A stretch of 64,000 nt of DNA from an uncultured Gammaproteobacteria bacterium (GTDB taxonomy: Bacteria; Pseudomonadota; Gammaproteobacteria; Magnimaribacterales; D2472). The notes below the pieces were generated by a model. That model was not told the DNA's origin. It worked only from the letters and a program-made list of their open reading frames with translations, and made no database searches. The DNA is taken from the NCBI GenBank assembly GCA_964523375.1, contig CAZFYG010000003.1, forward strand, positions 35,471 to 99,470. Direction: 5' to 3'. Positions 1 to 64,000 of the stretch are shown here, one piece after another. Numbering within the stretch: the stretch's first letter is position 1; each line of letters begins with the position of its first letter. The position numbers and the translations under genes were made by a program.

Positions 1-187
1 GATTATCCATTGAATTTGTGCTGGCAGCATTTAGATCAATTATATGAAGATAATTAAAACCTTCATTCTTAAAATAGTTTGATTGTCTCAGTGGGGAAGA
101 TTCATACTTAGTAACTTTACCAAAATCACCTTTTAGCAACCTTACACAGCTACCATCAAGAATATCTATTGCAGGTATTATTTTCAT
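1..187 (-). CDS. hisA: HisA (ProFAR isomerase), 5' part, runs off the window edge; not in the ORF track
   Basis: Manual translation MKIIPAIDILDGSCVRLLKGDFGKVTKY...LHIIDLN matches the HisA N-terminus; ATG overlaps the hisH TGA (ATGA). Confidence 0.93.
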   Translation of the reverse strand, partial: MKIIPAIDILDGSCVRLLKGDFGKVTKYESSPLRQSNYFKNEGFNYLHIIDLNAASTNSMDN

Positions 188-756
188 GAGTCATTAATAA
201 AAAAATTTATAAAATTTATGCCAGCCTGTGATGATTTCTCAGGATGAAATTGACAACCATATAAATTATTTTTTTTTACAACTGCTGCAATAGTATTTAC
301 ATAATCTGTTGAAGCTATTTCATTCTCAGGGCTCATAACACCGTAGCTATTTGCATAATAATAGTAGCCACAAATCTCTTTATATTTTGAATTTACATAA
401 TTCCAACCCATATGTGGAATAGGGTGCTCATAGGTACTTTTTAACTTTTCTACTTTGCCTTTCAGTAAACCCAAGCAGCATGTATCTCCCTCTTGAGAAT
501 GTTCAAATAAAACTTGCATACCAACACAAATACCAAGAATGGGCTTATTAAAGCTCTTTAAGAGAACATCCAAGCTATTTTCATTTAGTTTTTTCATAAC
601 AATATCAGAAGCCCCAACACCTGGAATGATAAGTTTATCTGCTCTTTCAAGCTCGCATGCATCATTAGATATTATAGAATCAATCCCAAGTCTATTAAGC
701 GAAAATTTAATTGAATTCAAGTTTGCTCCACCGCAGTCAAGTATGCCTATTTTCAT
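184..756 (-). CDS. hisH: Imidazole glycerol phosphate synthase glutaminase subunit
   Basis: Class I glutamine amidotransferase motifs PGVG, GICVGMQ and QFHPEKS; his operon context. Confidence 0.97.
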   Translation of the reverse strand: MKIGILDCGGANLNSIKFSLNRLGIDSIISNDACELERADKLIIPGVGASDIVMKKLNENSLDVLLKSFNKPILGICVGMQVLFEHSQEGDTCCLGLLKGKVEKLKSTYEHPIPHMGWNYVNSKYKEICGYYYYANSYGVMSPENEIASTDYVNTIAAVVKKNNLYGCQFHPEKSSQAGINFINFFINDS

Positions 757-2618
757 ATATGACCTTTTGTAGAATTGATTGCTGAATCATCAATTAATAG
801 AGATGACGCGAGACACCTAGCAAAGCTTTTAAAGGTTGATTCAATAACATGATGGCTATTCTTGCCACTTGTGGTTATATGGCAATTAAAACCCAAGGTA
901 TGGACGAATGAAATAAAAAAATGCTCAAACATTTCAGTTGGAAAATCCCCAACATAAGGTTTCATTTTTGGAGCCGAGAAAGTTAAATTAGGTCTTGATG
1001 CCATATCTATTGAAACAACAGATTTTGCTTCATCCATAACCAGCGTTTCAATAGAAGAATATCTTTTGATATTATTTCTATTAGGCAATGCTTTTTTGAA
1101 TGCTTCTCCAAGTGTAATCGCTACATCTTCGATTGTATGATGCTCGTCAATCTCTAAATCACCAACTGCCTCTATCATAAAATCAAACTTACCATGCTTT
1201 GAAAATTGCTCTAGCATGTGATCAAAAAAACTTAACCCAGTATTAATTGAAAATGAACCTGAGCCATCAATATTAATATTCGTATAAATTTTTGTTTCAT
1301 TTGTAAATCTTGAGACAAAAGAGCTCCTATGCTCATCTTTACAATCAATAATCTCTTTTCTAACCTTTACAGCATTGCTGTGTGCATCTAGACCTTCTGC
1401 TTCTGCAAGAGTAATCACGTGATTTGAGAGCTCATTAAAACCCTCTATTGACGAGGTTTGGACTGTTATAGATTTTGTAAAATCTTTTACTGACAAACCT
1501 GAATAAGATTTAGCAAAACCATTTGTAGGAAGTGTGTGATTTGAACCAGACGCATAATCTCCAAAGGATTCAGGGCTAAGCTCGCCCAAGAATATTGACC
1601 CAGCATTGAGTATTTTCGGTAGAAGAGATGTTAAATTTGTATCAGGTATTATTAAATGCTCGGGTGCATTCTCATTTGAAAAATTAATAAGATCATCTAT
1701 ATTTTCAAAATTAATTAATACCAAATTATTTATACTTTCTTTTAGTATGTTCTGTCTAGCTAGGCCCTTGAGTTGTTTTTTAACTTCAACTTTCACATTC
1801 TCTAAAAGATGTTTATTTAGACTCAAAAGTACAGCTCTTGAATCAGAGCCATGCTCTAGTTGAGAGAGAAGATCTGCAGCTATAATTCTAGTATTTTTAA
1901 TTTCATTCGATATTATAAAAACTTCACTTGGTCCTGCGGGCATATCTATACATACATCTGCAGAAACTATTTTTTTTGCTGCTGTAACGTATAAATTTCC
2001 TGGACCAAAAATCTTATCAACTTTTGCTATGGACTCTGTTCCATTTGCTAAAGCAAAAATTGCTTGTGAACCTCCAATCTTATAAATATTTGTAATATTT
2101 AATATATAACATATCCATAATATAGCCTGATTTATTGACTCATCTTCATTTGGTGGAGTGCATACATATATATTTTTACAACCTGCAACTTTTGCAGGAA
2201 TAGCCTGCATTAACAATGAGCTAAAAAGAGGGGCAGAGCCTCCAGGGATGTACAGACCAACTCTATCTATAGGTCTAATTTCAGACCATAATGAAATTCC
2301 TCTAGTTGTATCTTCTGAAGAAAGTTTAAGTGATTGATATTGTCTTTTTGCATAACTTTCAATATTAGCTTTTGCAATTAAAATAGAAGATTTAAGACCC
2401 TCATCAAGATTACGATCTGCTTTTAAAATTTCTTCTTTAGACACTTTAAATTCAAGAGGTGAACTTAGTCCTATAAGCTCATTTACTTTTCTTAGCCCTT
2501 TATCTCCTTCTTGTTTTACAAGTGACTCATAATTTAAAACTTTCGAAAACTCATCTTTAGGTAATTCCTGAAGAGTCTTTTTTAAGACAAATTTTTTGTC
2601 ATAATTAACAATATTCAT
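753..2618 (-). CDS. hisD/hisB: Fusion of histidinol dehydrogenase (aa ~1-420) and imidazoleglycerol-phosphate dehydratase (aa ~431-621)
   Basis: HisD motifs GLYIPGG, FGPGN, DMPAGPSEV, SQLEHG, APEHL, GDYASGSNH; IGPD motifs FFDHML, DEHHTIED, NSHHVIE; one uninterrupted frame. Confidence 0.93.
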   Translation of the reverse strand: MNIVNYDKKFVLKKTLQELPKDEFSKVLNYESLVKQEGDKGLRKVNELIGLSSPLEFKVSKEEILKADRNLDEGLKSSILIAKANIESYAKRQYQSLKLSSEDTTRGISLWSEIRPIDRVGLYIPGGSAPLFSSLLMQAIPAKVAGCKNIYVCTPPNEDESINQAILWICYILNITNIYKIGGSQAIFALANGTESIAKVDKIFGPGNLYVTAAKKIVSADVCIDMPAGPSEVFIISNEIKNTRIIAADLLSQLEHGSDSRAVLLSLNKHLLENVKVEVKKQLKGLARQNILKESINNLVLINFENIDDLINFSNENAPEHLIIPDTNLTSLLPKILNAGSIFLGELSPESFGDYASGSNHTLPTNGFAKSYSGLSVKDFTKSITVQTSSIEGFNELSNHVITLAEAEGLDAHSNAVKVRKEIIDCKDEHRSSFVSRFTNETKIYTNINIDGSGSFSINTGLSFFDHMLEQFSKHGKFDFMIEAVGDLEIDEHHTIEDVAITLGEAFKKALPNRNNIKRYSSIETLVMDEAKSVVSIDMASRPNLTFSAPKMKPYVGDFPTEMFEHFFISFVHTLGFNCHITTSGKNSHHVIESTFKSFARCLASSLLIDDSAINSTKGHI

Positions 2619-3484
2619 TAGCTTAGTACCTTTTCCACTGGTAGCACCAATATAGATGAAGCCCCATTTGCTTTAAGTTCTTCCATAGTCCCCCAAAAAA
2701 CTGGTTCTTGGCATAAAGAATGAATGGCAACCTTGTCTTTATTTTCAAGAGGAATTATCGTTGGAGACTCAGAGCCAGGCAATAATTTGCATATCTTATC
2801 AACATTGCCGAGTGGGGCATTCAACATTACATACTTACTTTCTCTTGCATTAATAACACCCTTTATTCTATTTGTTAATGTATCAGCTAATTTAAGTTTA
2901 CTTTTCTTAATGTTGTTATTTGATATTAAAACAGCCTCTGAATGCATTATGGTGTCTAGTTCTTTTAAATTATTTGCTTCAAGAGTTGCGCCTGAAGATA
3001 CTAAATCACATATACAGTCACATATTCCTATGTGCGGCATCAATTCAACAGACCCATGGATGTCTGAAACATTTGCATTTATAAAATTTTTATTTAGGTA
3101 ATTTTGAACAATGTTTGGATATGATGTTGCAATTTTCATATCTTTTAAGGATTCAAAATTTACTCCCTCAGGAATGGCAAAAGAAAGCCTGCATTTTGAA
3201 AAACCAAGTTTTAACAAAGTACTTATTTGGTTTAAATTTTTTGAAAGTGTTTTTTCAAGTAATTCATTTTGACCAATTATTGCTAGATCGGCGTCACCGT
3301 TATTAACTAAATTAGGGATGTCATCATCACGAACAAATAATATATCTACAGGAAAAGAATTAGATTTTATTAAAAGCTTACTGTCTCTTGTTTGAAATTT
3401 AACGCCAGATTTTTTTAGTACTTCCTGGCTTTCATTAGAAAGTCTTCCACTTTTTTGCAAAGCAATTGTTAATCTATCTTTCAT
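2618..3484 (-). CDS. hisG: ATP phosphoribosyltransferase, long form
   Basis: IALQKSGRL, VRDDDIP, ICDLVSSGATLEANNL plus C-terminal regulatory domain (LLPGSESPTI). Confidence 0.97.
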   Translation of the reverse strand: MKDRLTIALQKSGRLSNESQEVLKKSGVKFQTRDSKLLIKSNSFPVDILFVRDDDIPNLVNNGDADLAIIGQNELLEKTLSKNLNQISTLLKLGFSKCRLSFAIPEGVNFESLKDMKIATSYPNIVQNYLNKNFINANVSDIHGSVELMPHIGICDCICDLVSSGATLEANNLKELDTIMHSEAVLISNNNIKKSKLKLADTLTNRIKGVINARESKYVMLNAPLGNVDKICKLLPGSESPTIIPLENKDKVAIHSLCQEPVFWGTMEELKANGASSILVLPVEKVLS

Positions 3485-3753
3485 TATTTTATTCTCTTTA
3501 TAATTGTTTTGTAGCCATCGTTTTGCTCATTCGAAAGGAATCTTGCAACACGAGTAACTGTTGTGGTGCTTGTCTTTAGCTTGTCTGCAATTTCTCTATA
3601 AGAGAACTCATTTTTGCTAAGTGTTTGAGCAACAGACCATCTTTCATTTAAAGCTTTTAGTTCTGCTGGAGTACATAGGTCTGTTAAAAATTTGCTAACT
3701 TCTTTTTCGTTTTTTAAAAGAAGTAATGCATTCGATAAGGGTAGTGTTTTCAT
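3484..3753 (-). CDS. TrpR-like YerC/YecD family regulator heading the his operon
   Basis: FLTDLCTPAELKALNERWSVAQ...SYREIADKLKTSTTTVTRVARFL is the YerC/TrpR helix-turn-helix signature. Confidence 0.9.
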   Translation of the reverse strand: MKTLPLSNALLLLKNEKEVSKFLTDLCTPAELKALNERWSVAQTLSKNEFSYREIADKLKTSTTTVTRVARFLSNEQNDGYKTIIKRIK

Positions 3754-3760
3754 GCGTGAT

Positions 3761-3789
3761 AGTGTATTACCATGCTAACACGATGTAAA
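3761..3789 (-). promoter_or_regulatory. Putative sigma70 promoter of the yerC-his operon, probably leaderless
   Basis: Minus strand TTTACA(3789-3784)-N17-TACACT(3766-3761), 7 nt before the ATG at 3753; no Shine-Dalgarno. Confidence 0.6.
3764..3781. promoter_or_regulatory. Candidate operator for the YerC/TrpR-like repressor
   Basis: Imperfect palindrome GTATTACCATGCTAACAC (7 of 9 pairs) overlapping the promoter spacer and -10. Confidence 0.45.
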
Positions 3790-3793
3790 GATA

Positions 3794-4807
3794 TTATTTT
3801 CTATTGATAATTGATACTAATTCTAAATGCTGTGTATTCACAAATTGATCAAAAAAATGCAATTTAGAAATCTCAAAGCCTTTTAATAATTTCATATCCC
3901 TGACAAATGTATCAACATTGCATGAAATATAAAGAATATTATCAAATGTCTTTGCTAGCTCAATGACATCATTAGTTAAGCCAGATCTTGGTGGGTCTAG
4001 AAGAATATGTGAAAAATTATATTCTTGAAGATCTATGTCTTTTAGTCTTCTAAAAGTTTGCCCACTAATAGCTTTCATCACTTCATCACAAGATAACCTA
4101 GCATAATTAATATTAGATACATTATTTTTTTCAATAGCGCTATCAAGGCACATTATAGATTTTCTATTATTTTCAGTTGCAAATATTTTAGTAAAAATAC
4201 CTGAAAGTGGAATAGTAAAGGTTCCACACCCACAATATAACTCTAATAAATCATGGGGATTCTCAACCATATCACAGACTAAATTAACCATACGAGGAAC
4301 CATGAATCTATTTGGCTGAAAAAACGTTTGATCTGTTTGAAATAAAGAATAAGGTTTTTTTGAGCAAATTATCTCCTCAAGCAAATCATCTGTAGACGAA
4401 AAATATTTTTTTTTGCTGCGTAAAATTAAGTGTATATCAAGCATAGAACTTATCTTTTTTAGCGATTCGAAAAGATCATTTGTAGCTTCCTTGTGATAGA
4501 TAAAAGTTACCATCACTTTGTTTTTGTTGTTGCATCTAAAGTTAATTTGAAATAATTTATGCTTAATAAGCTCAACTTTGTTAATTTCAGCTAACAATTT
4601 TGGCATTAATTTATTTATTGCCGGGTGGGCTATATTAAAATATTTAAGAAAAACTTTATTGCCATTTTCAACCATGGTGTAATGATCATTTCTATATCCA
4701 AATTCACACCTTGATCTAAATCCAGTAGATGGGCTTAAATTATATTTAGGAATAACATCACTTATGGTAGAAATTAGCGCAGCAGCTTCTGTATATTTAT
4801 CTGTCAC
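3794..4807 (-). CDS. trmA: tRNA/tmRNA (uracil-C5)-methyltransferase
   Basis: FRSRCEF, FFQPN, LLELYCGCGTF, LDPPRSG, YISCN. Confidence 0.92.
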   Translation of the reverse strand: MTDKYTEAAALISTISDVIPKYNLSPSTGFRSRCEFGYRNDHYTMVENGNKVFLKYFNIAHPAINKLMPKLLAEINKVELIKHKLFQINFRCNNKNKVMVTFIYHKEATNDLFESLKKISSMLDIHLILRSKKKYFSSTDDLLEEIICSKKPYSLFQTDQTFFQPNRFMVPRMVNLVCDMVENPHDLLELYCGCGTFTIPLSGIFTKIFATENNRKSIMCLDSAIEKNNVSNINYARLSCDEVMKAISGQTFRRLKDIDLQEYNFSHILLDPPRSGLTNDVIELAKTFDNILYISCNVDTFVRDMKLLKGFEISKLHFFDQFVNTQHLELVSIINRK

Positions 4808-4977
4808 AAAAAATACCTTGTAATCATTACAATTGAGCCAATAAAGGCAATGTTTAGTATTAAAAAAAGTAATATTAATTTTGATAAAGTAAAATTAGCT
4901 AAATCATCTTTCAGATCATTCCTATTTCTTACTCCTAGTAAGCCATATATAATTCTTTTAAACCACATAAACCTATT

Positions 4978-5571
4978 ATGACAAAAATAATAAACATTAC
5001 TAAGAGCGGTGAAGAATATTTATCAAAACTTTTGATTGATAAGGGTGAGCCTAATCTGTCAATTAGAATTTTCATCTCAGATCCTGGAACCCCAAAAGCA
5101 GAAACTTGCCTCGCTTATTGCAAAGAAGATGAGGTTATAGCTGATGACTTTATAATGAATCTAGATTTAATTACAGTGTACGTTGATAAAAGAAGTATTC
5201 CATTTCTAGAGGACTCCGAAGTTAATTTTGACACTGATAATTTTGGTGGTCAACTAACAATAAAGGCTCCTAATGCAAGACTTCCAAATATTTCTCCTGA
5301 TAGCCCTGTTGAAGATAGAATAAATTATGTAATTTATAATGAAATTAACCCAATGCTTGAATCCCATGGGGGCGATGTATCACTTTCAAAATTTACAGAG
5401 GAGGGTGTGGCTGTCCTGCAATTTGGTGGCGGATGTCAGGGTTGCGGTATGGTTGATGTTACGCTCAAAGATGGTATTGAAAAAACCTTGCTTGAACAAG
5501 TGCCTGAAGTGAAATCAGTCCAAGATATAACTGATCACTCAATAGATGATAATGCCTTTATGAAAGCCTAA
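4978..5571 (+). CDS. nfuA: Fe-S biogenesis protein NfuA
   Basis: A-type carrier-like N-domain (PGTPKAETCLAYC) plus Nfu domain FGGGCQGC. Confidence 0.96.
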   Translation: MTKIINITKSGEEYLSKLLIDKGEPNLSIRIFISDPGTPKAETCLAYCKEDEVIADDFIMNLDLITVYVDKRSIPFLEDSEVNFDTDNFGGQLTIKAPNARLPNISPDSPVEDRINYVIYNEINPMLESHGGDVSLSKFTEEGVAVLQFGGGCQGCGMVDVTLKDGIEKTLLEQVPEVKSVQDITDHSIDDNAFMKA

Positions 5572-5574
5572 CTG

Positions 5575-6411
5575 CTATGTGTCTTCGCTTATGTGAAGAA
5601 TAACTCCAAATCGAGGGTGATCAAAATAGTGAACGTCATTATGAAAAACTCTTCTTTTCTCATCTATATATATTTTTACCTCAACATCACTTTTTTTATC
5701 ATAAATGGTTTGAGAATCATCAATGTTTAATTTTGCGTAATCATTTTTTTCATTTAATGTTATTTTTATATCTTGATTCTTATTTTCAACATTTAATTGT
5801 CTATAGCTAAAAGAGTCTATGTAGGTTTCTGTGAAGTCTGATTTGAATAGTTTTTTGTTAGGTAGTGTTCCAAGATAGGCTTTCAAGTCCACATGAAGAA
5901 ACCTCCCTTTATATAATTTTATTAAAAAACCATATTTTTTATTTTGATTTTCATATTCTAAAAATTTTGAAAAATTTTCTGATGGAATATTTTGTTTCCA
6001 TGATAAAGATTCTAAGTGCTTGTAATTATTTGAGTTAATCAGGCTAGTTTCATACTTCTTTAATATAGTCAGATTTGATTTTTTTCGAAACCATTCCTTT
6101 GGATTTGATGTTTTTTTATCTACTGATTCTTTATTTAAAACATCTCTATTAATATTTAAATCAGCAAATAACTTAGTGAAAAACGATTCCTTATTTTTTA
6201 TATTGAATGAGTTCTTATTATAAAAAAGATCGACTTCTCTGAATTTTAATACTTCATCTACTTCAATCTTAAATTCTTTCTCAAAAATTTCTTTAGTTTC
6301 AACATTTTTATTCTCAAAAATAATTAACTCTATGTTGTATGACATAGATAGATTTGAGCCTACTGACTGAAGCGATAGAAATAAAATAAGAATTTTTTTA
6401 AAATAATTCAT
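5575..6411 (-). CDS. CsiV-like periplasmic protein
   Basis: N-terminal signal peptide, YNIELIIFE start, C-terminal RRV...HYFDHPRFGVIL motif; typical position downstream of mfd. Confidence 0.7.
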   Translation of the reverse strand: MNYFKKILILFLSLQSVGSNLSMSYNIELIIFENKNVETKEIFEKEFKIEVDEVLKFREVDLFYNKNSFNIKNKESFFTKLFADLNINRDVLNKESVDKKTSNPKEWFRKKSNLTILKKYETSLINSNNYKHLESLSWKQNIPSENFSKFLEYENQNKKYGFLIKLYKGRFLHVDLKAYLGTLPNKKLFKSDFTETYIDSFSYRQLNVENKNQDIKITLNEKNDYAKLNIDDSQTIYDKKSDVEVKIYIDEKRRVFHNDVHYFDHPRFGVILHISEDT

Positions 6412-9400
6412 TTAATAATTTTATTATTTTATCTCTTCGAAGCGACCCATTGGGCTCATTTATTTTTATGTTGAACCTGTTTTTATCATCAAATGAATAA
6501 ATTGATTGATTTGTTTTTATAAGTTCCAGCAATTTAAGTATTGTTTCGTCACTGATGGCTTCGCTTAGCTGGATAGAGGTGATTTCATTAGTTGATGTTA
6601 ATTTAGGCATGCTTAGATCTGCTATTAATTGGTTAATCGTAGCATTCTTTAGTAAGTTGCTTGTTTCACGAGGGATTCTGCCACAAGTATCTTCAAGAAA
6701 AAATTTAATTTTTTGAATATCTTTATGAGAATCTACATCATAAATAAGCTTATAAATTTTTAACCTTTCAATAGTCGATGGCATATAAATATTACTTATA
6801 AAGGCTGAATCAAAGAAATTTACATCAGTTTTTATAATCTCTTTTTTTGTGTCATTTTTTTCAAGTTTTATAGCAGACTTGAGCATCGAAAGGTATAGTG
6901 AAAGACCAATAGACGCAATATGACCGCTTTGTTTATCACCAAGGATTTCTCCTGAACCTCGAAGCTCCATATCTTCTTGTGCTATGAAATAACCTGAGCC
7001 TAACTTTGATAACCTGACTATAGACTCTAACCTTTCTGATGCTAGCTTTGGTATGACCACATCCGGTATTAGGAAGTAACAGTAACCTTGTTTATTAGAT
7101 CTTCCTATTCTTCCCCTAAGCTGATGTAGTTGTGCTAATCCAAGCTTATGAGAATCTTCAATAATCATTGTATTTGCATTTGGTATATCAAGTCCCATTT
7201 CAACAATTGTTGTGCAAATAAGAATATCTACTTCACCAGAACTAAAGCCATCCATTACACTAGCAATATCTTTTTTATTTAATTGACCATGAGCAATTCC
7301 AATTTTGATTCCAGGTATCAATGTTTGTAATGTGATTTTTAAACCATGCATTTTGCTTATATTGTTCTGCAAAATAAAACACTGTCCTCCTCTTTGTATT
7401 TCACGCGATATTGATTCTTTTAAAATTGTATTATCAGATATTTTAAGAAATGATTTTATAGAAAGCCTGTTAACTGGTGGACTGTTTAAAAAAGAGAAGT
7501 CTTTTAGTCCAGAAAATACAAAATTCATTGTTCTTGGTATTGGTGTTGCGGATAAATAAAGTATATGAATATTATCTTGCTTAGATTTGATTAGATCCTT
7601 TTGCTTTATGCCAAACCTATGCTCTTCGTCAACAACCAAAAGACCTGTATTTGAATAATCTATATCTTGATTAAAAATAGCATGAGTACAAACAAGAATA
7701 TCAATTTCTTTATTATTATATTTTTCAACTAATTCTTTTCTATTTTTTAAGCTAATGTGTCTATTTAATAAAGATACGCTTATTGGTGACTCTTTAAATC
7801 TGTCAGTAAATGATTCAAGGTGCTGTTTAGCAAGAATTGTACTTGGACAAAGCACTATTGCTTGTTTTTCAGAGTAAACACTTATAAATGCGGCTCTCAT
7901 TGCAACTTCAGTTTTACCAAAACCCACGTCTCCACAAATAAGCCTATTCATAGGCTTTATTAAACTTAAATCTTTACGAATTGAATCTATAGCAATTAGC
8001 TGATCTTTTGTCTCGTTGTAAGGAAAATATGAATTAAATTTATTAAAATCATCATCACTAACTTTAAGGCTGGGTGATGATGATCTAGCTCTTCTAGATT
8101 CTATATCTAATATCTCTGCGGCATGATCATGCGCTTGCTTTAAAGCCTTTTCTTTCTTTTTAGTCCATTTGTTCGAGGAAATTGAATCGAGCTGAATATC
8201 TGTTAAGAGTCTAGATTTATGATATTTTGAGAGCAAGTTAATATTGCGCAAAGGAACATACAAATTTTCATTTTCAATATACCGTATTTTTACGTATTCA
8301 TTCGTAACATTATTTGTTTCAACAACTTCTAGTCCGTCATAAACTCCAAGTCCATATTTCTCATGTACTACTAAATCATTTTTATTAAAGGGATTAAGAT
8401 CAATAATATCTGTCTCAGAGGTTTCCTGCACATCATTTACAATTTCTTTTTCTATATTAGGTTCTATGTGCACTACTAAAATTTCATTACGATAGGCTAG
8501 AGGTCTTATTCTTGGGTGTTTTGCAAAATAAACACCATCATTTAAATCATTTAGTTGGCCGTCCAGCTCTTTTAAAGGGATATTACTGTCTTCTTGTAGC
8601 TTATTAATGCTAGATGCAATATTAGAAAGTAGGATAACTTTATTGAAATTAGTTAGTGACTTCGATAGATTGGTATTTAAATTTTTTAGATCAAAGCTAT
8701 AGTCACTATAATTATTATCTATTTTAAAGACAGGTAAATTTTCTATGAAATTATTTACTTCTGAATCATTAAAAAAAAGATCCTTCGGGTTTATTAATGG
8801 CCTAGAGATGTCAATGTCCTCATCATTAAATCGTTGATTAATATATTCAAAATGTGATGAGCTAGTCAGTTCTGTTTTTAAAAATTCATATTCAGAAAAT
8901 ATATCCTTAAATGCCTGAGTAGTCTCAAAAAAGAATGGTAAGTAAATTTCAAGCCCCTCGGTCTCTTTACCATTGGATACTTTGTTAAAAATAGTGCAGT
9001 CTCTTTCATCTTTTTTATCAAAATATTTCCTCCATTTTGATTTAAATAGCTCTATGGAAGGAGTATTTCTTGGTATCAACGAACCATTGCTTAAATTAAA
9101 TGTTTTGATAGAAGAGAGTGATGATTGTGTTTTTTCATCAAAGAACCTTATTGATTCTATTGTTGTATCAAAGAATTCAATTCTAATTGGTGATTTATAT
9201 ATCGGTGTATAAACGTCAACAATCCCACCTCTATGTGCGTACTCATTTGTATACTCAACTTTATCTTTCCTCTTAAAATTATTTGAATCAAGTATCTTTA
9301 AAAAATCATTTATGTTGATTTGATCGTTTTCTGAGAAAGTTGAAAGTGATTTGAAATGAGATATTGGTGGTAATTTCTCATATAAATTTTTAGTTGTTGT

Positions 9401-9673
9401 TATAACAATTGATTTTTCTTTCATCCTATTAAGGATAGTAAACCTCTCCTTTATAATATTCTGAGGTGTTGAAAAATGGTCATATGGAAGAACCTCACTT
9501 TCTGGAAATATATAAACCTCATTGGGATTTAAATACAGGCTTAGCTCATTGAATAGTGTTTTTGATGCTTTTACATCATCCACGATAACGCATAATGATT
9601 TATGGCTGAGTTGATATTTATTGCACAATGCATGTGCAAAGCTGTGGTCTTTGGCTTTATTAAAATTTGTCAT
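6398..9673 (-). CDS. mfd: Transcription-repair coupling factor (start moved from 9709 to the ATG at 9673)
   Basis: UvrB-like N-terminus (FPESEVLPYD, RGGIVDVY), GDVGFGKTEVA, DEEHRFG, QLRGRIGR; the 9709 start would overlap the divergent promoter region. Confidence 0.95.
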   Translation of the reverse strand: MTNFNKAKDHSFAHALCNKYQLSHKSLCVIVDDVKASKTLFNELSLYLNPNEVYIFPESEVLPYDHFSTPQNIIKERFTILNRMKEKSIVITTTKNLYEKLPPISHFKSLSTFSENDQININDFLKILDSNNFKRKDKVEYTNEYAHRGGIVDVYTPIYKSPIRIEFFDTTIESIRFFDEKTQSSLSSIKTFNLSNGSLIPRNTPSIELFKSKWRKYFDKKDERDCTIFNKVSNGKETEGLEIYLPFFFETTQAFKDIFSEYEFLKTELTSSSHFEYINQRFNDEDIDISRPLINPKDLFFNDSEVNNFIENLPVFKIDNNYSDYSFDLKNLNTNLSKSLTNFNKVILLSNIASSINKLQEDSNIPLKELDGQLNDLNDGVYFAKHPRIRPLAYRNEILVVHIEPNIEKEIVNDVQETSETDIIDLNPFNKNDLVVHEKYGLGVYDGLEVVETNNVTNEYVKIRYIENENLYVPLRNINLLSKYHKSRLLTDIQLDSISSNKWTKKKEKALKQAHDHAAEILDIESRRARSSSPSLKVSDDDFNKFNSYFPYNETKDQLIAIDSIRKDLSLIKPMNRLICGDVGFGKTEVAMRAAFISVYSEKQAIVLCPSTILAKQHLESFTDRFKESPISVSLLNRHISLKNRKELVEKYNNKEIDILVCTHAIFNQDIDYSNTGLLVVDEEHRFGIKQKDLIKSKQDNIHILYLSATPIPRTMNFVFSGLKDFSFLNSPPVNRLSIKSFLKISDNTILKESISREIQRGGQCFILQNNISKMHGLKITLQTLIPGIKIGIAHGQLNKKDIASVMDGFSSGEVDILICTTIVEMGLDIPNANTMIIEDSHKLGLAQLHQLRGRIGRSNKQGYCYFLIPDVVIPKLASERLESIVRLSKLGSGYFIAQEDMELRGSGEILGDKQSGHIASIGLSLYLSMLKSAIKLEKNDTKKEIIKTDVNFFDSAFISNIYMPSTIERLKIYKLIYDVDSHKDIQKIKFFLEDTCGRIPRETSNLLKNATINQLIADLSMPKLTSTNEITSIQLSEAISDETILKLLELIKTNQSIYSFDDKNRFNIKINEPNGSLRRDKIIKLLNELF

Positions 9674-9727
9674 TGATTGTGTATAATGTTCACCTATTTT
9701 ATCAATCAATTAATACAAAAGGGAATA

Positions 9728-10900
9728 ATGGACATAAATTTTACACAAGAAGATATACAATTTAGGGATGAGATAAGAGACTGGTTGTCAAACGGCGGCT
9801 ATCCAACTCATGTAAAGCATAAAACTGATAATGGCATAGCCTTAACTAAGCAAGATATGACCGATTTTCATAAAGCAGTATCTGCAAAAGGATGGATGGG
9901 TTATAACTGGCCAAAAGAGCATGGCGGTACAGGTTGGTCTGCAACACAATTATATATTTTTAATAAAGAATTCGGTTTAGGTGGATGCCCTCCATTGCTT
10001 GCTTTTGGTGTAAGCATGGTTGCACCTGTTATCTATACTTTTGGTAATGATGAACAGAAAAAACGCTTCTTACCAGATATTCTAGAATTCAATACATGGT
10101 GGTGCCAGGGTTATTCAGAACCAGGGTCCGGCTCAGATTTGGCATCTTTAAAAACAAAAGCAGTTAGAGAGGGTGATCATTATATTATAAACGGATCTAA
10201 AACTTGGACTACGCTAGCCCAAAATGCTGATTGGATTTTTGTGTTAGTAAGAACAGAAACAACAAAAATAAAACAAGAAGGTATTTCGTTCATATTAGTT
10301 GATATGAAAACTCCTGGTATAGAAGTAAAACCCATAATCACCATTGATGGAGATCACGAGGTTAATTCTGTATTTTTTACTGATGTAAAGGTACCTGCTG
10401 AAAATCTTGTTGGAGAAGAGGGTAAAGGCTGGACTTATGCTAAGTTTCTTCTTGCCCATGAAAGGTTTGGAATAGCTGCTATTGGAACATCAATGAGGCA
10501 ACTTAAAAGATTGAAAAACATTGTTTCTGAGTTAGAAAATCCAGAAATGGAAAAGAAAGTAGCTGAGTTGGAAATATCTGTCTCTGCACTAGAAATGACA
10601 GAATTAAGATTATTATCAGCTCTTGAGAATGGAGGCCATCCTGGAGCAGAATCTTCTATCTTGAAAATAAAAGGAACTGAAATTCAACAAACTCTTACTG
10701 AATTATTTGTAGAGGCAGCTGGTGAGTATGCATTAATGTATCCTGGACCACATGGCTTTGAATCAAACTCTAAACCCGAAGGTCCAGATTTTGTTGCACA
10801 AAGTATTTCAGCATTTTTGAATATGAGAAAAGTTTCTATCTATGGTGGTAGTAATGAGATTCAAAAAAATATTATTTCAAAATTTGTACTAGGAGTTTAG
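9728..10900 (+). CDS. Acyl-CoA dehydrogenase, PimC-like catalytic subunit (start moved to ATG 9728)
   Basis: WCQGYSEPGSGSDLAS, NGSKTWTT, SIYGGSNEIQKNII with catalytic Glu. Confidence 0.9.
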   Translation: MDINFTQEDIQFRDEIRDWLSNGGYPTHVKHKTDNGIALTKQDMTDFHKAVSAKGWMGYNWPKEHGGTGWSATQLYIFNKEFGLGGCPPLLAFGVSMVAPVIYTFGNDEQKKRFLPDILEFNTWWCQGYSEPGSGSDLASLKTKAVREGDHYIINGSKTWTTLAQNADWIFVLVRTETTKIKQEGISFILVDMKTPGIEVKPIITIDGDHEVNSVFFTDVKVPAENLVGEEGKGWTYAKFLLAHERFGIAAIGTSMRQLKRLKNIVSELENPEMEKKVAELEISVSALEMTELRLLSALENGGHPGAESSILKIKGTEIQQTLTELFVEAAGEYALMYPGPHGFESNSKPEGPDFVAQSISAFLNMRKVSIYGGSNEIQKNIISKFVLGV

Positions 10901-10903
10901 AAA

Positions 10904-11998
10904 ATGAATTTAAATTATAGCGAAGAACAATTAATGCTAAAGGAGCAAATCCAAAAATTTTGTGATGCAGAGTATGATTTCTACAAAAGAGAAGATGTCG
11001 TTAAATCAGATGCTGATTTTGATTCTGACGTTTGGTCGTTATTTGCTGAGCAAGGCTGGCTATCAATGCCTTTTTCAGAGGAGTCTGGGGGTTTTGGTTT
11101 TGGACCGATAGAATTATCTATTTTATTTGAAGAATTTGGTAAGGCTCTTGTAATAGAGCCCTATTTATCATCTGTGGTCCTTTCGGGGCATATCCTGGAT
11201 AATAGTTCTTTTAATGATAAAAATACTGTTATTGAATCAATTTGCAGTGGATCTATGCATGTGTCTCTAGCATATGCTGAATCTACCAATAAATATGATT
11301 ATATCAATCCTCTTACATCTCTTTCAGCAGATGGTAAGCTTAATGGTACCAAAGCATTAGTTCTTAATGGTGCAAATGCGTCTAAATTTATTGTATCTTG
11401 TAAGTCTGGTGACGAACTTGCTCTTGTTATCATTGATTCCAACGCAGACGGTGTTTCAGTAACATCTTTCCCAACAGTTGATGGGCAAACATGCTCTGAA
11501 GTTTCTTTTGAAAATGTACTAGTTTCAAACGAGAATATAATTGCAAAGGGTTCTGAGGGTAGTGATCTTCTATTAGGAGCAATAAATTTAGCCACTCTCT
11601 GTGTTAGCGCAGAAGCTGTAGGCTGCATGACTTCTTGTTACTTAAAAACTGTAGAATACACAAAAAGCAGGGAGCAATTTGATCAGCCTATTTCTAATTT
11701 TCAAGTTCTTCAGCACAGGATGGTGGATATGTTTATTGAAAGCGAACTATGCAAATCACTTTTAATAAAGGCTATGCTTGAAGTTGATGCAAACTCTGAA
11801 GACATGTTTAAGCACGTATCTGCTTTAAAGGCGCAGGTTGGTAAATCTGGTAAGTTTTCAGCACAACAGGCCGTTCAACTCCACGGTGGAATGGGCGTCA
11901 GTGATGAGCTTATGATTGGTCATTATTTGAAAAAAATGCTTACTATTGATGCATTATTTGGTAATAGTGACTTTCATGTTAAGAGCTTTAGTGCATAG
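10904..11998 (+). CDS. Acyl-CoA dehydrogenase, PimD-like shorter partner subunit
   Basis: YTKSREQFDQPISNFQVLQHR, AVQLHGGMG; lacks the GSD and GG.NE motifs of the upstream gene. Confidence 0.88.
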   Translation: MNLNYSEEQLMLKEQIQKFCDAEYDFYKREDVVKSDADFDSDVWSLFAEQGWLSMPFSEESGGFGFGPIELSILFEEFGKALVIEPYLSSVVLSGHILDNSSFNDKNTVIESICSGSMHVSLAYAESTNKYDYINPLTSLSADGKLNGTKALVLNGANASKFIVSCKSGDELALVIIDSNADGVSVTSFPTVDGQTCSEVSFENVLVSNENIIAKGSEGSDLLLGAINLATLCVSAEAVGCMTSCYLKTVEYTKSREQFDQPISNFQVLQHRMVDMFIESELCKSLLIKAMLEVDANSEDMFKHVSALKAQVGKSGKFSAQQAVQLHGGMGVSDELMIGHYLKKMLTIDALFGNSDFHVKSFSA

Positions 11999-12009
11999 AT
12001 TTAAATATA

Positions 12010-12024
12010 TGTAAATTTTTTACA
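12010..12024. promoter_or_regulatory. HexR/RccR-type box upstream of gap
   Basis: TGTAA-ATTTT-TTACA matches TGTAR-N5-YTACA, 60 bp before the gap start. Confidence 0.6.
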
Positions 12025-12084
12025 AATAGTTCGTGCATTTTTAATACGTTGTTATAGAATTTAATTTTAATTAATTCACAATCT

Positions 12085-13587
12085 ATGACTAATCAAAAAG
12101 ATCCTAATTTTATTTCAACTGCTCGACAAGATAGAATTCTTCCTGAAGATACATTCGCAGATTGGAAGTGGAGAGAGGCCCTGGCAGAGCTTATGGTGCC
12201 TGTCATAGGGACTTTATATAGAAATGGTATCAATACACTAATTTACGGCAAATCTTTAGTTAATCAATCACCTGTTGAGTTAATGAGGGCCCACAGGTTT
12301 GCTAGGCAATCAGATAATAATGAGCTTAGCGAGTTTGAAACTTATCCTATTCTTCTTCATCTTGCCTCTTTGCAGCTTAATGATTGCGAAGTTGATATAG
12401 GAGAGCTAGCAGTAAAATGTCCATTTTTTGAAAGATTAAAAGAAGATCAAACAGGGCTTGAAACATACGTAAATGAGCAACTCAAGGGTGTTATTGGCTT
12501 TGATTCATCAAGGCCATCAGCTCCAACTAATATAGTCTTGTATGGTTTTGGTAGAGTTGGAAGGCTTATAGCAAGGATGCTTGTTCAGTCAACTGGACCT
12601 GGAAATTATTTTAGACTAAGTGCAATTGTTATTAGAAAAGCTTCAGATGATGATATTTACAAAAGAGCAAGTTTACTGCAAAGAGATTCAGTTCATGGTG
12701 CCTTTAATGGAACAGTTCGTGTGGATGAGGCTGATAGCTCATTGGTTATAAATGGTAACCCTGTAAAAATAATATATGCAAACAGCCCAAGTGATGTTGT
12801 TTATAATGACCATGATATTTTAAATCCTATTGTTATAGACAATACTGGAGCATGGAGAGATGAAGAAGGCCTTTCTAAACATTTAAAATCTGGAGCAAAA
12901 AAAGTAATTTTAACCGCACCTGCAAAAGGAAATATTAAGAATATTGTTAATGGTGTTAATAACAATATATTAGACAAAAATGATGAAATAATATCTGCTG
13001 CATCATGCACAACCAATGCAATCGTTCCTGTTTTAGATATTCTAAATAAGCAATATGGTATTGAAGGCGGTCACATAGAAACAGTTCATTCATACACAAA
13101 TGACCAAAACCTTATTGATAATTTTCATAAAGGAGATAGGCGAGGACGAAGTGCGGCACTTAATATGGTCATCACATCAACCGGAGCTGTAAAAGCTGTC
13201 TCAAAAGCACTTCCTGAGCTTGATGGTAAATTAACTGGAAATGCAATTAGAGTACCTACACCAAATGTAAGTCTTGCAATTTTATCTCTTACACTCAATA
13301 AAGAGACATCAAAAGAATCATTAAATAACTACCTTAGATCAATGGCTTTTCACTCTTCATATAGAGAAATACTTGGTTTTGTAAACTCATCTGAAGTGGT
13401 TTCAACAGACTTTTACTCTTCGCCTTTTGCAAGCATTATTGATTCTCAAGCAACGATAGTAAGTGGTAAGAGAATCACTTTATATTGTTGGTATGATAAT
13501 GAGTATGGTTATTCTAAGCAGGTTGCCTCATTAACTAAAAAAATTGCTGGTGTTAATCTTGTAAGATTACCTATACCAATTGACTAA
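12085..13587 (+). CDS. gap: Glyceraldehyde-3-phosphate dehydrogenase, long form with N-terminal extension
   Basis: LYGFGRVGR, SAASCTTN (catalytic Cys), WYDNEYGY; about 145 aa extension as in Pseudomonas-type long GAPDH. Confidence 0.93.
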   Translation: MTNQKDPNFISTARQDRILPEDTFADWKWREALAELMVPVIGTLYRNGINTLIYGKSLVNQSPVELMRAHRFARQSDNNELSEFETYPILLHLASLQLNDCEVDIGELAVKCPFFERLKEDQTGLETYVNEQLKGVIGFDSSRPSAPTNIVLYGFGRVGRLIARMLVQSTGPGNYFRLSAIVIRKASDDDIYKRASLLQRDSVHGAFNGTVRVDEADSSLVINGNPVKIIYANSPSDVVYNDHDILNPIVIDNTGAWRDEEGLSKHLKSGAKKVILTAPAKGNIKNIVNGVNNNILDKNDEIISAASCTTNAIVPVLDILNKQYGIEGGHIETVHSYTNDQNLIDNFHKGDRRGRSAALNMVITSTGAVKAVSKALPELDGKLTGNAIRVPTPNVSLAILSLTLNKETSKESLNNYLRSMAFHSSYREILGFVNSSEVVSTDFYSSPFASIIDSQATIVSGKRITLYCWYDNEYGYSKQVASLTKKIAGVNLVRLPIPID

Positions 13588-13665
13588 AATACCTAGAAAC
13601 TCAAAGATATTACGACTATAATCACCTCGATTTTGTAACTATAATTAACTATTAAGTAATTTTAA

Positions 13666-14973
13666 GTGATTTTAATTAAAAAAGGATTGAATCTCCCAAT
13701 ATCTGGTCATCCTGATCCAGTTGTTTCTGATACACCAACTATTCACAAAGCAGCAATTTTATCGAATGATTTTATTGGCATGAAACCCACTATGCTTGTT
13801 AAAGAAGGTGAAAAGGTAAAGTTAGGGCAAAAAATTATTGAAGATAAGAAAAATCCAGGTGTTTTTTTTACATCTCCATGTGGAGGAGAAGTGTCATCCA
13901 TAAACAGAGGTGATAAAAGAAAGTTTTTATCTATAGAGTTTGATATTGATGCTGAAGAGGAGTCCGTTTTATTTGACACTAACCAGGACCCAAAAACCCT
14001 GCTAATTGAATCAGGTTTATTCAATGCATTTAGAACAAGACCGTTCAATAGAACTCCAAAGGTTGAAGATAAGCCCGATAGGGTATTTATAAATGCATGT
14101 GATACTAATCCACTTGCTGTTAGCCCAAAAGATATAATACAACTTAATGAAGCAGACTTTAATTCTGGTGTTGCTTTTATATCAAGTTTATTTGATTTTG
14201 ATATAGATCTTGCTTTTGAAGATGACCATAGAGATTATACATTTCAAAATGTTAACTCAACCCAATTTAAAGGCCCTCATCCTGCAGGCTTAGCTAGTAC
14301 GCATATTAATGCTATATATCCTGTAAATCTTCATAGAAAAGTTTGGACCATTAATTATCAAGAGGTTATATCTATTGGTTATTTAGTTAATAATGGAAAG
14401 CTAAGAACTCATAAAAATATTTCTTTAGCTGGAGAGTCTGTTTTTAATCCTTCAATTGTTTCTGCAAGAATTGGCTCGAATATTGACCAGCTTTGTGCTG
14501 GTAAGGTAAATAGTAACGCAAGAGTTATTTCAGGTTCTGTTCTTTTCGGCCATGATGCTATAGATGCAATGTCATACTTAGGTTTTTATGACAACCAAGT
14601 TACAGCATTACCTAATCATACCGATGACGTATTTTTAAACTGGGTTATGCCTGGAAAAAACATTCATTCTAAACTTAATGTTTTCTTATCTGCTTTCAAA
14701 AAACCAGCTAAATTTAATTTTAATACAGGAATTAATGGAGGTAACAGGGCGATAGTACCTGTCGGCTCTTATGAGGAAATTATCCCACATGATATTTTGA
14801 TGACCCAGTTACTTAAGGCTCTAGTTGTTGGTGATGTTGAGGTGGCCGCAGAGCTTGGTATGTTTGAATTAACAGCTGAAGATTTGGCATTGGCGACATA
14901 TGTATGCCCTAGTAAATATGATTATTGTTCAATTCTTATGGATAACTTAAACAAGGTATACGAAGAGCTATGA
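13666..14973 (+). CDS. nqrA: Na+-translocating NADH:quinone reductase subunit A (GTG start)
   Basis: IKKGLNLPISG, GMKPTMLVKEGEKV, GPHPAG, YVCPSKYDY. Confidence 0.96.
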   Translation: MILIKKGLNLPISGHPDPVVSDTPTIHKAAILSNDFIGMKPTMLVKEGEKVKLGQKIIEDKKNPGVFFTSPCGGEVSSINRGDKRKFLSIEFDIDAEEESVLFDTNQDPKTLLIESGLFNAFRTRPFNRTPKVEDKPDRVFINACDTNPLAVSPKDIIQLNEADFNSGVAFISSLFDFDIDLAFEDDHRDYTFQNVNSTQFKGPHPAGLASTHINAIYPVNLHRKVWTINYQEVISIGYLVNNGKLRTHKNISLAGESVFNPSIVSARIGSNIDQLCAGKVNSNARVISGSVLFGHDAIDAMSYLGFYDNQVTALPNHTDDVFLNWVMPGKNIHSKLNVFLSAFKKPAKFNFNTGINGGNRAIVPVGSYEEIIPHDILMTQLLKALVVGDVEVAAELGMFELTAEDLALATYVCPSKYDYCSILMDNLNKVYEEL

Positions 14974-16196
14974 AGTTTCTAAGAACAAGTATTGATAATA
15001 TTAAACCTAATTTTATTGGTGAGGGTAAGTATGCAAAATGGTTCCCTTTATTTGATGCTTTTGAAAATTTTGTGTTTAACACAAAAAAATTAACAAAAAA
15101 TCCAGTTCATGTAAGAGATTCAGTCGATATACAAAAAATAATGGTAACTGTTTGGCTGGCAGCATTTCCAGCTATGTTCTTTGGCATGTATAACCTAGGT
15201 GATTATTCTTTAAATTATTTAAATTTAATTGGTCAGCAAAATACTGGTGACTGGCATCATGTATTTGTAAATATTATTGGCTATGACCATACGAGTTTTA
15301 TTGCTAAATTATGGTTTGGTGCATGTTATTTCCTGCCTATTTATATAACAGTCTTTGTAGTAGGTATTGGCTGGGAAGCTTTATTTGCAATTGTTAGGAA
15401 GCATGAAATTAATGAAGGTGCCTTTGTATCAACTATTCTTTTCTCACTAAGCTGCCCTCCAGATTTACCATTATGGCAAGCAGCAATGGGCATAACCTTT
15501 GGTTTGGTTATTGGCAAGGAGATATTTGGAGGTACTGGTAAGAATTTCTTAAATCCAGCTTTAACAGGGAGAGCTTTTTTATACTTTGCTTATCCTGCGC
15601 AAATATCAGGAGATAAAGTATGGATAGCTGGTCTGGCTGATAACAATATTATTCCAGAAGGATACAGTGGTGCTACTGCTCTTGGTGTTGCATCAACTGA
15701 CGGAATGGAAGGTATATATAATAATTTCTCTTGGATGGATTCATTTTTAGGATTCATACCTGGTTCGGTTGGTGAGACATCTGTAATTGCTATCGGTATT
15801 GGTCTAATAATCCTACTTCTCACAAAAGTAGCTTCCTACAGAATTATTTTAGGAACCCTTGTTGGTATGATTTTAATGTCAACAATTTTAAATATTGTTG
15901 GCTCAGAAACAAACCCAATGTTTTATGTACCATGGTATTGGCATTTAGTTATTGGCAGCTTTGCATTTGGTCTTGTTTTTATGGCCACGGAACCTGTTTC
16001 AGGCTCAGGTACAAATACTGGAAGATGGATATACGGTCTTGTAATTGGAATTACTGTTGTGTTGATTAGGGTTGTAAATCCAGCTTTTCCAGAAGGTATG
16101 ATGCTAGCAATACTTTTTGCAAACCTTCTTGCTCCTGTTATAGATCATCTTGTTGTGATGAGTAATATTAAGAAAAGGAGAGCTCGACTATCATGA
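14970..16196 (+). CDS. nqrB: Na+-NQR subunit B
   Basis: HVRDSVD, KEIFGGTGKNFLNPAL, FMN-attachment motif SGATAL, MATEPVS. Confidence 0.97.
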   Translation: MKFLRTSIDNIKPNFIGEGKYAKWFPLFDAFENFVFNTKKLTKNPVHVRDSVDIQKIMVTVWLAAFPAMFFGMYNLGDYSLNYLNLIGQQNTGDWHHVFVNIIGYDHTSFIAKLWFGACYFLPIYITVFVVGIGWEALFAIVRKHEINEGAFVSTILFSLSCPPDLPLWQAAMGITFGLVIGKEIFGGTGKNFLNPALTGRAFLYFAYPAQISGDKVWIAGLADNNIIPEGYSGATALGVASTDGMEGIYNNFSWMDSFLGFIPGSVGETSVIAIGIGLIILLLTKVASYRIILGTLVGMILMSTILNIVGSETNPMFYVPWYWHLVIGSFAFGLVFMATEPVSGSGTNTGRWIYGLVIGITVVLIRVVNPAFPEGMMLAILFANLLAPVIDHLVVMSNIKKRRARLS

Positions 16197-16966
16197 ACGA
16201 TTCAATAACTAAGACTTTAGCAGTAGCTTTCACTATCTGCCTTGTTTGTTCTTTGGTAGTTTCATATACAGCAGTTGGTTTGAGAGATCTGCAAAATGAA
16301 AATAAGCTCAATGACGAAAGAAAGAAAATACTTCAATCAGCAAATATGTACGATGCAGATTTAACTATAGCTTCCCAATTTGAGAAGCTTGAGATGAGGT
16401 ATGTTGATTTTACAACAGGCAAGATTATTGATTCTTATAATAATTTTAGTATCGATACATACAATCAAATAGCAACAACTCGAGACCCTTTGCTATCGTC
16501 TAAAGTTCCAACGTCAGATGATATTGCAATAATAAAAAATAGAGAAAATGTTGGTAAGTTTTATATTGCTAGAAATGATAATGGTGAATTAGACAAAATT
16601 ATTTTACCAATTAGAGGGTATGGTTTGTGGGGAACACTTTTTGGATACATATCAATTGAAAATGATTTTAATACAGTTGCTGGTCTAGAGTTCTATTCAC
16701 ACAAGGAGACACCCGGTCTTGGTGCTGAGGTTGATAACCCAAAATGGAAAGCTTTGTGGCCAGGAAAAAAAATATACAAAGAAGATGAAGTAAAACTGAC
16801 TGTTATGAAAGGTCAAGTTCCATCTGATGCCGCTGATTTAAGTTATAAAGTAGATGGGCTCTCTGGAGCCACTTTAACGAGCAGAGGCGTAACAAACATG
16901 ATCACATACTGGTTTGGAGATTCTGGATATTCAAAATTATTATCTGAGTTAAACTATGAGTCTTAA
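16193..16966 (+). CDS. nqrC: Na+-NQR subunit C
   Basis: [20 protein letters not shown] site [10 protein letters not shown]. Confidence 0.97.
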
Positions 16967-17642
16967 GCAATATAAAGAAGTTATTTTTAAGCCTCTTATT
17001 GATGAAAACCCAATAACGCTTCAAATATTGGGGATTTGTTCAGCGTTAGCTGTTACAAATAATCTCTCAGTCACACTGGTTATGTGCGTTGCCTTAACAA
17101 GTGTTGTAGCTTTTTCAAATTTGTTTATATCAATAATAAGAAACTACATTCCTAGTAGCATTAGAATAATTGTTCAAATGACAATTATAGCTTCACTTGT
17201 AATTGTTGTTGATGAGCTCTTAAAAGCATACGATTATGAAACAAGTAAAAAATTATCAGTCTTTGTTGGTCTGATAATCACAAACTGCATAGTAATGGGT
17301 CGAGCCGAAGCTTTTGCAATGAAAGAAAGGCCTTTGTTGAGTTTTTTTGATGGTCTTGGAAACGGACTTGGATACAGCTTAATATTGATAGGCGTTGCTG
17401 TTATCAGGGAGCTATTTGGCTCTGGAAGTCTAATGGGGTATGAGATATTCACATTAGTTTCTAATGGGGGTTGGTATTTACCAAATAACTTATTACTTTT
17501 ACCACCAAGCTCTTTCATCATCATTGGTTTATTTATATGGGCCATTAGGACAATTAGACCAAATCAAATAGAAGTGGATGATTTTAAAGTTTCTAAACAC
17601 TCCACGGCACCAGATTTAACAAAGAGAGAGTTGAATGTTTGA
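16956..17642 (+). CDS. nqrD: Na+-NQR subunit D
   Basis: [34 protein letters not shown]. Confidence 0.97.
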
Positions 17643-18246
17643 ACATTACTTAAATATATTTATCACCACAGTATTTATTGAAAATATTGCTTTGAGTGTT
17701 TTTCTTGGAATGTGTACTTTTATAGCAATTTCAAAGAAAATTGACGCAGCTTTTGGCTTAGGTATTGCCGTAATAGTGGTATGTGTTATTACTGTGCCCT
17801 TAAATAATCTAATTTATAACTTCATATTAAGAGAGGATGCATTAGTTTGGCTTGGTGTCGAAGGTACTAATTTAGAGTTTGTAGAGCTGATCAGTTATAT
17901 AGGAGTAATTGCCGCGTCAGTTCAAATTCTTGAAATGTTCCTTGATAAATATGTGCCAGCCCTTTATACAGCTTTAGGTCAATTCCTACCATTAATTACA
18001 GTGAATTGCGCCATTCTTGGTGCATCATTGTTTATGATTGAAAAAGATCTGCTTTTTGGCGAAAGTGTTGTCTATGGATTTGGGGCAGGATTTGGATGGG
18101 CGCTTGCCATTGTTATATTAGCTGGCATCAGAGAGAAGTTAAAATATTCTGATATTCCTGAAGGGCTAAAAGGTCTTGGTGCAACATTTATTATCGTTGG
18201 TTTAATGAGCTTTGGATTCATGTCATTTGGAGGCATATCTTTATAA
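17635..18246 (+). CDS. nqrE: Na+-NQR subunit E
   Basis: [20 protein letters not shown]. Confidence 0.97.
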
Positions 18247-18248
18247 TT

Positions 18249-19475
18249 ATGAATATTGATTTAATTTTTGGTGTGATTTCTTTCTCAGGAATCGTTTTAA
18301 TACTTGTGATGATTATCATGGCTGCAAGGTCTAAACTAGTTTCTACAGGAGATGTAACTATTGAGATAAATGGGGATGCTTCAAACCCTCTAGTAGTTCC
18401 AGCAGGCTCAAAATTACTTCAAACATTAGCTGATAATAAAATTTTTCTCTCATCTGCTTGTGGCGGTGGTGGCACATGTAGTCAATGCAAGTGTCAAGTT
18501 GTTGAAGGAGGGGGGTCAATTCTTGCTGCTGAAGAATCTCATTTCAATACAACAGAAAAAAATGAAGGATGGAGACTTTCATGCCAAGTAGCAGTTAAAA
18601 ATGATTTAAAGATTAATGTTCCCGAAGAAATATTTGGTGTAAAAGAGTGGGAGTGCGAGGTAATTTCTAATGAAAATGTTGCAACGTTTATTAAAGAGCT
18701 TGTTTTAAAACTACCAGAAGGTGAAAATGTTGACTTTAGAGCTGGAGGTTATGTTCAATTAGAGGCTCCAGAGTATGAAATAGACTATAAAGATTTTGAT
18801 ATCCAGGATGAATACCGCTCGGACTGGGATAAATTTAAAATCTGGGAAAATAAAGCCACCAATCTAGAGCCTGTTATCAGAGCTTACTCCATGGCTAACT
18901 ATCCTGAGGAAAAAGGTGTTATTAAATTTAATATAAGAATTGCTTCACCTCCCCCTGGTATGGATGTTCCCCCTGGTGTTATGTCCTCATGGACTTTTAA
19001 CCTCAAGCCTGGTGATAAGGTTAAGGTGTTTGGTCCTTTCGGTGAGTTTTTTGCAAAAGAAACTTCTAATGAAATGGTTTTCGTTGGAGGTGGTGCAGGT
19101 ATGGCACCGATGAGATCACATATTTTTGATCAATTACTTAGACTGAATTCTGATAGAAAAATAACTTTCTGGTATGGAGCTAGAAGTCTCAAAGAAATGT
19201 TTTATGTTGAAGAGTTTAATGCATTAGCTGAAAAATATGATAATTTTGAATGGCATGTTGCATTATCTGATCCCCAGCCTGAGGATGATTGGGAAGGTGA
19301 TACGGGTTTTATACATAATGTGTTATATAAAAATTACCTCAGTTCTCATGAAGCCCCAGAAGATTGCGAATATTATATGTGTGGCCCTCCAATGATGAAT
19401 AAAGCAGTTATAGATCTTCTTATCAATCTTGGTGTTGAGCCAGAGAATATTGCATTAGACGACTTTGGTGGCTAA
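18249..19475 (+). CDS. nqrF: Na+-NQR subunit F
   Basis: 2Fe-2[13 protein letters not shown]...[30 protein letters not shown]. Confidence 0.98.
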
Positions 19476-20481
19476 TCAAACATTGGTTAAAAGATCATAT
19501 ATATCTAAATTAATAGCTCTTTTTGTAGGCTTTTTATGTTTGGTGATAGCCTATAACCATAACTCTTCAAGTACATATATATTTAAAGGAGAGGCATATG
19601 GAACAACATGGACCCTTACTACAACAAAGTACCTCAATGACTCACACAAGATAGCAATTAAAGATATTATTAAAAAGATAGATTATGTTGCCTCTAATTA
19701 CAAAGAGGACTCTGAAATTGCCAAAATAAACTCATCACCAAATTCTACAGATATTAAAGTCTCAAATGATTTATTTAAAATATTAGAAATTGCTAATAAT
19801 ATTAGTGCTCTAACAAATAATTCATACGATATAAAACTAGGTAAATATTCTAGTTCACTTGGTTTTTCACCTACTTTTAATAAAGACTTATCTACAGATG
19901 GCACATCATTTTTTTTGCTTAATAAAACTAATCAAACATTAAATAAAAACGGTGACTTTTGGTTTGATTTATCATCTATAGCAAAAGGTTATGCTGTTGA
20001 TAAGATTGTTACTTATTTAGAATTAAATAATTTTAATAACTTTATAGTTGAAATCGGAGGAGAGTTAACTGTTAAAGGCTATAGTCATAATGATAATTGG
20101 CTATTGGCCATACAAGACCCAAGGCTATTAACTCAAAAACCTGGGAAGCTGATTACTAACAAAGATGGTAAAAAAATATCTATAGCAACATCGGGTGAAT
20201 ATAGAAATTATACATTTGACAAAACTGGTAAAAGGATTACGCACACTCTTAATCCCATTACAAAAAAATCTATTTTAAATGATTCCTTATCCGTAACCGT
20301 GGTATCTAAAGTATCAGCTGCACACGCTGATGCTTTAGCAACAGCATTTAATGTTATGAGTACTAATAATGCCATCAAAGTGGCTAATGACAATGAAATA
20401 GCGGCTATGTTTATAATGCAAGAAGCTGATAAATTAGAATTTAGATACACAGATGCATGGTATTATTCTGAGTATGAGTAA
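19465..20481 (+). CDS. apbE: FAD:protein FMN transferase
   Basis: [40 protein letters not shown]; follows nqrF. Confidence 0.93.
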
Positions 20482-20653
20482 CTTCTTAATAACTTTCTTA
20501 ATAATAGGAACATCTTTCTTGGGTTTGGCAATTGGTCTTATTCTAAGAAATCAACCAATTAAAGGTTCTTGCGGGGGCATGGCGAACCTGGAATCAGGCT
20601 CACCATGTCAGATCTGTGGGAGAACAGATCCGAGTAACTGTGATGAGGTCTAG
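20474..20653 (+). CDS. nqrM: Na+-NQR maturation protein NqrM (start moved to ATG 20474)
   Basis: One TM helix then IKGSCGG...CQICG...C; canonical position after apbE. Confidence 0.88.
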   Translation: MSNFLITFLIIGTSFLGLAIGLILRNQPIKGSCGGMANLESGSPCQICGRTDPSNCDEV

Positions 20654-22224
20654 AACTGGTTCATAGTATTATCTTCACCAGATGCTTTTAACGCAGCATC
20701 GCCTGCAAAATACTCCTTATGATCATCACCCATGTCTGATCCAGCCATGTTTTGGTGTTTCACACACGCAATACCTTCTCTTATTTCCTTTCTTTGGACG
20801 CCTTTTACATAGCCAAGCATACCCTCATCACCAAAATACCTTTTAGCTAAGTTATCTGTGGATAGGGCGGCTGTATGGTAGGTTGGCAATGTAATTAAAT
20901 GATGAAATATACCAGCTTCTCTGGCTGCATCGCTTTGGAAGGTTTTGATTTTTTCATCAGCTAAACTTGATAGATCTGAATTATCATACTTTTCATTCAT
21001 TAGATCACCTCTATCGTAGGCACTAACATCATTACCCTGTTTTTCCATCAAATCAAAGACTTGTTGTCTAAAGTTTAAAGTCCAATTGAAAGATGGGCTG
21101 TTATTATAAACAAGCTTGGCATTAGGAATAACTTTCTTTATTTCACTCATCATCGCGCCAATTTGCCCAATATGTGGTTTTTCGGTTTCAATCCATATTA
21201 AATCAGCTCCATTTTGTAAACTTGTTATGCTATCAAGAATGCATCGAGCCTCTCCTGTTCCTTCCTTGAATTTATACAAATTACTTGGAAGTCTTTTTGG
21301 TCTAACAAGCTTCCCATCCTGATTAATCAAGACATCACCATGGTTCATTTCATCAGCAGTTACTTCTTCAACATCTAAAAATGAGTTGTATTGATCTCCC
21401 AAATCACCTTTTTCTTTAGTAACAGCAATCTGTTTAGTAAGACCAGCACCAAGTGAATCTGTTCTTGCAACAATAACCCCATCATCAACACCTAACTCTA
21501 GGAATGCATATCTTACAGCGTTGATTTTAGCCAAGAAATCAGCATGGGGAACAGTCACTTTTCCATCTTGATGCCCACATTGTTTTTCATCAGAAACTTG
21601 ATTTTCAATCTGTATACAACAAGCTCCTGCTTCAATCATTTGTTTGGCCATTAAGTAAGTAGCTTCCTCATTACCAAATCCCGCATCGATATCTGCAATG
21701 ATTGGAACAATATGGGTTTGAAAATTATCTATTTTAGATTGAATTTTTGGTTTATTTAAATCATCTGCTTTATCCAGCTCTCTAAATAACCCACCTAATT
21801 CTCTAGCATCTGCCTGCCTTAGGAAGGTATATAGCTCTGAAATTAACGAAGCAACAGATGTTTTTTCATGCATTGATTGATCGGGTAATGGACCAAATTC
21901 TGATCTTAGAGCAGCAACCATCCATCCAGATAAATAAAGATATTTCTTATCAGTTGTTTGAAAATGTTTTTTTATCGAAATAAGCTTTTGCTGTCCAATA
22001 AATCCATGCCAGCAACCAAGTGATTGAGTATATTTACTTGTATCACCATCATAATCATCCATGTCTCTTCTCATTATAGAGGCTGTATATTTAGCAATAT
22101 CTATTCCTGACTGGAATTGATTTTGAACACGCATTCTTTTTACATACTCTGGATTTATAGAGCTCCAATTTGAAGAGTTCATTCTATGTATATTACTAAT
22201 ATTATTAATATCTGTTTCGCTCAT
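20650..22224 (-). CDS. aceA: Isocitrate lyase, long Pseudomonas-like type
   Basis: YLYLSGWMVAA, IIADIDAGFG, active-site KQCGHQDGK, WIETEKP, YNNSPSFNW. Confidence 0.96.
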   Translation of the reverse strand: MSETDINNISNIHRMNSSNWSSINPEYVKRMRVQNQFQSGIDIAKYTASIMRRDMDDYDGDTSKYTQSLGCWHGFIGQQKLISIKKHFQTTDKKYLYLSGWMVAALRSEFGPLPDQSMHEKTSVASLISELYTFLRQADARELGGLFRELDKADDLNKPKIQSKIDNFQTHIVPIIADIDAGFGNEEATYLMAKQMIEAGACCIQIENQVSDEKQCGHQDGKVTVPHADFLAKINAVRYAFLELGVDDGVIVARTDSLGAGLTKQIAVTKEKGDLGDQYNSFLDVEEVTADEMNHGDVLINQDGKLVRPKRLPSNLYKFKEGTGEARCILDSITSLQNGADLIWIETEKPHIGQIGAMMSEIKKVIPNAKLVYNNSPSFNWTLNFRQQVFDLMEKQGNDVSAYDRGDLMNEKYDNSDLSSLADEKIKTFQSDAAREAGIFHHLITLPTYHTAALSTDNLAKRYFGDEGMLGYVKGVQRKEIREGIACVKHQNMAGSDMGDDHKEYFAGDAALKASGEDNTMNQF

Positions 22225-22330
22225 GATTGTGACCTATAATTAATTTATGTAGTCTAGTTAATAATATTTGTTTTATTCAGTCAACGACTATATTTAAAGC
22301 TTTAGGTAAAGCATATTTGGAATTATTTTA

Positions 22331-22345
22331 TGTAGTTATACTACA
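22331..22345. promoter_or_regulatory. HexR/RccR-type box upstream of aceA
   Basis: TGTAG-TTATA-CTACA inside a perfect 9-3-9 inverted repeat TTATGTAGT-TAT-ACTACATAA (22328-22348). Confidence 0.7.
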
Positions 22346-22352
22346 TAATTTA

Positions 22353-23714
22353 CTATTTTATAGTATTTGCTAGCTCGACAGCTGATCCAATATATGAAGC
22401 AGGTGTAAGTGCTAGAAGTGTTTCTTTTGAATTTTTTGAGATATTTAAATTTTTAACAAAATTTATATAACTATCCTTGTCTAACTTAGATCCTCTTGAA
22501 AGCTCTTTAAGTTGTTCGTAAGCATTTGGTATACCTTCAAACCTCATTATGGTTTGGATTGGTTCGGCTAGTACTTCCCAATTATCGTCAAGTTCATTAG
22601 ATATAAATTTTTTATTAGGTTCTATTTTACCTAAACCTTTTGAAAGTGACTTAATTGCAATAATTGAATAGCCAAATCCAAGGCCAACATTTCTTAAAAC
22701 TGTTGAATCAGACAAGTCTCTTTGGTGACGTGATTTGGTTAATTTATTGGCAAAATAATCAAATAAAGCATTCGATAAACCTAGATTGCCTTCGCTATTT
22801 TCAAAATCAATAGGATTAACCTTATGCGGCATTGTTGAAGACCCAACTTCATTTTTTAAAAGCTTTAATTTAAAAATTTCGTTTGATATATATATCCATG
22901 AATCTTGGCTTAGATCCATTAGTATGTTGTTAATTCTTACTATACAGTGAGATGTTTCTGCTATCCAATCATGTGGTTCTATTTGTGTAGTATGCGTGTT
23001 CTGATTTACTTTAAATTGTTTAATAAATTTTGCAGTAAACGATTGCCAGTTATAGCTTGAGTCCAGAATTTTAAAAGTATGATAATTGCCGGTAGCGCCA
23101 CTAAACTTAGCAAGTGGGGATATATTTTTTAATACCTTGATTTGGTCATATAGCCTCAAATTAAATACGGACATTTCTTTTCCTAAAGTAGAAGGAGAGG
23201 CTGGCTGTCCATGAGTTCTTGCAAGAAATACTTCTTTAGACCATTTTTTTGATTTAGATTTAATATCATTTTTTAAAATATTTAATTCTTCTAAATATAA
23301 AGTGATTCCATTCTTAATCATTACGGCGTAAGACAATGAATTAATATCTTCGCTTGTTAGCCCAAAATGGATAAGGTGAACATAATTTTTTAATACGCTA
23401 TCTTTTTCAAATTGCTCTCTAATAAAGTATTCAATCGCTTTGACATCATGGTTGGTCACTGACTCGATTTCTTTAATTCTAGCTACACTTGTTTCATCAA
23501 ATGAGTCCTTGAGTTTAAGTAATTTATTAATTGTTGTTTTGCTAATGGATTTAAATAGTTTTGGCTTGTTAACACAAATGAAAATTAACCACTGTATTTC
23601 TATGGTATATCTAATTTTTACTAAAGAACCTTCTGAAAAATTTGCGCGCGTTGGTTCAATTTTGCCTGAATATCTATTATCTAAAGGAGATATATTATTA
23701 AAGTTTTTATTCAT
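22353..23714 (-). CDS. purB: Adenylosuccinate lyase
   Basis: ISPLDNRY, TNHDVKAIEY, RTHGQPASP, GSSTMPHKVNPIDFEN. Confidence 0.98.
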   Translation of the reverse strand: MNKNFNNISPLDNRYSGKIEPTRANFSEGSLVKIRYTIEIQWLIFICVNKPKLFKSISKTTINKLLKLKDSFDETSVARIKEIESVTNHDVKAIEYFIREQFEKDSVLKNYVHLIHFGLTSEDINSLSYAVMIKNGITLYLEELNILKNDIKSKSKKWSKEVFLARTHGQPASPSTLGKEMSVFNLRLYDQIKVLKNISPLAKFSGATGNYHTFKILDSSYNWQSFTAKFIKQFKVNQNTHTTQIEPHDWIAETSHCIVRINNILMDLSQDSWIYISNEIFKLKLLKNEVGSSTMPHKVNPIDFENSEGNLGLSNALFDYFANKLTKSRHQRDLSDSTVLRNVGLGFGYSIIAIKSLSKGLGKIEPNKKFISNELDDNWEVLAEPIQTIMRFEGIPNAYEQLKELSRGSKLDKDSYINFVKNLNISKNSKETLLALTPASYIGSAVELANTIK

Positions 23715-23740
23715 AATTTATTTTATATTATTTTATAGTT

Positions 23741-24838
23741 CTATTTAGTACTACTGAAAGATTTGGAGATAATACCACCACCTATGCATATGTTATCTTT
23801 ATATATTACTGCCGATTGTCCAGGTGCAGCAGCTCTAACTGGCTTCTTAAAGTTAATGAAGTAATTAGAATTATCATAGTTTAATTGTGCAGCAATCGGT
23901 TTCTGCAGGTGCCTTACTTGAACATAGCAATCAAATGGTAATTTTAGCTCATCCTTATTAATTTTATGTAGTGAATCAATCGTCACTCTAGAGCTCATCA
24001 AAAGCTCATGATCAACACCCTGGCAAACATAAATAGTATTATTCGGTATATCCTTTTTATAAACATACCAAGGGAGTTCAGGTCTTCCCTTAACCCCACC
24101 AATTTTTAGACCCTGCCTTTGACCTTCTGTATATAGCAATGCGCCATTATGTTGACCAATCACATTATTATCATTATCTTTGATAATGCCAGATTTAAAG
24201 TTTATAAACCGACCCAAAAAATCTTTAAGATTTCTTTCTCCAACAAAACATATTCCTACAGAATCTTTTTTTTCTGCATTTACTAAACCCAAGCTCATTG
24301 CTAATTTCCTAACATCATCTTTTTTCATATTTCCTAATGGAAAAATAGTTTTAGAAAATTCTTCAGAGCTTACCTCATGAAGAAAATACGTTTGGTCTTT
24401 TGTATTATCAATAGCTCTGGTGAGATAGGTCGTACCATTTTTGCTTATAGTATCTGCATAATGCCCGGTAGCAATAAGATCAGCTCCAATCTTTAATGCG
24501 TAATCTAAAAAAGATTTAAATTTAATTTCTCTATTGCAAAGAATATCTGGATTTGGTGTTCTGCCTTTTTCATGCTCGCTTAAAAAATCTTTAAATACTC
24601 TATCCCAATATTCATCAGAAAAATTTGCTCTATGAAGAGGTATATCCAATTTATCACATACTGATGAGGCATCTTTAAAATCCTGTTCAGAGGTGCAAAT
24701 TTCACCCGGTTCATTTTGCCAGTTTTGCATAAAAAGGCCTTTAACATCATACCCTTGCTTTTTTAATAAGTAAGCGGCAACCGAGGAATCAACGCCACCA
24801 GACATCCCAACTACAACTGTTTTTTTTATCTCTGCCAT
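23741..24838 (-). CDS. mnmA: tRNA-specific 2-thiouridylase
   Basis: GMSGGVDSS, NPDILCNREIKF, ATGHY, KDQTYFL, DSVGICF. Confidence 0.97.
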   Translation of the reverse strand: MAEIKKTVVVGMSGGVDSSVAAYLLKKQGYDVKGLFMQNWQNEPGEICTSEQDFKDASSVCDKLDIPLHRANFSDEYWDRVFKDFLSEHEKGRTPNPDILCNREIKFKSFLDYALKIGADLIATGHYADTISKNGTTYLTRAIDNTKDQTYFLHEVSSEEFSKTIFPLGNMKKDDVRKLAMSLGLVNAEKKDSVGICFVGERNLKDFLGRFINFKSGIIKDNDNNVIGQHNGALLYTEGQRQGLKIGGVKGRPELPWYVYKKDIPNNTIYVCQGVDHELLMSSRVTIDSLHKINKDELKLPFDCYVQVRHLQKPIAAQLNYDNSNYFINFKKPVRAAAPGQSAVIYKDNICIGGGIISKSFSSTK

Positions 24839-24928
24839 TATCGCGCTTAATTCGTTTTATATTAAAAAATTTAGGAGTATAATTATCACCGATTTTGATT
24901 AAGAAATCTTATATTACGGGGTAAAAAA

Positions 24929-26182
24929 ATGTCTTACGAAAAAATTCAAATTCCAGAAAGTGGTGAAAAAATTTCATATATTGATGGGAATCTTGTTGTC
25001 CCGAATAATCCAGTCATACCATACATAGAAGGAGATGGTATTGGATACGACATTACTCCTGCTATGATTAAAGCCGTAGATAGCGCAGTTAGAACAGCTT
25101 ATTTAGGTGAGAGAAAAATAGAATGGATGGAGGTTTTTTGTGGAGAAAAAGCAACTCAAGTGTATGGTGAGGATGTATGGTTGCCAGAAGAAACGTTAGA
25201 CGCACTTAGGGATTATGTTGTAAGTATTAAAGGACCTTTAACAACTCCAGTAGGCGGAGGCATAAGGTCATTAAATGTTTCTTTAAGACAAATTTTAGAC
25301 CTATATGTATGTCTTAGGCCTATCAGATATTTTGATGGTGTTCCATCCCCTGTAAAAGAGCCACAAAATGTAGATATGGTTATATTTAGAGAAAATTCAG
25401 AAGATATCTATTCAGGAATAGAATTCCAAGCAAATTCTGATGATGCTATTAAGCTTGCTGGTATATTAAAAAATGAATTCAACAGCGATAAAATAAGGTT
25501 TCCACAAAATGTTGGTCTTGGTATTAAACCAATATCTTTTGAGGGGACATCAAGATTAGTAAAGTCCGCAATAGATTACGCAATAGAGAACGATAGATCA
25601 TCTGTTACCTTGGTTCATAAAGGAAATATTATGAAATTCACAGAAGGTGCATTTAGGGACTGGGGTTATGAAATAGCTAACACTGAATATGGTGGTGTTG
25701 AATTAGACGGCGGCCCTTGGCAGGTTATTAAAAATCCAAAAACAGGTAACGAAATTATTATCAAAGATGTAATTTGTGATGCCTTCCTTCAACAGATATT
25801 ACTCAGACCAAAGGATTACGACGTCATTGCTACCATGAACCTAAATGGTGACTATATATCAGATGCACTTGCAGCATGTGTTGGCGGTATTGGAATTGCA
25901 CCTGGGGCCAATTTATCAGATAAATATGCAGTATTTGAGGCAACCCATGGAACTGCACCAAAATATGCAAAACAAGATAAAGTAAACCCTGGTTCATTAA
26001 TATTATCAGCTGAAATGATGTTAAGACATATGGGTTGGACTGAAGCTGCGGATTTAATAATAAAATCAATGGAAAGAGCAATTGGTGCAAAAAAAGTTAC
26101 CTATGATTTTGAAAGAATGATGGAAGGTGCTGATTTAGTATCCTGTTCTGGTTTCGCGGATGAAATGGTTAAAAGAATGTAA
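24929..26182 (+). CDS. icd: NADP-dependent isocitrate dehydrogenase, dimeric E. coli type
   Basis: [35 protein letters not shown] (NADP-type K/Y). Confidence 0.97.
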
Positions 26183-26517
26183 TGAATAGACTTTCAGCAG
26201 AAGTACCAGATTCAAATGATATTGGTACTTCTGTACTTGAAAAAGATCCTGAACTGAAAGAGCCACCTCTATATCAAGTTATTCTAATAAACGATGATTA
26301 CACTCCTATGGAGTTTGTTGTTTATGTTCTTCAGTCAGTATTTAATCATAACCATGATAAAGCTACAGAAATAATGATGTCGGTCCATACAAAAGGGAAG
26401 GGTGTTTGTGGTATATTTTCTAAAGAGATTGCGGAGATGATGTCCCATGAAGTTAATGAACTCTCTAAAAATCATCATCATCCACTATTAAGTGAAATTG
26501 AACCTTTAACTGATTAA
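26182..26517 (+). CDS. clpS: Clp protease adaptor
   Basis: PPLYQVILINDDYTPMEFVV, HTKGKGVCG. Confidence 0.97.
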   Translation: MNRLSAEVPDSNDIGTSVLEKDPELKEPPLYQVILINDDYTPMEFVVYVLQSVFNHNHDKATEIMMSVHTKGKGVCGIFSKEIAEMMSHEVNELSKNHHHPLLSEIEPLTD

Positions 26518-26518
26518 T

Positions 26519-28759
26519 ATGTTTAGCAAAGACCTAGAAATATCCATAGCATCGCTTTTTGATAAAGCTCAAGATTCTAATATTCAATATATAACAGTAG
26601 AGCATCTATTTTTAATGATTCTAAGTGATAGTGATGTAGTTTCTTGTCTAGACTCTCATAATATTAAAATTGATCAACTTAAAGATTCTATTAACGACCA
26701 TCTTAAAAAAACTACTATTCTTAGATCTGATCTTAAAAAACAAGTTCAACCAACCCTAGGCTTTCAAAGAGTTCTGCAACGATCTGTTTTTCACATTCAA
26801 TCCCAGGGCAAAGGTGTTGTTAAACCAATTAATGTTTTAGTGGCTATTTTCTCTGAAAAAGAATGCCATAGCGTATTTCTTCTAAATAAAAATGGTTTAT
26901 CTAGACTGGATGTTGTCTCTTATTTATCACATGGTCCAAAAGAAAAAAAAGAGACTGATGAAATTGATAGCATCGATTCAACAGAAAACACAAAGGAATC
27001 AAAACCTGAGTCGGATTACTTAATTAATTTAAATAATTTAGCAAAAGAAAATAAAATTGATTCATTAATTGGTAGAAAGTTAGAAGTTGAAAGAATGATA
27101 CAAATCCTATCTAGGAGAACTAAAAATAACCCATTGCTTGTTGGTGAGTCTGGTGTTGGTAAAACAGCAATAGCAGAAGGGATAGCCTGTTTGATTAATG
27201 AAGGTAAAGTTCCGGAGATAATAAAAGATACCACTGTTTATTCTTTAGATATCGCTGCTTTGATTGCCGGCACTAAATATAGAGGCGACTTTGAAAAAAG
27301 GTTAAAGTCTGTAATTTCATTCTTAAAAAAGCAAAATAAACCTATATTATTTATAGACGAAATTCACACAATAATAGGTGCTGGTTCTGCTTCTGGCGGC
27401 TCAATGGATGTCTCAAACCTTCTTAAGCCTTCGCTTGCTCGAGGTGAGATAAGGTGTATAGGCTCTACTACATTTCAAGAGTACAGAGGAATTTTTAATC
27501 AAAACCAAGCTCTGTCAAGAAGGTTTCAAAAAATTGATGTCAATGAGCCAAATTTTGATGAGTGTATAGAAATCATAACAGGCCTCAAATCTATATATGA
27601 GTCATATCATAATGTTGAATTTACAAATGAATCAGTTCAATCAGCAATAGAATTATCTTCAAAATATATGAATGATAGATTTCTTCCAGATAAGGCTATT
27701 GATGTTATAGATGAAACAGGCTCAATGTTAAATATCAAAAGGAAAAGTAATAAAAAAGTTAAAGTTCTAAAAAAACATATTGAAAAAACTATCTCTAAGA
27801 TAACTAAAATACCTGAGCAAAGCATAACTGCTGCAGATAAAAAGTCTTTAAAAGCATTAGAAGAAAATCTAAAAAGAGTTATATTTGGCCAGAATCATGC
27901 TGTAGAAACCCTTTCAAATGCCATTAAACTGTCTAGGGTAGGGCTCAGAGATGATAATAAAACCATAGGTTCATTTTTATTTACTGGACCTACTGGTGTT
28001 GGTAAAACTGAGATTACTAAACAGCTTTCAGAAATACTTGGTATAGATCTGATTAGATTTGATATGAGTGAATACATGGAAAGGCATACAGTATCAAGAT
28101 TGATAGGAGCTCCACCTGGTTATGTAGGTTTTGACCAGGGTGGACTTCTTACTGAAGCGGTAGTTAAATCGCCCAATGCAGTACTTTTGCTGGATGAGAT
28201 TGAAAAAGCTCACCCAGATATTTTTAATATTTTGCTACAAGTTATGGATGCAGGTGTTCTAACTGATAATAATGGAAGAAAGGCAGATTTTAGAAATATT
28301 ATTGTAGTTATGACTACTAACATAGGCGCTGAGTTGCTAGCAAAACGAAATATAGGTTTCAACAAAACCACTAATGAAAGTGATGCAATGGGCTCATTGA
28401 ATAAACTATTTTCACCAGAATTTAGAAATAGACTAGATGAGATTATTCAGTTTGACTATCTAGATCCTAAGATAATTTTATCAATTGTTGATAAGTTTTT
28501 AATCAAATTGCAAGCTCAACTAGACAAAAGAAATGTTGAGATAAATGTATCATCTAAGGTTATTAATTGGATAGCAGAGAATGGTTATGACAAAGAAATG
28601 GGTGCGAGGCCTATGGAAAGGTTTATATCAAAAAATATCAAAAAACCGCTTGTAGATAAGCTCTTATTTGGATCATTAAAGTCTGGCGGTGTAATAAAGT
28701 TAGATATAGAAAAGGGTAATTTAGTTTTTAAAGAAGTAAAAAAAGCAGTTAAAGTTTAA
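26519..28759 (+). CDS. clpA: ATP-dependent Clp protease ATP-binding subunit
   Basis: Two AAA+ modules (GESGVGKT, GPTGVGKT), QPTLGFQRVLQR, follows clpS. Confidence 0.97.
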   Translation: MFSKDLEISIASLFDKAQDSNIQYITVEHLFLMILSDSDVVSCLDSHNIKIDQLKDSINDHLKKTTILRSDLKKQVQPTLGFQRVLQRSVFHIQSQGKGVVKPINVLVAIFSEKECHSVFLLNKNGLSRLDVVSYLSHGPKEKKETDEIDSIDSTENTKESKPESDYLINLNNLAKENKIDSLIGRKLEVERMIQILSRRTKNNPLLVGESGVGKTAIAEGIACLINEGKVPEIIKDTTVYSLDIAALIAGTKYRGDFEKRLKSVISFLKKQNKPILFIDEIHTIIGAGSASGGSMDVSNLLKPSLARGEIRCIGSTTFQEYRGIFNQNQALSRRFQKIDVNEPNFDECIEIITGLKSIYESYHNVEFTNESVQSAIELSSKYMNDRFLPDKAIDVIDETGSMLNIKRKSNKKVKVLKKHIEKTISKITKIPEQSITAADKKSLKALEENLKRVIFGQNHAVETLSNAIKLSRVGLRDDNKTIGSFLFTGPTGVGKTEITKQLSEILGIDLIRFDMSEYMERHTVSRLIGAPPGYVGFDQGGLLTEAVVKSPNAVLLLDEIEKAHPDIFNILLQVMDAGVLTDNNGRKADFRNIIVVMTTNIGAELLAKRNIGFNKTTNESDAMGSLNKLFSPEFRNRLDEIIQFDYLDPKIILSIVDKFLIKLQAQLDKRNVEINVSSKVINWIAENGYDKEMGARPMERFISKNIKKPLVDKLLFGSLKSGGVIKLDIEKGNLVFKEVKKAVKV

Positions 28760-28760
28760 G

Positions 28761-28979
28761 TTATCTACCTCTAAATGTAATTCGACCTTTGGTTAAATCA
28801 TAAGGACTCATCTCAACTTTAACCTTGTCACCAGTTAGAATTCTAATATAGTGTTTTCTCATCTTTCCAGATATATGAGCTTCAATCACGTGATCATTTT
28901 CAAGTTTTACTTTAAATGTGGTGTTTGGCAAAGTTTCTATTACTTCACCTTCGAATTCTAAGTTATCTTCTTTTGACAT
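28761..28979 (-). CDS. infA: Translation initiation factor IF-1
   Basis: [31 protein letters not shown]. Confidence 0.98.
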
Positions 28980-29059
28980 TCGATCATTTTAAACTAAATT
29001 ATCTTTAATAGGTGATTCATAAAGATATATAATTAAATAAAAATTATAAAAGGAATCGT

Positions 29060-29515
29060 ATGATAATTAACCCAGGTGAGATTAATCTAGAAGAAGCTCT
29101 GTCAATATGTACAGAAGCTCTTAAAAAAGGTCGTGATTTGAATTTAATGCCACTAACAGTAACTGTTATCGATGTTGCGGGTGTTGTTAGAGCAACATTA
29201 TCAGAAGAAGGATCTGGTTTAATACGATCTGATATAGCTTATGCCAAAGCATGGACATGTTTAGCTTTTAACGTTTCATCCAACACATTGAGAGATGTTT
29301 TTGAAGGTCAACCACGATTAGCACCAGCAGTGACTGGAATGCAAACAATGGCTGGCGGTAAACTTGTACCAACACCAGGCGGAATGCTCATTCAAAAAGA
29401 TGGTAGGAATATTGGTGCTGTTGGTGTTACAGGAGATGTTTCAGACAAAGATGAAATCTGTGCAATTGCTGGTATTGAAGAGTCTAATCTAATACCAGGG
29501 CATAAATCTAAATAG
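29060..29515 (+). CDS. GlcG/HbpS family heme-binding protein
   Basis: VTVIDVAG, IAYAKAWT, GGMLI...IGAVGVTG...DEICAIAG. Confidence 0.85.
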   Translation: MIINPGEINLEEALSICTEALKKGRDLNLMPLTVTVIDVAGVVRATLSEEGSGLIRSDIAYAKAWTCLAFNVSSNTLRDVFEGQPRLAPAVTGMQTMAGGKLVPTPGGMLIQKDGRNIGAVGVTGDVSDKDEICAIAGIEESNLIPGHKSK

Positions 29516-29561
29516 AAGCATATAATAAAAATTAAAGAATACTTTATTATTAACCTTTATA

Positions 29562-29589
29562 ATTAAACATAATATATATTATGCGAAGT
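29562..29589 (-). other. dif site (XerC/XerD chromosome dimer resolution)
   Basis: Minus strand ACTTCGCATAA-TATATA-TTATGTTTAAT versus E. coli GGTGCGCATAA-TGTATA-TTATGTTAAAT; exact 11-6-11 layout, intergenic. Confidence 0.88.
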
Positions 29590-29666
29590 TATATATATTA
29601 TTATGTGTCCCCCTCTTAATATTTATATGTTATAAATTAAATATTAACTAGAAACAAATCATTAAT

Positions 29667-30692
29667 ATGAAATTTGATAGTATTTTAGAAACAGTTGGTA
29701 ATACGCCATGCGTTAAAATTAATAACTTAGCACCTGAGGGTGTTGAGCTGTATGTTAAAGCAGAATACTTTAACCCCGCTAGCTCTGTAAAAGATAGATT
29801 AGCTTTAAGTATAATTGAAGAAGCCGAAGCTGATGGCACCTTAAAGCCAGGACAAACTGTAGTTGAGGCAACTAGTGGTAATACAGGTATTGGGCTTGCA
29901 TTTATTTGTGCATCTAAGAACTACCCTTGTGTTATTACAATGCCAGAAAGCGCTTCAATAGAAAGAAGGAAAATGATGCGGTTTTTAGGGGCTAAAGTGC
30001 TACTAACCCCTGCAAGTGAAGCAGGATCTGGTGCGTATAATAAAGCAAAAAAACTTGCAGATGATAATGGTTGGTTTTATGCAAGACAATTTGAGAACGA
30101 AGCTAATTCAAATATTCATGAAAAAACAACTGGAAATGAAATAGTTAATGATTTTAAACATTCTGGTTTAGATTACTGGGTATCAGGTTATGGAACTGGT
30201 GGAACATTCTCTGGGGTTGCTCGAACTTTGAAAAAAGAAATGCCTGAAACAAAGCTAGTGATAGCTGAACCAGATGTTGCCCCGCTCCTCGCAAAAGGCA
30301 AGGCTCAAAAAAGAACTGTTGATGGGGCGCCAGCTGAAACTCATCCTGATTGGCAACCACACCCAATACAAGGCTGGACTACTGATTTTATACCTCTTGT
30401 GCTTCAGGAATCTATAGATCATAAATATATAGATGAAATTATTTCTGTATCAGGTTCAGATGGCATTAAATGGTCAAAAAAATTAGCTGCTCATGAAGGT
30501 ATTCTTACAGGCATATCGGGTGGATCAACTTTTGCTGTTGCCATGGAAGTAGCAAATAAAGCCCCAAAAGGCTCAAAAATACTTTGCATGCTTGCTGATA
30601 CTGCAGAAAGATATCTATCCAGTCTTTTATTTGAAGATATTGAAGCTGAAATGAATGATAAAGAGTTAAATCTTTTTAACTCAACCTTATAA
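29667..30692 (+). CDS. cysK: Cysteine synthase A-like PLP enzyme
   Basis: VGNTP, NPASSVKDR (PLP Lys), TSGNTG, GYGTGGT. Confidence 0.85.
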   Translation: MKFDSILETVGNTPCVKINNLAPEGVELYVKAEYFNPASSVKDRLALSIIEEAEADGTLKPGQTVVEATSGNTGIGLAFICASKNYPCVITMPESASIERRKMMRFLGAKVLLTPASEAGSGAYNKAKKLADDNGWFYARQFENEANSNIHEKTTGNEIVNDFKHSGLDYWVSGYGTGGTFSGVARTLKKEMPETKLVIAEPDVAPLLAKGKAQKRTVDGAPAETHPDWQPHPIQGWTTDFIPLVLQESIDHKYIDEIISVSGSDGIKWSKKLAAHEGILTGISGGSTFAVAMEVANKAPKGSKILCMLADTAERYLSSLLFEDIEAEMNDKELNLFNSTL

Positions 30693-30770
30693 TAAGGTTT
30701 ATTCATATAAGCCTCTTTAGCTTGTAATTCTTTTTATATCAATTTAAGTAATATTAATTACAATAGTTAT

Positions 30771-33632
30771 ATGAAAATTAGAAACATAACACTCGCCCTA
30801 CTACCTTTAATCTATACTTCTTCCATATACGCTTCAGCACTATCAGAGCCTACGAGCTATTCAAAAAATCTGTATACAGAAAATATATTATCTGGTACTT
30901 ATGATAGCAATATAGACAAGCCTGATAATTTTCTTGATTTTGGCTATGGAGAAAGAGTTGCTAGCCCTTCTCAAATAACCAATGCAATCTTGAGTTGGGG
31001 TAACCAATCAAATAAGTTAAAAGTGGTTGAGTATGCTCGTTCGCACGAAAACCGTCCATTATATGCAGTTTATATTTCTTCAGAGGAAAATATCAATCGA
31101 CTTGATGAGATAAAAAAAGATGTAATTAAACTATCCGATGCCAGAGAAATTAATGATTCGAGGGCTAATAAATTAATTGATAAATTGCCAGCAATAGCAT
31201 GGCTAGCCTACTCTATCCATGGAAATGAGACTTCTGGGGCAGATGCAGCGCTAGGGCTCATATATCATCTTATTGCTAGCACAGACAAAGAAGTTATAAA
31301 TATGCTTTCTGAAATGGTAGTAATAGTTGATCCAATGATGAATCCAGATGGAAGAGATAGGTTTGCTAAATCATTAGAGCAATATAGAGGTGTGGCCCCT
31401 AGCTATGATGATCAGTCACTTATCCATACTGGAGATTGGCCTTATGGACGAACTAATCATTATTATTTTGATTTAAATAGAGACTGGATATATCTAACAC
31501 AACCAGAGACACAGGGCCGAGTAGCACTAATAAACCAATGGAGGCCACAAATATTAGTAGATGCGCATGAAATGGGTCCTCAAGATACATTTATGACTGG
31601 GCCTGCTAGAGAACCAATCAATAAAAATATGAGTGAAAACATTATCAAATGGGGAAATATATTTGCTCAGGATCAAGGATCTGAATTTGATAAAAGAGAT
31701 TGGCGTTTTTATACAGGCGAATGGCATGAGGACTTATATCCAGGCTACTCATTTTATGTAAATTTTAGAGGAACATTAGGGATATTATATGAACAGTCAC
31801 GCATGGCTGAAGATGGCGTAAAAAGACCTGAAGGAACCATTCAGTCATACAAAGAGTCAGTTCACCATCAGTTTGTAAGTTCATTAACTAATCTTAAAAC
31901 CTTACAAAATAATAGTAATGAAATGTATCAAGATTATTGGGATGGAAGAAAGTTAAATATATCCAATGAAAGTAAGTGGGCAAATCAATCATTTGTTATA
32001 TTGCCAACAAAAAATAAGAAACGAATAAACACACTTGCAAATAAACTAAAAGCACAAAATATTGAAATTTATACGAATAATAAACCCATAAAAGTTAAAA
32101 AAATTCTAAAGCAATCAGGTGATATTAAAGATGAATTTATAATTCCTATCAACAGCATGATCATACCAAATCGTCAACCTGAAGCACCCTTAGTTTCTGC
32201 TATTCTTGAGTTTGATGCTGATATTGATAATGAAGTTCTTAAGAAGGAAAGACAGGCTACTTTAAAAAATGGTTCATCTATTATGTATGACACAACAGCT
32301 TTTAATTTTACAATGATGTATGGCTTGGATGCTATAACAGTGCCTGAATTTCTTAATGAAGACCTTGAGGAGTGGCTCCCCTCACCTATGACAATTGATG
32401 TAAATGATGAGGCGATTATGTGGGCAGTTGAAGGAGATGATGACTCATCTGTATCATTTGCTGCAAGACTAATGGAGCAGGATGTTATTGTAAGAATTGT
32501 TGATAAAGATTTTTTACTATCAAGTAAATCATTATCAAGAGGTAGTGTAATTGTGCTACAAATGGATAATCCTAATGTTAAAAATTTAACTTCACTTGTA
32601 TCAAATACTGCTACAAATCTAAATATTTCAGTTTTTTCTCTTGATTCAGGCTTTGGAGAAAAAGAATTACCAGATTGGGGCGGCAGGCATTTTAGGCTTT
32701 TAAACAAACCAAAAATAGCAGTTCTTGGTCATAATGGATTTAGCTCATATGATGTTGGCGTAAGCTGGTGGTCACTTGATCATCATCTTGGTATTAGACA
32801 TAGTCTATTGAATACATCAATAATTGGTTATGCTGATTTACGAAGGTATAACACGATAATAATGCCAAGCGGTTTCAGGAGCCTATCACAAGGTGAGACT
32901 TCTGCTCTTAAAGACTGGATTGAACAAGGTGGGACATTAATAGCTCACAATGGAAGCACAAGAAGACTTCTTTCACAGGATTCATTCACTAGTGTAAAAG
33001 AAATTACAAAATCCTTTGATTTAAGTCATCAATACAATGTAGACCTTCAAAGAGAGTTTTTAGCTTTAGATACAATAGTGGATAAAACTAAAGTTAATAA
33101 TAATAAAGTTGATTTCGAACTGAATTACCCATGGGAAAAATCTGATACTAGGATTGACATTGATACATTAAAAAAACGAGATAAATGGCAATCATTATTT
33201 ATGCCTTCTGGAGCCTTTGTTTCGGGAAGAATAGATAGTAGTCATTGGTTAACTTTTGGGGCAATAGACACAATACCCCTTCTCTATTCAAATTATCCAG
33301 TTTTAATGTCTGACTCACGTTCAAATGCAGTTATTAGAATTGGAGAGCTATCAGAGAATGATAAGGTTGATACTTATAGGACTTTGAACTGGTCAGATAT
33401 TCCATCAGGAAATGATCTTAATGTAAGGATGAGTGGTCTAGTTTGGCCTGAAGCTTCAAAGAGAATAGCAAATTCAGCATATTTAACTCAGGAGCGTTAT
33501 GGTAAGGGGCAGATCATCCTGTTCTCTGGTGAACCTAACTTTAGGGGATCTAGCCTTGGCACAAATAGACTTTGGCTTAATGCAGTTGTTTATGGGTCTG
33601 GTTTGGGTACAACTCTAAACTTATCACTCTAA
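30771..33632 (+). CDS. Secreted M14 family zinc carboxypeptidase with a large C-terminal extension
   Basis: Signal peptide; SIHGNETSG and DAHEMG zinc ligands; NPDGR; DLNRDW. Confidence 0.85.
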   Translation: MKIRNITLALLPLIYTSSIYASALSEPTSYSKNLYTENILSGTYDSNIDKPDNFLDFGYGERVASPSQITNAILSWGNQSNKLKVVEYARSHENRPLYAVYISSEENINRLDEIKKDVIKLSDAREINDSRANKLIDKLPAIAWLAYSIHGNETSGADAALGLIYHLIASTDKEVINMLSEMVVIVDPMMNPDGRDRFAKSLEQYRGVAPSYDDQSLIHTGDWPYGRTNHYYFDLNRDWIYLTQPETQGRVALINQWRPQILVDAHEMGPQDTFMTGPAREPINKNMSENIIKWGNIFAQDQGSEFDKRDWRFYTGEWHEDLYPGYSFYVNFRGTLGILYEQSRMAEDGVKRPEGTIQSYKESVHHQFVSSLTNLKTLQNNSNEMYQDYWDGRKLNISNESKWANQSFVILPTKNKKRINTLANKLKAQNIEIYTNNKPIKVKKILKQSGDIKDEFIIPINSMIIPNRQPEAPLVSAILEFDADIDNEVLKKERQATLKNGSSIMYDTTAFNFTMMYGLDAITVPEFLNEDLEEWLPSPMTIDVNDEAIMWAVEGDDDSSVSFAARLMEQDVIVRIVDKDFLLSSKSLSRGSVIVLQMDNPNVKNLTSLVSNTATNLNISVFSLDSGFGEKELPDWGGRHFRLLNKPKIAVLGHNGFSSYDVGVSWWSLDHHLGIRHSLLNTSIIGYADLRRYNTIIMPSGFRSLSQGETSALKDWIEQGGTLIAHNGSTRRLLSQDSFTSVKEITKSFDLSHQYNVDLQREFLALDTIVDKTKVNNNKVDFELNYPWEKSDTRIDIDTLKKRDKWQSLFMPSGAFVSGRIDSSHWLTFGAIDTIPLLYSNYPVLMSDSRSNAVIRIGELSENDKVDTYRTLNWSDIPSGNDLNVRMSGLVWPEASKRIANSAYLTQERYGKGQIILFSGEPNFRGSSLGTNRLWLNAVVYGSGLGTTLNLSL

Positions 33633-33734
33633 ACTTTAGATTTATATATAAATTATAGACTTTAAAAACTTTACTAGTAATTGGTTCATAAGATAGTATT
33701 TAGAGGTATTTAATTATTTAATAGGAGAAAATTT

Positions 33735-34127
33735 ATGAATACAGAGTATGAAATTTGGAACCTTATGTACTTAGGTTTTATTTCTAATGCCATGTTTATG
33801 GTTGCTATGGTTTTGTTAACTTGGTTGGGCTTTAGATTTGCTGCAAGAATTTATGATGATTCTAATGCAAATTTAGCTGCAAAAGTTACTGCAACAGTAT
33901 TTTATTTACTAGTGGGTATTATGTTCTACAATACTGCGCAAATTGGTGGTGCCATCATTGGTGGTGCAGCTGAGAGTCTTTCAGCATTGGAAGAAGTGTC
34001 AACAAGAGGACAGGACCTTATAGACAGAGTTGAATCAGGTTTTGTACCTGGTGGTTTAATATCTTCATTATTAAATGCAGTTATTGTATTTTTTCAACTA
34101 GCTATGACTTGGGGGAAAAAGGCTTAA
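33735..34127 (+). CDS. Hypothetical membrane protein with about 3 TM segments
   Basis: Strong RBS AGGAGA (33723-33728), hydrophobic helices, own terminator; no family recognised. Confidence 0.8.
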   Translation: MNTEYEIWNLMYLGFISNAMFMVAMVLLTWLGFRFAARIYDDSNANLAAKVTATVFYLLVGIMFYNTAQIGGAIIGGAAESLSALEEVSTRGQDLIDRVESGFVPGGLISSLLNAVIVFFQLAMTWGKKA

Positions 34128-34146
34128 TAATATCTAAAGCTTTTAT

Positions 34147-34171
34147 AAAGGGGATTAATATCCCCTTTTTT
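34147..34171 (+). terminator. Intrinsic terminator
   Basis: AAAGGGGAT-TAAT-ATCCCCTTT perfect 9-bp stem followed by a T run. Confidence 0.85.
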
Positions 34172-34203
34172 ATTTCCAAAAATAAAATATACTCATTAAG
34201 TTC

Positions 34204-35664
34204 ATGTATAAAACATTATTTAATAATTTATGGAAGGCAACAACAGCTTATATGGTTGGGACCTTTGCATTAATTCAATTTGCCAGCGTTTCATTTACAT
34301 ATTTTGATCTAGAAGCATCTATAGGCTTTACAAATACAGAGCTAATGAAAATTTTATATGCTGTCCTAGCAATTGGATTTCCATCTACTCTTGCCTTAGT
34401 TTTCTTCTTTAAAAGAGGTGTAATAGATAATGATGAAGTTTACTCACATAATCCATTGTCAGATAATAAAAAAATTGGTGCATATAAACAAAAAATAGCT
34501 GTAATACCATTTACAAATTTAAATAAAGATGATGATGGCTCTTTCCTTGTTGATGGAATTGTTGAAGATTTAATAACAGAGTTCTCAATGATTAAAGAAA
34601 TAGAGATACTTTCTAGACAGACTTGTTTTGATTATAGAGATAAAAATTATGATATTGACAAATTCAAAAAAGATTTTGATTTAGATTATCTAGTTTCTGG
34701 AAGTATAAGAATCTTAGATAACAGGCTTAGAGTTTCAGTTGAGCTGTCAGAAACAATTGAAGGTAATGTAATTTGGTCTAATAAATACGATAGAGTTAAA
34801 GAAGATATATTTGATATACAAGACGAAATTGTTAGAAAAATAGTTATCTCCTTAATTGGTGAAATTGAATTTTCAAGTTTAGAGAGGTCGAAAAGAAAAC
34901 CAACAGAAAACATTACATCCTATGAGTATCTTCTTAAAGGAAAAGATCTTCATCACAAATTTAATAAAGAAGCCAATGAAGAGGCTCTAATTGCGTTAGA
35001 TGCATCAATTATTGCCGATAAATCAAATTCACAAGCATATGCTTGGAAGGCCTGTGCTTTAGGTCAGGCTTACGGCAGAGGATATATACCGATTAGTGAT
35101 GAGTTATATAAATCAATCATGGAAAATATAAATAAAGCTGTTGAACTAAACAATAATGATTTTGAAGCTCATAGGATGCTTGCAGAAGTTCATCTCTCTC
35201 TTCATGATTTTGATAAAGCCCTTCTTCATGGAACTAAGGCATTTCAACTAAACCCAAATGATCCTAGAGTTACCTCTGTATATGGTGAAATATTAGTTAG
35301 AGTAAAAAAAATACCAGAAGGATTAGATATGTTAGAGAAAGCATACGAACTGGATCCTGTTCCTCAGGGACAATCTACGTCTGATAAGAGAATTAGTGCA
35401 CTTATAACTGGATATTATTTATCAAATAACTTAGAACGATGCATTGAATTGTTTAAATCAATAACTGACATAGATTTTAGATCATGGTTAATGGTTTTAG
35501 ATATAAACATAAACCATGAGAATAAAAATCTAGATTCAATAAAGATGCATTCAAATAAATTTAAAGAAATTGATTACAACCTAGAAATCGATAGATTTCA
35601 TTTAAATGATAAAATTCTTAAGGATTCATTAATTAAGAGAGCTAAAGAAGAGCTCTTTGCATAA
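34204..35664 (+). CDS. Membrane-anchored TolB-like/TPR protein, paralog 1
   Basis: Two N-terminal TM helices, IAVIPFTNL...DGIVEDLI...WSNKYD...IFDIQDEI domain, then TPR-like repeats. Confidence 0.8.
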   Translation: MYKTLFNNLWKATTAYMVGTFALIQFASVSFTYFDLEASIGFTNTELMKILYAVLAIGFPSTLALVFFFKRGVIDNDEVYSHNPLSDNKKIGAYKQKIAVIPFTNLNKDDDGSFLVDGIVEDLITEFSMIKEIEILSRQTCFDYRDKNYDIDKFKKDFDLDYLVSGSIRILDNRLRVSVELSETIEGNVIWSNKYDRVKEDIFDIQDEIVRKIVISLIGEIEFSSLERSKRKPTENITSYEYLLKGKDLHHKFNKEANEEALIALDASIIADKSNSQAYAWKACALGQAYGRGYIPISDELYKSIMENINKAVELNNNDFEAHRMLAEVHLSLHDFDKALLHGTKAFQLNPNDPRVTSVYGEILVRVKKIPEGLDMLEKAYELDPVPQGQSTSDKRISALITGYYLSNNLERCIELFKSITDIDFRSWLMVLDININHENKNLDSIKMHSNKFKEIDYNLEIDRFHLNDKILKDSLIKRAKEELFA

Positions 35665-35708
35665 TAAAAAAGTTTTTCAAATTAAAGTAATTTGTTTATT
35701 ATATTATT

Positions 35709-37199
35709 ATGAGTAAAGCAAAAATGGCATCTTCATTTTTAAAGATAAAATTTCATAACATCGGCTCTGTTTTATTTAAAACTGCTGGAACTTATGTGGT
35801 GTCAGGATTTGCTTTAATCCAACTATCTAGTATTGTGGTTGATAATATTTCCACTGAAGAACTTCTTGGGATTGCTTCAGAATCATTCATGCAATTACTA
35901 TTTATAGTTATTATTTTAGGCTTTCCGCTCTCTTTAATATTAGCTTTTATATTTAAAAGAAAGAGCATTAGCAATGAAACTCTTAAAGATTACGAATCAC
36001 TAAAAAAAATAATCACTAATAAAAAACCGAAGGTTGGACTCATCCCCTTTGAAAATTTAAATGATGATTCAGATGGTGCTTTTCTTGTAGATGGCATAGT
36101 TGAGGATCTAATAACTGAACTTTCGATGGTAAAAGAGATTTCTGTAGCAACAAGAAAGACATGCTTTGGGTTTAAGAATAAAGACTATACAACCGAGGCA
36201 TTTAAAGAAGAATGGGGTTTTGACTACGTTGTCTCAGGAAGTATTAGGTCATCGAATGATAAATTACGAATATCAGTTGAATTAAGTGATATGGACAATG
36301 ACGAAGTTATTTGGAGCAATAAATACGATAAATTCAAAACAGATATCTTCTCTTTACAAGATGAAATTGTAACGCAAATAATATTTTCTATAATTGGTGA
36401 AATTGAGATCACTAGTTTAAAAAGAGCGCACAGAAAACCAACAGAAAGTATGACATCCTATGAATACACTCTCCAAGGTAGAGCGCTTAATCAAAAATTT
36501 GAGAAAGAAGCTAATGCAGAAGCTATAAAGATGCTAGATGCAGCCATTGAAGCAGATGAACTAAACCCCCTTCCTCACTCATGGAAAGCATGTACACTAG
36601 GTCAGTCAATGTTTCTAGGTTTTAAGGAAAGAGATGAAGTGATGCCTGCAATGCTTGAATCGCTTAGTAAAGCAAATGAGTTAAATGATAATGATTGGAA
36701 TACCAATAGAATACTAGCTGAAGCTAGCCTTACTATGAATAATTTTGAACAAACAAAGCTTTATGCAACAAAGGCCTATAGGGCAAATCCAAATAACCCC
36801 CATGTACTATCAATATACGGAGAATCCTTGTTAAGAAATGGAGATATAGAAACTGCAATAAAAATATTTGAAAAAATGCATGAGCTTGAACCTATTGTTG
36901 CAGCTGATTTAAACTCAGATAGACCAATCCAGGCCAAACTATTTGCATATTATTCAGATGGAAATCTAGCTAAATGCAAAGAGCTACTCTCCTTATTAGA
37001 AGATTTTAGTACCAAAACATGGATTTCATTATTAGATTTACATGTTAAAAATAACGAAAGTTATAAAGAAGAGTTGTGGTATTCCAAAGGTTTAAATAAG
37101 TTCAAAGATATAAACTGGGATGACGAAATAAAGACTTATCACTTAAGCGATAAAAATATGATAGAGAGTTTAACAAAGACAACTACCTTATTCGCTTAA
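35709..37199 (+). CDS. Membrane-anchored TolB-like/TPR protein, paralog 2
   Basis: Same architecture; shares FLVDGIVEDLITE, WSNKYD, RKPTE..TSYEY and WKAC.LGQ with paralog 1. Confidence 0.8.
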   Translation: MSKAKMASSFLKIKFHNIGSVLFKTAGTYVVSGFALIQLSSIVVDNISTEELLGIASESFMQLLFIVIILGFPLSLILAFIFKRKSISNETLKDYESLKKIITNKKPKVGLIPFENLNDDSDGAFLVDGIVEDLITELSMVKEISVATRKTCFGFKNKDYTTEAFKEEWGFDYVVSGSIRSSNDKLRISVELSDMDNDEVIWSNKYDKFKTDIFSLQDEIVTQIIFSIIGEIEITSLKRAHRKPTESMTSYEYTLQGRALNQKFEKEANAEAIKMLDAAIEADELNPLPHSWKACTLGQSMFLGFKERDEVMPAMLESLSKANELNDNDWNTNRILAEASLTMNNFEQTKLYATKAYRANPNNPHVLSIYGESLLRNGDIETAIKIFEKMHELEPIVAADLNSDRPIQAKLFAYYSDGNLAKCKELLSLLEDFSTKTWISLLDLHVKNNESYKEELWYSKGLNKFKDINWDDEIKTYHLSDKNMIESLTKTTTLFA

Positions 37200-37220
37200 T
37201 ACTAAAAGAATACAACCAAA

Positions 37221-39311
37221 ATGAAGAAAGCCTTTTTATTACTAATATTAATTAATACATCCTGTACAACCATGATAGAAAATAAACCCGAAGCAAAAAA
37301 AATACCATTTAATCTTACAGCTCATAATGATACAAGAATTGATAATTATTATTGGCTTAGAGATGACAGTAGATCAGATGTTGAAATGCTTAACTATCTA
37401 AAAGAAGAAAATCATTACAAAGCTAAATGGTTTGCAGAAAACAAACCTTATACCGCTGAGTTAATAGAAAAATATGTTAGTCAGCTACCAAAAGAAGAAG
37501 TGTCGCATCCAAGAATAAATGGTGATTTTAAATACTTCACAAAAATTAATAATAATGAACAGCTAAAACGCATATATAGATCATCAAATCAAAATGAAGA
37601 ACTTTTGTATGATCCAAATATAAAACTGCAAAATCAAGAATACTATGATATTTATGGAATTTTTCCATCTAATGACAATGAATTAATTGCTCTAAGTGAA
37701 GACAATAATGGTAGACGAGTATATTCAATTAAATTCTTAGAGCCTCTTAGTAAAACCTTTAATGAACAGGTTATTGAAGGTACTAGTGGCAAGGTTGTTT
37801 GGTCAAAAAATAATAATTACATATATTATATAAAAAAAGATAAAACTACATTAATTGCAAATTCTGTTTATAGGCATAAAGTAGGCTCTAATATAAATGA
37901 CGACACTTTGCTTTATAAGGAAACTGATGAATCATTTGAGCTTACTTTATCTAAATCAAGTGATAAAAATCTTCTTTATATAAATATAAATGCTACAGAT
38001 AATAATGAAATAAGAATTTTAAATTTAGACACTCCTCTTGCTTCACCAGAAATTTTTATAACTAGAGAAACAGATCATTTATATTATCTTGAGCATACTG
38101 GTGACAATAGTTTTCTTGTTTTAAGCAATAAAAATGCACCTAACTTCAAAGTATTAAAATCAATATCTGTTAATAATAGAGATATAGATTCAATGGAAAC
38201 TGTTGTTGCACACTCCAATGATATATACATTAATAATATTCTTTTAATAAAAAACACTTTGATTCAGGAAGTAAGAGCTAATGGTCTTCCTGAACTTTAT
38301 TTATATAATCTAACTTCAGAGAAAACAACTCATTTACCTTTTGAGGACAATGCTTATGATGTTTGGATTGATCAAATCCATTCTGATACCAAAAACCTTT
38401 TTTATAATTACACCAGCCTTTTAAGACCACAGGTTATATATAAATTAAATCTAGATGATTTTAAATCTGAGTTAGTTTGGGAGAAAGAGATAGTTGGATT
38501 CAAAAGAGATACCTATGAAGATAATAGGTTTTTTATAACAGCTAGAGATGGTGAACAAATACCAGTTATAACTGTTTCAAAAAAAGGAATAGATCCTAAA
38601 AAATCACCTATTTTATTTTATGGCTATGGATCTTATGGAATAAATATTGATGCTACATTTAGACAATCAATAATACCCTTGCTTGATAAAGGTTTTATTT
38701 TTTCAATTATCAATATCAGGGGTGGCGGTGAAATGGGTAAAAGCTGGTATGAAGACGGTAGGATGATGAATAAAATGAACACCTTCTTTGATTTTAATGA
38801 CTCAGTTAAAGCTGTATTGAATAAAGGTATTGGTGATCCTAAAAATGTATTTGCCAGAGGTGGCAGCGCTGGTGGCTTGTTAATGGGAGCTATTATAAAT
38901 CTTGAACCCGAACTCTATAAGGGGATTTTATCAGGTGTTCCATTTGTAGATGTTTTAACAACAATGTCAGACGCATCCATACCCTTAACCACATTTGAGT
39001 ACGGTGAATGGGGAAACCCTGATGTAAAAGAGCATTATGAATACATGAAACAATATTCCCCATATGACAATATTGATTATAAGAACTACCCCGCTATCTT
39101 TATCACATCAAGCCTGTATGACTCACAAGTTCAATATTTTGAACCAGCTAAATATATAGCAAAAATTAGAGATTTTAATCAATCAAATAATCCTATTTTA
39201 ATGGATATGAACCTTATAGGTGGGCATGGTGGCATGAGTGGTCAAATCAATCAATTTAATGAGATTGCTGAAGAATTCAACTTTATTTTAAATTTATCGG
39301 AACAAGATTAA
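37221..39311 (+). CDS. ptrB: Oligopeptidase B (S9A), probably exported or a lipoprotein
   Basis: DNYYWLRD, RGGGEMG, GGSAGG (Ser), DSQV (Asp), GGHGG (His); N-terminal hydrophobic stretch ending in TSC. Confidence 0.9.
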   Translation: MKKAFLLLILINTSCTTMIENKPEAKKIPFNLTAHNDTRIDNYYWLRDDSRSDVEMLNYLKEENHYKAKWFAENKPYTAELIEKYVSQLPKEEVSHPRINGDFKYFTKINNNEQLKRIYRSSNQNEELLYDPNIKLQNQEYYDIYGIFPSNDNELIALSEDNNGRRVYSIKFLEPLSKTFNEQVIEGTSGKVVWSKNNNYIYYIKKDKTTLIANSVYRHKVGSNINDDTLLYKETDESFELTLSKSSDKNLLYININATDNNEIRILNLDTPLASPEIFITRETDHLYYLEHTGDNSFLVLSNKNAPNFKVLKSISVNNRDIDSMETVVAHSNDIYINNILLIKNTLIQEVRANGLPELYLYNLTSEKTTHLPFEDNAYDVWIDQIHSDTKNLFYNYTSLLRPQVIYKLNLDDFKSELVWEKEIVGFKRDTYEDNRFFITARDGEQIPVITVSKKGIDPKKSPILFYGYGSYGINIDATFRQSIIPLLDKGFIFSIINIRGGGEMGKSWYEDGRMMNKMNTFFDFNDSVKAVLNKGIGDPKNVFARGGSAGGLLMGAIINLEPELYKGILSGVPFVDVLTTMSDASIPLTTFEYGEWGNPDVKEHYEYMKQYSPYDNIDYKNYPAIFITSSLYDSQVQYFEPAKYIAKIRDFNQSNNPILMDMNLIGGHGGMSGQINQFNEIAEEFNFILNLSEQD

Positions 39312-40216
39312 CTGTATATAACAATAAGGTATGCAGTTGGTAATGCGATCAACCATAAGGCTAAACCAAAAACAAAAGGTTTAAATGATAAACTTTTAAA
39401 ATCAATTGAAGAGGTTTGCGTTCCAATACAAAACAGACCAGTAATTAAAAAAATTTTACTGATGTCTCTAAGCAACAATTCTATTTGAATTGACATTTGG
39501 CTATAAGAGTTAATCAGAACAGCTACAATAAAAAAGAAAACGAACTTAGGATATTTAGACTTAGATTCATCATTCTTATAAATAAAATTTAATAAAATTA
39601 TTAAAGGTATAAGCCATAGTGTTCTTGCCATCTTTAGCGTTGCTGCAACTTCAACAGATTCTGGGCTATATCCTAAGGCTGTCCCAATCACAGATGATGT
39701 GTCATGAACTGCTAACGCAACAAATGAACCAAATTCAACTTCTGTAAGAGATAAGGCTGAGCCTATATAAGGAAATGATATAAGGGCAATAATATTGAAT
39801 ATGAATATTGTTGTTAAGGCTATCACTAATTCATGAGGTTTTGCTTTTATAATGGGTGCAACTGCTGCAATGGCAGTAGCGCCGCATATAGCAGCTCCAG
39901 ATGATATTAAAATAGAAAGGGTCTTATCTAAACTAAATATTCTAGATATTAGAAGCCCTCCGAAGAAAGATAAAAAGACAAATAAAGTTATCCAGCTTAA
40001 GTAGTTCTCACCTGTTTCATATACAGAACCCAATCCAATTGTTAGGCCTAAAATAACAATGCCAATTTGCAAAGGTATAGTTGATACTCTTCTAGTTATA
40101 AAATCTATTTCAGGTTTATAGAAAAAAGAAAATGCCACTCCTAAACAAACTGAAAAGGCGGCGTTACCAATAATTAATGCTGAAGCAAGAAATGAAATTG
40201 AAATTAAATATATCAA
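39308..40216 (-). CDS. YeiH family membrane protein (putative sulfate exporter), TTG start
   Basis: GAAICGATAIAA, AVHDTSSV, LKMARTLWL. Confidence 0.85.
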   Translation of the reverse strand: MIYLISISFLASALIIGNAAFSVCLGVAFSFFYKPEIDFITRRVSTIPLQIGIVILGLTIGLGSVYETGENYLSWITLFVFLSFFGGLLISRIFSLDKTLSILISSGAAICGATAIAAVAPIIKAKPHELVIALTTIFIFNIIALISFPYIGSALSLTEVEFGSFVALAVHDTSSVIGTALGYSPESVEVAATLKMARTLWLIPLIILLNFIYKNDESKSKYPKFVFFFIVAVLINSYSQMSIQIELLLRDISKIFLITGLFCIGTQTSSIDFKSLSFKPFVFGLALWLIALPTAYLIVIYS

Positions 40217-40245
40217 GAAAAGTATTTAATATTTAAATAGATCAT

Positions 40246-41166
40246 TCAGGTTATAGGCTTTAAATTTGAACAAACACGATTGTATTCATTTATAGTATCT
40301 TCAATAATTTCTTTAACAGGTTTAATTTCAGATATTAGGCCAACAGATTGTCCTGATAATGCTGGAGCTGCATTCATGTCACCATCAAAATATAGATTTT
40401 TAATATTCATTAATGCAGACATGTCCATTTTCCCATCTTCATTTATTTTATTAGTTAAATCTGTTTTCAGCGCCCTAATAACTGGTTTAGATTTTTTATT
40501 AAGAACTAGAGTTCCATCAATAGGAGAGTCAATAATAGAGTTCTTAAAATTATTATGTACAGGTGATTCAAGGCTAGATACAAATCTTGTTCCCATCTGT
40601 ATTCCATCTGCGCCAGCCGCTATAGCCGAAGCCATACCAATACCATCCACAATCCCACCGGCTGCTATTAATGGGATATCTATTTGTTTTTTTATTGCTT
40701 GTATTAAAACTGTTAAGCCAACTTCTACAGGGCTCTTAAAGCCCCCTCCTTCAGTTCCTTCTACAACCAACCCATCAACCCCTGCGTTATATGCTTTTAA
40801 TGCTCCATCAAGGCTTGGAACGGCATGATAAACAACGATACCAGCATCTTTCAGCACTTTTACATATTTAGTTGGATCACCTGCTGAGGTTGTTACAAAC
40901 TTTACTCCATGCTCAACACAAAAATTTACCATTGAATCATCCTTAAGGAAAAGAAGAGGGAGATTCACACCAAAGGGCTTATCAGTGAGAGACGACATTT
41001 TAGCTATCTCATTTTTACAAATATCAACTTCACCAGAGGATGTTTCAATAATACCAAGGCCTCCAGCATTGCAAACAGCAGAAGCTAATTTACTTCTTGC
41101 AATCCATCCCATTGGAGCCTGAATAATTGGGTATTTGACACCAGAGTGTTCTAGAAATTTATTCAT
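40246..41166 (-). CDS. Nitronate monooxygenase/FabK-like FMN oxidoreductase
   Basis: IIQAPMG, AGGLG, FGVNL, IAAGGI, QMGTRF. Confidence 0.85.
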   Translation of the reverse strand: MNKFLEHSGVKYPIIQAPMGWIARSKLASAVCNAGGLGIIETSSGEVDICKNEIAKMSSLTDKPFGVNLPLLFLKDDSMVNFCVEHGVKFVTTSAGDPTKYVKVLKDAGIVVYHAVPSLDGALKAYNAGVDGLVVEGTEGGGFKSPVEVGLTVLIQAIKKQIDIPLIAAGGIVDGIGMASAIAAGADGIQMGTRFVSSLESPVHNNFKNSIIDSPIDGTLVLNKKSKPVIRALKTDLTNKINEDGKMDMSALMNIKNLYFDGDMNAAPALSGQSVGLISEIKPVKEIIEDTINEYNRVCSNLKPIT

Positions 41167-41251
41167 TTTATATATATTTAAATTAACAATTTATTTTAAC
41201 TAAGCTATTTGTTGGAGTAAAACTATAAATTTGCACAGTAGATGAGTTTAA

Positions 41252-41773
41252 TTACCTTATACTTTTAGAAAAACCTGTATAGTCTGTCTCAGATCTTTTA
41301 TAGTCAAGTTCACTACCTTCACCATAAATCTCTCTTTCAAACCATTCTATAAACTCTTGATCTCTAGTTATTTTCCAGAAATCCCAAACAGTCCTTGCTA
41401 AAGGAGTTTTAAATGTACCTAGCTTCAATGCGTTCATTCGCGTTTCTAGATGTTTATTATTAACAAAATTGTCCTGAACCTTTTCATAAACGTCAAAAAT
41501 ATCAACCAAAGTTGTAATTAAGAACATTGAGACTCTAACTCTTTCCTCATCGCTCAAATCTCCAGACCAATCTTTAGACAAGAAAGCACTAAACTCACCG
41601 TCTTTTGAGGAAGCAAAGTACCTATCATACTGCCTTTGAGTTAGAGAATGGCCAAATTGAGCTTTTGTAATTTGATTTTGTTGATGAATTTGAATTGCAA
41701 GATAAACAACTGAAACAACAACTCCCATAGCTGCAATGATTTGAACAATTAAAACAATAGAATCATTAGTCAT
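41252..41773 (-). CDS. Hypothetical protein with an N-terminal TM helix
   Basis: Hydrophobic N-terminus (IVQIIAAMGVVVSVVYLAIQI) and a soluble helical body; co-oriented with its neighbours. Confidence 0.75.
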   Translation of the reverse strand: MTNDSIVLIVQIIAAMGVVVSVVYLAIQIHQQNQITKAQFGHSLTQRQYDRYFASSKDGEFSAFLSKDWSGDLSDEERVRVSMFLITTLVDIFDVYEKVQDNFVNNKHLETRMNALKLGTFKTPLARTVWDFWKITRDQEFIEWFEREIYGEGSELDYKRSETDYTGFSKSIR

Positions 41774-41779
41774 AGGAAG

Positions 41780-42505
41780 TTACTCAATAATATATTTAAT
41801 CATATCATTATAATAAGGTCTCAATTGATCAGACAAGGCTCTAGCTTTGTCTGAAAGAGGTTTTTGACTACTAAACCCCCCTGTTACAAAGCCTGTAGAT
41901 GTCATTACAGATGGGTACCAGTGTTTTGCCCATATACCATCGTAATCTTTGATACCAGAGGTCCACTTAAGCATTTTTGAATCCCATGGAATACCAATTT
42001 TTAAACAAAGCTTCCTAAGTTCGCTCTCTGGATCTTTTAATACCAAAGATGTGTCTATAACAGGACATGCTGCTCCAGCTTTATCAGAAATAATATTAAA
42101 AATTTTATGTTGTTGAATAAATCCAAAGTCCTCAAGCTTACCATCTGGCCATTTAGCAAGAAAACTAGCTACAACTAAATCCGGGTCTCGTAATAAAAAA
42201 CAATTTATAGAATTAGTAACCCAATCCAAAGAATCATAATTGAATATATGTTGTGACATATGCTTATGATAACTATAGCCACTCTCCTCTTCAGTGGAGC
42301 AGATTTGCTCTACTGATTTATATGATGTATTCATTGTTGAAATAATTTCATCTATCATCGGATGATTTTTATTTGTTTTTTTTAGATAAGCCCCGTAAAA
42401 AGGCTCATCCGTAACAGATGTAACATCAGACCTATTTCCAAAACTTCTCATCATTGCAGTTGATAAGTTTCTAGGCCCTGACCACATGGCAATGATATTT
42501 TTCAT
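41780..42505 (-). CDS. Sulfotransferase-like P-loop protein
   Basis: MWSGPRNLSTAMMRSF, DEPFY, KHMSQH, LLRDP, WAKHWY. Confidence 0.8.
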   Translation of the reverse strand: MKNIIAMWSGPRNLSTAMMRSFGNRSDVTSVTDEPFYGAYLKKTNKNHPMIDEIISTMNTSYKSVEQICSTEEESGYSYHKHMSQHIFNYDSLDWVTNSINCFLLRDPDLVVASFLAKWPDGKLEDFGFIQQHKIFNIISDKAGAACPVIDTSLVLKDPESELRKLCLKIGIPWDSKMLKWTSGIKDYDGIWAKHWYPSVMTSTGFVTGGFSSQKPLSDKARALSDQLRPYYNDMIKYIIE

Positions 42506-42510
42506 AGTTT

Positions 42511-43395
42511 CTAGAGGTTGAGATAGAGTTTCTTGAGACGTATATTCATGGGACCTGGTTGATCTGAGTTACCTATAGACCTTCCATCAATATTAATAAC
42601 GTGTCTCAATGAACCAAGCGTACCAGTAATAAAAGCCTCATCCGCTGAGTAAACGTCAACAAGGGAAAAATTCTTCTCATAAACAGGTATATTATTTTCT
42701 TTACATACATGAATTACTTTTTTTCTAGTTATTCCATTCATACAATAATCACCCGAGCTCGTAAAGACCTCACCATTTTTTATAATAAAAAAATTACATG
42801 AATTAGTAGTATTTACAAAACCATGAGGATCAAGCATCAATGCCTCATCGGCTCCCATTTTTTTTGCTTGAATGCAGGCAAGTATACAATTTAATTTAGA
42901 ATGGCTATTTAACTTTGGGTCCTGACTCATTGGCAAGCCTCTAACCTGAGGGACTGTGGCTAATTTAATACCATCATTGGATTTTGCATCATCAGAATGC
43001 TCCAAGATAATAACCAAACTAGGACCATCTTTTGACAAATCAGGTTGCTGAAAAGGCTTTACTTTTTCACCTCTCGTAACCATAAGTCTTGCATGCGCAT
43101 TATCAACCATTTTGTTTGCTACTCTAGTTTCCTCTAAGGCACCAATAACTTCACTTTTTGACATTGATAGGTTTATATCTATTGCTTTTAGACCCTCAAA
43201 CAAACGATCAATGTGTTCATCTAAAAAAATCCAATTACCATCAACAAGCCTTAACCCCTCCCATATACCATCACCCATTAAGAAACCGCTATCATAAACA
43301 GATATTTTTGCATCTTGTCTTTTATACAAAGAACCATTTATGTAAATTAAGATGTCTTTATTTTTATTTAAATGTGATTGGATGTGATTAGCCAT
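42511..43395 (-). CDS. Class IV (fold-type IV) PLP aminotransferase, BCAT/D-AAT-like
   Basis: SVYDSGFLMGDGIWEG, DPKLNSHSK, EALMLD, GITR, ADEAFITGT. Confidence 0.9.
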   Translation of the reverse strand: MANHIQSHLNKNKDILIYINGSLYKRQDAKISVYDSGFLMGDGIWEGLRLVDGNWIFLDEHIDRLFEGLKAIDINLSMSKSEVIGALEETRVANKMVDNAHARLMVTRGEKVKPFQQPDLSKDGPSLVIILEHSDDAKSNDGIKLATVPQVRGLPMSQDPKLNSHSKLNCILACIQAKKMGADEALMLDPHGFVNTTNSCNFFIIKNGEVFTSSGDYCMNGITRKKVIHVCKENNIPVYEKNFSLVDVYSADEAFITGTLGSLRHVINIDGRSIGNSDQPGPMNIRLKKLYLNL

Positions 43396-43494
43396 TTTTA
43401 AAACAGTTATTAGTTAATACTTATTACATCTTTTGCTAACGGTCTAGTCAACATAAATTAGTAAAAATTATTTGTAATATGCTTTAATTAAAAA

Positions 43495-44370
43495 ATGAAA
43501 AAACTATCTACCTTTTTAGTTATTTGTTGGTATTTACTTTCCTATTTCATTTCAATAATAGTTTTAGATCAAATAAGCATAATTGAAAATATATGGATAA
43601 GAATATTAATTGCTCATATTGTGGCCACGATTATTATATATGTGGGTAGTTTGGTGCATAATAATTCAAGTCTCTATGATCCATTTTGGTCTGTTGCGCC
43701 TATCCCTATTACTTTTTACTTATTTTTTACTCCCGGACTAAGCAATATTACATGCTTGAATAAGTTATTTATTACTTTTCCTATTTTTATTTGGTCAGTG
43801 AGGCTAACTAGAAATTGGTTTATTTCCTGGGATGGCTTTAGTCATGAGGATTTTAGGTATATCAATCTTAAGAAGGGAAATAAACTAAAGCTTGAATTTA
43901 TCAATTTTACAGGAATCCATCTTATTCCAACTTTACAAGTCAATCTATCATTGGCCCCATTGTATTTTATACACAATAGTGTCGAGCTAAATGAAACTAA
44001 CTTCTTATTAATATTAGCAAGTATTTTTACTATGCTGGCTGTAGCTATAGAAACATTAGCAGATGAACAAATGAGGTTATTTAAAAAAGATAGATTGAAT
44101 GACGGTACCACCATGACTAAAGGTCTTTGGCATTATTCAAGACATCCAAATTACTTTGGTGAAGTTATGTTTTGGGTAGGAATTTATCTTATGGCTATAT
44201 TAACAACAGAAACGCCTACTTGGCTCCTAATAGCTCCAGTTTCTATGCTTATGTTATTTATTTTTATATCCTGTCCAATTATGGATAACAGAAGCTTGGA
44301 AAGAAGACATGACTACCAATCCTATATGACTAAGACCTCATCTCTTATTCCGTGGGTTCCTAAAAAATAG
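43495..44370 (+). CDS. DUF1295 (steroid 5-alpha-reductase-like) membrane protein
   Basis: NSSLYDPFWS, EDFRY, ADEQM, GLWHYSRHPNYFGE. Confidence 0.88.
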   Translation: MKKLSTFLVICWYLLSYFISIIVLDQISIIENIWIRILIAHIVATIIIYVGSLVHNNSSLYDPFWSVAPIPITFYLFFTPGLSNITCLNKLFITFPIFIWSVRLTRNWFISWDGFSHEDFRYINLKKGNKLKLEFINFTGIHLIPTLQVNLSLAPLYFIHNSVELNETNFLLILASIFTMLAVAIETLADEQMRLFKKDRLNDGTTMTKGLWHYSRHPNYFGEVMFWVGIYLMAILTTETPTWLLIAPVSMLMLFIFISCPIMDNRSLERRHDYQSYMTKTSSLIPWVPKK

Positions 44371-44372
44371 AC

Positions 44373-44401
44373 AAAAAAAAGCACCGACAAGCGGTGCTTT
44401 T
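44373..44401. terminator. Bidirectional intrinsic terminator between DUF1295 and the TonB receptor
   Basis: A8-GCACCG-ACAAG-CGGTGC-TTTT. Confidence 0.85.
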
Positions 44402-44416
44402 AAAGTCTAGATTAAA

Positions 44417-47119
44417 TTACAGTGTAATTTTAAAACCAAGGTATGACATTACTCCTCTTGGGTCATGATGTTTCGCATCATAACTAAAGTTAGCAGCATC
44501 ATAAACCTGAGGTGCCTCTTCATCTGTTGCATTATTAACACCAGCTGACAAAGTAATCATAGATTCACCCCATTCAAGATCAAATGTATATTTAAGATCT
44601 AAAGTAGTGAAACTATCAATGTCCTGAGTATAACCATTCGCAGCAGCTGAAGCAGGAATTGCTCTAGTAGTTTCATATTCTGAAACATTTCTAATAAATG
44701 CTGCAAAATTATGATTACCGTTCGAAAGCATACCTGTAATTACAGATTTAGTTTCAGGCATGGATCTAGCAAAGTTATCATGGTTGAATAAACCAACAAC
44801 ATCTTTAGTTCCGCCAGCCCCATCAGGAATCTTATACTCTAGCATTCTAGCTGTATTAAGACCTATTGATGCTTGTCCTAATGGTGTATCAAAGCTGTAA
44901 GTCGCTTCAAGATCAAAACCACTTGCATCAATACTTGCTGCATTGAAATAACTAGTAGTAACACCAACAAGAGTTCCATTTGTTCTAATGATATCTGTAG
45001 AATCTGGGTTAGCTATAATTTTCCCTTGAGCACTCTCAAGAGTAACAACATTTTTATAATCAACAGTCCAGTAATCAAGTGTTACAGATGTTTGATCGTT
45101 TGGAGTCCAAATAGCACCAAAATTCATATTATCAGATTCTTCTGGGGTTAAGTTTTCATTTTTCGCAACTGCAACTCTAATAAATGAAACACTGCCTCTC
45201 GTTGTTCCATCAGTATTAAAGTCTTGTAAACCTTGAAGTGAAACTAATGAAGAACTTAATTGTGAGAGAGAAGGTTCTCTAAACGAAGTACTGTAAGATC
45301 CCCTTAGAACTAGCTCATCAGACATTTGATATCTTAATGAAGCTTTAGGGTTGTATGTGGATTCAGAATCTAAGTTCTCAAATCTAGCAGCACCTTTAAA
45401 TGAAAGTTTATCAGTAAGATCTTTTCCAGCTTCAACAAAAAATGCTGTTGAGTCTCTTCTTGACTCACTTTCAAGTCCGCCACCTAAAAATATTAGGTCT
45501 GATTGCTGGGAAATACTTCCATCTTCAGCAAATAATGTTGTTGATTCATCATTCCTAACAATTTTAAATGCTTCGTTTTTGTATTGGAATCCTGTAGCAA
45601 CATCCCAACCTCTTCTTTCGCCTGTTAGAACAACATCAAAGACTTGAAGTTTAGAATCAGTCCATCTTTCTTCACCAGAAGAAATATAGTCAATTAATGA
45701 AGCAGAGTTTGAAGTTGGATCAAATAGGTTCCATGACTCAGTACCGCTAGCACCACCAACACCATTTATAGCAGCACCAAATCTGGATGTGCTTGTATCA
45801 GGTTGAAAAACGTAAGCTGATTGCGAACTTTCTGTATAGTGAACATCCCAGTCCATTCCATTATCTAAAACTCCATTAAAGCCCATAGAAACTCTAGAGT
45901 TTTGGTTTTCCCTTGGAGCAAGCGGAGATGGGAACGCTGAGCCAAGTGCTCTCCCGATCCATAATACTGGAGTAGCAAAAGGACTTCCAGCCATTCCAGG
46001 CATAATAGGTATACCTAAATATGATAATGCAGGGTATGAAGGGGACTGAGGGTTATCATTAACATTCACATCAGTAGCCATATAATCTAATTCAAAACCA
46101 ACACCATTATCTAGAGTTGTTTTCACAGAAGTATAGATACTTGTGTGATCCTCATCATTCACTAGGTTAAATCTGTCTCCATAATAGAAACCACATCTTT
46201 GACCACCATCAAAATCACCAAGTCCAGGGACGGCACCATATATGTTCGCATTAGGAACTAAAATACCATCATTAGCAACACAATTAGCATCAGGTACATT
46301 TTCACCATAGTAATAAAAACCTGCATAAGGTCCTGATGCAACCTCTGTAAGAGGATCTGCTAATATTCCACCAATTGTTGTAGCATTAAATCCGCCAATA
46401 AGTGATGGAAGATTTAAAACCGCAAAACTATTACCAAAACCACTTATCGCATTTTCAGAATATGCTGATAGGTCTTTACCTTCAAAAGGAGATCTATTTA
46501 ATTCACTGTAAGCAACAACAACATTAGTATTACCAAAGTCCTTGCCCCATATTACTCCAACTCGATCATCAGTTTGATCGCCAAGGTCAGTTTTTGATTG
46601 AGATATATTTACCTCAACACCTTCAAAGTCCCTTCTTAAAATATAATTAACAACACCGGCAACAGCATCTGAACCATATATAGATGCAGCACCTTCTTTA
46701 AGAACTTCTACTCGTTCAAGAGCAATAACAGGTATGCTGTTAGTATCTACAAATACACTACCATCATTAGCAGTATTAGCTGCTACTGCATTTCTTCTAC
46801 CATCAATTAAAACAAGAGTTGAAGAAAGACCTAAGCCTCTTAAGTTAACGTTTGAAGTACCTTGAGTTGAACCAGCAGTAAATGAATCAGGATTATTTTC
46901 AGAACCTGAGTTTACTGTTAAGTTTGCTGTAATGTCAGCTACAGATGTGGCTCCAAGCAAGTCAATAGTATCTCTACTTATAACCTCTACTGGAGACGCG
47001 CCATCTTCAGCACTTCCCTTTAGATAAGAACCAGTTACTACAACCTCTTCCACATCTTGTGCAAAAGAAAATCCAGTAAAAAGAACTAATGAAAAAATAA
47101 ACGATTGAATTAATTTCAT
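44417..47119 (-). CDS. TonB-dependent outer membrane receptor
   Basis: Signal peptide, TonB box EEVVVTGS, plug motifs NLRGLG and ERVEVLKEGAASIYGSDAVAGVVN, NENLTPEES; strong RBS AGGGGGAG. Confidence 0.93.
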   Translation of the reverse strand: MKLIQSFIFSLVLFTGFSFAQDVEEVVVTGSYLKGSAEDGASPVEVISRDTIDLLGATSVADITANLTVNSGSENNPDSFTAGSTQGTSNVNLRGLGLSSTLVLIDGRRNAVAANTANDGSVFVDTNSIPVIALERVEVLKEGAASIYGSDAVAGVVNYILRRDFEGVEVNISQSKTDLGDQTDDRVGVIWGKDFGNTNVVVAYSELNRSPFEGKDLSAYSENAISGFGNSFAVLNLPSLIGGFNATTIGGILADPLTEVASGPYAGFYYYGENVPDANCVANDGILVPNANIYGAVPGLGDFDGGQRCGFYYGDRFNLVNDEDHTSIYTSVKTTLDNGVGFELDYMATDVNVNDNPQSPSYPALSYLGIPIMPGMAGSPFATPVLWIGRALGSAFPSPLAPRENQNSRVSMGFNGVLDNGMDWDVHYTESSQSAYVFQPDTSTSRFGAAINGVGGASGTESWNLFDPTSNSASLIDYISSGEERWTDSKLQVFDVVLTGERRGWDVATGFQYKNEAFKIVRNDESTTLFAEDGSISQQSDLIFLGGGLESESRRDSTAFFVEAGKDLTDKLSFKGAARFENLDSESTYNPKASLRYQMSDELVLRGSYSTSFREPSLSQLSSSLVSLQGLQDFNTDGTTRGSVSFIRVAVAKNENLTPEESDNMNFGAIWTPNDQTSVTLDYWTVDYKNVVTLESAQGKIIANPDSTDIIRTNGTLVGVTTSYFNAASIDASGFDLEATYSFDTPLGQASIGLNTARMLEYKIPDGAGGTKDVVGLFNHDNFARSMPETKSVITGMLSNGNHNFAAFIRNVSEYETTRAIPASAAANGYTQDIDSFTTLDLKYTFDLEWGESMITLSAGVNNATDEEAPQVYDAANFSYDAKHHDPRGVMSYLGFKITL

Positions 47120-47270
47120 AATACTCCCCCTTGAGTTTAAAAATATTAATATTCAGCAAGCACTTTATGTACTCACAGCCTAATTTTGCACTGTTAATAA
47201 AGAATAGCAATAGTATTGTGCATAATTGCCCAACAAAATTTAGGTTAATAAAGTGGCTTTATTAATTTAT

Positions 47271-48227
47271 TTATGGTCTTAATTGCTGAGACTTTTCAGA
47301 CCGCAGATGTATGAAGAAGAAATAAGTTGCTACAGCACTAAGCAAATGCCATATTCCATGTGCTTGAAAAATGGAATCTGGATTACAGTTTGCATTATCA
47401 GGTGTACCTGTTAGCCAAATTGCAAAAGCAGACATATAAGCAAGCATCCCTAAAAAATACCATTTATAACTTCTTATGCCAGTTGGCTTTTTATCTGCCA
47501 ACAGGCCAGGCAGCCAAAATAGAAAAACCCACCAAAATGATTCTGGGTTGGCCAGTATATCGCCTATTGTTGTTCCAAAAAGAAACAATACTAAAAAGCC
47601 TACAAACCCAGATAAAAATCTATTAATAGGTGACCAGAATTTATATAAAAACTCTGATATAACCCAAAGACCGATAGAAGTTCCAAATAAATTAAAACCT
47701 ATGCCTAAATCCCAAGAGGTAAACCATCTGGCAACAGAGTAAATAATGACAATGGAGAAGTATGTTTTTATAAGTTTGGATGATGACCATCTACCCATTA
47801 ATGAGACGTTGTATAGCCATGGAAAAATAATATACATTATCATACTCAAGTTATCAGCCCACCCACCCCATTCTGTATTTGTTCCATGCATTAACATCGA
47901 ACCAGGGCCAAGCCACCATGCAGCAGATGCATATAAAATTGAGATTGGCGTTAAACCTATAAACTTATTATCAGGAGAAGTTTCTTCGTGTGATATAACC
48001 CAAAAAATATAAAGGCCAACAACCATAAAACCTAAATTGCTTAAAGTATTAACAGGTTCTCTAAATGCTCCGCTACTAACTCTTTCACACCATCTCGATG
48101 CTTCTCCAATTAGGCTAGTATCAGATGAGTTAATCAAACCTGATAACCCTAAAACATAAAATATAATTAAAAATATTATCGAGATAACAAGTGCAATATT
48201 GAATGGAGAATATTTTATATTTAACAT
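47271..48227 (-). CDS. Alkaline ceramidase-like (CREST superfamily) membrane hydrolase (start moved to ATG 48227)
   Basis: WCER...EPVNTLSNL, GSMLMHG (SxxxH), HGIWH (HxxxH), multiple TM helices. Confidence 0.78.
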   Translation of the reverse strand: MLNIKYSPFNIALVISIIFLIIFYVLGLSGLINSSDTSLIGEASRWCERVSSGAFREPVNTLSNLGFMVVGLYIFWVISHEETSPDNKFIGLTPISILYASAAWWLGPGSMLMHGTNTEWGGWADNLSMIMYIIFPWLYNVSLMGRWSSSKLIKTYFSIVIIYSVARWFTSWDLGIGFNLFGTSIGLWVISEFLYKFWSPINRFLSGFVGFLVLFLFGTTIGDILANPESFWWVFLFWLPGLLADKKPTGIRSYKWYFLGMLAYMSAFAIWLTGTPDNANCNPDSIFQAHGIWHLLSAVATYFFFIHLRSEKSQQLRP

Positions 48228-48312
48228 TAAAATCCTTTTTTTAGAGATATTAAATTTATATCTAAATAATATACAAATTTTTAATACATACAATAGAGCA
48301 ATATTTAAAAAC

Positions 48313-48338
48313 AAAAAAGGGCCCGTGAAGAGCCCTTT
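48313..48338 (-). terminator. Intrinsic terminator after etfA
   Basis: AAAGGGC / GCCCTTT stem with a T run on the minus strand. Confidence 0.7.
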
Positions 48339-48353
48339 GTTAGATTTATAGTT

Positions 48354-49283
48354 TTATAGTTGGGAATCTAATTCTGGCAAAGCATTAAATAAATCTGCCA
48401 CTAAACCATAATCTGCAACTTGAAAAATAGGCGCATCCTCATCTTTATTTATTGCAACGATAACCTTAGAGTCCTTCATGCCTGCTAAATGCTGTATAGC
48501 TCCAGAAATACCTACAGCTATATATAAATCAGGCGCAACAATTTTACCTGTCTGACCAACCTGGTAGTCATTTGGAACAAATCCTGCGTCTACTGCTGCC
48601 CTTGATGCTCCAACAGCTGCTCCAAGTTTATCGGCAATCGAATCAAGCAAATGGAAATTCTCACCTGACTGCATCCCTCTTCCACCAGAAATAATAATAT
48701 CTGCCGCAGTAAGCTCAGGCCTATCGCTTTCTGCAATTTCTTCAGAAACAAATTGGCTTATATTTAATGAATCTACAGGATTAACATTAACAACTTCTAC
48801 ATCAGCGCTATTTTGAGTAACAGCGTCAAATGCTGTTGATCTTACGGTTATAACTTTCAATGCATCATTTGACTTTACAGTTGCTATACAGCTACCAGCG
48901 TAGATTGGTCTTTTAAAGGTATCTGCAGATTCAACAGAAATAATATCTGATATTTGTTGTGTATCCAGCTTTGCAGCAACTCTAGGCATTAAGTTTTTAC
49001 CAAATGTCGTAGCAGGAGCTAAAATATTTGAATAATCTGCAGATAAAGACACAACCAATGCTGATACATCTTCCGCTATTTGATTTAAATATAACGGATC
49101 ATTTGAATGGATAATTTTAGAAACACCATCAACCTGCTGACACTCAGTAACAACACTTTCACAATCTGAACCAGCAACTAAAATATGAATATCAACACCA
49201 AGTTGAGTTGCAGCCGCAACAGTATTAAGTGTTGAACCCTTTAAGTTATTATTATCATGTTCTGCTATTACTAATGTACTCAT
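48354..49283 (-). CDS. etfA: Electron transfer flavoprotein alpha subunit
   Basis: [45 protein letters not shown]. Confidence 0.97.
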
Positions 49284-50032
49284 GAGATCACCTTTGCTTC
49301 ATTTTTAAGTTTATCAACCAATTGATCGACTGAGTCAACCATAATTCCTGCTGCTCTGGCTTCGGGCAGTTCTACTTTGAGTAATTCGGTTCTTGGCGAT
49401 GCATCAACACCAGTATCTACCAAAGGAATTACTTTTAGTTCCTTCTTTTTTGCTTTCATAATATTTGGAAGAGATGCGTATCTAGGTTCATTCAAACGCA
49501 AGTCTGTTGTCACAATTGCAGGAGTTGTTAACTTCAATGTTTGAAGACCACCATCAATTTCTCTTGTTACTGATACTGTTCCATCTTCTATGATAAGTTC
49601 AGATGCATTAGTGGCTTGAGGTAAATCAAGAATCGCTCCAAGCATTTGCCCAGTTTGGTTGTTATCACCATCAATTGCTTGTTTACCAAGAATAATAAGG
49701 TCAGGTGATTCATCATTAACAACTTTAGCTAAAACTTTTGCTAGAGCCAAGGGTTCAAGCAATGAATCACATTCAACCAGAATTGCTCTATCGGCACCAA
49801 GTGCTAAAGCAGTTCTTAATTGTTCTTGAGATTCTGTTTTGCCTATAGTAATAGCAATAACCTCAGAAGCCTTGCCTGACTCTTTAACTCTAACGGCCTC
49901 TTCTAACGCTATTTCACAAAAAGGATTTACAGACATTTTTACATTATTTAAATCAACATTTGAATTGTCACCTAGAGGTCTAACTTTTACGTTATAGTCA
50001 ACCACTCTTTTAATTGGAACTAGTATTTTCAT
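49280..50032 (-). CDS. etfB: Electron transfer flavoprotein beta subunit
   Basis: [42 protein letters not shown]. Confidence 0.97.
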
Positions 50033-50081
50033 ATTTAACTCTTAATTTAGGGGTTTATCGGGCTATAATTGTAATGTCTTT

Positions 50082-50096
50082 TGTAAACATTTTACA
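50082..50096. promoter_or_regulatory. HexR/RccR-type box in the divergent etfB / ETF-QO promoter region
   Basis: TGTAA-ACATT-TTACA. Confidence 0.55.
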
Positions 50097-50115
50097 GCAA
50101 TAAGTGAGGTTAATT

Positions 50116-51747
50116 TTGGAAAGAGATGTAATGGAGTATGACGTGGTTGTAGTAGGTGGTGGGCCATCTGGTTTATCAGCTGCAATTAAATTTGCACAGT
50201 TAAATAAAGAAAATGGTACTAGTTATTCAATTTGTCTTTTAGAGAAAGGTTCAGAAGTTGGAGCACACATTCTTTCGGGTAATGTATTTCAACCAAATGC
50301 TCTTGATGAGTTGATACCTGATTGGAAAGAGAAAAATGCACCATTAAATATTCCTGTTAAAAAAGATAAATTACTTTTTTTATTAAATAAGTTTTCTATA
50401 CCAGTGCCTGCATTTGTGATGCCTCCAATGAACAATCATGGTAATTATGTAATTAGCCTTGGAAATCTTTGCAGATGGCTGGCTGAGCAAGCAGAAAATC
50501 TAGGGGTTGAAATATTCCCTGGCTTCCCTGCAAGTAAATTAATCTACGAAGATGAAAAAGTAGTTGGAGTTCAAACAGGTGATATGGGTATTTCTGCTAG
50601 TGGCGATATTAAACCAGGCCATGAACCAGGAATAATTATTAAAGCTAAATATACTGTCCTAAGCGAAGGTTGCAGAGGACATCTTGGCAAAGAAGTTATA
50701 AATAAATTCAACCTTTCGGATGGCAAAGACCCCCAGCATTACGGCATAGGATTTAAAGAGGTATGGAAATTACAAGAAGGACTTCACGAGCCGGGACTAG
50801 TAATGCATACCAATGGTTGGCCTACTCCATTTGATACACCATCAGGCTCTTATTTATATCATGGAGAAAATAATGAGGCATATGTTGGATATGTAGTTCC
50901 ATTAGATTATAAAAACCCATCAATGAGTCCATTTGATGAGTTCCAGAAATGGAAAACCCATCCATCTATTAAAAAATATTTACAAGGCGGCGAAAGACTT
51001 TCTTATGGAGCGAGAGCTCTTATAAAAGGTGGCCTGCAGTCATTGCCAAAAATGGAGTTCCCAGGCGGGCTTCTTACTGGTGACAATGCAGGAACGCTAA
51101 ATTTTTCAAAAATAAAAGGTTCCCATACTGCTATGAAATCAGGATTGATAGCTGGGGAACATATTTTTGAAAATATCAATAATGACATTAAAACAGACAT
51201 TACATATGACGATAGAATACTTAGTTCTTGGATATACACAGAGCTTTATAAGTCTAGAAATTTTGGTCCTATATTTCATAAATTTGGAGCACTGATTGGC
51301 GCTTTTTTAAATGCATTAGATCAGTTTATATTTAGAGGAAAGTTACCTTTCACATTAAACAATCCAACGCCTGATCATGAGTGCTTAAAAAAATCATCTG
51401 AAGTAAATAAAATAGAATACCCAAAACCAGATGGTGTGTTTTCTTTTGACAAGCTTTCGTCTGTCTATCTATCCAATACAAATCATGAGGAAGACCAGCC
51501 ATGCCATCTTCAATTAAAAGACCCATCTATACCAATATCTGTAAATTTACCTATGTATGATGAGCCGGCTCAAAGATACTGCCCTGCAGGCGTTTATGAG
51601 GTTGTTAACAAGGAAGGTGAGGATAGATTTGTTATTAATGCACAAAACTGTGTTCATTGTAAAACTTGTGACATAAAAGACCCGTCCCAAAATATCCAAT
51701 GGGTTACACCAGAGGGACCTGGTGGGCCAAACTATCCAAATATGTAA
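50116..51747 (+). CDS. ETF:ubiquinone oxidoreductase (start moved to TTG 50116 after RBS GAGG)
   Basis: DVVVVGGGPSG, GAHILSG, KIKGSH, 4Fe-4S RYCPAG...NCVHCKTCDIKDP. Confidence 0.95.
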   Translation: MERDVMEYDVVVVGGGPSGLSAAIKFAQLNKENGTSYSICLLEKGSEVGAHILSGNVFQPNALDELIPDWKEKNAPLNIPVKKDKLLFLLNKFSIPVPAFVMPPMNNHGNYVISLGNLCRWLAEQAENLGVEIFPGFPASKLIYEDEKVVGVQTGDMGISASGDIKPGHEPGIIIKAKYTVLSEGCRGHLGKEVINKFNLSDGKDPQHYGIGFKEVWKLQEGLHEPGLVMHTNGWPTPFDTPSGSYLYHGENNEAYVGYVVPLDYKNPSMSPFDEFQKWKTHPSIKKYLQGGERLSYGARALIKGGLQSLPKMEFPGGLLTGDNAGTLNFSKIKGSHTAMKSGLIAGEHIFENINNDIKTDITYDDRILSSWIYTELYKSRNFGPIFHKFGALIGAFLNALDQFIFRGKLPFTLNNPTPDHECLKKSSEVNKIEYPKPDGVFSFDKLSSVYLSNTNHEEDQPCHLQLKDPSIPISVNLPMYDEPAQRYCPAGVYEVVNKEGEDRFVINAQNCVHCKTCDIKDPSQNIQWVTPEGPGGPNYPNM

Positions 51748-51786
51748 TTTAATTATAAATAAACCAAAAATGAATGGAGAATGAAT

Positions 51787-53559
51787 ATGAAAAACAATAA
51801 ACCTTTAATTTTAATAGTTGTTATTACATGCGTTAATTTATTGTTGTGGACAACATCCATGAATAATAAAGAAGAATCTTTGATAGATGCCGAGTTTGAA
51901 AACTATTTAGCGGAATCATGGGAGCAAGGATTAGCTGATTCACCCATATATGCATCAATGCTTGGTGATAAAAGATTCAATACTGACATTGTTTCTAACT
52001 CTATTAGTGAAATTGAACAAAGAAAACTAGAAACCATTGAATCATATAGTGAATTTAAAACATTCAATATCGAAGATTTATCTGAAGGGAATAAATTAAA
52101 TTACATGATCTTAGATCAAGATTTTAGTCTTGCTGTTGAATCACATAAATATCCCGAACAGTATATGAATTTAAATCAAAGAGGTGGAATTCAGTCGTTC
52201 TATGAGACCGGATCTCGCATGGTCTTTAACTCATATCAAGACTACAAGGATTGGCTTACAAGATTAACTAAATACGTTACAAACATTAATAATGCTAATA
52301 ATAACTACAGAGATGGTTTAGAGCTAGGATATACACAACCTAAACACATAACAACATATGTGCTTGAGCAAATCGAATCAATGATAGCGGCAGATGTTAA
52401 TATAAATCCCTATTTAAAAGTTTTTAAAGAAGCATCCCTGGAAGTAGTTACCTCCCAGCAAAAGGATGAATTAATATTAAGCGCAAAGGAGTTAATTACA
52501 AATTCATTAAATCCAGCCTATTCTGAATTGGCAGAATTTTTAAGAAATGAATATATTCCAAATTCAAGAGACTCAATTGGTATTAAAGATGTTCCAAATG
52601 GAAGTGAATGGTATGAATATCTTGCAAGATACCATACAACCACAAATCTAACCCCTGATCAGATTCATGAAATTGGTCTAAATGAAATTAAGCGCATAAG
52701 AGCTGAAATGGAAGAAATTATCGCATCAGTAAATTGGAATGGTGACTTTAACTCTTTCTTGAATTTTCTAAGAACAGATAAGCGCTTCTATTATGATAAT
52801 GCAGATGATCTTTTTGATGCATATCTGATAATGTCAAAAAAAATTGATCCTCTCTTACCCAAACTTTTTAAAGATTTTCAAAAAGCTCCGTATGGTGTGA
52901 CAGAGATACCAATGGAATCAGCTCCATATACGACTACTGCTTATTACAATCCTCCTAGTAAAGGTAGGCCTGGTTATTACTATGTTAATTTGTATAAACC
53001 TGAATCAAGACCTACATATGAGATACCTGTTCTAAGTGTTCATGAAGCTGTCCCAGGTCATCACTTTCAAATCTCTATAGCTCAAGAAATGGAAAATGTT
53101 CCTGAATTTAGAAAGCACCAGTCTTTTACATCCTTTGTTGAGGGTTGGGCTTTATACAGTGAAGAGCTTGGACAATACATGGGGCTTTATGATGATCCGT
53201 ACGATAAGTTTGGACAGCTGACCTATGATATGTGGAGAGCGATTAGATTAGTAGTTGATACAGGTATGCACTATAAGGATTGGACGCGTGATGATGCCAT
53301 TAACTTGTTTGTAAATAATACTGCTAAATCTATTTTAGATATAGAAAATGAAGTTGATAGATACATAGCTTGGCCTGGGCAAGCTCTAGCATACAAGATC
53401 GGTCAATTAAAAATTCTTGAACTAAGAACAAAAGCTGAAATTGAATTAGGCGAAAGCTATGATATTAAAGACTTTCATTATGAAGTTTTAAAAAGAGGTT
53501 CTGTACCTCTTTCTGTTTTAGAAACTTATATAAATGAATGGATAGAGTCTGAGAAGTAG
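51787..53559 (+). CDS. DUF885 family protein
   Basis: N-terminal hydrophobic segment, YHTTT, HEAVPGHHFQ, EGWALYSE, RAIRLVVDTG, PGQALAYKIG; RBS TGGAGA. Confidence 0.9.
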   Translation: MKNNKPLILIVVITCVNLLLWTTSMNNKEESLIDAEFENYLAESWEQGLADSPIYASMLGDKRFNTDIVSNSISEIEQRKLETIESYSEFKTFNIEDLSEGNKLNYMILDQDFSLAVESHKYPEQYMNLNQRGGIQSFYETGSRMVFNSYQDYKDWLTRLTKYVTNINNANNNYRDGLELGYTQPKHITTYVLEQIESMIAADVNINPYLKVFKEASLEVVTSQQKDELILSAKELITNSLNPAYSELAEFLRNEYIPNSRDSIGIKDVPNGSEWYEYLARYHTTTNLTPDQIHEIGLNEIKRIRAEMEEIIASVNWNGDFNSFLNFLRTDKRFYYDNADDLFDAYLIMSKKIDPLLPKLFKDFQKAPYGVTEIPMESAPYTTTAYYNPPSKGRPGYYYVNLYKPESRPTYEIPVLSVHEAVPGHHFQISIAQEMENVPEFRKHQSFTSFVEGWALYSEELGQYMGLYDDPYDKFGQLTYDMWRAIRLVVDTGMHYKDWTRDDAINLFVNNTAKSILDIENEVDRYIAWPGQALAYKIGQLKILELRTKAEIELGESYDIKDFHYEVLKRGSVPLSVLETYINEWIESEK

Positions 53560-53700
53560 TTATTTTTTTTGTTTGCATCTGTTGCTGCAATATATGACAT
53601 GCTCCCAGTCTCTTTCCCATTTTTTTCTCCATACAAAATCTAGTTTGCAAACTGGGCATGTTTTCTTCGGTAAATTAGATTTCTTAATTGATTTTGCCAA
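53560..53700 (-). CDS. DUF2256 family small cysteine-rich protein, 46 aa; missed by the ORF track
   Basis: Manual translation from [49 protein letters not shown]. Confidence 0.85.
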
Positions 53701-54226
53701 CTGGGACTTCCGTTTTAAATGAATTTATATATAAAGTATTATTTTTAGTAAAGCCCTCTTCTGTAGCAAAATTTAAAAATCGATAATACACATTTCTAGC
53801 AAGAAAACCCTCTATTTTTTTTGGTCTTACATTTACTATAGGTAGAAATACTCCATTTACTTGTTTGAGGTAAACGGGGTGACTGAAATCCAATTTAAAG
53901 GAATAATTAAAATTTGAGTGGAATGTTATATTTTTATTAGTGTCTATATCAAAATCTATAATCATATAAGGAGCTATTTCTACATTAACTGGTACCTTTT
54001 CTGAAGGAGTGACAAGAAAATAATCACCATCATCATTTCTTAAAACTTTTGAAAATAACTTTACAATTTTTCTATTTTTAATAAGAGATCCATTATAAAA
54101 CCAATCACCATTCCTATCTATTCTGATCTCTTGACCTTCACATAAATCAGGATTCCAAGAGTCAACTGGAGGAAAAATATCATCACTAAATTTTTTAATT
54201 TTATCTGTTAAATTTGAGATATTCAT
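53684..54226 (-). CDS. DUF1285 family protein
   Basis: [46 protein letters not shown]. Confidence 0.88.
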
Positions 54227-54812
54227 ATGTGGAAGTAAAAATTATAAAAAGGCCTATAAAACATAAAATTATTGAAAACAAAGATTTTATATAAATGTTG
54301 TTATAAATATTTACGTATTGAAATCTTTTTGACGTTAATAATATGCTTAAGAAAGAGAACCATAGGGTGGTAGATGCAGCAAAATAAAGTGGATAAATAT
54401 AAAAATATATTCCATTAAGACTTTTAGATAATATTGAAAATAGACTAACAAAAAAAATAAAAGCTTTTATGTTAAATAGGTTTGTAATAAACCCTACTAC
54501 AAAATTATTTTTTGAATTTTGACTAGATGATATTTTGTTATCATTAGAAATATACATTGAAGCTCCTATATAAAATATATAAGAACCTCCTATCATGCTA
54601 ATAAGAACTTTCAGTGCAGGGTAATTTAGTATAATTAGAGAGATACCGCTAGCAGCCAGAATGCAGTGTATTAAAATTCCTAATCCTATGCCGATGGCTG
54701 TAAATATACCCGCCCTCCTTCCAAAGGCAGAGCATTGTTTAATAATGATAGCCGTATCAGGGCCTGGGCTTGTTAAGGCAATAATGTAAGCAACTGTAGA
54801 AGACAGAAACAT
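54201..54812 (-). CDS. LysE/RhtB family translocator
   Basis: SPGPD motif, GFITNLFNIKA, TM pattern. Confidence 0.88.
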   Translation of the reverse strand: MFLSSTVAYIIALTSPGPDTAIIIKQCSAFGRRAGIFTAIGIGLGILIHCILAASGISLIILNYPALKVLISMIGGSYIFYIGASMYISNDNKISSSQNSKNNFVVGFITNLFNIKAFIFFVSLFSILSKSLNGIYFYIYPLYFAASTTLWFSFLSILLTSKRFQYVNIYNNIYIKSLFSIILCFIGLFIIFTSTYEYLKFNR

Positions 54813-55807
54813 TAAAGAATAACTCTTGGTTCTATCTCTAAATTGATATTAAAGTAATATTTAACCTTTGATTGAATGGCTTTAGCAAAGTTGATGACAT
54901 CTTGTTGCGACGCAATTCCGTTAGTTGTTAGAACTAAATTGTGTTTTTTTGATATAGAAACATTATGTGCTTCTGGTAGCTCATTTTTAATAAGTTGAAT
55001 TAATTTAGCAGCACCAACTTTAACAAGGTTATTTTCAAGCTCCCAGATGATTAATTCATTTAAATCAAAATGATCTGTTTTAATTGAATTGATATCTATA
55101 ATTGGATTTTTAAAAAAACTACCGGCATTTGGTTCAATCAATGGATTGGGTAATGCGGCCTCTCTAATTTCTGTAATAAGTTTGGATATGATCTGTGGGT
55201 TAAGAAATTTTTTATCAAGAGAAATGTCATTAATTTTTTTGTGTAGGGATCCATATGAAAGGCAGAGTTTTTTTTCGAGATTTGATTTAAATTCAATATG
55301 GGTAATGATCATATTTGAGCCCTTAAAGAGAGAGTCTCTATAACCAAACTTGCATTCACTTGAGCTAAACGAGTTAAAACTTCCATCCATTAAGTCAAAA
55401 AAATAAACTCTATGAATTAAAGGTTCAACATCTACACCATAAGCTCCAATATTTTGAATTGGAGAAGCACCGACTGAGCCAGGTATTAGCGAAAGGTTTT
55501 CGAAGCCATAGATATTATTATTTACTGCATACTGAACTAAATCATTCCAATTTACAGATGAGCCTACTCTGATCAAATCATTGTTTTTTTCAATTGATTT
55601 AAAGTTTAAAGAAATCACTAATCCACTATATCTATCTGGTGGGACCAGATTAGTGCCCTCGCCAAGAATAAAATATTTAATTTTTTTAGATTTAATGAAA
55701 TCAAATAGGTGTGGAAGCTCGTCCAGCTTATTAATACAAACACCATAATCTGAAACAGAGTTTATTTTTAAAGAGTTATGAATTTTATAATTCTCTTCAA
55801 GATTCAT
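54812..55807 (-). CDS. murB: UDP-N-acetylenolpyruvoylglucosamine reductase
   Basis: LGEGTN, LIPGSVGASPIQNIGAYG, FGYRDS, NAGSFFKNP, LEIEP. Confidence 0.95.
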   Translation of the reverse strand: MNLEENYKIHNSLKINSVSDYGVCINKLDELPHLFDFIKSKKIKYFILGEGTNLVPPDRYSGLVISLNFKSIEKNNDLIRVGSSVNWNDLVQYAVNNNIYGFENLSLIPGSVGASPIQNIGAYGVDVEPLIHRVYFFDLMDGSFNSFSSSECKFGYRDSLFKGSNMIITHIEFKSNLEKKLCLSYGSLHKKINDISLDKKFLNPQIISKLITEIREAALPNPLIEPNAGSFFKNPIIDINSIKTDHFDLNELIIWELENNLVKVGAAKLIQLIKNELPEAHNVSISKKHNLVLTTNGIASQQDVINFAKAIQSKVKYYFNINLEIEPRVIL

Positions 55808-56522
55808 TATTAATATATTTTATAGCAGTTTTCACATCGTCTTCAGTATCAATGCCTGGTGGAATATTGATATTAAATTTTGAAATTTTAATTTTATATC
55901 CATTGTCAAGAAATCTAAGCTGCTCTAACTTTCTTTCAATTTCATTTAGAGTGGGTTTAAGGGATACAAGTTTTTGGAGAGTAGCCATGGAGTATCCATA
56001 TATACCAATATGTTGGTAGTATGATGCGCCATCAACATATTCTATGTTTCTTACAAAATCTTTAGCAAATGATTGATCGTCAATAATTGCTTTAACGCAG
56101 TTGGGATTATCTATAATTTCTCTATTAACTATTTTATGTGCAGCTGTAACAATATTGGAAGTATTCATCTTAAAACTATCAATTAGTTCTTTAACCACCT
56201 CTTTAGGCATAAATGGCTCATCTCCCTGTAAATTTATTATCAAAGTATCTTTGTCTAGGTTTAGCTTTTTAGCTGCTTCAAAAACTCTGTCAGTTCCGGA
56301 TATATGATCTTTATCTGTAATAATTACATTAGAAGTTAAGGATTGAATATGATTCTTAATAATATCTGAGTCAGTTGCTACAAAGACATTAGGAGTGCAT
56401 AAAAGAGCATTCTCGTAGACTCTATGTATTAATGATTTGCCTGAGATGTCAACTAAGGGTTTATTTTTAAGCCTTGTTGAACCAATTCTTGATGGAATGA
56501 TAATAACTGTATTTAAAGACAT
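55797..56522 (-). CDS. kdsB: CMP-KDO synthetase
   Basis: IIPSRIGSTRLKNKPL, SGTDR, INLQGDEP, QHIGIYGY, LEQLRFL. Confidence 0.96.
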   Translation of the reverse strand: MSLNTVIIIPSRIGSTRLKNKPLVDISGKSLIHRVYENALLCTPNVFVATDSDIIKNHIQSLTSNVIITDKDHISGTDRVFEAAKKLNLDKDTLIINLQGDEPFMPKEVVKELIDSFKMNTSNIVTAAHKIVNREIIDNPNCVKAIIDDQSFAKDFVRNIEYVDGASYYQHIGIYGYSMATLQKLVSLKPTLNEIERKLEQLRFLDNGYKIKISKFNINIPPGIDTEDDVKTAIKYINNES

Positions 56523-56528
56523 TTTTAG

Positions 56529-59288
56529 TTAGGTTATTTTTTTAAGCCTATTATCCAATTCATTAATAAATTGGTTGGATAGATCTGCCTCGACTGCCAG
56601 ATACCATATTTTATTATTATTAAAATGCTTACATTTAGATGCATCTTTTTCAGTCATTAAAATTGGATGATGATCTAAAAAATGCAAATCAGTTGTGATG
56701 TATTTATGGTGATCTGGGAATGGGTGCTTTATATGGTCAAAACCAAGCCTGCTTAATGTATCAAAAAATCTTCCAGGGTTTCCAAGTCCTGCCACAGCAT
56801 GAACTTCTTTATGCATAGGCCATTGATCAACGGGATACGATTTACCACTATTTAAATGGACAAATTTAGATGGGCTGATATTCATAAGAATTTCTTCGCC
56901 CTCAGTGGGCCCACTGTTATTAATAACAAAATCTGCATCTTTTAATCTTTTTTTTGATTCCCTTAGGGGGCCAGCAGGGAAAACTAAATTGTTACCAAAC
57001 CTTCTTTTTCCATCAATAACAATTATTTCTATATCTCGCTTTAAATTGTAATGTTGAAGACCATCATCCGTTATAACAACATCACAATCATGATTTGAAA
57101 CAAGAGTCTCAACAGCCCTGACCCTATCTCTGTCTAGGTAAAAAGGGAGTCCTAATTTTGATAAAATTTGTGCCTCATCTCCAGTCGCTTTAACTGAAGA
57201 ATCTGATTCAACTTTCATTGTTTTTTTATAGTTACCGCCATAACCCCTGCTAACCAACCCTGGCTTGTAACCTAAATCTTTCAAACTTGATGCAATATAT
57301 TTTACGAGCGGGGTTTTACCTGTGCCACCGATTGTTAGGTTACCAACAATTACAACTGGGACATTCTTATTTAAAGTTGGTAAATTTTTAAGATACTTTC
57401 TTCTTCTTCTATTTGTTAAGAACTGTATAGCAAGAGAAAACGGATATAACAGATAGAGCCATAGGCTTTTCTTGTACCAACTATCAACAACAAAGCTAGA
57501 TGATTCTTGATTGTTATATTCAGGTACAAAGAGCTGTTTAGATTTTGACTGGATAGGAGTTTTATTACCATCATCCTCAAATTTATTTTTATACAAAGAT
57601 TTATAAAGGCCATCAAGCGCAATAAGCTCATCATGGGTACCTGTTTCAGAAATCATGCCTTCATCTAAAACGATAATTTTAGATGCATTTTCAATTGTCG
57701 ATAACCTATGGGCAATAACTATCGTAGTTCTATTAGTGATTAATTTTTCAAGAGCTTCTTGGACAACTAACTCAGACTCGCTATCTAATGCAGAAGTGGC
57801 TTCATCTAATATAATGATAGGTGAGTCTTTATAGAATGCTCTAGCAATGGCAAGTCTTTGTCTCTGACCTCCAGATAATAGAACGCCATCATCGCCAATT
57901 TCAGACTCAAAATTTTCAGGAAGGTTATTTATAAACTCAGAGCATCCGGCAAGTTTTGCAGAAGCTATAAGCTTATCGTTATCAATTACACCATCACCAT
58001 AAGCTATATTTTTTGCAATCGTATCATTGAAAAGTGTAGGCGACTGATTGACTATAGAGATAGAATCTCTCAAATGAGTTAGTGAGTAATCCTTTATAGA
58101 GACGCCATCGATTTTAATTTCACCTGATGAGTTTTCATAGAAACGAGGTATCAAATTAGCAATAGTTGACTTACCAGAACCAGATCTTCCAACTATAGCA
58201 ACGGTATCATGCTTATTAATATGAAAACTTATATTTGAAAGAATTTGCCCACCAGTTTCATAGGAAAATGAGACATCATTAAAGTCTATAACTCCATCTA
58301 ATTTACTATCCACATCGCCGGAATTATTTTCATTTGCCTCATCCAATTGATCAAATATCTCATTAGCAGCAGCAAGGCCTTTTTGAACAATAATATTTAT
58401 ATTTGATAATTGCCTGACTGGTTTTGCCATTAAACCAGCAGCAGTGAAAAATGCTACAAATGTCTCTGCATCTAAACTGATTCCAAGCTGCGAGCCAAGA
58501 GCAAAATATGCAACAAGAGAAAGAGATACAGAAACTAAAATTTGAATAATAGGAGTTGCTAAATTACCTGTAGCCTCCAGTTTAAGGTTTTGATTTTTAT
58601 TGGATGAATTGGCTTCTAGAAACCTTTCATTTTCATAATCTTGAGCATTAAATGATTTAATTTCTAAATGGCCATCAACAGCTTCAGAGGCAATGTGAGT
58701 AACGTCACCCATAGCGGTTTGTATTTTTTTTGCTAATTTTTTAAGTCGCTTACCTGCTATGTATACGATAAGAGCAATTAAAGGAATAGTTACTATTAAC
58801 AACAAGGTTAACTTGAAATTAAGATAGGACATATAAATAAATAAACCAACAAGAAGAAAGCCCTCTCTAACAAATGTTTTAACAGCACTAGAGGCAGCTG
58901 CTGAGACTTGTGTGGTTGTAAATGTAATCCTATTTATTAATTGTCCTGACTGATTTGAATCAAAGTAGGATTTTGGTAAGTCATGCAATTTTTGAAATAG
59001 CTCAGCCCTTAGATCATGAACAATACCAAAGCCCACTCTGGACATGAAATAGTTACCAATGAAGAATCCGAGACCCCTTCCAAATGCAATTCCAATTAGA
59101 GATAAGGCTAAAAGAGTATGGAGACCAGATTCTTCCGCATTTATAAAGCTAATAATTCTTCTAATCCATTCAACAGCGGCAATATCTGCAAATGCAAAAA
59201 CAATAAATCCTAATACACTTATTAAGAACGACCACTTGTATCTAAATGTGTAAGAAAGCAGTCTTCTGAAGCTATTTTTCTTTTTCAT
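56529..59288 (-). CDS. msbA/lpxK: Fusion of lipid A flippase MsbA (aa ~1-570) and tetraacyldisaccharide 4'-kinase LpxK (aa ~599-919)
   Basis: ABC motifs GRSGSGKS, LSGGQRQ, LDEATS, AHRL; LpxK motifs GNLTIGGTGKTP, SRGYGG, DDGLQH, GPLRE, TEKDA; single frame. Confidence 0.92.
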   Translation of the reverse strand: MKKKNSFRRLLSYTFRYKWSFLISVLGFIVFAFADIAAVEWIRRIISFINAEESGLHTLLALSLIGIAFGRGLGFFIGNYFMSRVGFGIVHDLRAELFQKLHDLPKSYFDSNQSGQLINRITFTTTQVSAAASSAVKTFVREGFLLVGLFIYMSYLNFKLTLLLIVTIPLIALIVYIAGKRLKKLAKKIQTAMGDVTHIASEAVDGHLEIKSFNAQDYENERFLEANSSNKNQNLKLEATGNLATPIIQILVSVSLSLVAYFALGSQLGISLDAETFVAFFTAAGLMAKPVRQLSNINIIVQKGLAAANEIFDQLDEANENNSGDVDSKLDGVIDFNDVSFSYETGGQILSNISFHINKHDTVAIVGRSGSGKSTIANLIPRFYENSSGEIKIDGVSIKDYSLTHLRDSISIVNQSPTLFNDTIAKNIAYGDGVIDNDKLIASAKLAGCSEFINNLPENFESEIGDDGVLLSGGQRQRLAIARAFYKDSPIIILDEATSALDSESELVVQEALEKLITNRTTIVIAHRLSTIENASKIIVLDEGMISETGTHDELIALDGLYKSLYKNKFEDDGNKTPIQSKSKQLFVPEYNNQESSSFVVDSWYKKSLWLYLLYPFSLAIQFLTNRRRRKYLKNLPTLNKNVPVVIVGNLTIGGTGKTPLVKYIASSLKDLGYKPGLVSRGYGGNYKKTMKVESDSSVKATGDEAQILSKLGLPFYLDRDRVRAVETLVSNHDCDVVITDDGLQHYNLKRDIEIIVIDGKRRFGNNLVFPAGPLRESKKRLKDADFVINNSGPTEGEEILMNISPSKFVHLNSGKSYPVDQWPMHKEVHAVAGLGNPGRFFDTLSRLGFDHIKHPFPDHHKYITTDLHFLDHHPILMTEKDASKCKHFNNNKIWYLAVEADLSNQFINELDNRLKKIT

Positions 59289-59689
59289 AATCTTATTGTT
59301 CTAATCTGAACCTGTGAGTATCCATTTTTATTCAATATATCCATCATTTCTACAACCCATTGATGATATGTATTCTCCTCAGCACTTAGTATTACTTTAT
59401 CAAATGTGCTATCTAAACTAAATACAAGCTCATTTATTAACTCCCTATCAGATATCGGCGCTGTTACTCCATTAATCAAAACTGTGCCATCAGACAGAAT
59501 AGAAATCTCATTGCTCTCTTTGACCACATTTGATGAAAATGATTCAGTTTTTGGGAGCTCTAATGAAAGGAACTGCGAATCTCCAACCTTGGAAGTAACT
59601 ACAAAAAATATTACTAGAAGAAAAACTATATCTATTAATGGGGTTATCTCTATGGAAAAATTAGAGTTATTTGTTTTTAAGAACTTCAT
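59285..59689 (-). CDS. exbD: ExbD/TolR family protein
   Basis: ITPLIDIVFLLVIFFVV TM helix with the conserved Asp. Confidence 0.88.
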   Translation of the reverse strand: MKFLKTNNSNFSIEITPLIDIVFLLVIFFVVTSKVGDSQFLSLELPKTESFSSNVVKESNEISILSDGTVLINGVTAPISDRELINELVFSLDSTFDKVILSAEENTYHQWVVEMMDILNKNGYSQVQIRTIRL

Positions 59690-60288
59690 TATTTATTTAT
59701 CACATCAATGAAATCAGATACTTCTGCTTGAAGGTTGATTAATAGATGTGAGATCTTTTGCTCAAAATACTTATGCATTACAAGACCTGGTACAGCTATA
59801 AAAAGACCAAAAGCTGTTGTTATGAGCGCCTGTGAGATTCCTTCAGCTAATACATCTGGATTTGCACCCGTTACTTCAGATAATCCAGTAAAGGCAGTAA
59901 TCATACCTACCACTGTTCCCAAAAGCCCCAATAGAGGGCTAATTGTAGCCAGAGTTCCTAGCATTGTTAAATTTCTATCAAGGAGATGTTTAACCTCGGA
60001 GGCTTTCTCTTCTATCTTAGATTCGAGGTTTTCTCTTTGAAGATCTTTATATTTAATACAATTTATCAACAAATATCCCAAAGATGAAAGCTGTGAAATT
60101 TCTTCAGATTGTCTCTGATTTAAAAGGTTTTTATTATAAAGATTAATAATTTGATTTTTTAGACCATGAGGAGAAACAAGTCTCAGCTGAAGAAACCACA
60201 ATCTTTCAATAGATATTGAAATAATTAATACTGAGCAGGCTAAAAGTGGCCACATAAAGGCACCACCAGCAATAATAAATTCACTCAT
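59689..60288 (-). CDS. exbB: MotA/TolQ/ExbB proton channel protein
   Basis: SPLLGLLGTVVGMI, GISQALITTAFGL. Confidence 0.88.
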   Translation of the reverse strand: MSEFIIAGGAFMWPLLACSVLIISISIERLWFLQLRLVSPHGLKNQIINLYNKNLLNQRQSEEISQLSSLGYLLINCIKYKDLQRENLESKIEEKASEVKHLLDRNLTMLGTLATISPLLGLLGTVVGMITAFTGLSEVTGANPDVLAEGISQALITTAFGLFIAVPGLVMHKYFEQKISHLLINLQAEVSDFIDVINK

Positions 60289-60956
60289 AATTCAATTAGC
60301 CCTCTATTATCTAAATAATATTTTCTATCTAAAATATTTACAAAATCATTATCATGAGTAGCAACAATTAATGCAACATCATTATTATTTGAGAGCTCTA
60401 GAACTAGGTTCTGTATGTTCAGTGCATTCTTTTTATCTAAATTTCCAGTTGGTTCGTCAAGAAATATATATTCTGGTTTATTAATCATAGCTCTAGCTAC
60501 CGCAACCCTTTGCTTTTCTCCTCCCGAGAGCTTCCAAGGTAAGTGATTTAACCTTTCGCTTAATCCAATAGATTTAGCTAAATCCCGCACTTTAATATCT
60601 AAATTTTGTAAATCGCCTTTTAATTTAAGAGGTAGAGCAATATTTTCATAGACTGTTAGATCTTCCAATAAATGATGATGCTGATAAACAAAACCAAAGT
60701 TGTTTAACCTTATTTTTGATTTTTGATTGGAAGTCAGATCATCCATAACCTCGTTGTTCAATTCAATTGAGCCCGATGACTGTTTATCTAATAGCGCAAG
60801 TAATTGAAGTAAGGTAGATTTACCAGATCCTGACTGACCTGATATAGCAACTGTATCACCTTTTTCCACTATTAAATTAAGGTTTTTTAGAACCTCAATT
60901 TCATACCCATCAATAGAATATGTTTTAGAAATATTTATAGCTTTTAAATTATTCAT
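60285..60956 (-). CDS. lolD: Lipoprotein-releasing ABC ATPase (start moved to ATG 60956)
   Basis: GQSGSGKST, GFVYQHHHLL, LSGGEKQR, DEPTGNLD. Confidence 0.92.
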   Translation of the reverse strand: MNNLKAINISKTYSIDGYEIEVLKNLNLIVEKGDTVAISGQSGSGKSTLLQLLALLDKQSSGSIELNNEVMDDLTSNQKSKIRLNNFGFVYQHHHLLEDLTVYENIALPLKLKGDLQNLDIKVRDLAKSIGLSERLNHLPWKLSGGEKQRVAVARAMINKPEYIFLDEPTGNLDKKNALNIQNLVLELSNNNDVALIVATHDNDFVNILDRKYYLDNRGLIEL

Positions 60957-62196
60957 GTCTAAGAATCTCAATAGGATCCAGCCTATTTACCCTGAGAGCT
61001 GGGATCAATGATGAAAATAGACTAAATATAAATGAAAGCAAGCATATAAAGAAAATTTGATTAAAATCTAAGTGATATGGAAAATAATTAATAAAATAAG
61101 CATCAAGCATGCCTCGAGCAGTTAATGACTCTAAGAAATTCACCAATGAATCTAAGTTAATTGTTATTAAAATACCAAAGAAAAGACCTGAAATAATACC
61201 TATAGAGCTTACAAGGATACCTTGATATACAAATATTTTTACCAACTGGCCATTATTTGCTCCAATTGTTTTAAGAATTCCAATCTCTCTCTCCTTGGAT
61301 TTTACAGTCATTATAATTGTAGAAAGAACAAGAATGGAGGCAACACCAATAATCAGAAATAGCATTAAACTTATTAATAATTTTTCAAATTTAATGGCCT
61401 CAAAAAGCGTTCCATGAGTTGTTTTCCAGGTTATTATCTCAAAAAAATTACCATTTAATAGATCGCCATCTATTGATTTAATAACATCTCTGGCAATAGT
61501 ATCAGCGCTAAATAAATCATCTGTTTTAATTCTTATTGATGAGGTTGTATTTTCACCTATCATCTTTATTTTTTGAGCAAGCTTGTGAGATATTAAAACA
61601 AGTGACTGGTCTAACTCTGATCTAAGCTCATACATACCTACAATTTTTACTTTTAAAGATTGAGGAAATGATCCTATGATTGTAGTTTTGATATCTGAGG
61701 TTGTGATATTCAAGGTATCGCCTATACCAACATCTAAATGAGCTGCAAGCCAAGTTCCAATAATGATTGAACTATCTTCTTTTAAATTATCTAGAGATCC
61801 TATAACCATATAGTCAGGGAGAATAGACATTGAAGGTTCAATGTCTTCATCAATACCAATAATACTTACACCTCGACCACCAGAACCTGAAGAAGCAAGA
61901 CCTTGAAGTTCTATATATGGGGATGAGCTTTTTATATTATCTAGTTTGTTTATATTGTCCACTAGCAACTGATAGTTATTAATTGTACTGTCTGATTTGA
62001 TTACAGCATGAGGAACTACACCAAGAATTCTATCCTGCAACTCTCTCTCAAAACCATTCATTACAGACATAACTATAATCAAGCTGCTAACACCAATAGA
62101 AAGGCCTAAAATTGCAAGAAATGAGGTAAATGAGAAGACCCCACCTCTATTAGATTTTAAATACCTAAAAGCTAGATTTAGTGAAAGCGAAGACAC
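60949..62196 (-). CDS. lolE: Lipoprotein-releasing ABC permease, LolC/LolE family (GTG start)
   Basis: SVMNGFERELQDRILG, KEREIGILKTIGA, four-TM MacB-type layout. Confidence 0.88.
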   Translation of the reverse strand: MSSLSLNLAFRYLKSNRGGVFSFTSFLAILGLSIGVSSLIIVMSVMNGFERELQDRILGVVPHAVIKSDSTINNYQLLVDNINKLDNIKSSSPYIELQGLASSGSGGRGVSIIGIDEDIEPSMSILPDYMVIGSLDNLKEDSSIIIGTWLAAHLDVGIGDTLNITTSDIKTTIIGSFPQSLKVKIVGMYELRSELDQSLVLISHKLAQKIKMIGENTTSSIRIKTDDLFSADTIARDVIKSIDGDLLNGNFFEIITWKTTHGTLFEAIKFEKLLISLMLFLIIGVASILVLSTIIMTVKSKEREIGILKTIGANNGQLVKIFVYQGILVSSIGIISGLFFGILITINLDSLVNFLESLTARGMLDAYFINYFPYHLDFNQIFFICLLSFIFSLFSSLIPALRVNRLDPIEILRHE

Positions 62197-62205
62197 GATT
62201 TATTG

Positions 62206-63639
62206 TTACTTAAGAATTTTTTTTATAAAATTTTCAAAACCTTCTTTATATGGCGGTCTAATCATTCCAAATGCTAAATTATCCATAAAGAAAGGGACAT
62301 CTTTGAAAACAGCTCGTGCATTTGAAAAGTTCTTAAACCCATCTTGAGAATGATATCTTCCCATGCCAGATGGTCCCACACCACCAAAAGGTAAATCCTG
62401 TTGTTGAATATGGCCAACTACGTTATTTATAGTTACGCCACCTGAGGACGTATTATCAAGAACATTAGATTGTTCATTTTTATCAGTACCAAAATAATAT
62501 AAACCCAATGGTCTATCTTTAGAGTTTATCGTATCAAGCGCCTCTTCAACATCTGTGTACTCAAGAACAGGTAAGATAGGCCCAAATATTTCCTCTTTCA
62601 TAACCCTCATATCATCTGAAGTGTCTGTAATAATCGTTGGAGGTATTTTAAAAAATTCCTGTTGACTAAAATCTTCATTTGATGGATTTATTTGATTGAT
62701 TGTCGCGCCCTTTTCTCTTGCATCATCTATCAGCCCATTAAGTCTATCAAAATGCCTTTCATTTATAATTGATGTGTAGTCATCATTGTTTTTAATATTA
62801 GGGTAATAATCAGCAACAGCTTTTTCAGCCTCGCTTATAAATTCGTCTTTTTTATCTTTGTGGACCATCACATAGTCAGGAGCAAGGCAGATTTGACCAG
62901 CATTCATAGTCTTGCCAAACATAACTCTTTTAGCAGATGCTTGTATATCTGCACTATTTCCAACTACAACAGGTGATTTTCCACCTAACTCAAGGGTAAC
63001 TGGTACAAGATTTTGAGCAGCAGCATTCATAACATGCTTTCCAACATTGCCACTACCTGTATAGAGAAGATGGTCAAAGTTAAGTTTTGAAAAAGCTTCT
63101 CCAGTTTCAGGGCCACCTAAAAATGTAGCAAATTCGTCTTGATCATAGGCCTTATCGCAAAGCTCTTTCATTAAAGCTGCTGTTTCTGGAGTTAATTCAC
63201 TTGGCTTATGCATTACTTGGTTACCTGCTGCAAATATTGATGCTAAAGGTCCAAATGCTAAGTTAACAGGAAAATTCCAAGGAGAAATCATACCAATTGT
63301 TCCTAAAGGCTCGTATCTAATATAAGATTTTGCACCAAATAAACTGAAAGGCATGTTCGAAGACCTTTTTTCATCTTTAGTCCATCTTTTAATATTTTTA
63401 ATTGCATTTGTTATTTCAGGCAAAACTGTATAAACGTCTGTCATTAATGATGCATTTTGAGATCTACTTCCAAAATCAGAGCTTAAAGCTTCTGTAAACG
63501 CATATCTATTCTCTACTAGCATTGAGGTAAGTCTATTCAGTCTATCGACTCTTAAATTAATTGATGGCGGGCCATCTTTGATAAACTTTTTCTTTTGAAG
63601 ATTCAAAACATCATTCATGTTTTCAAATGTGCTACTCAT
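62206..63639 (-). CDS. Coniferyl aldehyde dehydrogenase-like (ALDH3 family) aldehyde dehydrogenase
   Basis: SPWNFP, KPSE, TGSG, LELGGKSP (Glu), GQICLAPDY (Cys), EEIFGP. Confidence 0.88.
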   Translation of the reverse strand: MSSTFENMNDVLNLQKKKFIKDGPPSINLRVDRLNRLTSMLVENRYAFTEALSSDFGSRSQNASLMTDVYTVLPEITNAIKNIKRWTKDEKRSSNMPFSLFGAKSYIRYEPLGTIGMISPWNFPVNLAFGPLASIFAAGNQVMHKPSELTPETAALMKELCDKAYDQDEFATFLGGPETGEAFSKLNFDHLLYTGSGNVGKHVMNAAAQNLVPVTLELGGKSPVVVGNSADIQASAKRVMFGKTMNAGQICLAPDYVMVHKDKKDEFISEAEKAVADYYPNIKNNDDYTSIINERHFDRLNGLIDDAREKGATINQINPSNEDFSQQEFFKIPPTIITDTSDDMRVMKEEIFGPILPVLEYTDVEEALDTINSKDRPLGLYYFGTDKNEQSNVLDNTSSGGVTINNVVGHIQQQDLPFGGVGPSGMGRYHSQDGFKNFSNARAVFKDVPFFMDNLAFGMIRPPYKEGFENFIKKILK

Positions 63640-63650
63640 AATTTATACCT

Positions 63651-64000
63651 CTAAGCCCTATCAGCTTTATCTTTGTTATTAGAAGACCTTATCATAGCTC
63701 TCATTTGATCCCAATCTTCGTCACTTAATTTATCTAGATTGGAGAATGTTCCTCCTCCTGTTAAATATTGAGCTCCATCAATTGCTATTGTCTGTCCAGT
63801 TAAATAATCACAACCATCAGCCATCAGAAAGGTAGCTAAATTTTGTAATTCATTCATTTCTCCAACCCTTCCGAGAGGTATATTACCCATAGAGTTATCA
63901 TCACCGGCTCCAGGATTAAGTCTCTCCCATGCCCCCTTAGTTGGAAAAGGACCAGGAGCGATTGCATTGACCTTAATACCATACTTGCCCCACTCAGCTG
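63651..64000 (-). CDS. SDR oxidoreductase, 2,4-dienoyl-CoA reductase-like; 3' part only
   Basis: The frame continues past the track's Met to the window edge: AEWGKYGIKVNAIAPGPFPTKGAWERL...IPLGR...YLTGQTIAIDG. Confidence 0.85.
   Translation of the reverse strand, partial: AEWGKYGIKVNAIAPGPFPTKGAWERLNPGAGDDNSMGNIPLGRVGEMNELQNLATFLMADGCDYLTGQTIAIDGAQYLTGGGTFSNLDKLSDEDWDQMRAMIRSSNNKDKADRA

Follow-up and report, generated by a model that had tools for sequence, protein, structure and literature searches.

A HisD-IGPD gene fusion in the histidine operon of a SAR86-cluster gammaproteobacterium

Results

Organization of the histidine operon

The window, i.e., the whole 64-kb stretch of DNA analyzed here, carries a histidine biosynthesis operon in which the genes are tightly overlapped in the order hisR-hisG-hisD::IGPD-hisH-hisA-hisF-hisIE. 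The features present in the window are as follows:

3763-3782, 20-bp imperfect palindrome, candidate HisR operator, overlapping the promoter-like site
3761..3789, minus strand, candidate promoter-like TTTACA-17-TACACT (promoter scan)
3484..3753, minus strand, hisR-like repressor of the TrpR/YerC family, first gene (Trp_repressor, E 2e-23; TIGR02531 YerC/YecD, 60.6 bits)
2618..3484, minus strand, hisG, long form (HisG + HisG_C; Pfam, NCBIfam)
753..2618, minus strand, fused hisD::IGPD ORF, ATG start, 621 aa
1359..2618, minus strand, HisD domain, aa 1-420 (PF00815, TIGR00069)
1329..1358, minus strand, linker KEIIDCKDEH, aa 421-430 (AF2, SAR86 comparison)
753..1328, minus strand, IGPD domain, aa 431-621 plus stop (PF00475, HisB NCBIfam models)
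184..756, minus strand, hisH, glutamine amidotransferase subunit of IGP synthase (TIGR01855, 182 bits; tblastn with E. coli HisH)
1..187, minus strand, 5′ part of hisA, which runs off the window (tblastn with E. coli HisA matches 23-181)

The stop codon of hisR overlaps the hisG start by 1 nt, the hisG stop overlaps the hisD start (TAATG), and the IGPD stop overlaps the hisH start (ATGA). The hisG product is 48% identical to E. coli HisG. Beyond the edge of the window the operon can be followed in contigs L096-L100, which carry the identical fusion and continue with hisA-hisF-hisIE and then a convergent gene. The order is that of the enterobacterial hisGDC[NB]HAF[IE] operon with hisC and the HisN phosphatase domain missing. 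The arrangement with hisR first and overlapping hisG was also observed in L002, L004, L005, L095 and L082, and proteobacterial his operons have been described as starting with hisR (PMC9413887).

When the regions upstream of hisR were compared, a candidate palindrome, GTGTTAGC-N4-TAATACAC, was recognized between the promoter-like -35 and -10 hexamers. The window has a single copy of it, and 100 shuffles gave none; in L095, L002 and L004, and also in the unrelated, GC-rich L082, it is conserved ahead of hisR. The palindrome resembles the proteobacterial HisR motif, which is of the TGTAnTA...TACA type and 20 bp long (PMC9413887). The motif as printed there was not found upstream of hisR within 3 mismatches, and its matches in the window are at chance level. 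A search of the window with Rfam revealed neither a his leader nor any other RNA family.

The fused protein retains the active-site residues of both enzymes

The hisD::IGPD ORF encodes a polypeptide with a predicted mass of 68.7 kDa, in which a histidinol dehydrogenase (aa 1-420) is followed by a 10-aa linker and an imidazoleglycerol-phosphate dehydratase (IGPD, aa 431-621), and all the metal and catalytic residues of both halves are present in these 621 aa. The first-pass annotation had proposed an in-frame HisD-IGPD fusion, and our analysis agrees with it: one ORF matches both the Pfam Histidinol_dh and the IGPD domains, and the junction had been placed correctly to the base, with R420 encoded by the codon 1361-1359, the linker KEIIDCKDEH at 1358-1329 and R431 starting at 1328. 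The two HHxxE motifs that had been read in the dehydratase correspond to H493-H494-x-x-E497 and H589-H590-x-x-E593.

HisD is a domain-swapped homodimeric Zn enzyme that catalyzes the NAD-dependent oxidation of histidinol to histidine. The HisD half was recognized by Pfam PF00815 over aa 33-420 (E 1e-143, 479.7 bits, cut-off 27; profile positions 21-410 of 411) and by NCBIfam TIGR00069 (462.7 bits, cut-off 243.8). The residues Q253, H256, D354 and H413, E320 and H321, and H361 and E408 are all conserved; their E. coli HisD counterparts are the Zn ligands and catalytic residues Q259, H262, D360 and H419, E326 and H327, and H367 and E414. Among 50 fusion proteins these eight positions are invariant or nearly so. 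In the predicted model, Foldseek aligned this half to 6an0 (TM 0.92) and 1kae (TM 0.90). The paralogous sulfopropanediol dehydrogenase HpsN was also considered and was rejected, because the identity of this half is 42-44% to solved HisD structures vs 25-28% to HpsN, the score against TIGR00069, the hisD equivalog-domain model, is above the cut-off, and the gene is set in a his operon.

As for the IGPD half, Pfam PF00475 matched aa 460-603 over the complete profile (positions 1-144 of 144; E 7e-52, 175.9 bits), and the NCBIfam HisB models span aa 430-621. The Mn ligands H467, H493, H494, E497, H566, H589, H590 and E593 are conserved, and so is D491. The AF2 monomer model of the protein (pLDDT 88.7) shows the IGPD fold, and with this half Foldseek gave a TM of 0.94 to both 2f1d and 7oj5. 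No HAD-type phosphatase (HisN) domain was detected by Pfam in the fused protein, and the match to NF003937 is limited to the IGPD half of that model (profile positions 153-354). Likewise, Pfam found no HisI or HisE domain N-terminal to HisD; hisIE is the separate last gene of the operon.

The dN/dS values are 0.09 for HisD and 0.06 for IGPD. The HisD half and the IGPD half have thus evolved under strong purifying selection, with their catalytic residues retained. The product is probably a single bifunctional enzyme of histidine biosynthesis in this SAR86-cluster gammaproteobacterium, in which a short linker would tether HisD (steps 9-10) to the N-terminal end of IGPD (step 6).

The fusion is conserved within SAR86

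Four SAR86 species representatives carry the same fused ORF (76, 58, 57 and 55% identity) in the gene order hisG-hisD::B-hisH-A-F-IE, and all of the best 120 homologues (120/120) have both Pfam domains and a length of 620-625 aa. A seemingly unfused SAR86-like HisD of 416 aa (P0130) was treated as a truncated or frameshifted fragment, because its C-terminal part ceases to resemble HisD ahead of the Zn-ligand helix. The comparison shows that much of SAR86 inherited the fusion from a common ancestor. The junction is not a peculiarity of one assembly with unfused relatives: the relatives keep it, and it recurs in many independent assemblies.

Search for hisC and a histidinol-phosphatase

The absence of hisC from the operon, which had been noticed from the sequence, was upheld and extended: there is no hisC in the operon, and none was found in the whole 64-kb window when E. 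coli HisC was used as a tblastn query. The stop-to-stop ORFs of the window and of loci L002-L007 were also scanned with two HMMs, one for HisC (75 sequences) and one for HisN (73 HisNB sequences), and neither gave a match. With Pfam, neither a hisC nor a HAD, PHP or IMPase-family phosphatase gene was detected among the ~45 ORFs of the window, the genes downstream of hisIE in L002 and the flanks of the identical contigs. The only aminotransferase in the window (42511-43395) is of class IV, and it was discarded as a HisC candidate since it has the wrong fold type. Within SAR86, the searches reached over the 64-kb window and 10-kb flanks of five relatives. As neither gene was found within this reach, the completeness of the pathway rests on the conservation argument, and the histidinol-phosphate aminotransferase and the histidinol-phosphatase would come from elsewhere in the genome. 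A more radical and less probable reading is that SAR86 has no dedicated hisC or HolPase and leaves steps 7 and 8 to promiscuous enzymes.

Two operons of other lineages bear on this point. The operon of fusion P0124 contains a PHP gene and no HisN domain, and the operon of P0123, a HisD-HisC-IGPD protein, ends in an Inositol_P (IMPase-like) gene and also lacks HisN. Non-homologous phosphatases (PHP/IMPase) would appear to replace HisN in these two lineages.

HisD-IGPD proteins in other lineages and comparison with known fusions

A search for single proteins that carry both domains, which the first-pass annotation had suggested as a check, found them in several further lineages. They comprise Rhodocaloribacter sp. 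WP_457652919.1, proteins of Rhodothermales and Bacteroidota MAGs, Bacillota MAG MBE3575607.1, Clostridia MAG HHY39262.1, and P0124, P0125 and P0126. These proteins share the domain order and the catalytic residues and mostly occupy the same slot between hisG and hisH, but they share no more than 34-44% identity with the window protein, and their linkers, measured between landmark motifs, are 28 to 63 residues long and unrelated in sequence, whereas those of SAR86 have 24-26 residues. Because the closest relatives of most of the other fusions are unfused proteins of other lineages, several independent origins are indicated. On this phylogenetic evidence, the architecture appears to have arisen independently outside SAR86 in Rhodothermota/Bacteroidota, in Bacillota/Clostridia and in two further lineages.

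Related fusions that retain HisC were also found, namely HisD-HisC proteins of ~780-810 aa and the 1001-aa triple fusion P0123. These are products of stop-codon loss in overlapped hisD-hisC-hisB operons, and they keep an aminotransferase domain after HisD, whereas the SAR86 protein has no such domain; the triple fusion resembles SAR86 in the absence of HisN.

The nearest parallel among the known fusions is HisNB of E. coli and Salmonella, where IGPD also bears another enzyme of the pathway at its N-terminus, the two steps are also non-consecutive, and the gene likewise immediately precedes hisH in a compact operon. The partner, however, is a HAD-type phosphatase in HisNB and HisD, a dimeric NAD/Zn dehydrogenase, in SAR86, and the SAR86 operon lacks both the HisN domain and hisC. 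In fungal HIS4 (HisI-HisE-HisD) and in the seven-activity polypeptide of Acanthamoeba, HisD is joined to enzymes of non-consecutive steps, as it is here. In these eukaryotic proteins HisD lies at the C-terminal end and is combined with HisIE, HisA, HisF, HisH or HisG, but never with IGPD (the IGPD of Acanthamoeba is a separate protein), whereas in the bacterial SAR86 protein HisD is N-terminal. Hence, the joining of two non-consecutive steps, which had been implied to be odd, does occur here, but it is not exceptional, as the same is true of yeast HIS4 and of E. coli HisNB (steps 6 and 8).

Origin of the fusion

The fusion probably originated in a compact operon of the hisGDC[NB]HAF[IE] type through one deletion of roughly 1.5 kb, which would have removed hisC together with the HisN half of hisNB. 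The gene order, which is that of the E. coli and Bacteroidota operons minus hisC and hisN, the long form of hisG and the fused hisIE are all consistent with such an event. Moreover, an NJ tree joins the IGPD of SAR86 to the NB-type IGPDs, apart from the monofunctional enzymes of Acinetobacter and Halomonas, although with 33-48% bootstrap, and the compact hisNB operon is gammaproteobacterial and has spread horizontally (Fani et al. 2007). Within hisNB, the IGPD half lacks a separate start codon, so that IGPD would have remained translated only after deletions that fused it in frame to hisD; the fusion would then be a by-product of gene loss in genome streamlining and not necessarily an adaptation. 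If so, deletions in translationally coupled operons may in general survive only as in-frame fusions. A deletion had been the explanation offered by the first-pass annotation; it fits the gene order and the weakly supported IGPD tree and is plausible, with a competing explanation beside it.

According to this competitor, hisD lost its stop codon next to an already adjacent monofunctional hisB, and hisC and hisN never lay between them in the SAR86 ancestor. This is possible, but less likely than the deletion. Precedents exist in P0126, whose fusion lies in a hisZ-hisG(short)-hisD::B-hisH operon, and in the hisZGDBHAFI operons of Priestia and of the Bacillus type, where hisD and hisB are adjacent and unfused; furthermore, the SAR86 junction looks as if a full HisD tail meets the very start of IGPD, and no remnant of hisC or hisN could be recognized in the SAR86 linker. 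The SAR86 operon, however, is of the proteobacterial type, being led by hisR, free of hisZ and provided with a long hisG. Adjacency of hisD and hisB without hisC is not a known arrangement in Proteobacteria, where the monofunctional hisB genes examined (Acinetobacter, Rhizobium and Sphingomonas) start a separate hisBHAF unit, and the IGPD tree, weakly, places SAR86 with the NB type. The SAR86 IGPD is equally similar to both types, as stop-codon loss would allow: it is 45% identical to the monofunctional enzyme of Acinetobacter vs 47% and 43% to the NB types of Parabacteroides and E. coli. Identities of 42-47% to both types are uninformative on ancestry.

A rather improbable third explanation is that another lineage passed the ready-fused gene, or the operon as a whole, to SAR86 by horizontal transfer. 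Such transfer is known for his operons (Fani et al. 2007), and the operon is found in SAR86B and D and is missing at the syntenic site in SAR86A (Dupont et al. 2012). Also, P0125 (60% GC) shares the hisR-hisG-hisD::B-hisHAF-IE layout and has a similar palindrome upstream of hisR. P0125, however, stands apart from SAR86 in both trees and its linker differs in length and sequence, and the closest non-SAR86 relatives of each domain are unfused proteins of Bacteroidota (~50%) rather than the other fusions (40-44%).

The reading frame remains open across a fast-evolving linker

In the AF2 model the linker is a coil with a pLDDT of ~69, lower than elsewhere. Within SAR86 the linkers are 10-12 aa long, variable in sequence and free of stop codons throughout, and dN in the linker is 0.32 vs 0.05-0.07 in the HisD and IGPD domains, so that the linker seems to evolve freely, i.e., it appears unconstrained.

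A further reading, in which IGPD is also or mainly made from an internal start and the fusion is functionally minor, is very unlikely. In some species an in-frame GTG, TTG or ATG occurs sporadically near the junction, as in the SAR86 species L005, where codon 434 is an ATG at about the place of the natural start of IGPD, and for the Rhodocaloribacter locus NCBI lists both a 629-aa and a 210-aa product. Against this, the window, for which a junction with no stop and no hisB start had been claimed, indeed has no in-frame ATG, GTG or TTG between aa 402 and 467; L003 has no start codon at all in the junction region, no internal start at the junction is conserved across SAR86, and the frame stays open over the fast-evolving linker in all lineages.

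The fusion is a genuine gene, and an assembly error can be dismissed. In a public assembly collection, 124 blocks index the identical protein, which excludes chance, and 24 contigs that carry it, taken from JGI and ENA samples, show 0-2 nt of difference to the window. The idea that the long ORF is an assembly or sequencing artefact or a decaying pseudogene has nothing in its favor and a negligible probability, being ruled out by the identical ORF in many independent assemblies, its retention across species, the dN/dS <0.1 in each domain and the intactness of every catalytic residue.

Discussion

Possible assembly of the fused protein

IGPD is a Mn-dependent 24-mer with 432 symmetry, and there is about an even chance that the IGPD part of the fusion assembles into this usual octahedral particle, which would then have a mass of ~1.65 MDa and carry HisD on the outside, paired into dimers, one on each of the 12 two-fold axes. 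Such a decorated cage, which the first-pass annotation had suggested, is compatible with the symmetry. In solved 24-mers the outer surface is made up by the N-terminal sheet of IGPD (PMC10978614), so that a partner at the N-terminus is sterically conceivable. E. coli HisNB already bears an N-terminal fusion partner on IGPD. No solved structure spanning both the HisD and the IGPD domains was found, and the protein offers a natural test case of a dimeric enzyme mounted on a 24-mer cage.

It is conceivable, but doubtful, that the fused architecture is adaptive rather than a scar left passively by gene loss, with 24 copies forming a ~1.65 MDa particle that has an octahedral core and 12 HisD dimers. 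In that case a 1:1 stoichiometry would be fixed, the aminotransferase and the phosphatase would perhaps be scaffolded into a histidine metabolon, and the repeated independent appearance of the fusion in bacterial lineages would reflect selection.

Novelty and consequences for annotation

Histidine biosynthesis is a textbook system for gene fusion, and hisNB, hisIE, hisHF/HIS7 and HIS4 have been surveyed repeatedly. The HisD-IGPD fusion, which the first-pass annotation did not know as a described one, was not found in the searchable literature on histidine fusions. The name hisBd in a Roseburia paper, which was considered as a possible case, is merely a name for IGPD. The searchable literature makes no mention of hisC in SAR86 either, and the supplements of the SAR86 isolate paper contain no histidine-module data. 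Hence, the fusion is undescribed as far as that literature goes, but it is not unique to this genome and is already present in the databases. The component enzymes and their chemistry are ordinary, and what is new is their fusion. Few bacterial groups of the surface ocean are as abundant as SAR86, where the fusion is fixed; it also recurs in other phyla. The databases name the fused proteins only "histidinol dehydrogenase", so that in name-based pathway reconstructions IGPD can be scored as missing, and calls of histidine auxotrophy in SAR86 could therefore be biased.

The fused HisD-IGPD protein and its operon

A compact histidine operon occupies window positions 1-3789 on the minus strand, as read from the ORF listing, Pfam, NCBIfam and tblastn. 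Adjacent his genes overlap by 1-4 nt (TAATG, ATGA), and a convergent gene marks the end of the operon downstream of hisIE.

Features of the histidine operon in the window, in order of transcription
Within 3484-3789, upstream of hisR, minus strand: promoter-like hexamers, -35 TTTACA and -10 TACACT
3484-3753, minus strand: hisR-like gene of the TrpR/YerC family, first gene
2618-3484, minus strand: hisG, long form, second gene
753-2618, minus strand: hisD::IGPD, a single ORF of 621 aa, third gene
184-756, minus strand: hisH, after hisD::IGPD
Window edge, continuing outside the window, minus strand: 5′ start of hisA, after hisH

The in-frame HisD-IGPD fusion proposed in the first-pass annotation was found exactly as placed, with the codon of R420 at 1361-1359, the linker KEIIDCKDEH at 1358-1329 and the IGPD part starting with R431 at 1328. 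As also claimed, no stop codon interrupts the junction, and no in-frame ATG, GTG or TTG that could start a separate hisB is present between residues 402 and 467. Pfam Histidinol_dh covers residues 33-420 (E 1e-143), TIGR00069 reaches 462.7 bits (cut-off 243.8), Pfam IGPD covers residues 460-603 (E 7e-52), and full HisB models span residues 430-621. The HisD half keeps all eight Zn/catalytic residues of E. coli HisD (Q253, H256, E320, H321, D354, H361, E408 and H413), and the IGPD half keeps its Mn ligands (H467, H493, H494, E497, H566, H589, H590 and E593), which are invariant or nearly so among 50 fusion proteins. An AlphaFold2 model (pLDDT 88.7) consists of two well-folded domains separated by a lower-confidence coil at residues 424-431. 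With Foldseek, the N-terminal part matched HisD structures (TM 0.92 with 6an0, 0.90 with 1kae) and the C-terminal part IGPD structures (TM 0.94 with both 2f1d and 7oj5); no solved chain spanning both parts was found by fold or by sequence. On these four lines of evidence, i.e., residue conservation in HisD and in IGPD, the model and the structural matches, the protein is predicted to be functional.

The fused protein presumably catalyzes step 6 and steps 9-10 of the pathway; since these are non-consecutive, direct channelling between the domains is not expected. IGPD assembles as a Mn-dependent 24-mer of 432 symmetry, the exterior of which is made up of the N-terminal sheet (PMC10978614), and HisD forms domain-swapped dimers (PMC7284861). 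At 68.7 kDa per chain, 24 copies would weigh 1.65 MDa, and 12 external HisD dimers would be compatible with the symmetry of an octahedral particle, which has two-fold axes in the same number. A 24-mer IGPD particle decorated in this way could form, depending on whether the linker of ~10 residues spans the required distance.

An imperfect palindrome, CGTGTTAGCATGGTAATACA, lies at 3763-3782, between the promoter-like -35 and -10 hexamers. It is kept upstream of hisR in three SAR86 loci (L095, L002 and L004), and an unrelated GC-rich locus (L082) carries the version TGTGTTAGCGCGCTAATACG upstream of its hisR. As a candidate HisR operator, this palindrome suggests that the SAR86 his operon is autoregulated and under repressor control. 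Rfam detected neither a his leader nor an attenuator in the window, and his operons that begin with hisR are typical of Proteobacteria (PMC9413887).

Conservation of the fusion in the SAR86 cluster

An assembly artefact was ruled out by the indexing of the identical 621-aa protein in 124 assembly-collection blocks, by the contigs examined, which stem from different JGI and ENA samples and whose copies of the fusion gene deviate from that of the window by 0-2 nt, by the homologues and by low dN/dS values; the junction is not unique to one assembly. All 120 best homologues carry both Pfam domains and measure 620-625 aa, except one of 587 aa. Against the relative L095 (88% amino acid identity), dN/dS was 0.09 for HisD and 0.06 for IGPD, while the linker, with a dN of 0.32, is effectively unconstrained in sequence. 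A species-representative scan detected the full-length fusion in four SAR86-cluster genomes, including one labelled SAR86B, at identities of 76, 58, 57 and 55%. The order hisG-hisD::IGPD-hisH-hisA-hisF-hisIE and an open frame over a sequence-variable linker of 10-12 aa are found in all four, with no internal start codon conserved among these species. The GC content is 33% in the window and 31-34% in the SAR86 loci. Neighbor-joining trees recover the SAR86 fusions as a single clade, which has 97% bootstrap support in the case of the IGPD domain, and this conservation and monophyly indicate that the fusion is old within SAR86. According to Dupont et al. (2012), his genes are absent in SAR86A and the operon is present in SAR86B and D; the histidine and auxotrophy passages of that paper do not mention a fusion.

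One SAR86-like HisD (P0130, 416 aa) diverges at its C-terminus just before the Zn-ligand helix. Given this divergence, it is disfavoured as an unfused gene; more probably, the fusion has been frameshifted or truncated in this copy.

HisD-IGPD proteins in other lineages

Single proteins with both domains were found in SAR86 relatives and in several other lineages. Among 1.84 billion cluster representatives, the further HisD-IGPD proteins had 34-55% identity.

HisD-IGPD fusions outside SAR86 (hisD::B, the fused gene)
Rhodocaloribacter sp. WP_457652919.1, a Rhodothermales MAG and a Bacteroidota MAG: hisG-hisD::B-hisH
P0124: hisG-hisD::B-(toxin-antitoxin insert)-hisH-A-F-PHP-hisIE
P0125, organism of 60% GC: hisR-hisG-hisD::B-hisH-A-F-IE
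P0126: Bacillus-type operon hisZ-hisG(short)-hisD::B
MBE3575607.1, Bacillota MAG: HisD-IGPD fusion
HHY39262.1, Clostridia MAG: HisD-IGPD fusion

Measured from the Zn-ligand His to the RxTxET motif, the junction region spans 24-26 residues in the SAR86 fusions and 28, 28, 30, 45, 44 and 63 elsewhere, and linker sequences are unrelated between lineages. The closest relative of most non-SAR86 fusions is an unfused protein of another lineage; the Rhodocaloribacter fusion, for instance, shares 64% and 74% identity with unfused Bacteroidota/Calditrichota proteins versus 44% with SAR86. P0124 clusters with the HisNB proteins of E. coli and Pasteurella (85% bootstrap, neighbor-joining). The lineage-specific linkers, the unfused nearest relatives and the placement of P0124 point to at least five independent origins.

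In the P0124 locus (L085), a MqsA-like antitoxin pair (2994-3603) separates hisD::IGPD from hisH, and a PHP-family phosphatase gene (5811-6668) lies between hisF and hisIE. The Rhodocaloribacter locus is annotated at NCBI with both a 629-aa fused product (P0122) and a separate 210-aa 'HisB' (P0287) on the same 78,775-bp contig, which indicates that annotation pipelines handle such fusions inconsistently. A 1001-aa HisD-HisC-IGPD triple fusion (P0123, L084 331-3336) is followed by hisH-A-F-IE, and its operon ends with an Inositol_P (IMPase-like) gene (6046-6885) that probably encodes a non-HAD histidinol-phosphatase. Representatives of ~800 aa were numerous (780-810 aa; P0132-P0134 and P0137 among them); the only one scanned by Pfam, the 793-aa P0132, joins HisD to HisC (histidinol dehydrogenase to aminotransferase), an architecture absent from the his-fusion reviews examined. 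A divergent 651-aa HisD-IGPD fusion (P0176, L087 217-2172) lies outside any his operon on a contig of 38% GC, beside genes for Fe-alcohol dehydrogenase, AcnX, arginase and urocanase. Several of its metal/catalytic positions are changed on the HisD side (Q253E, D354N, H361A) and on the IGPD side (D491K, H493M, H566N). This protein is probably a paralogue that serves another function, possibly a catabolic one.

Absence of hisC and hisN from the operon and probable origin of the SAR86 fusion

The absence of hisC from the operon, noticed from the start, was borne out by tblastn, custom HMMs and Pfam. With tblastn and custom HMMs, neither a HisC-like gene nor a HAD-type HisN was found in the 64-kb window, in the 10-kb flanks of the four SAR86 species or in those of the fusion loci from Rhodothermales and Bacteroidota, nor were they present among the genes downstream of hisIE. 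Pfam scans of ~45 window ORFs gave no HisC-like protein, HAD-type HisN, or PHP or IMPase phosphatase.

The SAR86 order corresponds to the E. coli/Bacteroidota order hisG-D-C-[NB]-H-A-F-[IE] minus hisC and minus the HisN part of hisB. Starting from a compact operon of the gammaproteobacterial type, this order would result from one deletion that began where hisD ends and stopped where the hisN domain ends. As IGPD lacks its own start codon within hisNB, such a deletion would abolish IGPD unless it left it in frame with hisD, which, we infer, would explain why the outcome was a fusion. The compact hisNB operon is considered a gammaproteobacterial arrangement that reached Bacteroidetes by horizontal transfer (PMC1963479); this spread would explain why, for both SAR86 domains, unfused Bacteroidota proteins come closest (~50% identity). 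In a neighbor-joining tree, the SAR86 IGPD grouped with NB-type IGPDs, apart from the monofunctional enzymes of Acinetobacter and Halomonas, at weakly supported nodes (33-48% bootstrap), and raw identities do not discriminate between NB-type and monofunctional ancestry.

The rival origin is read-through from hisD into a hisB gene that was its neighbour beforehand, a route that clearly produced the Firmicutes-type fusions and may also have operated in SAR86. The deletion proposed in the first-pass annotation agrees with the gene order and the weakly supported IGPD tree, but has a competitor in read-through. Deletion is probably the better account for SAR86, as it fits the gene order, the long-form hisG, the hisR-first layout, the spread of hisNB and the IGPD tree.

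Comparison with known histidine fusions

As in E. coli HisNB, the IGPD of the SAR86 protein carries a second enzyme at its N-terminus, but the SAR86 protein lacks the HAD domain and is not a member of that type. With HIS4 it shares a HisD within a multifunctional chain, but hisIE is a separate gene in SAR86, and it does not belong there either. The his-fusion reviews examined, PMC7284861 among them, give only hisNB, hisIE, hisHF/HIS7 and HIS4, and the seven-activity protein of Acanthamoeba excludes IGPD. No description of the fusion turned up in targeted searches of the full-text-searchable literature, outside which most subscription journals lie, but the architecture is present in public entries. 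Every named fusion entry carries just the label "histidinol dehydrogenase", and the combination is almost certainly listed in domain-architecture databases already. The component parts are ordinary. The fusion is genuine and conserved, an apparently undescribed variation on the multifunctional histidine enzyme theme, of note for its SAR86 host, its recurrence and its implications for annotation and quaternary structure.

Other genes of the window and flanks

An ORF of 442-443 aa that converges on the end of the his operon (L096 14500-15831, minus strand, equivalent to L002 14500-15828) is kept between SAR86 relatives; it has no confident Pfam family and only a weak GH16_XgeA match. The window also encodes, at 12085-13587 on the plus strand, a glyceraldehyde-3-phosphate dehydrogenase homologue of 500 aa in which Pfam recognizes domains only from residue 149 onwards, and the ~148 N-terminal residues, without a family match, may be an unusual extension or reflect a mis-set start.

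Follow-up and report, generated by a model that had tools for sequence, protein, structure and literature searches.

Two regulators, rather than one, probably act on the palindromic boxes of the window – the whole 64,000-nucleotide stretch of SAR86 DNA that we analyzed. Their sequences confirm the boxes as candidate operators of the RpiR-family HexR/RccR type, and we consider it likely that two paralogous KDPG-type RpiR regulators with HTH_6 and SIS domains act on them in SAR86. Paralog A, which is HexR-like, would bind a type-1 box (TGTAAAT-w-ATTTACA), and paralog B, an apparent RccR orthologue, would bind a type-2 box (TGTAGT-N3-ACTACA). These pairings of protein and box are suggested by co-occurrence across genomes and by analogy with characterized systems. 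An initial annotation had proposed that three intergenic TGTAR-N5-YTACA boxes are HexR/RccR-type operators through which one regulator couples gap, aceA and etf. The operator assignment is supported by enrichment, by conservation and by two RpiR-family genes in the genome; the single regulator is not, as the boxes divide at the degenerate R/Y positions into two operators.

Palindromic boxes in the window and the genome

All three boxes are present exactly where the initial annotation had placed them, as is an ATGTAGT half-site at 22247-22253. The relevant features are as follows.

12010..12024, unstranded: candidate HexR-type operator (type 1, TGTAAATTTTTTACA), lying 60 nt ahead of the long gap gene
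12085..13587, plus strand: gap, 500-aa PRK08289-type glyceraldehyde-3-phosphate dehydrogenase (NF006139, 691 bits, cutoff 431), proposed target of the box at 12010
20650..22224, minus strand: aceA, isocitrate lyase, 524 aa (NF005074, 1020 bits)
22248..22253, minus strand: promoter-proximal ACTACA half-site, the 'extra half-site' of the initial annotation
22280..22284, minus strand: conserved TTGAC, -35-like, 46 nt beyond the box in the module at the aceA promoter
22331..22345, unstranded: candidate RccR-type operator (type 2, TGTAGTTATACTACA), a full palindrome at the distal end of the module, 106 nt ahead of minus-strand aceA and 7 nt past the purB stop
32546..32560, unstranded: fourth TGTAR-N5-YTACA match (TGTAATTGTGCTACA), mixed type, inside a 953-aa ORF and absent from the initial annotation
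48354-49283, minus strand: putative etfA, a 309-aa ORF named by size and position
49280-50032, minus strand: etfB, matching electron transfer flavoprotein beta-subunit models below cutoff, divergent from ETF-QO
50064..50075, plus strand: promoter-like block, TATAAT then TGTAAT, before ETF-QO, conserved family-wide
50082..50096, unstranded: HexR-type-like box TGTAAACATTTTACA between etfB and ETF-QO, the weakest and a genus-restricted candidate
50104..51747, plus strand: putative ETF-ubiquinone oxidoreductase (ETF-QO) gene, 547 aa, with a likely TTG start at 50117 suggested by the sequence and homolog alignments
C14:7121-7963, elsewhere in the window's genome (G000): paralog A, HexR-like, divergent from aceE-aceF-zwf-edd-eda-transporter-bglX-glk
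C4:89268-90167: paralog B, putative RccR orthologue

The gene identities in the initial annotation hold for gap and aceA, which are named by NCBIfam models. ETF-QO is a reading from size and position, no model naming it: the best NCBIfam matches of this 547-aa ORF are FixC-family FAD-dependent oxidoreductase models, below cutoff.

The expectation that far less than one box should occur in the intergenic DNA was borne out by shuffled sequences. The window contains 4 matches to TGTAR-N5-YTACA (0.36 expected), 3 of them in its 2281 intergenic bases, where 0.018 are expected (Poisson P ~1e-6). The 1.23 Mb genome contains 12 copies, and 10 of these fall in the 55.8 kb of intergenic DNA that make up 4.5% of its length; 0.45 are expected there, and the maximum in 2000 shuffles was 4 (Poisson P ~6e-11). 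When spacings of k = 0-30 were scanned, k = 5 gave 10 intergenic copies and every other spacing gave 0-2. Pure-type copies are all intergenic genome-wide – 7 of 7 for TGTAA-N5-TTACA (0.22 expected) and 3 of 3 for TGTAG-N5-CTACA (0.05 expected) – and both mixed-type copies are coding. The mixed-type match at 32546-32560 is best read as chance and was set aside as an operator.

These data bear on whether the boxes are simply chance palindromes in AT-rich spacers. The intergenic DNA has 28% GC and the pattern is itself AT-rich, but the excess over shuffles, its restriction to one spacing and the retention of boxes at fixed distances across genera refute a chance origin, which we regard as scarcely credible. 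Strong intergenic enrichment and conservation in relatives, two checks suggested with the initial annotation, were thus both observed.

Two box types and two RpiR-family paralogs

Positions 5, 6, 7 and 11 part the boxes cleanly into two logos, built from 22 type-1 and 56 type-2 orthologous sites. The gap and etf boxes (TGTAA...TTACA) are of the HexR type and the aceA box (TGTAG...CTACA) is of the RccR type. Type-1 sites, at distances of 5-80 nt from the start codon, stand before hexR/aceEF-zwf-edd-eda and both gap genes (the long gap and gapA/oadAB), and more weakly before etf; further sites in the window's genome and related ones precede a gene for a glucanase-like protein and TonB-dependent receptor genes. 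Type-2 promoters number exactly three in the genome: aceA, pckA and pntA. Among the additional targets that had been predicted, pckA and aceE do carry boxes, and none was found before glcB. Genome G008 represents a second genus. Its HexR shows 82% identity, 14 of its 17 boxes are intergenic, and pckA, gapA, hexR/aceE, pntA, aceA and a TonB-receptor gene are targets in common.

A search of the genome for RpiR/HexR genes, another check proposed at the outset, recovered two HTH_6 genes. The best NCBIfam match of both is the HexR model (264.9 and 230.5 bits), under its cutoff of 296, and they share 34% identity. Paralog A adjoins gapA-pyk-pgl, so that its hexR-like surroundings comprise zwf, edd, eda, pgl, pyk and glk; it is nearest E. 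coli HexR/YebK (39%) and reaches 149 bits and 31.5% identity against Pseudomonas aeruginosa RccR (PaRccR, PDB 8JU9). Paralog B aligns with PaRccR over its full length at 248.6 bits and 45.7% identity. Signature residues of the helix-turn-helix follow the same division, with PTVNRFC...G[FY]P common to A and E. coli HexR and PT[IL][VI]RFC...G[FY]QD common to B and PaRccR. At the 14 KDPG-contact residues of PaRccR, B is identical at 10 and A at 6; B keeps one C-terminal SLR motif, and its pocket positions K270 and T231 are replaced. Our orthology assignments are based on this four-sequence comparison and the signature residues.

The two box types also have different phyletic distributions, which we examined in 41 SAR86-order genomes. 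Paralog A occurs in 10 genomes of three genera, paralog B in most of one family (f1), and 19 of the 41 genomes have neither. Type-1 boxes were confined to genomes that carry paralog A, beside Entner-Doudoroff genes: 8 of 8 such genomes have the gap box (exact or with 1 mismatch), against 0 of 22 that lack the paralog, and the paralog A gene itself has a type-1 box 9-23 nt ahead of it in 10 of 10 genomes, in tests that are phylogenetically non-independent, as the three paralog-A genera may form one clade. Allowing at most 1 mismatch, genomes that carry paralog B have the aceA box in 17 of 19 cases (19 of 19 at up to 2 mismatches), the pckA box in 18 of 19 and the pntA box in 19 of 21; the figures for genomes that lack it are 0 of 11, 1 of 11 and 0 of 9, subject to the same non-independence. 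Within a single genus, a genome with paralog B (G020) has these boxes and one without (G013) lacks them. On average, genomes contain 11.5 copies of the pattern when paralog A is present, 6.2 when only B is and 4.2 when both are missing, against 4.5-6.5 for the reversed pattern.

That one HexR/RccR-type protein reads every TGTAR-N5-YTACA box, coupling gap, aceA and etf, would fit the shared outer TGTA/TACA bases, the common 15-bp length and the relatedness of the paralogs, and mixed boxes (TGTAAT...ACTACA) before pckA in five genomes with paralog A hint at cross-recognition. We nonetheless find this improbable, given the two clean logos and the loss of gap-type boxes from genomes in which paralog B and the aceA, pckA and pntA boxes persist. 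A composite promoter module (below) accompanies type-2 boxes only, and substitutions in TGTAGT/ACTACA abolish PaRccR binding in EMSA (PMC5489143, PMC11014249).

We regard as slightly less probable still that one or more unrelated transcription factors – for instance of the TyrR, GntR or PsrA type – bind the boxes and merely co-occur with the RpiR paralogs. The co-occurrence does span few independent lineages. TyrR boxes, too, start with TGTAAA. TyrR-type spacing (k = 8), however, is unenriched, with 1 of 6 copies intergenic. Moreover, the type-2 box is the experimentally defined RccR box and stands before RccR target genes, and the type-1 box is similar to the HexR consensus in the literature and directly precedes the paralog A gene. 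We therefore favor paralogs A and B as the cognate regulators.

Promoter architecture and comparison with characterized RccR and HexR systems

At aceA, pckA and pntA the type-2 palindrome is followed after 45-48 nt by TTGAC and, 26 nt further on, by an ACTACA half-site. The palindrome-TTGAC distance holds in 50 promoter instances and the half-site distance in 48 of the 50; spacing is identical at the three unlinked promoters, which carry the only three intergenic copies of the module in the window's genome. TTGAC is invariant in a 13-genome alignment of the aceA promoter, and 54 of the 59 promoters from RccR-bearing genomes contain TTGAC-N24-28-ACTAC, against 0 of 31 others. We infer that TTGAC acts as the -35 element. 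A consensus scanner found no sigma-70 promoter at the three window sites, and the conserved '-10' (TnnACT) is without the usual A at its second position.

RccR has been characterized in Pseudomonas fluorescens SBW25 and P. aeruginosa (PA5438; PDB 8JU9), where its regulon comprises pntAA, pckA, aceE, gap, aceA, glcB and rccR (PMC5489143, PMC11014249). Its TGTAGT/ACTACA half-sites have been footprinted, and the PaceE probe includes TGTAGTAAAACTACA (PMC5489143, PMC11014249) – a 15-mer that we found unchanged before aceA, pntA or pckA in many SAR86 genomes. The SAR86 system shares with Pseudomonas the HTH_6 and SIS domains of the RpiR family, the half-sites with their 3-nt spacer, and aceA, pckA and pntA as targets. 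The analogy is nonetheless incomplete, because we found no box at rccR (paralog B) or glcB in SAR86, and the spacing scan found no 28-bp long-spacer sites in its genome. In Pseudomonas such 28-bp sites serve aceA, pckA, pntAA, gap and glcB, and the 15-bp site is confined to aceE and rccR; in SAR86 the 15-bp box is instead at aceA, pckA and pntA, and aceE and both gap genes carry HexR-type boxes.

PaRccR forms a tetramer, and at the Pseudomonas aceE promoter two RccR sites lie 68 bp from one another and the DNA shows signs of being bent (PMC5489143, PMC11014249). The SAR86 promoters resemble this two-site geometry, with its probable bending, but pair a distal box with a promoter-proximal half-site that is a constant ~88 bp away. 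Tetrameric RccR probably touches the distal palindrome as well as the proximal half-site, and could either repress by looping or activate from about -90. Ligand, promoter elements and direction of regulation are likewise inferred. RccR and its boxes also occur in several near-complete genomes that have no edd, where the ligand may therefore be something other than KDPG; this persistence, like the replaced K270 and T231, sets SAR86 RccR apart from its Pseudomonas counterpart. If apo-RccR binds short boxes and represses as in Pseudomonas, KDPG would induce aceA and pckA, which would be physiologically odd.

HexR is a global regulator in Vibrio and Shewanella and a local one in Pseudomonas and E. 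coli (YebK), with zwf, pgl, edd, eda, glk, pyk and gap as core targets and TGTAATTAAATTACA as the Vibrio consensus (PMC11906056, PMC5343134, PMC3223726, PMC5489143). SAR86 has the same arrangement of an RpiR-family gene beside zwf, edd, eda and pyk, an operator in the divergent hexR spacer, and a 15-bp palindrome whose outer bases, TGTAA/TTACA, are those of the Vibrio consensus. The inner half-site differs, being TGTAAAT in SAR86 rather than TGTAATT, and the Pseudomonas consensus, TTGT-N7-8-ACAA, is spaced differently. The score of SAR86 paralog A falls short of the NCBIfam HexR cutoff, and its predicted regulon takes in the PRK08289-type gap, oadAB, TonB-dependent receptors and the glucanase-like gene. 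In SAR86 aceEF heads an apparent zwf-edd-eda operon, and would therefore be under HexR rather than PdhR or RccR. Because they are promoter-proximal or in the 5'UTR, type-1 boxes are most likely repressor sites, released by a phosphosugar – presumably KDPG.

The etf box and implications for SAR86

Regulation of etf would be an extension of these regulons. The box is real in the window's genus, where all five genomes carry it exactly, and is otherwise the weakest case, its inner positions deviating and the exact box being absent from the 25 other genomes. These 25 include three HexR-bearing genomes from two other genera (g3 and g5); the remaining 22 have no paralog A.

The function of the etf box is uncertain. 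At somewhat less than even odds, we suspect that this box alone is no working operator, but a lineage-specific insertion of ~12 nt near a conserved promoter that matches by chance or neutrally, leaving ETF and ETF-QO outside HexR/RccR control. In addition to the distribution above, the whole spacer is nearly identical within the genus, the PWM score is 15.7 (second-lowest of ten sites, with core sites at ~21), and position 7 is C, against T in 22 of 22 conserved type-1 sites. Derepression by a sugar signal would also make little sense for beta-oxidation electron transfer. The nearby block before ETF-QO (GCTATAATTGTAATG, with conserved TATAATTGTAATG) is retained even where both regulators are missing, and is therefore a promoter feature and no evidence for HexR/RccR binding. 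Against this, with ~0.22 type-1 copies expected in all intergenic DNA and 7 seen, few should be accidents; the box follows immediately after the conserved TATAAT, where repressors classically bind; and within the genus no position changes from the -10 to the end of the box, although the sequence on either side is variable.

In other gammaproteobacteria, the etf and ETF-QO genes belong to the PsrA regulon. PsrA, FadR and FadP are the usual controllers of fatty-acid degradation in other gammaproteobacteria (PMC5343134). The SAR86 etf spacer instead has a HexR-like palindrome, and no recognizable PsrA or FadR box was noticed in it.

Taken together, the boxes would be new members of known regulons, now in SAR86, an abundant uncultured ocean bacterium – a sound but fairly ordinary extension of these regulons.

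Two classes of intergenic box

The initial annotation assigned three intergenic TGTAR-N5-YTACA boxes, near gap, aceA and etf, to a single HexR/RccR-type regulator. The boxes and an additional half-site lie exactly where it placed them, and family models bear out its gap and aceA assignments.

12010-12024: box TGTAAATTTTTTACA, before the long gap gene (500-aa PRK08289-type GAPDH)
22247-22253: half-site ATGTAGT
22331-22345: box TGTAGTTATACTACA, 106 nt upstream of aceA (minus strand; 524-aa isocitrate lyase), directly after purB
32546-32560: fourth match to the pattern, within a 953-aa ORF
50082-50096: box TGTAAACATTTTACA, between etfB and a divergent gene for a 547-aa FAD-dependent oxidoreductase, read as ETF-ubiquinone oxidoreductase (ETF-QO)

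That annotation also expected far less than one chance copy in the window's intergenic DNA, and we calculated 0.018 for its 2281 bases, where three are seen. Across the SAR86 genome that contains the window as C3:35471-99470 (G000; 1.23 Mb, GC 34.7%, completeness 92.5%), the pattern occurs 12 times. Ten of these matches fall within the 55.8 kb (4.5%) outside long ORFs – a fraction in which shuffling predicts 0.45 copies and yielded at most 4 in 2000 shuffles. As an internal control, we varied k from 0 to 30 in TGTAR-Nk-YTACA: k = 5 gives the ten intergenic copies and all other spacings, including TyrR-like ones, give 0-2 without enrichment. The shuffles and the spacing specificity rule out a chance origin of the boxes, which also recur across our sample of 41 genomes of the same order – bearing out the expectation that true sites would be both enriched in intergenic DNA and conserved in relatives.

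Each of the ten intergenic boxes is of one pure type: seven are copies of TGTAA-N5-TTACA (type 1; 0.22 expected), and three, before aceA, pntA and pckA, are copies of TGTAG-N5-CTACA (type 2; 0.05 expected). Mixed copies number only two, and they lie within genes. Beyond the window, where genes are long-ORF calls made in this analysis and the names of several flanking genes are readings of sequence, the seven remaining boxes include those at pckA, at pntA (divergent from ubiG), at the type I gapA (divergent from oadA) and at an RpiR-family gene divergent from aceE. The other three occupy less obvious spacers, which separate panK-like from desaturase-like, ggt from surface lipoprotein, and serA-like from ung genes; alanine dehydrogenase is preceded by a box with one mismatch. 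Of the further targets anticipated by the initial annotation, pckA and aceE are thus boxed; glcB (contig C15:1523-3748) is not, its best upstream match having three mismatches.

Two of these neighborhoods have additional features. The serA-like/ung spacer spans 316 nt between two minus-strand genes, and its type-1 box (C16:16812-16826) overlaps a plus-strand promoter-like TTGACA-N17-ATTAAT with no ORF behind it; this box may point to a small RNA or to a gene that annotation missed. In the window, genes for a Na+-translocating NADH:quinone reductase (13666-20481; nqrA named by family model, later ORFs putative) begin 78 nt 3' of the boxed gap gene on the same strand.

Two RpiR-family regulators and their distribution

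As the initial annotation proposed, we looked for RpiR/HexR genes in the genome and found two with HTH_6 matches: paralog A (C14:7121-7963) and paralog B (C4:89268-90167). The NCBIfam HexR model (NF008451) is the best match for both, each under the cutoff of 296 bits; paralog A scores 264.9. Paralog A is most similar to E. coli HexR/YebK among the references compared (39% identity, versus 35% for paralog B) and shares with it the helix-turn-helix signature PTVNRFC...G[FY]P. Among four sequences compared, the best partner of Pseudomonas aeruginosa RccR (PDB 8JU9) is paralog B (248.6 bits, 45.7% identity, versus 149 bits and 31.5% for paralog A), and the two share the signature PT[IL][VI]RFC...G[FY]QD. 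Ten of the 14 KDPG-contact residues of P. aeruginosa RccR are identical in paralog B and six in paralog A, with K270 replaced by A and T231 by N in the paralog B pocket. HTH_6 membership places paralog B in the RpiR family, as expected for RccR.

The gene order around paralog A is oadBA, gapA-pyk-marC-pgl and hexR, divergent from aceE-aceF-zwf-edd-eda-transporter-bglX-glk. This placement beside Entner-Doudoroff and glycolytic genes is typical of a HexR regulon and comparable to the E. coli locus, where eda-edd-zwf is divergent from yebK-pykA. Within C14:8071-21193, gaps of 0-25 nt separate aceE-aceF, zwf-edd-eda, the genes for a sodium:solute symporter and a GH3 beta-glucosidase, and glk; in this apparent operon, pyruvate dehydrogenase is unusually combined with the Entner-Doudoroff pathway. 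Based on the pairwise identities, helix-turn-helix signatures, contact residues and genomic neighborhood, we call paralog A HexR-like and paralog B an RccR orthologue.

Among the 41 genomes, paralog A orthologues (≥79% identity) are confined to ten genomes in three genera, most of the family carries paralog B, and 19 genomes have neither. The HexR-like regulator and its predicted sites co-occur across genomes, and the two box types track different paralogs.

Presence of boxes in genomes with and without the linked regulator
Long gap gene (type 1, A-linked): with A, 8/8; without A, 0/22
Paralog A's own gene (type 1): with A, 10/10; without A, not applicable
aceA (type 2, B-linked): with B, 17/19 at ≤1 mismatch and 19/19 at ≤2; without B, 0/11
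pckA (type 2, B-linked): with B, 18/19; without B, 1/11
pntA (type 2, B-linked): with B, 19/21; without B, 0/9

Type-2 boxes are independent of the presence of paralog A, and the link to paralog B holds within a genus: G020, which has B, retains the boxes, and they are missing from G013, which lacks it. On average, a genome with A contains 11.5 raw copies of the pattern, one with only B 6.2 and one without either 4.2, against 4.5-6.5 for a reversed-pattern control. The Fisher P for co-occurrence (~1e-6) is too optimistic, since the A-bearing genomes may form a single clade and the independent lineages are few. Logos of the orthologous sites also differ, at positions 5, 6, 7 and 11: the 22 A-linked sites give TGTAAAT-w-ATTTACA, and the 56 B-linked sites give TGTAGT-AAA-ACTACA (G5 88%, T6 86%, C11 100%). 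The phyletic split speaks against the proposal that one regulator couples gap, aceA and etf, and on that basis we rejected the single-regulator model.

Upstream of pckA (L145-L150; G002, G003, G006, G008, G010 and G024), several HexR-bearing genomes have, besides the distal RccR box, another box of the HexR type 14-54 nt before the gene; in five of them the left half of the distal box is mixed (TGTAAT...ACTACA).

The RccR-type promoter module

RccR has been characterized biochemically and structurally, and its Pseudomonas regulon comprises pntAA, pckA, aceE, gap, aceA, glcB and rccR (PMC5489143, PMC11014249). Between the footprinted half-sites TGTAGT/ACTACA, a 3-nt spacer gives 15-bp sites at aceE and rccR there, and a 16-nt spacer gives 28-bp sites at aceA, glcB, pckA, gap and pntAA (PMC5489143, PMC11014249). 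The SAR86 type-2 box is identical in sequence to the core of the Pseudomonas RccR PaceE probe, TGTAGTAAAACTACA, but SAR86 lacks the dual architecture. Short boxes are found at aceA, pckA and pntA, where Pseudomonas has long sites; aceE and both gap isoenzymes have HexR-type boxes instead; and neither rccR nor glcB is boxed. Across 20 regions upstream of paralog B the best matches have 1-3 mismatches and none is conserved. The 28-bp form, TGTAR-N18-YTACA, is not enriched in G000 – one of 11 copies is intergenic, and that one is type-1-like.

Aligned upstream regions of aceA, pntA and pckA share one module: the full palindrome, 45-48 nt, an invariant TTGAC, 26 nt, and ACTACA. The 26-nt spacing is kept in 48 of 50 promoter instances, and TTGAC-N24-28-ACTAC is present at the three promoters in 18/19, 18/19 and 18/21 RccR-bearing genomes, against 0/31 where RccR is missing. 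Its only intergenic copies in G000 are those at aceA, pntA and pckA. The half-site at 22247-22253 is the proximal ACTACA of the aceA module.

At 17 nt past TTGAC, these promoters have a TnnACT hexamer (TTAACT, TTTACT or TCTACT), so that a good candidate -35 is paired with a candidate -10 whose second position is not the usual A. Scanning the three window sites, including the aceA module, for consensus sigma-70 promoters found nothing relevant on the right strand, so the promoter elements are predicted from cross-genome conservation only. P. aeruginosa RccR is a dimer-of-dimers tetramer, and the Pseudomonas aceE promoter has two short RccR sites spaced by 68 bp, where the DNA shows signs of bending (PMC5489143, PMC11014249). 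We therefore favor a mechanism in which an RccR tetramer would bridge the distal palindrome and the proximal half-site, ~88 bp apart center to center. Given the atypical -10 and the lack of a promoter match there, such a complex could either repress by looping or activate a weak promoter from about -90.

The ligand may also depart from the Pseudomonas rule, under which KDPG frees RccR from short sites (PMC5489143, PMC11014249). With a repressing RccR, that rule would have sugar induce the glyoxylate shunt – odd unless these enzymes are anaplerotic here. G000 encodes both edd and eda. Among the A-bearing genomes, 9 of 10 have edd, as do 4 of the 12 with only B, but it occurs in none of the 19 that lack both paralogs. 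RccR without edd is found in near-complete genomes such as G007, G009, G016 and G023, which keep the aceA, pckA and pntA modules. These genomes suggest that the RccR ligand there may differ from KDPG, or that KDPG may come from another route; the two replaced KDPG-contact residues may also hint at a different ligand. We tentatively raise the rather doubtful proposal that the logic of SAR86 RccR as a whole differs from that in Pseudomonas, where one ligand acts on sites of two lengths: a short palindrome only, at a fixed ~88 bp from a proximal half-site, would serve an essential activator or looping repressor of a minimal anaplerotic, gluconeogenic and NADPH regulon, perhaps with a ligand that is not KDPG made by Edd. 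Two features, a composite promoter with short sites throughout and the retention of RccR where edd is missing, could make such a variant worth testing.

The HexR-type regulon and carbon use in SAR86

The Vibrio HexR consensus is given second-hand as TGTAATTAAATTACA (PMC11906056, PMC5489143). Consistent with a HexR operator, 15-bp palindromes with the type-1 logo, akin to TGTAAT-www-ATTACA, are present in the hexR spacer and before the gap genes. The box lies 9-23 nt before hexR in all ten genomes; in G000 it is 12 nt from hexR and 80 nt before aceE, and the boxes of gapA and the long gap gene are at 8 nt and 60 nt. This proximity to start codons fits repression at type-1 boxes. A second, degenerate box, TGTATATTATTAACA (C14:8015-8029), conserved in genera g1 and g5, lies 39 bp center to center from the perfect box (C14:7976-7990) in the hexR-aceE spacer, an arrangement reminiscent of the paired sites before Pseudomonas aceE.

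In G008, a second genus whose HexR is 82% identical, 14 of 17 boxes are intergenic. Targets that recur there are pckA, gapA, hexR/aceE, pntA, aceA and TonB-dependent receptors, with an extra box between aceF and zwf. HexR-type boxes precede a large glucanase-like gene, TonB-dependent receptors and cadherin-repeat surface proteins (G000 C9:433; G004 L206; G008 L073, L078, L079 and L081), with the names of additional G008 and G004 flanking genes (glucanase-like, cadherin-like, patatin-like, NMO and RraA-like) read from their sequences. The repeated boxing of such genes suggests that uptake of beta-glucans, such as laminarin, belongs to the HexR regulon. Separately, G004 has boxes of the classical form TGTAAT-N3-ATTACA (L209/L210) between orthologues of C28:4988-5548 and C28:5980-6803.

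The extension of the regulon to etf is less clear. The box proposed there exists and is type-1-like, but it is atypical: its position weight matrix score of 15.7 is the second lowest of the ten (core sites score about 21), and has C at position 7, which is T in 22/22 conserved type-1 sites. It is restricted to the window's genus (5/5 genomes), being absent from the three HexR-bearing genomes examined in two other genera and from all 22 without paralog A. Relative to other genera, it resembles a ~12-nt insertion beside an existing TTTTACA. The adjacent block GCTATAATTGTAATG (window 50060-50075; L012-L035) is promoter-like and kept across most of the family, and we read it as a feature of the ETF-QO promoter because it is also conserved in genomes lacking both regulators. 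In favor of the box, only ~0.2 type-1 copies are expected by chance in all intergenic DNA, and the site is directly downstream of a conserved TATAAT. We consider it about as likely as not that the box works as a HexR operator, and the proposed link between HexR control and beta-oxidation electron transfer is not secure.

HexR regulons have been reconstructed in at least 87 proteobacterial genomes and vary widely in size. Since these regulons are widely described and RccR is already characterized, the SAR86 case adds members to known kinds of regulator and operator. Our search for literature on SAR86 together with HexR or RpiR found no paper. SAR86 bacteria are among the most abundant uncultured heterotrophs of the surface ocean and have streamlined 1.2-Mb genomes with very few regulators. 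Here the HexR/RccR pair appears to set sugar catabolism and pyruvate dehydrogenase against the glyoxylate shunt, PEP carboxykinase and transhydrogenase – a concrete, testable wiring diagram for carbon-source switching. The RccR operator is conserved far beyond Pseudomonas and deployed in a different architecture, and hexR, rccR and their boxes provide markers that separate SAR86 genera by carbon strategy.

Follow-up and report, generated by a model that had tools for sequence, protein, structure and literature searches.

Gene content of the locus

Whether genes that lie side by side belong to one pathway is the question raised by an 8-kb stretch (positions 43495-51747) of the window, the 64,000 nucleotides of DNA analysed here, which comes from the streamlined genome of a SAR86 bacterium (1.23 Mb, 92.5% complete). 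A first-pass annotation had read this stretch as a possible locus for the scavenging of complex lipids, in which a ceramidase-like hydrolase (CER), a TonB-dependent outer-membrane receptor (TBDR), a DUF1295 protein and the ETF system, with an aldehyde dehydrogenase and a short-chain dehydrogenase further along, would recall eukaryotic sphingolipid breakdown. The features concerned are:

43495-44370, + strand: DUF1295 membrane protein (PF06966), related to ICMT, PEMT and steroid-5-alpha-reductase
44377-44401: hairpin terminator common to the converging TBDR and DUF1295 genes (10-bp stem, then a T run)
44417-47119, - strand: TBDR of 900 amino acids, with Plug and beta-barrel domains
47120-47270, - strand: CER-TBDR spacer of 151 nt, with a weak AT-rich hairpin and a 23-nt element
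47271-48227, - strand: CER, a predicted intramembrane zinc hydrolase of the CREST type (PF05875), 318 amino acids, identified by Pfam, profile and model
48316-48338, - strand: intrinsic terminator in the etfA/CER interval (9-bp GC-rich stem, then a T run)
48354-49283, - strand: etfA (Pfam)
49280-50032, - strand: etfB (Pfam)
50104-51747, + strand: ETF-QO, the ETF-ubiquinone oxidoreductase (PF05187 and PF21162)
59285-60288: ExbB and ExbD genes
62206-63639, - strand: class-3 aldehyde dehydrogenase (ALDH3), identified by its best solved relatives
63651-63998: fragment of a short-chain dehydrogenase (SDR)

The gene identities and the layout given in the first-pass annotation are correct: CER lies upstream of the TBDR in the same orientation, the DUF1295 gene converges on the TBDR, and the best solved relatives of the dehydrogenase at about 62 kb are class-3, fatty or steroid aldehyde dehydrogenases. 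The ETF system contains the domains PF01012, PF00766, PF05187 and PF21162. The full PF05875 frame extends over 47271-48314 on the minus strand and scores 53.7 bits, above the cut-off of 32.5; because the hairpin at 48316-48338 overlaps this longer, TTG-started frame, the ATG at 48227, which had been annotated as the start of CER, is likely to be right.

CER is a relative of the alkaline ceramidases

The zinc-ligand motifs reported in CER are real, as the residues of S110-x3-H114, D125 and H290-x3-H294 are shared by all or by no fewer than 90% of 33 homologues, in which C47 and C281 are also near-invariant. PF05875 is the precomputed Pfam label on all of the listed homologues, and databases already name homologues "ceramidase". 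With CER as a single sequence, the search of solved structures gave no match at E values up to 1, and human alkaline ceramidase 3 (ACER3; PDB 6G7O) was reached by profile only, at an E value of 2.2e-5 and with the motifs aligned. In this alignment S110, H114, D125, H290 and H294 of CER correspond to S77, H81, D92, H217 and H221 of ACER3, while C47 and C281 correspond to the C21-C196 disulfide; the roles of the ACER3 residues have been described previously (PMC9436119, PMC6303388). The two proteins share about 17% sequence identity. The calcium site of ACER3 (D19-W-C-E-x-N24 together with E33) is kept in part, as W46, C47, E48 and E57, whereas the positions of the ligands D19 and N24 are R45 and V50 in CER and are variable across the homologues, such that the calcium site is incomplete.

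An alignment-based AlphaFold model of CER (pLDDT 92, pTM 0.90), which replaced a single-sequence model with a pLDDT of 46, contains the seven-helix core fold of the ACER3/AdipoR type. Its best structural match is ACER3, with a Z-score of 19.4 and an rmsd of 3.2 Å over 217 residues; other CREST members match with Z-scores of 14-16 (SIDT and AdipoR about 15). Unlike ACER3, CER has one more membrane helix at its N-terminus and an insert of two helices (residues ~200-243), giving 10 predicted transmembrane helices with the N-terminus inside.

CER is a sound relative of the alkaline ceramidases in which none of the five CREST catalytic residues is missing. It is most likely active as a zinc-dependent hydrolase within the membrane, with a mechanism like that of ACER3, in which case the three histidines would hold the zinc, the aspartate would activate a water molecule and the serine would steady the oxyanion. 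The predicted substrate class is an amide-linked or similar lipid. The secreted neutral ceramidases of bacteria such as Pseudomonas aeruginosa are zinc-using ceramide hydrolases; they are soluble and unrelated to CER in family and fold.

The side of the membrane on which CER would work is predicted from charge. Lys and Arg residues number 14 in the segments predicted inside and 3 in those outside, and the totals over the 33 homologues are 430 and 157, respectively. Together with the extra N-terminal helix, this bias suggests that the active site is at the periplasmic face, whereas the pocket of ACER3 is cytoplasmic. By reorienting the protein, the extra helix would bring the catalytic pocket, the WCE loop and the cysteine pair to the inner membrane's periplasmic leaflet.

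The ETF, ALDH3 and DUF1295 genes are placed independently of CER

Synteny across relatives had been put forward as a check of the lipid-scavenging proposal, which was to fall if the linkage of the genes was not conserved. It is not conserved. The etfA gene is present as a single copy in 38 of 41 relatives, and ETF-QO is collinear with etfBA, DUF885, DUF1285, LysE, MurB and KdsB across the family. ALDH3 is found in 40 of the 41, always 11-14 kb from etfA, and this spacing holds even where CER is missing or lies elsewhere; the interval between ALDH3 and CER is occupied by DUF885, cell-envelope, Lol and ExbBD genes. The etfBA, ETF-QO and ALDH3 genes are near-universal, with positions independent of CER, and their inclusion in the proposed locus has to be withdrawn. 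A functional reason for the position of etfBA beside CER was considered and rejected, because of the strong terminator between them and because the ETF block belongs to the syntenic backbone.

The DUF1295 gene, also a proposed member, is present in 30 of the 41 relatives and its presence does not track that of CER. Its product matches PF06966 at 148.5 bits and ICMT at 28.5 bits; PEMT, at 23.1 bits, is below the 25-bit cut-off, and the C-terminal part weakly matches PF02544 (Steroid_dh, 29 bits). A sequence search for solved structures found no relative of the DUF1295 protein.

Distribution of CER and the TBDR

CER was found in 23 of the 41 relatives, in two of the copies with an in-frame stop; these genomes are 70-97% complete, so some of the absences may be assembly gaps. 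Adjacency of etfA and CER is kept in 17 of 28 SAR86-type species. Orthologues of the TBDR, with at least 52% identity, are present in 10 of the 41 relatives. Three of these genomes (G025, G031 and G034) have no CER match, and in a fourth (G032) the TBDR orthologue is 745 kb from CER; there is no DUF1295, ETF or CER gene near the orthologue in any of the four. Elsewhere the neighbours of TBDR orthologues are FolD, DAO, M28 peptidase and TesB.

The full arrangement of CER, TBDR and DUF1295 is confined to the genus of the window (g1, genomes G001-G004) and, in a looser form, to a sister genus (g3), where an NMO/FabK-like gene separates the TBDR from CER; a TBDR-linked catabolic locus conserved across lineages was not found. 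The TBDR is downstream of CER in just five of the 28 SAR86-type species, all from the window's genus, and in the other contexts of CER there is no other TBDR within about 9 kb. The interval between CER and DUF1295 contains glutathione-transferase genes, an amidohydrolase gene or nothing in other genera. Adjacency to the TBDR thus represents one lineage among roughly ten different CER contexts examined, and a first search pass gave about 8-22 TBDR-like candidates per 1.2 Mb of SAR86 sequence, so that one chance adjacency would not be surprising. The co-location of CER and the TBDR is not clearly beyond chance.

Outside the close relatives, the CER family is present in 25 of 401 Pseudomonadota genomes. 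A pooled Pfam tally of 95 proteins neighbouring these homologues, based on an ORF caller that is crude for high-GC genomes, revealed no recurrent family, the top family accounting for 4 of the 95. A fatty-acid hydroxylase is among the neighbours of CER elsewhere. The same lack of an informative neighbourhood was reported for the bacterial CREST "hypothetical groups 1 and 2", which are mostly proteobacterial, cluster with the alkaline ceramidases and were of unknown function (Pei et al. 2011, PMC3146951).

Based on these comparisons, the 8-kb stretch is best read as a composite and not as a dedicated pathway locus, with a probability of about 0.6. The etfBA and ETF-QO genes, and ALDH3 14 kb away, would be a near-universal backbone with an order kept throughout the SAR86 order; CER would be an accessory gene that came to adjoin etfA in one SAR86 family; and the CER/DUF1295 interval would be a variable slot, filled by the TBDR in g1 and g3. 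The main value of this result as it stands is negative, in that the picture of a "sphingolipid pathway" arises from near-universal backbone genes beside a variable slot.

Sphingolipid genes

A complete breakdown pathway of the eukaryotic type would comprise a ceramidase, a sphingosine kinase, an S1P lyase, ALDH3 and TECR, and the middle steps of this series were not found in the 92.5% complete genome. The best match to the sphingosine-kinase-type family PF00781 is 20.5 bits and that to the S1P-lyase-type family PF00282 is 19 bits, both below the cut-off, the latter inside the alanine transaminase gene. Three of the four PF00155 matches were identified (alanine transaminase, a HisC fragment and GlyA), none of them as an alpha-oxoamine synthase of the Spt type; the fourth scores right at the cut-off of 19.7 bits. 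A role for CER on self-made ceramide was rejected because an Spt-type gene was not found among the identified PF00155 matches.

A periplasm-facing CER in a cell where no gene for sphingolipid synthesis was found makes an imported or non-sphingolipid amide lipid a reasonable substrate, that is, an amide-linked or similar lipid which this cell would not make by a sphingolipid route. Of the earlier proposal, CER as a complete enzyme of the zinc-hydrolase type, with an amide lipid as its plausible substrate, is retained, and the multi-gene locus is abandoned.

The CER-TBDR pair

The TBDR has a plug and a 22-strand barrel (PF07715, 65.4 bits; PF00593, 108.7 bits). None of the substrate-specific NCBIfam models reaches its cut-off against it, and among solved receptors the plug domain alone matches, giving no clue to the ligand. 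Two strong terminators flank the pair, one between etfA and CER (48316-48338; -14.6 kcal/mol, z = -4.0) and one after the TBDR (44377-44401; -15.6 kcal/mol, z = -5.2), while the AT-rich hairpin just past the CER stop codon, within 47120-47270, is weak (-7.4 kcal/mol, z = -1.1). This arrangement of two co-oriented genes 151 nt apart makes a genus-specific CER-TBDR transcript possible. The spacer also contains a conserved 23-nt element (47207-47229) that five species of the window's genus share; as it occurs once in the genome and was not found outside the genus, no regulon can be inferred from it. An Rfam scan of 43300-50200 gave no riboswitch or leader.

These features bear on the first alternative to the composite reading, a genus-specific unit of two genes in which the TBDR would import a lipid with an amide linkage from outside the cell (ceramide, N-acyl amine or amino-lipid) and CER would cleave it on the periplasmic side of the inner membrane; the freed fatty acid would enter general beta-oxidation, and ETF, DUF1295 and ALDH3 would belong to general metabolism. 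It would make sense for a lipid hydrolase facing the periplasm to be encoded upstream of an importer in the outer membrane, which counts against the reading that the two genes are not a unit. The absence of a strong terminator within the pair and of a detected Spt-type gene are both consistent with such a unit, and the pair has been kept in five species despite divergence of the TBDR to 73-80% and of CER to 79-98% identity. SAR86 regions with TBDR genes were reported to vary from genome to genome and frequently to include enzymes of lipid degradation (Dupont et al. 2012, PMC3358033), a pattern which a lineage-specific CER-TBDR unit would fit, being from the same organism group and likewise pairing a TBDR with a lipid hydrolase; the text of that study, however, contains no ceramidase-type enzyme, "sphingo" or "electron transfer flavoprotein", and the CER-TBDR pair is found in one genus. 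Against the unit, the pairing is limited to this genus with a further gene intervening in g3, the phyletic patterns of the two genes differ, CER elsewhere has no accompanying TBDR, and the conserved spacer element suggests a separate control region for the TBDR. On balance the two-gene unit is rather unlikely.

Were the pairing functional, it would provide a testable entry into the use of amide-linked lipids by an abundant ocean bacterium. The more specific proposal, that the genus uses a periplasm-facing, ACER3-like intramembrane amidase with a dedicated TBDR to import and split amide-linked algal lipids, is improbable. If true, it would give the bacterial ceramidase/CREST branch its first function, none having appeared since 2011, and no bacterial enzyme of the CREST family before CER would have had a role assigned to it; literature searches found nothing relevant on SAR86 and ceramidase, and no paper on bacterial sphingolipids that characterises a bacterial alkaline-type ceramidase.

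Alternatively, CER could be a membrane-maintenance enzyme acting on the cell's own envelope lipids (for instance in the turnover of lyso-lipids, or of acyl chains amide-bound in amino-lipids or lipid A precursors) and unrelated to nutrient uptake. The predicted position of its active site, at the leaflet where envelope lipids are handled, agrees with this, as do the scattered family without catabolic neighbours in the 401 Pseudomonadota genomes and the neighbouring fatty-acid hydroxylase. Presence in 23 of 41 close relatives, with two copies interrupted by a stop, would be odd for a maintenance enzyme, and the analysis identified no pathway that would supply an endogenous substrate; this role is distinctly unlikely. 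The full sphingolipid route, with DUF1295 as a TECR-like reductase and the SDR as a further member, has homologues of three steps in the window (a ceramidase type, a class-3 ALDH and, in DUF1295, a distant relative of the steroid-5-alpha reductases). It is already contradicted by the data on synteny and phyletic distribution, no kinase or lyase match passes its cut-off, and it is very improbable indeed.

The periplasmic orientation predicted for the bacterial enzymes is a minor point of structure that can be checked. If it is true, the reversed sidedness would explain the conserved cysteine pair, which in human ACER3 puzzlingly faces the reducing cytoplasm.

Gene content and pathway

The genome to which the window belongs is 1.23 Mb in size, 92.5% complete and about 33% G+C. 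The first-pass annotation had read a group of co-located genes in the window as a possible locus for scavenging complex lipids; the genes are present and co-located, and Pfam bore out the naming of each:

43495–44370, +, DUF1295 gene
44417–47119, −, TonB-dependent receptor gene (TBDR; 900 amino acids, plug and barrel domains)
47271–48227, −, PF05875 “Ceramidase” membrane protein gene (CER)
48354–50032, −, etfA and etfB
50104–51747, +, ETF-QO
62206–63639, class-3 aldehyde dehydrogenase (ALDH3)
63651–63998, SDR, open-ended frame

The genes separating ETF-QO from ALDH3 (DUF885, DUF1285, LysE, MurB, KdsB, an MsbA-LpxK fusion, ExbBD and LolCDE-type genes) are unconnected with lipid catabolism. For the analogy that had been drawn with eukaryotic sphingolipid breakdown to hold, the ceramidase and ALDH3 steps would have to be joined by a sphingosine kinase and an S1P lyase; in the 92.5%-complete genome no match above cut-off was found for DAGK_cat-type kinases (PF00781) or for PF00282-type lyases. 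Of the four PF00155 matches in this genome, the three that were named (alanine transaminase, a HisC fragment and GlyA) include no alpha-oxoamine synthase, and the fourth scored only at the 19.7-bit cut-off, which would make self-made ceramide an unlikely substrate of CER.

The ceramidase-like protein

CER likely starts at the ATG at 48227, giving a product of 318 amino acids, because a frame extended to the TTG would overlap a terminator. Close homologues in public databases are already labelled “ceramidase” or “ceramidase domain-containing protein”. In an alignment of 33 diverse homologues E48, P58, G107, H114, D125, H290 and W293 are invariant, and conservation is 90% or more at C47, N60, S110, C281, P283, Q288 and H294. 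The profile of the homologue alignment matched human alkaline ceramidase 3 (ACER3; 6G7O) with an E value of 2.2e-5, placing the S-x3-H, D and H-x3-H residues of CER, with the Asp 11 residues past the His of S-x3-H, on ACER3 S77, H81, D92, H217 and H221, which are essential or near-essential by mutagenesis (PMC9436119). C47 and C281 align with the ACER3 disulfide C21–C196, described together with the calcium loop in PMC6303388. An AlphaFold model built from the alignment has high confidence (pLDDT 92, pTM 0.90), and its top structural match is ACER3 (Z 19.4, rmsd 3.2 Å, 217 residues), followed by SIDT1/2, the adiponectin receptors and Myomaker (Z 13–16). A place for CER in the bacterial alkaline-ceramidase/CREST branch, as a new member carrying the full set of catalytic residues, is well supported. 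Our literature search found no paper on the SAR86 CER protein and none characterising any bacterial alkaline-type ceramidase.

CER differs from ACER3 in an additional N-terminal hydrophobic helix (residues 4–29), present in almost all aligned bacterial homologues, in a two-helix insert (about residues 200–243) common to some homologues only, and in the absence of the calcium ligands D19 and N24. With ten helices, 14 Lys/Arg residues of CER are predicted inside and 3 outside (430 versus 157 over the 33 homologues), and by the positive-inside rule this bias predicts that both termini are inside and that the WCE loop, cysteine pair and zinc site are at the periplasmic face, the side opposite to that in ACER3. 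The extra bacterial helix should put the conserved cysteine pair in the oxidising periplasm, whereas the C21–C196 disulfide of the human protein, puzzlingly, is on the cytoplasmic side.

CER copies in two relatives each carry one in-frame TAA (G004:C1:364037-364987, locus L013 9538–10491; G036:C12:15195-16124), which could reflect pseudogenisation or assembly error and hints that CER is dispensable.

Conservation of the gene neighbourhood

Gene order was compared in 20-kb regions from 20 relatives and 3-kb flanks from 28 further species. The order DUF1295, TBDR, CER, etfAB is complete in the window's genus (window and G001–G004); the sister genus (G008) has the same order with an NMO/FabK-like gene between TBDR and CER. 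In the family's other genera CER adjoins etfA, at times with an intervening amidohydrolase or 173-aa gene, and is flanked on its other side by glutathione-transferase genes or different content. In other SAR86 families CER adjoins EamA, DUF5916, S9 peptidases, NMO-like genes, an OYE-type reductase, a fatty-acid hydroxylase and others. Among the 28 species with 3-kb flanks etfBA-CER is retained in 17, and the TBDR lies downstream of CER only in the window's genus (5 species); at none of the loci examined is there another TBDR closer to CER than about 9 kb.

CER was found in 23 of the 41 relatives' genomes, a TBDR orthologue (at least 52% identity) in 10, DUF1295 in 30, etfA in 38 and ALDH3 in 40, and these phyletic patterns disagree with one shared pathway. 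TBDR orthologues occur in three genomes of one family where no CER was found, and in G032 a distance of 745 kb separates TBDR from CER; several CER-less genomes carry DUF1295, and several that bear CER lack it. The etfA–ALDH3 spacing is 11–14 kb order-wide, even where CER is missing or elsewhere, and these two genes are backbone synteny. Conserved linkage across relatives, the test that the first-pass annotation had itself put forward, was not found, and the reading as a multi-gene lipid-scavenging locus fails.

The etfA–ALDH3 spacing is kept across all four SAR86 families sampled (window 48354–63639; G026, G031, G033, G034, G038), and the cell-envelope, Lol and ExbBD genes of this stretch form a long, stable backbone.

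Several SAR86 lineages have an NMO/FabK-like flavoprotein or paralogue only a few kb from CER (window 40246–41166; L017 8541–9446; L024 7554–8528; L028 14334–15311), and in G008 it directly adjoins CER; this recurrence may be merely shared synteny. In one genus a fatty-acid hydroxylase family gene (PF04116; L027 10819–11667, G013) is located two genes away from CER, and it is the sole lipid-modifying neighbour of CER observed in any genus other than the window's.

Outside SAR86, a sample of 401 Pseudomonadota genomes yielded CER-family members in 25; when the Pfam families of 95 neighbour proteins at 20 of these loci were pooled, none was recurrent (the top one occurred 4 times), in agreement with Pei et al. 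2011, who concluded the same for bacterial CREST groups. Contigs assigned to Alphaproteobacteria, the PS1 clade and the OCS116 cluster (L058, L059, L062) carry CER homologues of 53–54% identity, which could result from gene transfer among marine lineages that occur together, or from mis-binning.

The possible CER–TBDR pair

The intrinsic terminators on either side of the two genes are strong, the one separating etfA from CER at −14.6 kcal/mol (z −4.0) and the one past TBDR at −15.6 kcal/mol (z −5.2), and the AT-rich hairpin that follows the CER stop codon is a weak one (z −1.1), so that, judged from these signals, CER and TBDR could be co-transcribed in the window's genus. The 151-nt spacer between them holds a block conserved among the five species, whose flanking proteins are 73–80% identical, and no Rfam family matches the region. 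The block contains one element:

47207–47229, −, 23-nt element with GCAAT...ATTGC arms, upstream of TBDR

It occurs once in the window's genome, and no copy of it was found beyond the genus; it suggests that TBDR has its own control region, and is likely to be an operator or leader private to TBDR. A single chance adjacency of CER and TBDR is unremarkable, because each genome has many TBDR-like candidates and CER occurs in about ten distinct contexts. We put a genus-specific CER–TBDR pair at roughly one chance in four; if true, it would be one further instance of what Dupont et al. 2012 proposed for the TBDR regions of SAR86, namely that these hold combinations of lipid-degrading enzymes varying from genome to genome.

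Outside the genus the neighbours of the TBDR orthologues are variously FolD, a DAO-type oxidoreductase, an M28 peptidase, an acyl-CoA synthetase or TesB, with none of CER, DUF1295 or ETF beside them. In another SAR86 family the DAO-type FAD oxidoreductase gene is on the same strand downstream of the orthologous TBDR (L033 12432–13697; L034 10819–12090), directly after it in one genome and with an opposite-strand M28 peptidase gene intervening in the other, and is possibly a different partner for the receptor.

Follow-up and report, generated by a model that had tools for sequence, protein, structure and literature searches.

The fused reading frame and its genomic setting

The window, which is the whole 64,000-nucleotide stretch of DNA analysed here, derives from a SAR86-cluster bacterium. 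Its minus strand holds a single ATG-started open reading frame of 919 amino acids plus a stop, in which MsbA and LpxK are read in one frame (Table 1). The first-pass annotation had placed a fusion of the two proteins at exactly the coordinates of this uninterrupted frame, and its estimate of a product of about 103 kDa agrees with the predicted mass computed here, 102.4 kDa. F570, the last residue of the sequence ...YKNKF that ends the MsbA part, is encoded at 57581-57579, and the 28-residue stretch after it at 57578-57495. The tryptic peptides of the fused frame that would cross its internal boundaries include FEDDGNK (MsbA/linker) and QLFVPEYNNQESSSFVVDSWYK (linker/LpxK).

Table 1. Coordinates of the fused gene, its parts and its neighbours in the window
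Feature	Coordinates	Strand	Basis or remarks
lolCE-type permease	60949..62196	-	Upstream, same tightly packed same-strand run
lolD	60285..60971	-	Upstream, same tightly packed same-strand run
exbB/tolQ-like gene	59689..60288	-	Member of conserved cluster
exbD/tolR-like gene	59285..59689	-	Directly upstream; stop overlaps the fusion ATG by 4 nt
msbA::lpxK fused ORF, complete	56529..59288	-	919 aa; stop codon 56529-56531
MsbA transmembrane domain, about residues 1-320, six long helices	58329..59288	-	Pfam ABC_membrane 22-287; AF2 helices 18-315; Foldseek
MsbA nucleotide-binding domain (NBD), residues 321-570, ends ...LYKNKF	57579..58328	-	Pfam ABC_tran 350-499; TIGR02203
Linker, residues 571-598, EDDGNKTPIQSKSKQLFVPEYNNQESSS	57495..57578	-	28 residues; composition, alignment, AF2
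LpxK N-terminal membrane-association element (putative), residues 599-634, FVVDSWYKKSLWLYLLYPFSLAIQFL then NRRRRKYLK	57387..57494	-	AF2 helices; A. aeolicus LpxK alignment
LpxK kinase body, residues 635-919	56532..57386	-	Pfam LpxK 612-915; TIGR00682; alignment to PDB 4EHW/4EHX
kdsB (CMP-Kdo synthetase)	55797..56522	-	NF003952 228 bits (cut-off 193); starts 6 nt past the fusion stop
murB	54812..55807	-	Overlaps kdsB end; closes the compact envelope cluster on this strand

A scan of the frame between residues 565 and 669 found no in-frame ATG, GTG or TTG from which LpxK could be translated independently. The nearest TTGs are at residue 565, which lies within MsbA and has no Shine-Dalgarno (SD)-like sequence upstream, and at residue 669, beyond the LpxK P-loop. 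The only candidates between them are the non-canonical codons ATC579, CTG613, ATA621, ATT647, ATC653 and ATT665. Additionally, no SD-like sequence was found ahead of the LpxK N-terminus in the window, and the alignment contains no conserved Met in the SAR86 linkers or at the start of the LpxK N-terminal helix. The earlier claim that an intact LpxK has no start of its own is thus borne out.

The sequence from 57200 to 57900 recurs with 0 mismatches and 0 gaps in contigs assembled from three seawater metagenome runs, independent of one another and belonging to different studies, and the 1.3-kb junction region was found in at least 20 metagenome runs. A metatranscriptome contig spans 57325-57656 without differences, indicating transcription across the junction. 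The check for an assembly error at this position found none, and the in-frame MsbA-LpxK fusion is confirmed.

The genes of the envelope cluster in which the fusion lies overlap by 1-11 nt. The exbB/exbD/[msbA]/lpxK/kdsB cluster is kept in fused, split and unlinked genomes, and the order and neighbours in the window are the same as those of the E. coli msbA-lpxK operon and the gammaproteobacterial exbB-exbD-msbA-lpxK-kdsB cluster. In those operons, however, two genes give two proteins by independent translation, whereas here one frame enforces a 1:1 ratio. A pathway model of E. coli has about two LpxK per MsbA (PMC4412817). None of waaA, lpxL and lpxM was found within the 64-kb window, and no RNA element in it matched Rfam. 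Matches of lolD by tblastn inside fused and split loci were discounted as cross-matches to the MsbA NBD. The window also contains a second fused gene, HisD + IGPD.

The MsbA half, the LpxK half and the linker

MsbA is a homodimeric half-transporter, and the first half of the fused protein is, by its predicted function, a complete lipid A flippase half-transporter of this kind. Residues 6-571 match the NCBIfam equivalog TIGR02203 (MsbA_lipidA) over model positions 1-571 of 572 with 631.4 bits (cut-off 602). The score against the enterobacterial-type MsbA model NF008381 is below its cut-off (537 vs 867), as expected for a distant gammaproteobacterium. The ATPase motifs comprise Walker A GRSGSGKST (367-375), Q415, LSGGQ (471-475), ILDEATS (493-499, with the Walker B residues D495/E496) and H527, and they are invariant in an alignment of 60 sequences. 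The top 17 Foldseek matches are MsbA structures, the best being 9BD6_A (E 3.6e-45, 46% identity, TM-score 0.71 normalised to the target). P. aeruginosa MsbA shares this fold and all of the ATPase motifs, and is 46% identical over residues 6-571. In the AF2 model, the periplasmic ends of two pairs of MsbA transmembrane helices have low pLDDT. Unlike the MsbA proteins of E. coli and P. aeruginosa that have been solved or studied (e.g., PDB 9BD6, 5TV4, 6BPL), which stop after the NBD at about 580 aa, the fused protein continues into the linker and a 321-residue kinase. The Foldseek search returned no PDB chain covering both the MsbA and the LpxK parts.

The second half is, again in terms of predicted function, a complete lipid A 4'-kinase. 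Residues 612-915 match Pfam PF02606 (LpxK) over model positions 3-327 of 328 (E 4.7e-95, 318.9 bits, cut-off 27), residues 612-907 match NCBIfam TIGR00682 (lpxK) with 245.5 bits (cut-off 92), and the similarity to A. aeolicus LpxK has an E value of 3e-26. The motifs include the P-loop GNLTIGGTGKTP at 649-660 (window 57309-57344), SRGY (680-683), GDE (703-705), DDGLQH (741-746), PAGPLRE (771-777) and PDHH (858-861). The catalytic and substrate residues whose roles are described for the A. aeolicus enzyme (PMC6286764), namely K51, T52, R72, D99, E100, D138, D139, H143, R171 and H261, correspond to K658, T659, R681, D704, E705, D741, D742, H746, R776 and H860/H861, respectively, and are invariant or nearly so across 60 fused homologues. 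This half resembles the known LpxKs of A. aeolicus (4EHW/4EHX) and E. coli in its full-length family match, its P-loop, the DD of Walker B, the equivalents of D99/E100 and H261, and the substrate-binding Arg and His residues; the N-terminal hydrophobic helix and its basic patch are predicted to be kept too. The sequence and alignments of the two halves are therefore in keeping with the earlier statement that all of their catalytic motifs are intact.

The N-terminal helix and basic patch of LpxK serve in membrane association, and the helix is needed for activity (PMC6286764). In the fused protein, the corresponding segment is rich in aromatic and hydrophobic residues and leads into a basic patch; it is modelled by AF2 as helices at 599-605, 609-613 and 615-634, aligns to the A. 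aeolicus N-terminal helix and has W604, P616 and R627/R629 conserved. The hydrophobic moment (Eisenberg) of residues 608-625 is modest, 0.25, and their mean hydrophobicity, 0.61, is near that of the weaker MsbA transmembrane helices, values from which in-plane and spanning orientations are not separable by sequence alone. In known LpxKs, a free N-terminus lies a few residues before the helix (2-7 in the split relatives), whereas here it is tied to the cytoplasmic NBD. Because of this tether, the helix would be in-plane or re-entrant rather than membrane-spanning.

The linker between the two halves is hydrophilic (GRAVY -1.59, pI 4.5), and its column identity is 0.61 vs 0.85-0.93 in both domains. 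Among 308 fused proteins, linkers are 18-50 aa long with a disorder-type composition, and their sequence is not conserved between fused clades. AF2 gives a pLDDT below 50 at 570-594 and coil at 571-598, against about 80-90 for the MsbA and LpxK domains, and a pTM of 0.49, without confident relative placement of the two modules. Since the linker is unconserved between clades and the modelled placement is not confident, a specific MsbA-LpxK interface is unsupported. A Met occurs within the last 12 linker residues of 38 of the 308 proteins; in one of them, L001, the Met stands 7 residues ahead of the LpxK core and may be the remnant of a start codon.

Distribution and origin of the fusion

The fusion is conserved and widespread and is not peculiar to this genome: it is fixed across the deep diversity of SAR86 and recurs in other marine Gammaproteobacteria. 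The best 120 homologues, which come from many contigs and sources and are 77-99% identical to the window protein, are all fusions of 919-921 aa, and none of these close relatives is split. Among cluster representatives at the 50%-identity level, at least 15, which are 33-49% identical to the window protein, are likewise full-length fusions, and all ten of those tested carry the three Pfam domains. A profile built from distant fusions retrieved at least 120 further full-length fusions. Outside SAR86, fusions at 33-50% identity belong to Ca. Azotimanducaceae, K189A and unclassified Pseudomonadales. Some of the genomes that carry a fusion measure 4-6.5 Mb and are not streamlined.

One apparent natural re-split variant, P0127, a protein of 733 aa from the window's own 90% cluster encoded on the 317-kb contig L081, was rejected; it is fused through residue 727, after which a frameshift falls inside LpxK. 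Assembly indels are likely in this case because a neighbouring gene on L081 is also broken.

Fused loci account for 11 of the 80 GTDB species loci sampled among the matches listed, including one on a closed 4.29-Mb chromosome. In the 69 unfused gammaproteobacterial loci sampled, msbA lies directly upstream of lpxK in 25 and not in 44. The first-pass premise that the two are normally adjacent, separate genes thus describes the former group and fails for the latter. The lineages related to the fused ones that have split genes are Halieaceae, Porticoccaceae, Zhongshania and Pseudohongiella. In split relatives, the msbA stop overlaps or adjoins the lpxK start, with d between -4 and about +50 nt, so loss of the msbA stop codon could plausibly create the fusion.

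In neighbor-joining (NJ) trees of the two proteins, MsbA and LpxK (bootstrap n = 100), the fused forms are interleaved with split lineages, making up at least three well-supported clades and a scatter of single sequences. Bootstrap support for the fused clade of SAR86 is 98%, and identities within it go down to 48-49%, indicating that the fused state has long been kept. A single origin of all fusions is unsupported, an all-fused clade being recovered in 0/100 bootstraps. The scatter of fused clades on these trees suggests either multiple gains or re-splitting, which would fit it alike.

Based on these observations, the fusion may have arisen from an old cluster of exbB-like, exbD-like, msbA, lpxK and kdsB genes in which the msbA stop and the lpxK start overlapped or abutted. 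Loss of the msbA stop codon would have brought both genes into one frame; afterwards, a linker would have grown from the boundary and lpxK would have lost its start codon.

Literature searches found no paper describing an MsbA-LpxK fusion, in agreement with the earlier remark that the fusion is not known to have been characterised. The nearest descriptions are of the E. coli msbA-lpxK operon, lpxC/fabZ fusions and waaA-lpxK clusters. The lpxC/fabZ gene fusion is known from Bacteroidetes, Chlorobi and Verrucomicrobia, and the same study notes the clustering of waaA with lpxK and does not mention an msbA-lpxK fusion (PMC3087551). Both fusions are lineage-specific and join neighbouring genes of the lipid A pathway. 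While lpxC/fabZ combines two soluble enzymes at the branch point of lipid A and fatty-acid synthesis, the fusion described here combines a biosynthetic enzyme with the membrane exporter of the pathway product.

Possible roles of the tethered kinase

Overall, it is probable that the fused gene encodes an evolutionarily maintained, bifunctional inner-membrane protein composed of a complete MsbA half-transporter, a flexible, disordered linker of about 26-28 residues and a complete LpxK. Its existence as a single uncleaved polypeptide, its geometry and any selective benefit are what we infer. Because MsbA dimerises, each flippase would carry two tethered LpxK domains on the cytoplasmic face of the inner membrane. 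The first-pass proposal of two kinases per flippase dimer thus follows if the product is uncleaved, as the homodimeric state of MsbA is established. The linker, whose reach to the membrane is argued from the general dimensions of ABC exporters, would let the hydrophobic helix and basic patch of LpxK rest on the cytoplasmic face of the membrane beside the transporter. The tethered kinase would phosphorylate tetraacyl-disaccharide-1-phosphate to lipid IVA. The fusion would then set a fixed 1:1 dosage of kinase and flippase, co-localise them and keep the final indispensable reaction of lipid A synthesis beside the exporter.

In the canonical pathway, LpxK does not act immediately before flipping. 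Direct hand-over of substrate is not implied by the fusion alone, because Kdo addition and any late acylation fall between the two activities. The kdsB gene begins 6 nt beyond the fusion on the same strand, so the addition of Kdo presumably still follows 4'-phosphorylation. Substrates that already bear Kdo are not used by LpxK (PMC6286764); WaaA, and any acyltransferases that work late in the pathway, would therefore have their turn between the two fused activities. For both reasons, the earlier suggestion of a simplified lipid A flipped soon after 4'-phosphorylation is unsupported; the other suggestion, a lipid A assembly/export complex, is possible.

The most serious alternative is that stop loss between overlapping, co-transcribed genes was merely tolerated. 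The halves would work as if apart and the tether would bring no benefit; the fusion would persist because separating the genes again takes both a stop codon and a fresh start codon with its ribosome-binding site. Such a fusion arises easily by mutation where stop and start overlap or abut, as in the split relatives, and at least three separate fused clades plus singletons, with no bootstrap uniting all fusions, are expected of a cheap, recurrent event. The unconserved, predicted disordered linker points the same way, and the HisD + IGPD fusion and the gene overlaps in the window fit a tightly packed, streamlined genome. In addition, tethering may bring little or no benefit, because related lineages use split genes and many Gammaproteobacteria lack msbA-lpxK adjacency. 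However, both halves are undecayed over deep divergence, in the SAR86 clade and in two other large clades, the length of the linker stays in a narrow band, and fusions also occur in the larger, non-streamlined genomes. This alternative, which we regard as possible but somewhat doubtful, differs from the bifunctional, maintained protein favoured above solely in whether tethering matters, and the points against it do not prove a benefit.

A stronger claim would be that, in SAR86 and wherever else the fusion occurs, MsbA and LpxK physically unite synthesis with export, either because the kinase feeds or gates the flippase, export being licensed by 4'-phosphorylation, or because other late lipid A enzymes assemble around it. 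We consider such a functional tether rather unlikely. Its narrower form, in which the tethered LpxK passes lipid IVA or a minimal lipid A directly to MsbA or regulates the flippase, with export gated by 4'-phosphorylation, seems quite improbable. LpxK is the last absolutely required step, E. coli being viable when exporting lipid IVA (PMC6286764), the enzyme is flux-controlling in the pathway model (PMC4412817), and the fusion guarantees proximity and 1:1 stoichiometry. Against this stand the kdsB gene directly downstream and the Kdo presumably still added, the need for WaaA to act after a kinase that rejects Kdo-containing substrates, the disordered, unconserved linker with no predicted interface, and the absence of waaA, lpxL and lpxM from the window.

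It is very improbable that two proteins arise after all, through cleavage of the linker or through non-canonical internal initiation yielding free LpxK. Proteases would readily attack an exposed, disordered linker, ATC579, CTG613 and ATA621 are in frame, and some linkers, including that of L001, carry a Met near their end. A conserved cleavage motif is absent, however, as are canonical start codons and an SD-like sequence ahead of the LpxK N-terminus and a conserved Met in the SAR86 linker or at the start of the helix, and initiation at CTG613 or ATA621 would cut off part of the helix required for activity. That mis-assembly, a sequencing indel or a chimeric contig joined two separate genes is ruled out for practical purposes by the identical junction in three assemblies from independent runs, its presence in at least 20 runs and the hundreds of fused homologues that were assembled independently, among them one from a single-cell genome (L039) and others on closed chromosomes (e.g., OZ242179.1, that of L059); no point supports it, the broken frame of P0127 lying inside LpxK, off the junction.

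The maintained, bifunctional protein favoured here has a parallel in the peptidase-containing ABC transporters (PCATs), and PCAT1 (PDB 6V9Z) was among the Foldseek matches of the transporter part. In PCATs, the enzyme domain is N-terminal and, docked on the transporter, processes the very molecule that is about to be exported. Both systems join a type IV ABC exporter core covalently to a cytoplasmic catalytic domain related to its cargo. In the fused protein, by contrast, the enzyme is C-terminal, hangs on a floppy linker and catalyses a reaction several steps ahead of the molecule that is flipped.

MsbA and LpxK are targets for antibiotics and, in most Gram-negative bacteria, essential proteins. 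The fusion provides a ready-made construct for joint structural work on them, and it would constrain the membrane topology of LpxK, the N-terminus being tied to a cytoplasmic domain. As a natural and long-kept arrangement, it would also show that a strict 1:1 dosage of kinase to flippase is viable. Furthermore, it exposes a gap in annotation. Hundreds of fused clusters are annotated in databases as plain 'MsbA', and thousands of sequences labelled only in this way also carry the sole visible LpxK. Because of these labels, automated pathway reconstruction may wrongly call lpxK missing in abundant ocean bacteria.

The fusion bears on the question whether the membrane-bound reactions of lipid A synthesis are arranged in space around the flippase. 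If the functional tether were true, it would provide the first evidence from nature for an arrangement of the Raetz pathway's membrane steps around MsbA and, as a by-product, a natural topology experiment in which the N-terminal helix of LpxK is not membrane-spanning. If the fusion is selectively neutral, it would still be a clean example of the recurrent fusion of overlapping operon genes.

The fused reading frame and its junction

The fusion of MsbA with LpxK in this gene is real, conserved and recurrent. The first-pass annotation had read it as an in-frame fusion, and one continuous frame with both family models above cut-off bears this out. The NCBIfam MsbA equivalog TIGR02203 covers residues 6-571 (631 bits, cut-off 602) and the LpxK equivalog TIGR00682 is matched at 245 bits (cut-off 92). 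By Pfam, ABC_membrane spans residues 22-287, ABC_tran 350-499 and LpxK 612-915 (E 4.7e-95, model positions 3-327 of 328). Among solved chains, P. aeruginosa MsbA is nearest to the N-terminal part, and the C-terminal part aligns with LpxK of A. aeolicus (4EHW/4EHX; E 3e-26). MsbA terminates in ...LYKNKF, with the F570 codon at 57581-57579, and is followed directly by the linker EDDGNKTPIQSKSKQLFVPEYNNQESSS (57578-57495), exactly as first annotated. The predicted mass of the product is 102.4 kDa. A separate lpxK start is likewise absent, as had been claimed for ATG and GTG: a codon scan of the fused frame found no in-frame ATG, GTG or TTG between TTG565 and residue 669. TTG565 sits within MsbA and is preceded by no Shine-Dalgarno-like sequence, and residue 669 is already beyond the LpxK P-loop.

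The catalytic motifs of both halves are intact, in agreement with the first reading. LpxK residues were mapped by alignment to 4EHW, whose numbering is the native numbering plus 2; those of the A. aeolicus enzyme found important by mutagenesis are catalogued in a review (PMC6286764). None of the mapped residues is missing, and in a 60-sequence alignment they are invariant or nearly so across fused homologues.

Features of the window and residues of the fused protein
Feature	Position	Strand	Remark
hisH-like glutamine amidotransferase	184-756		downstream of HisD-IGPD ORF
HisD-IGPD ORF	753-2618	minus	621 aa
hisG	2618-3484		directly upstream of HisD-IGPD ORF
two acyl-CoA dehydrogenases	9677-11998
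GAPDH-family ORF	12085-13587	plus	500 aa
ORF	33735-34127	plus	no Pfam match
ORF	35709-37199	plus	no Pfam match
ORF	41252-41773	minus	no Pfam match
lipid-related/uptake gene run	41780-48314	minus
sulfotransferase-domain protein	41780-42505	minus
TonB-dependent receptor	44417-47119	minus
ceramidase-family protein	47271-48314	minus
ETF alpha/beta and ETF-QO	48354-51747		next after ceramidase-family gene
ORF	51781-53559	plus	no NCBIfam match
ORF	53684-54226	minus	no NCBIfam match
msbA::lpxK ORF	56529..59288	minus	single frame, 919 codons, ATG start
exbB/tolQ-like and exbD/tolR-like pair	59285-60288	minus
MsbA Walker A	residues 367-375		read in fused sequence
MsbA Q415	residue 415		read in fused sequence
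MsbA LSGGQ	residues 471-475		read in fused sequence
MsbA Walker B	D495/E496		read in fused sequence
MsbA H527	residue 527		read in fused sequence
LpxK K51/T52 (A. aeolicus)	K658/T659
LpxK R72	R681
LpxK D99/E100	D704/E705
LpxK D138/D139	D741/D742
LpxK H143	H746
LpxK R171	R776
LpxK H261	H860/H861

An assembly artefact at the junction is ruled out by an identical junction in independent metagenome contigs. The read support called for in the first-pass annotation came from contigs of three runs from different studies, which match positions 57200-57900 with zero mismatches and zero gaps. In addition, at least 20 runs of seawater metagenomes, spanning many studies (2016-2024), contain the 1.3-kb junction region, each sharing 94-100% of its sampled 31-mers. 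A metatranscriptome contig spans 57325-57656, crossing the linker without differences, and the whole gene has patchy coverage in four RNA runs; both results are from Logan contigs, where some DNA carry-over is possible. In L081, a 317-kb JGI contig with 99% identity to the window, a frameshift inside the LpxK domain breaks the fused gene (P0127, L081 4001-6761) into 733 aa plus a 195-aa remainder, and the aldehyde dehydrogenase upstream of it (L081 1-1083) is also broken in two. Both breaks probably stem from indels introduced in that assembly, not from pseudogene decay.

An AlphaFold2 model run with a 60-sequence alignment gave pLDDT of ~80-90 for the NBD and LpxK, and below 50, without secondary structure, for residues 570-594; helices were kept at 599-605, 609-613 and 615-634. 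The pTM was 0.49, so the mutual placement of the two modules is not confident. Foldseek matched the stretch up to residue ~575 to MsbA structures, and none of the solved chains that it matched spans both parts. Confidence also fell below 50 at residues 160-189 and 243-272, the periplasmic ends of TM3/TM4 and TM5/TM6, although SAR86 relatives conserve the sequence there well; the probable cause is inward- versus outward-facing ambiguity in a monomer prediction.

Distribution and origin of the fusion

Members of the fused protein's 90% cluster are labeled "SAR86 cluster bacterium," and the window has a G+C content of 29-36%. Relatives with ABC_membrane, ABC_tran and LpxK, which the first-pass annotation had proposed searching for, were found at identities from 77-99% down to 33-49%. 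The best 120 matches among 5.8 billion proteins, drawn from many contigs in ENA, JGI, NCBI and Logan, all share the domain set, measure 919-921 aa and have 77-99% identity, so that close relatives are fused rather than split. Searching 1.84 billion 50%-identity representatives exhaustively with HMMER added at least 15 full-length fusions at 33-49% identity (912-1146 aa), and the three domains were present in all 10 distant fusions tested. A profile of these distant fusions retrieved at least 120 more (933-1031 aa), with labels including Pseudomonadales bacterium, Ca. Azotimanducaceae and Pseudomonadota, several of them on contigs of 2.6-6.5 Mb. One distant fusion, P0191 (1146 aa), carries an extra C-terminal tail of ~185 residues past LpxK (~961-1146); the tail is of low complexity, with much Ala, Glu, Lys and Pro and no Pfam match.

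One genome per GTDB species was surveyed with an LpxK-only profile, and loci were classified with our own HMMs on stop-to-stop frames; the resulting gammaproteobacterial loci (at least 80) are a sample, not a census. The genes are fused in 11 of 80, all from uncultured organisms: a SAR86 single-cell genome, two Ca. Azotimanducaceae (one of them a closed chromosome of 4.29 Mb), the K189A clade and several unclassified Pseudomonadales/Gammaproteobacteria bins. At 25 loci msbA is a separate gene directly upstream (Halieaceae, Porticoccaceae, Zhongshania, Pseudohongiella, Methylophaga, Thiothrix and others), and at 44 there is no msbA within 4 kb (Pseudomonas, Methylobacter, Marinobacterium, Neptuniibacter, Gilvimarinus, Cellvibrio).

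At the 25 split loci, the stop codon of msbA either overlaps the lpxK start (d = -1 or -4) or precedes it by 0-50 nt, so loss of that stop suffices to join the frames, phase permitting. There, MsbA extends 1-20 residues past its last conserved motif, and LpxK begins 2-7 residues ahead of the conserved "L-v-x-A-W-Y" N-terminal helix. Across the 11 fused loci, 27-38 residues make up the boundary, and these are not alignable across clades. Among 308 fused proteins the linker measures 18-50 residues (median 26 in SAR86, 33 elsewhere); compared with the domains, it has more Ser, Pro, Asp, Glu and Lys and less Leu, Ile, Phe and Gly. Column identity in SAR86 linkers is 0.61 versus 0.85-0.93 in the domains, with conserved ends (FED..., ...VPEY/F..SS). 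At one locus, L001, the linker ends in ...YPGAMNASTL right ahead of the LpxK helix. Its Met, 7 residues upstream of the helix, occupies the position of the lpxK start codon in split relatives and may be a relic start; 38 of the 308 proteins have a Met within the last 12 linker residues.

Neighbor-joining trees (Kimura distances, 58 taxa, 568 MsbA plus 311 LpxK columns) resolve three fused clades. Clade 1 is the SAR86 group (the window, the single-cell genome and homologs P0017, P0151, P0149 and P0377; bootstrap 98%, concatenated alignment), clade 2 is group A (Azotimanducaceae_1, K189A, MED690, P0338 and others; 100%), and clade 3 is group B (the closed Azotimanducaceae genome, SB06xx bins, P0155/57/60 and others; 98%). 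Groups A and B are joined in only 33% of replicates, and none of 100 bootstraps yielded an all-fused clade or clades 1-3 together without split lineages. Three other fused proteins (P0154, P0159, P0165) are placed with weak support among split Chromatiales/Thiotrichales-like lineages. The fusion was either gained several times or undone several times, and simple trees of this kind are compatible with both.

The MsbA-LpxK architecture is abundant in sequence databases, named MsbA, and domain-architecture resources probably list it. Public sources name the fused proteins only "MsbA" and fragments "tetraacyldisaccharide 4'-kinase." Full-text searches found no description of the fused protein, in line with the earlier remark that it had not been characterized; the papers matched deal with the msbA-lpxK operon of E. 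coli, with lpxC/fabZ fusions and with clustering of waaA and lpxK. The first SAR86 isolate paper (PMC11582366) does not mention it. What is new is the undescribed covalent arrangement, both proteins being singly well known.

Gene neighborhood

The fused gene lies in a densely packed minus-strand run of lolCE, lolD, exbB/tolQ-like, exbD/tolR-like, msbA::lpxK, kdsB and murB, with boundaries of 1-11 nt overlaps or a 6-nt gap; kdsB starts 6 nt downstream of the fused gene. No further lipid A or core genes occur within the 64-kb window. By tblastn, the order exbB-like, exbD-like, [msbA], lpxK, kdsB, (murB) is kept in fused, split and unlinked genomes, and Pseudomonas and others have the same order with msbA missing from its slot. 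The motor-like pair, which scores far under the ExbB/TolQ equivalog cut-offs in the window, is immediately upstream of (msbA-)lpxK-kdsB at 41 of 44 unlinked, 19 of 25 split and 9 of 11 fused sampled loci. We know of no role for this persistent association of a proton-motive-force motor pair with lipid A genes.

Elsewhere in the window, a second fusion joins HisD (histidinol dehydrogenase, residues 33-420, E 1e-143) to IGPD (imidazoleglycerol-phosphate dehydratase, residues 460-603, E 7e-52). The GAPDH-family ORF has Pfam domains from residue 149 on, reflecting either an N-terminal extension of ~148 aa without a family match or an over-extended start. Five ORFs of 130-592 aa lack a match in the one family library, Pfam or NCBIfam, searched for each (see table). 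The lipid-related/uptake genes, ETF and acyl-CoA dehydrogenases fit the lipid-catabolizing lifestyle proposed for SAR86 (PMC11582366).

Possible consequences of the fusion

MsbA is a homodimeric half-transporter with cytoplasmic NBDs, and LpxK works at the inner membrane, on its cytoplasmic side. An uncleaved product would therefore place two kinase domains on each flippase dimer. Because the NBD precedes the LpxK N-terminal segment and an ATP-using domain follows it, both ends of the segment would be cytoplasmic; it could thus not cross the membrane once and would be in-plane or re-entrant, which would agree with the crystal-structure view. Hydrophobic moment alone gave no clear amphipathicity for this segment. 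Judged from general ABC exporter dimensions, an extended linker of at least ~26 residues would be long enough to bring the kinase to the membrane surface next to the transporter.

Tethering for co-localization and dosage is the best-supported reading, and we consider it somewhat probable. Its main rival, and a strong one, is a purely neutral fusion: the event is mutationally cheap and recurrent, the linker sequence is unconstrained and the window holds a second fused gene, but both halves are intact and have long been retained in three deep clades, linker length is bounded, and fusions also occur in genomes of 4-6.5 Mb that are not streamlined. That the tethered LpxK organizes or gates export by MsbA, as a metabolon, seems unlikely, but would be notable if true. 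The observation in the first-pass annotation is confirmed and its interpretation partly supported. Neither a "simplified lipid A" nor the passing of lipid IVA straight to the flippase finds support: kdsB adjoins the fused gene, so Kdo is presumably made and attached at a point after the LpxK step. Substrates that already contain Kdo are not accepted by LpxK, and it is the last absolutely required step, E. coli surviving while exporting lipid IVA (PMC6286764).

Provided that the product is uncleaved, two consequences of tethering are certain: equal dosage of kinase and flippase and their permanent proximity. A model of E. coli put the ratio at about two LpxK per MsbA and found LpxK to be flux-controlling (PMC4412817), so a fixed 1:1 dosage would be a real change.
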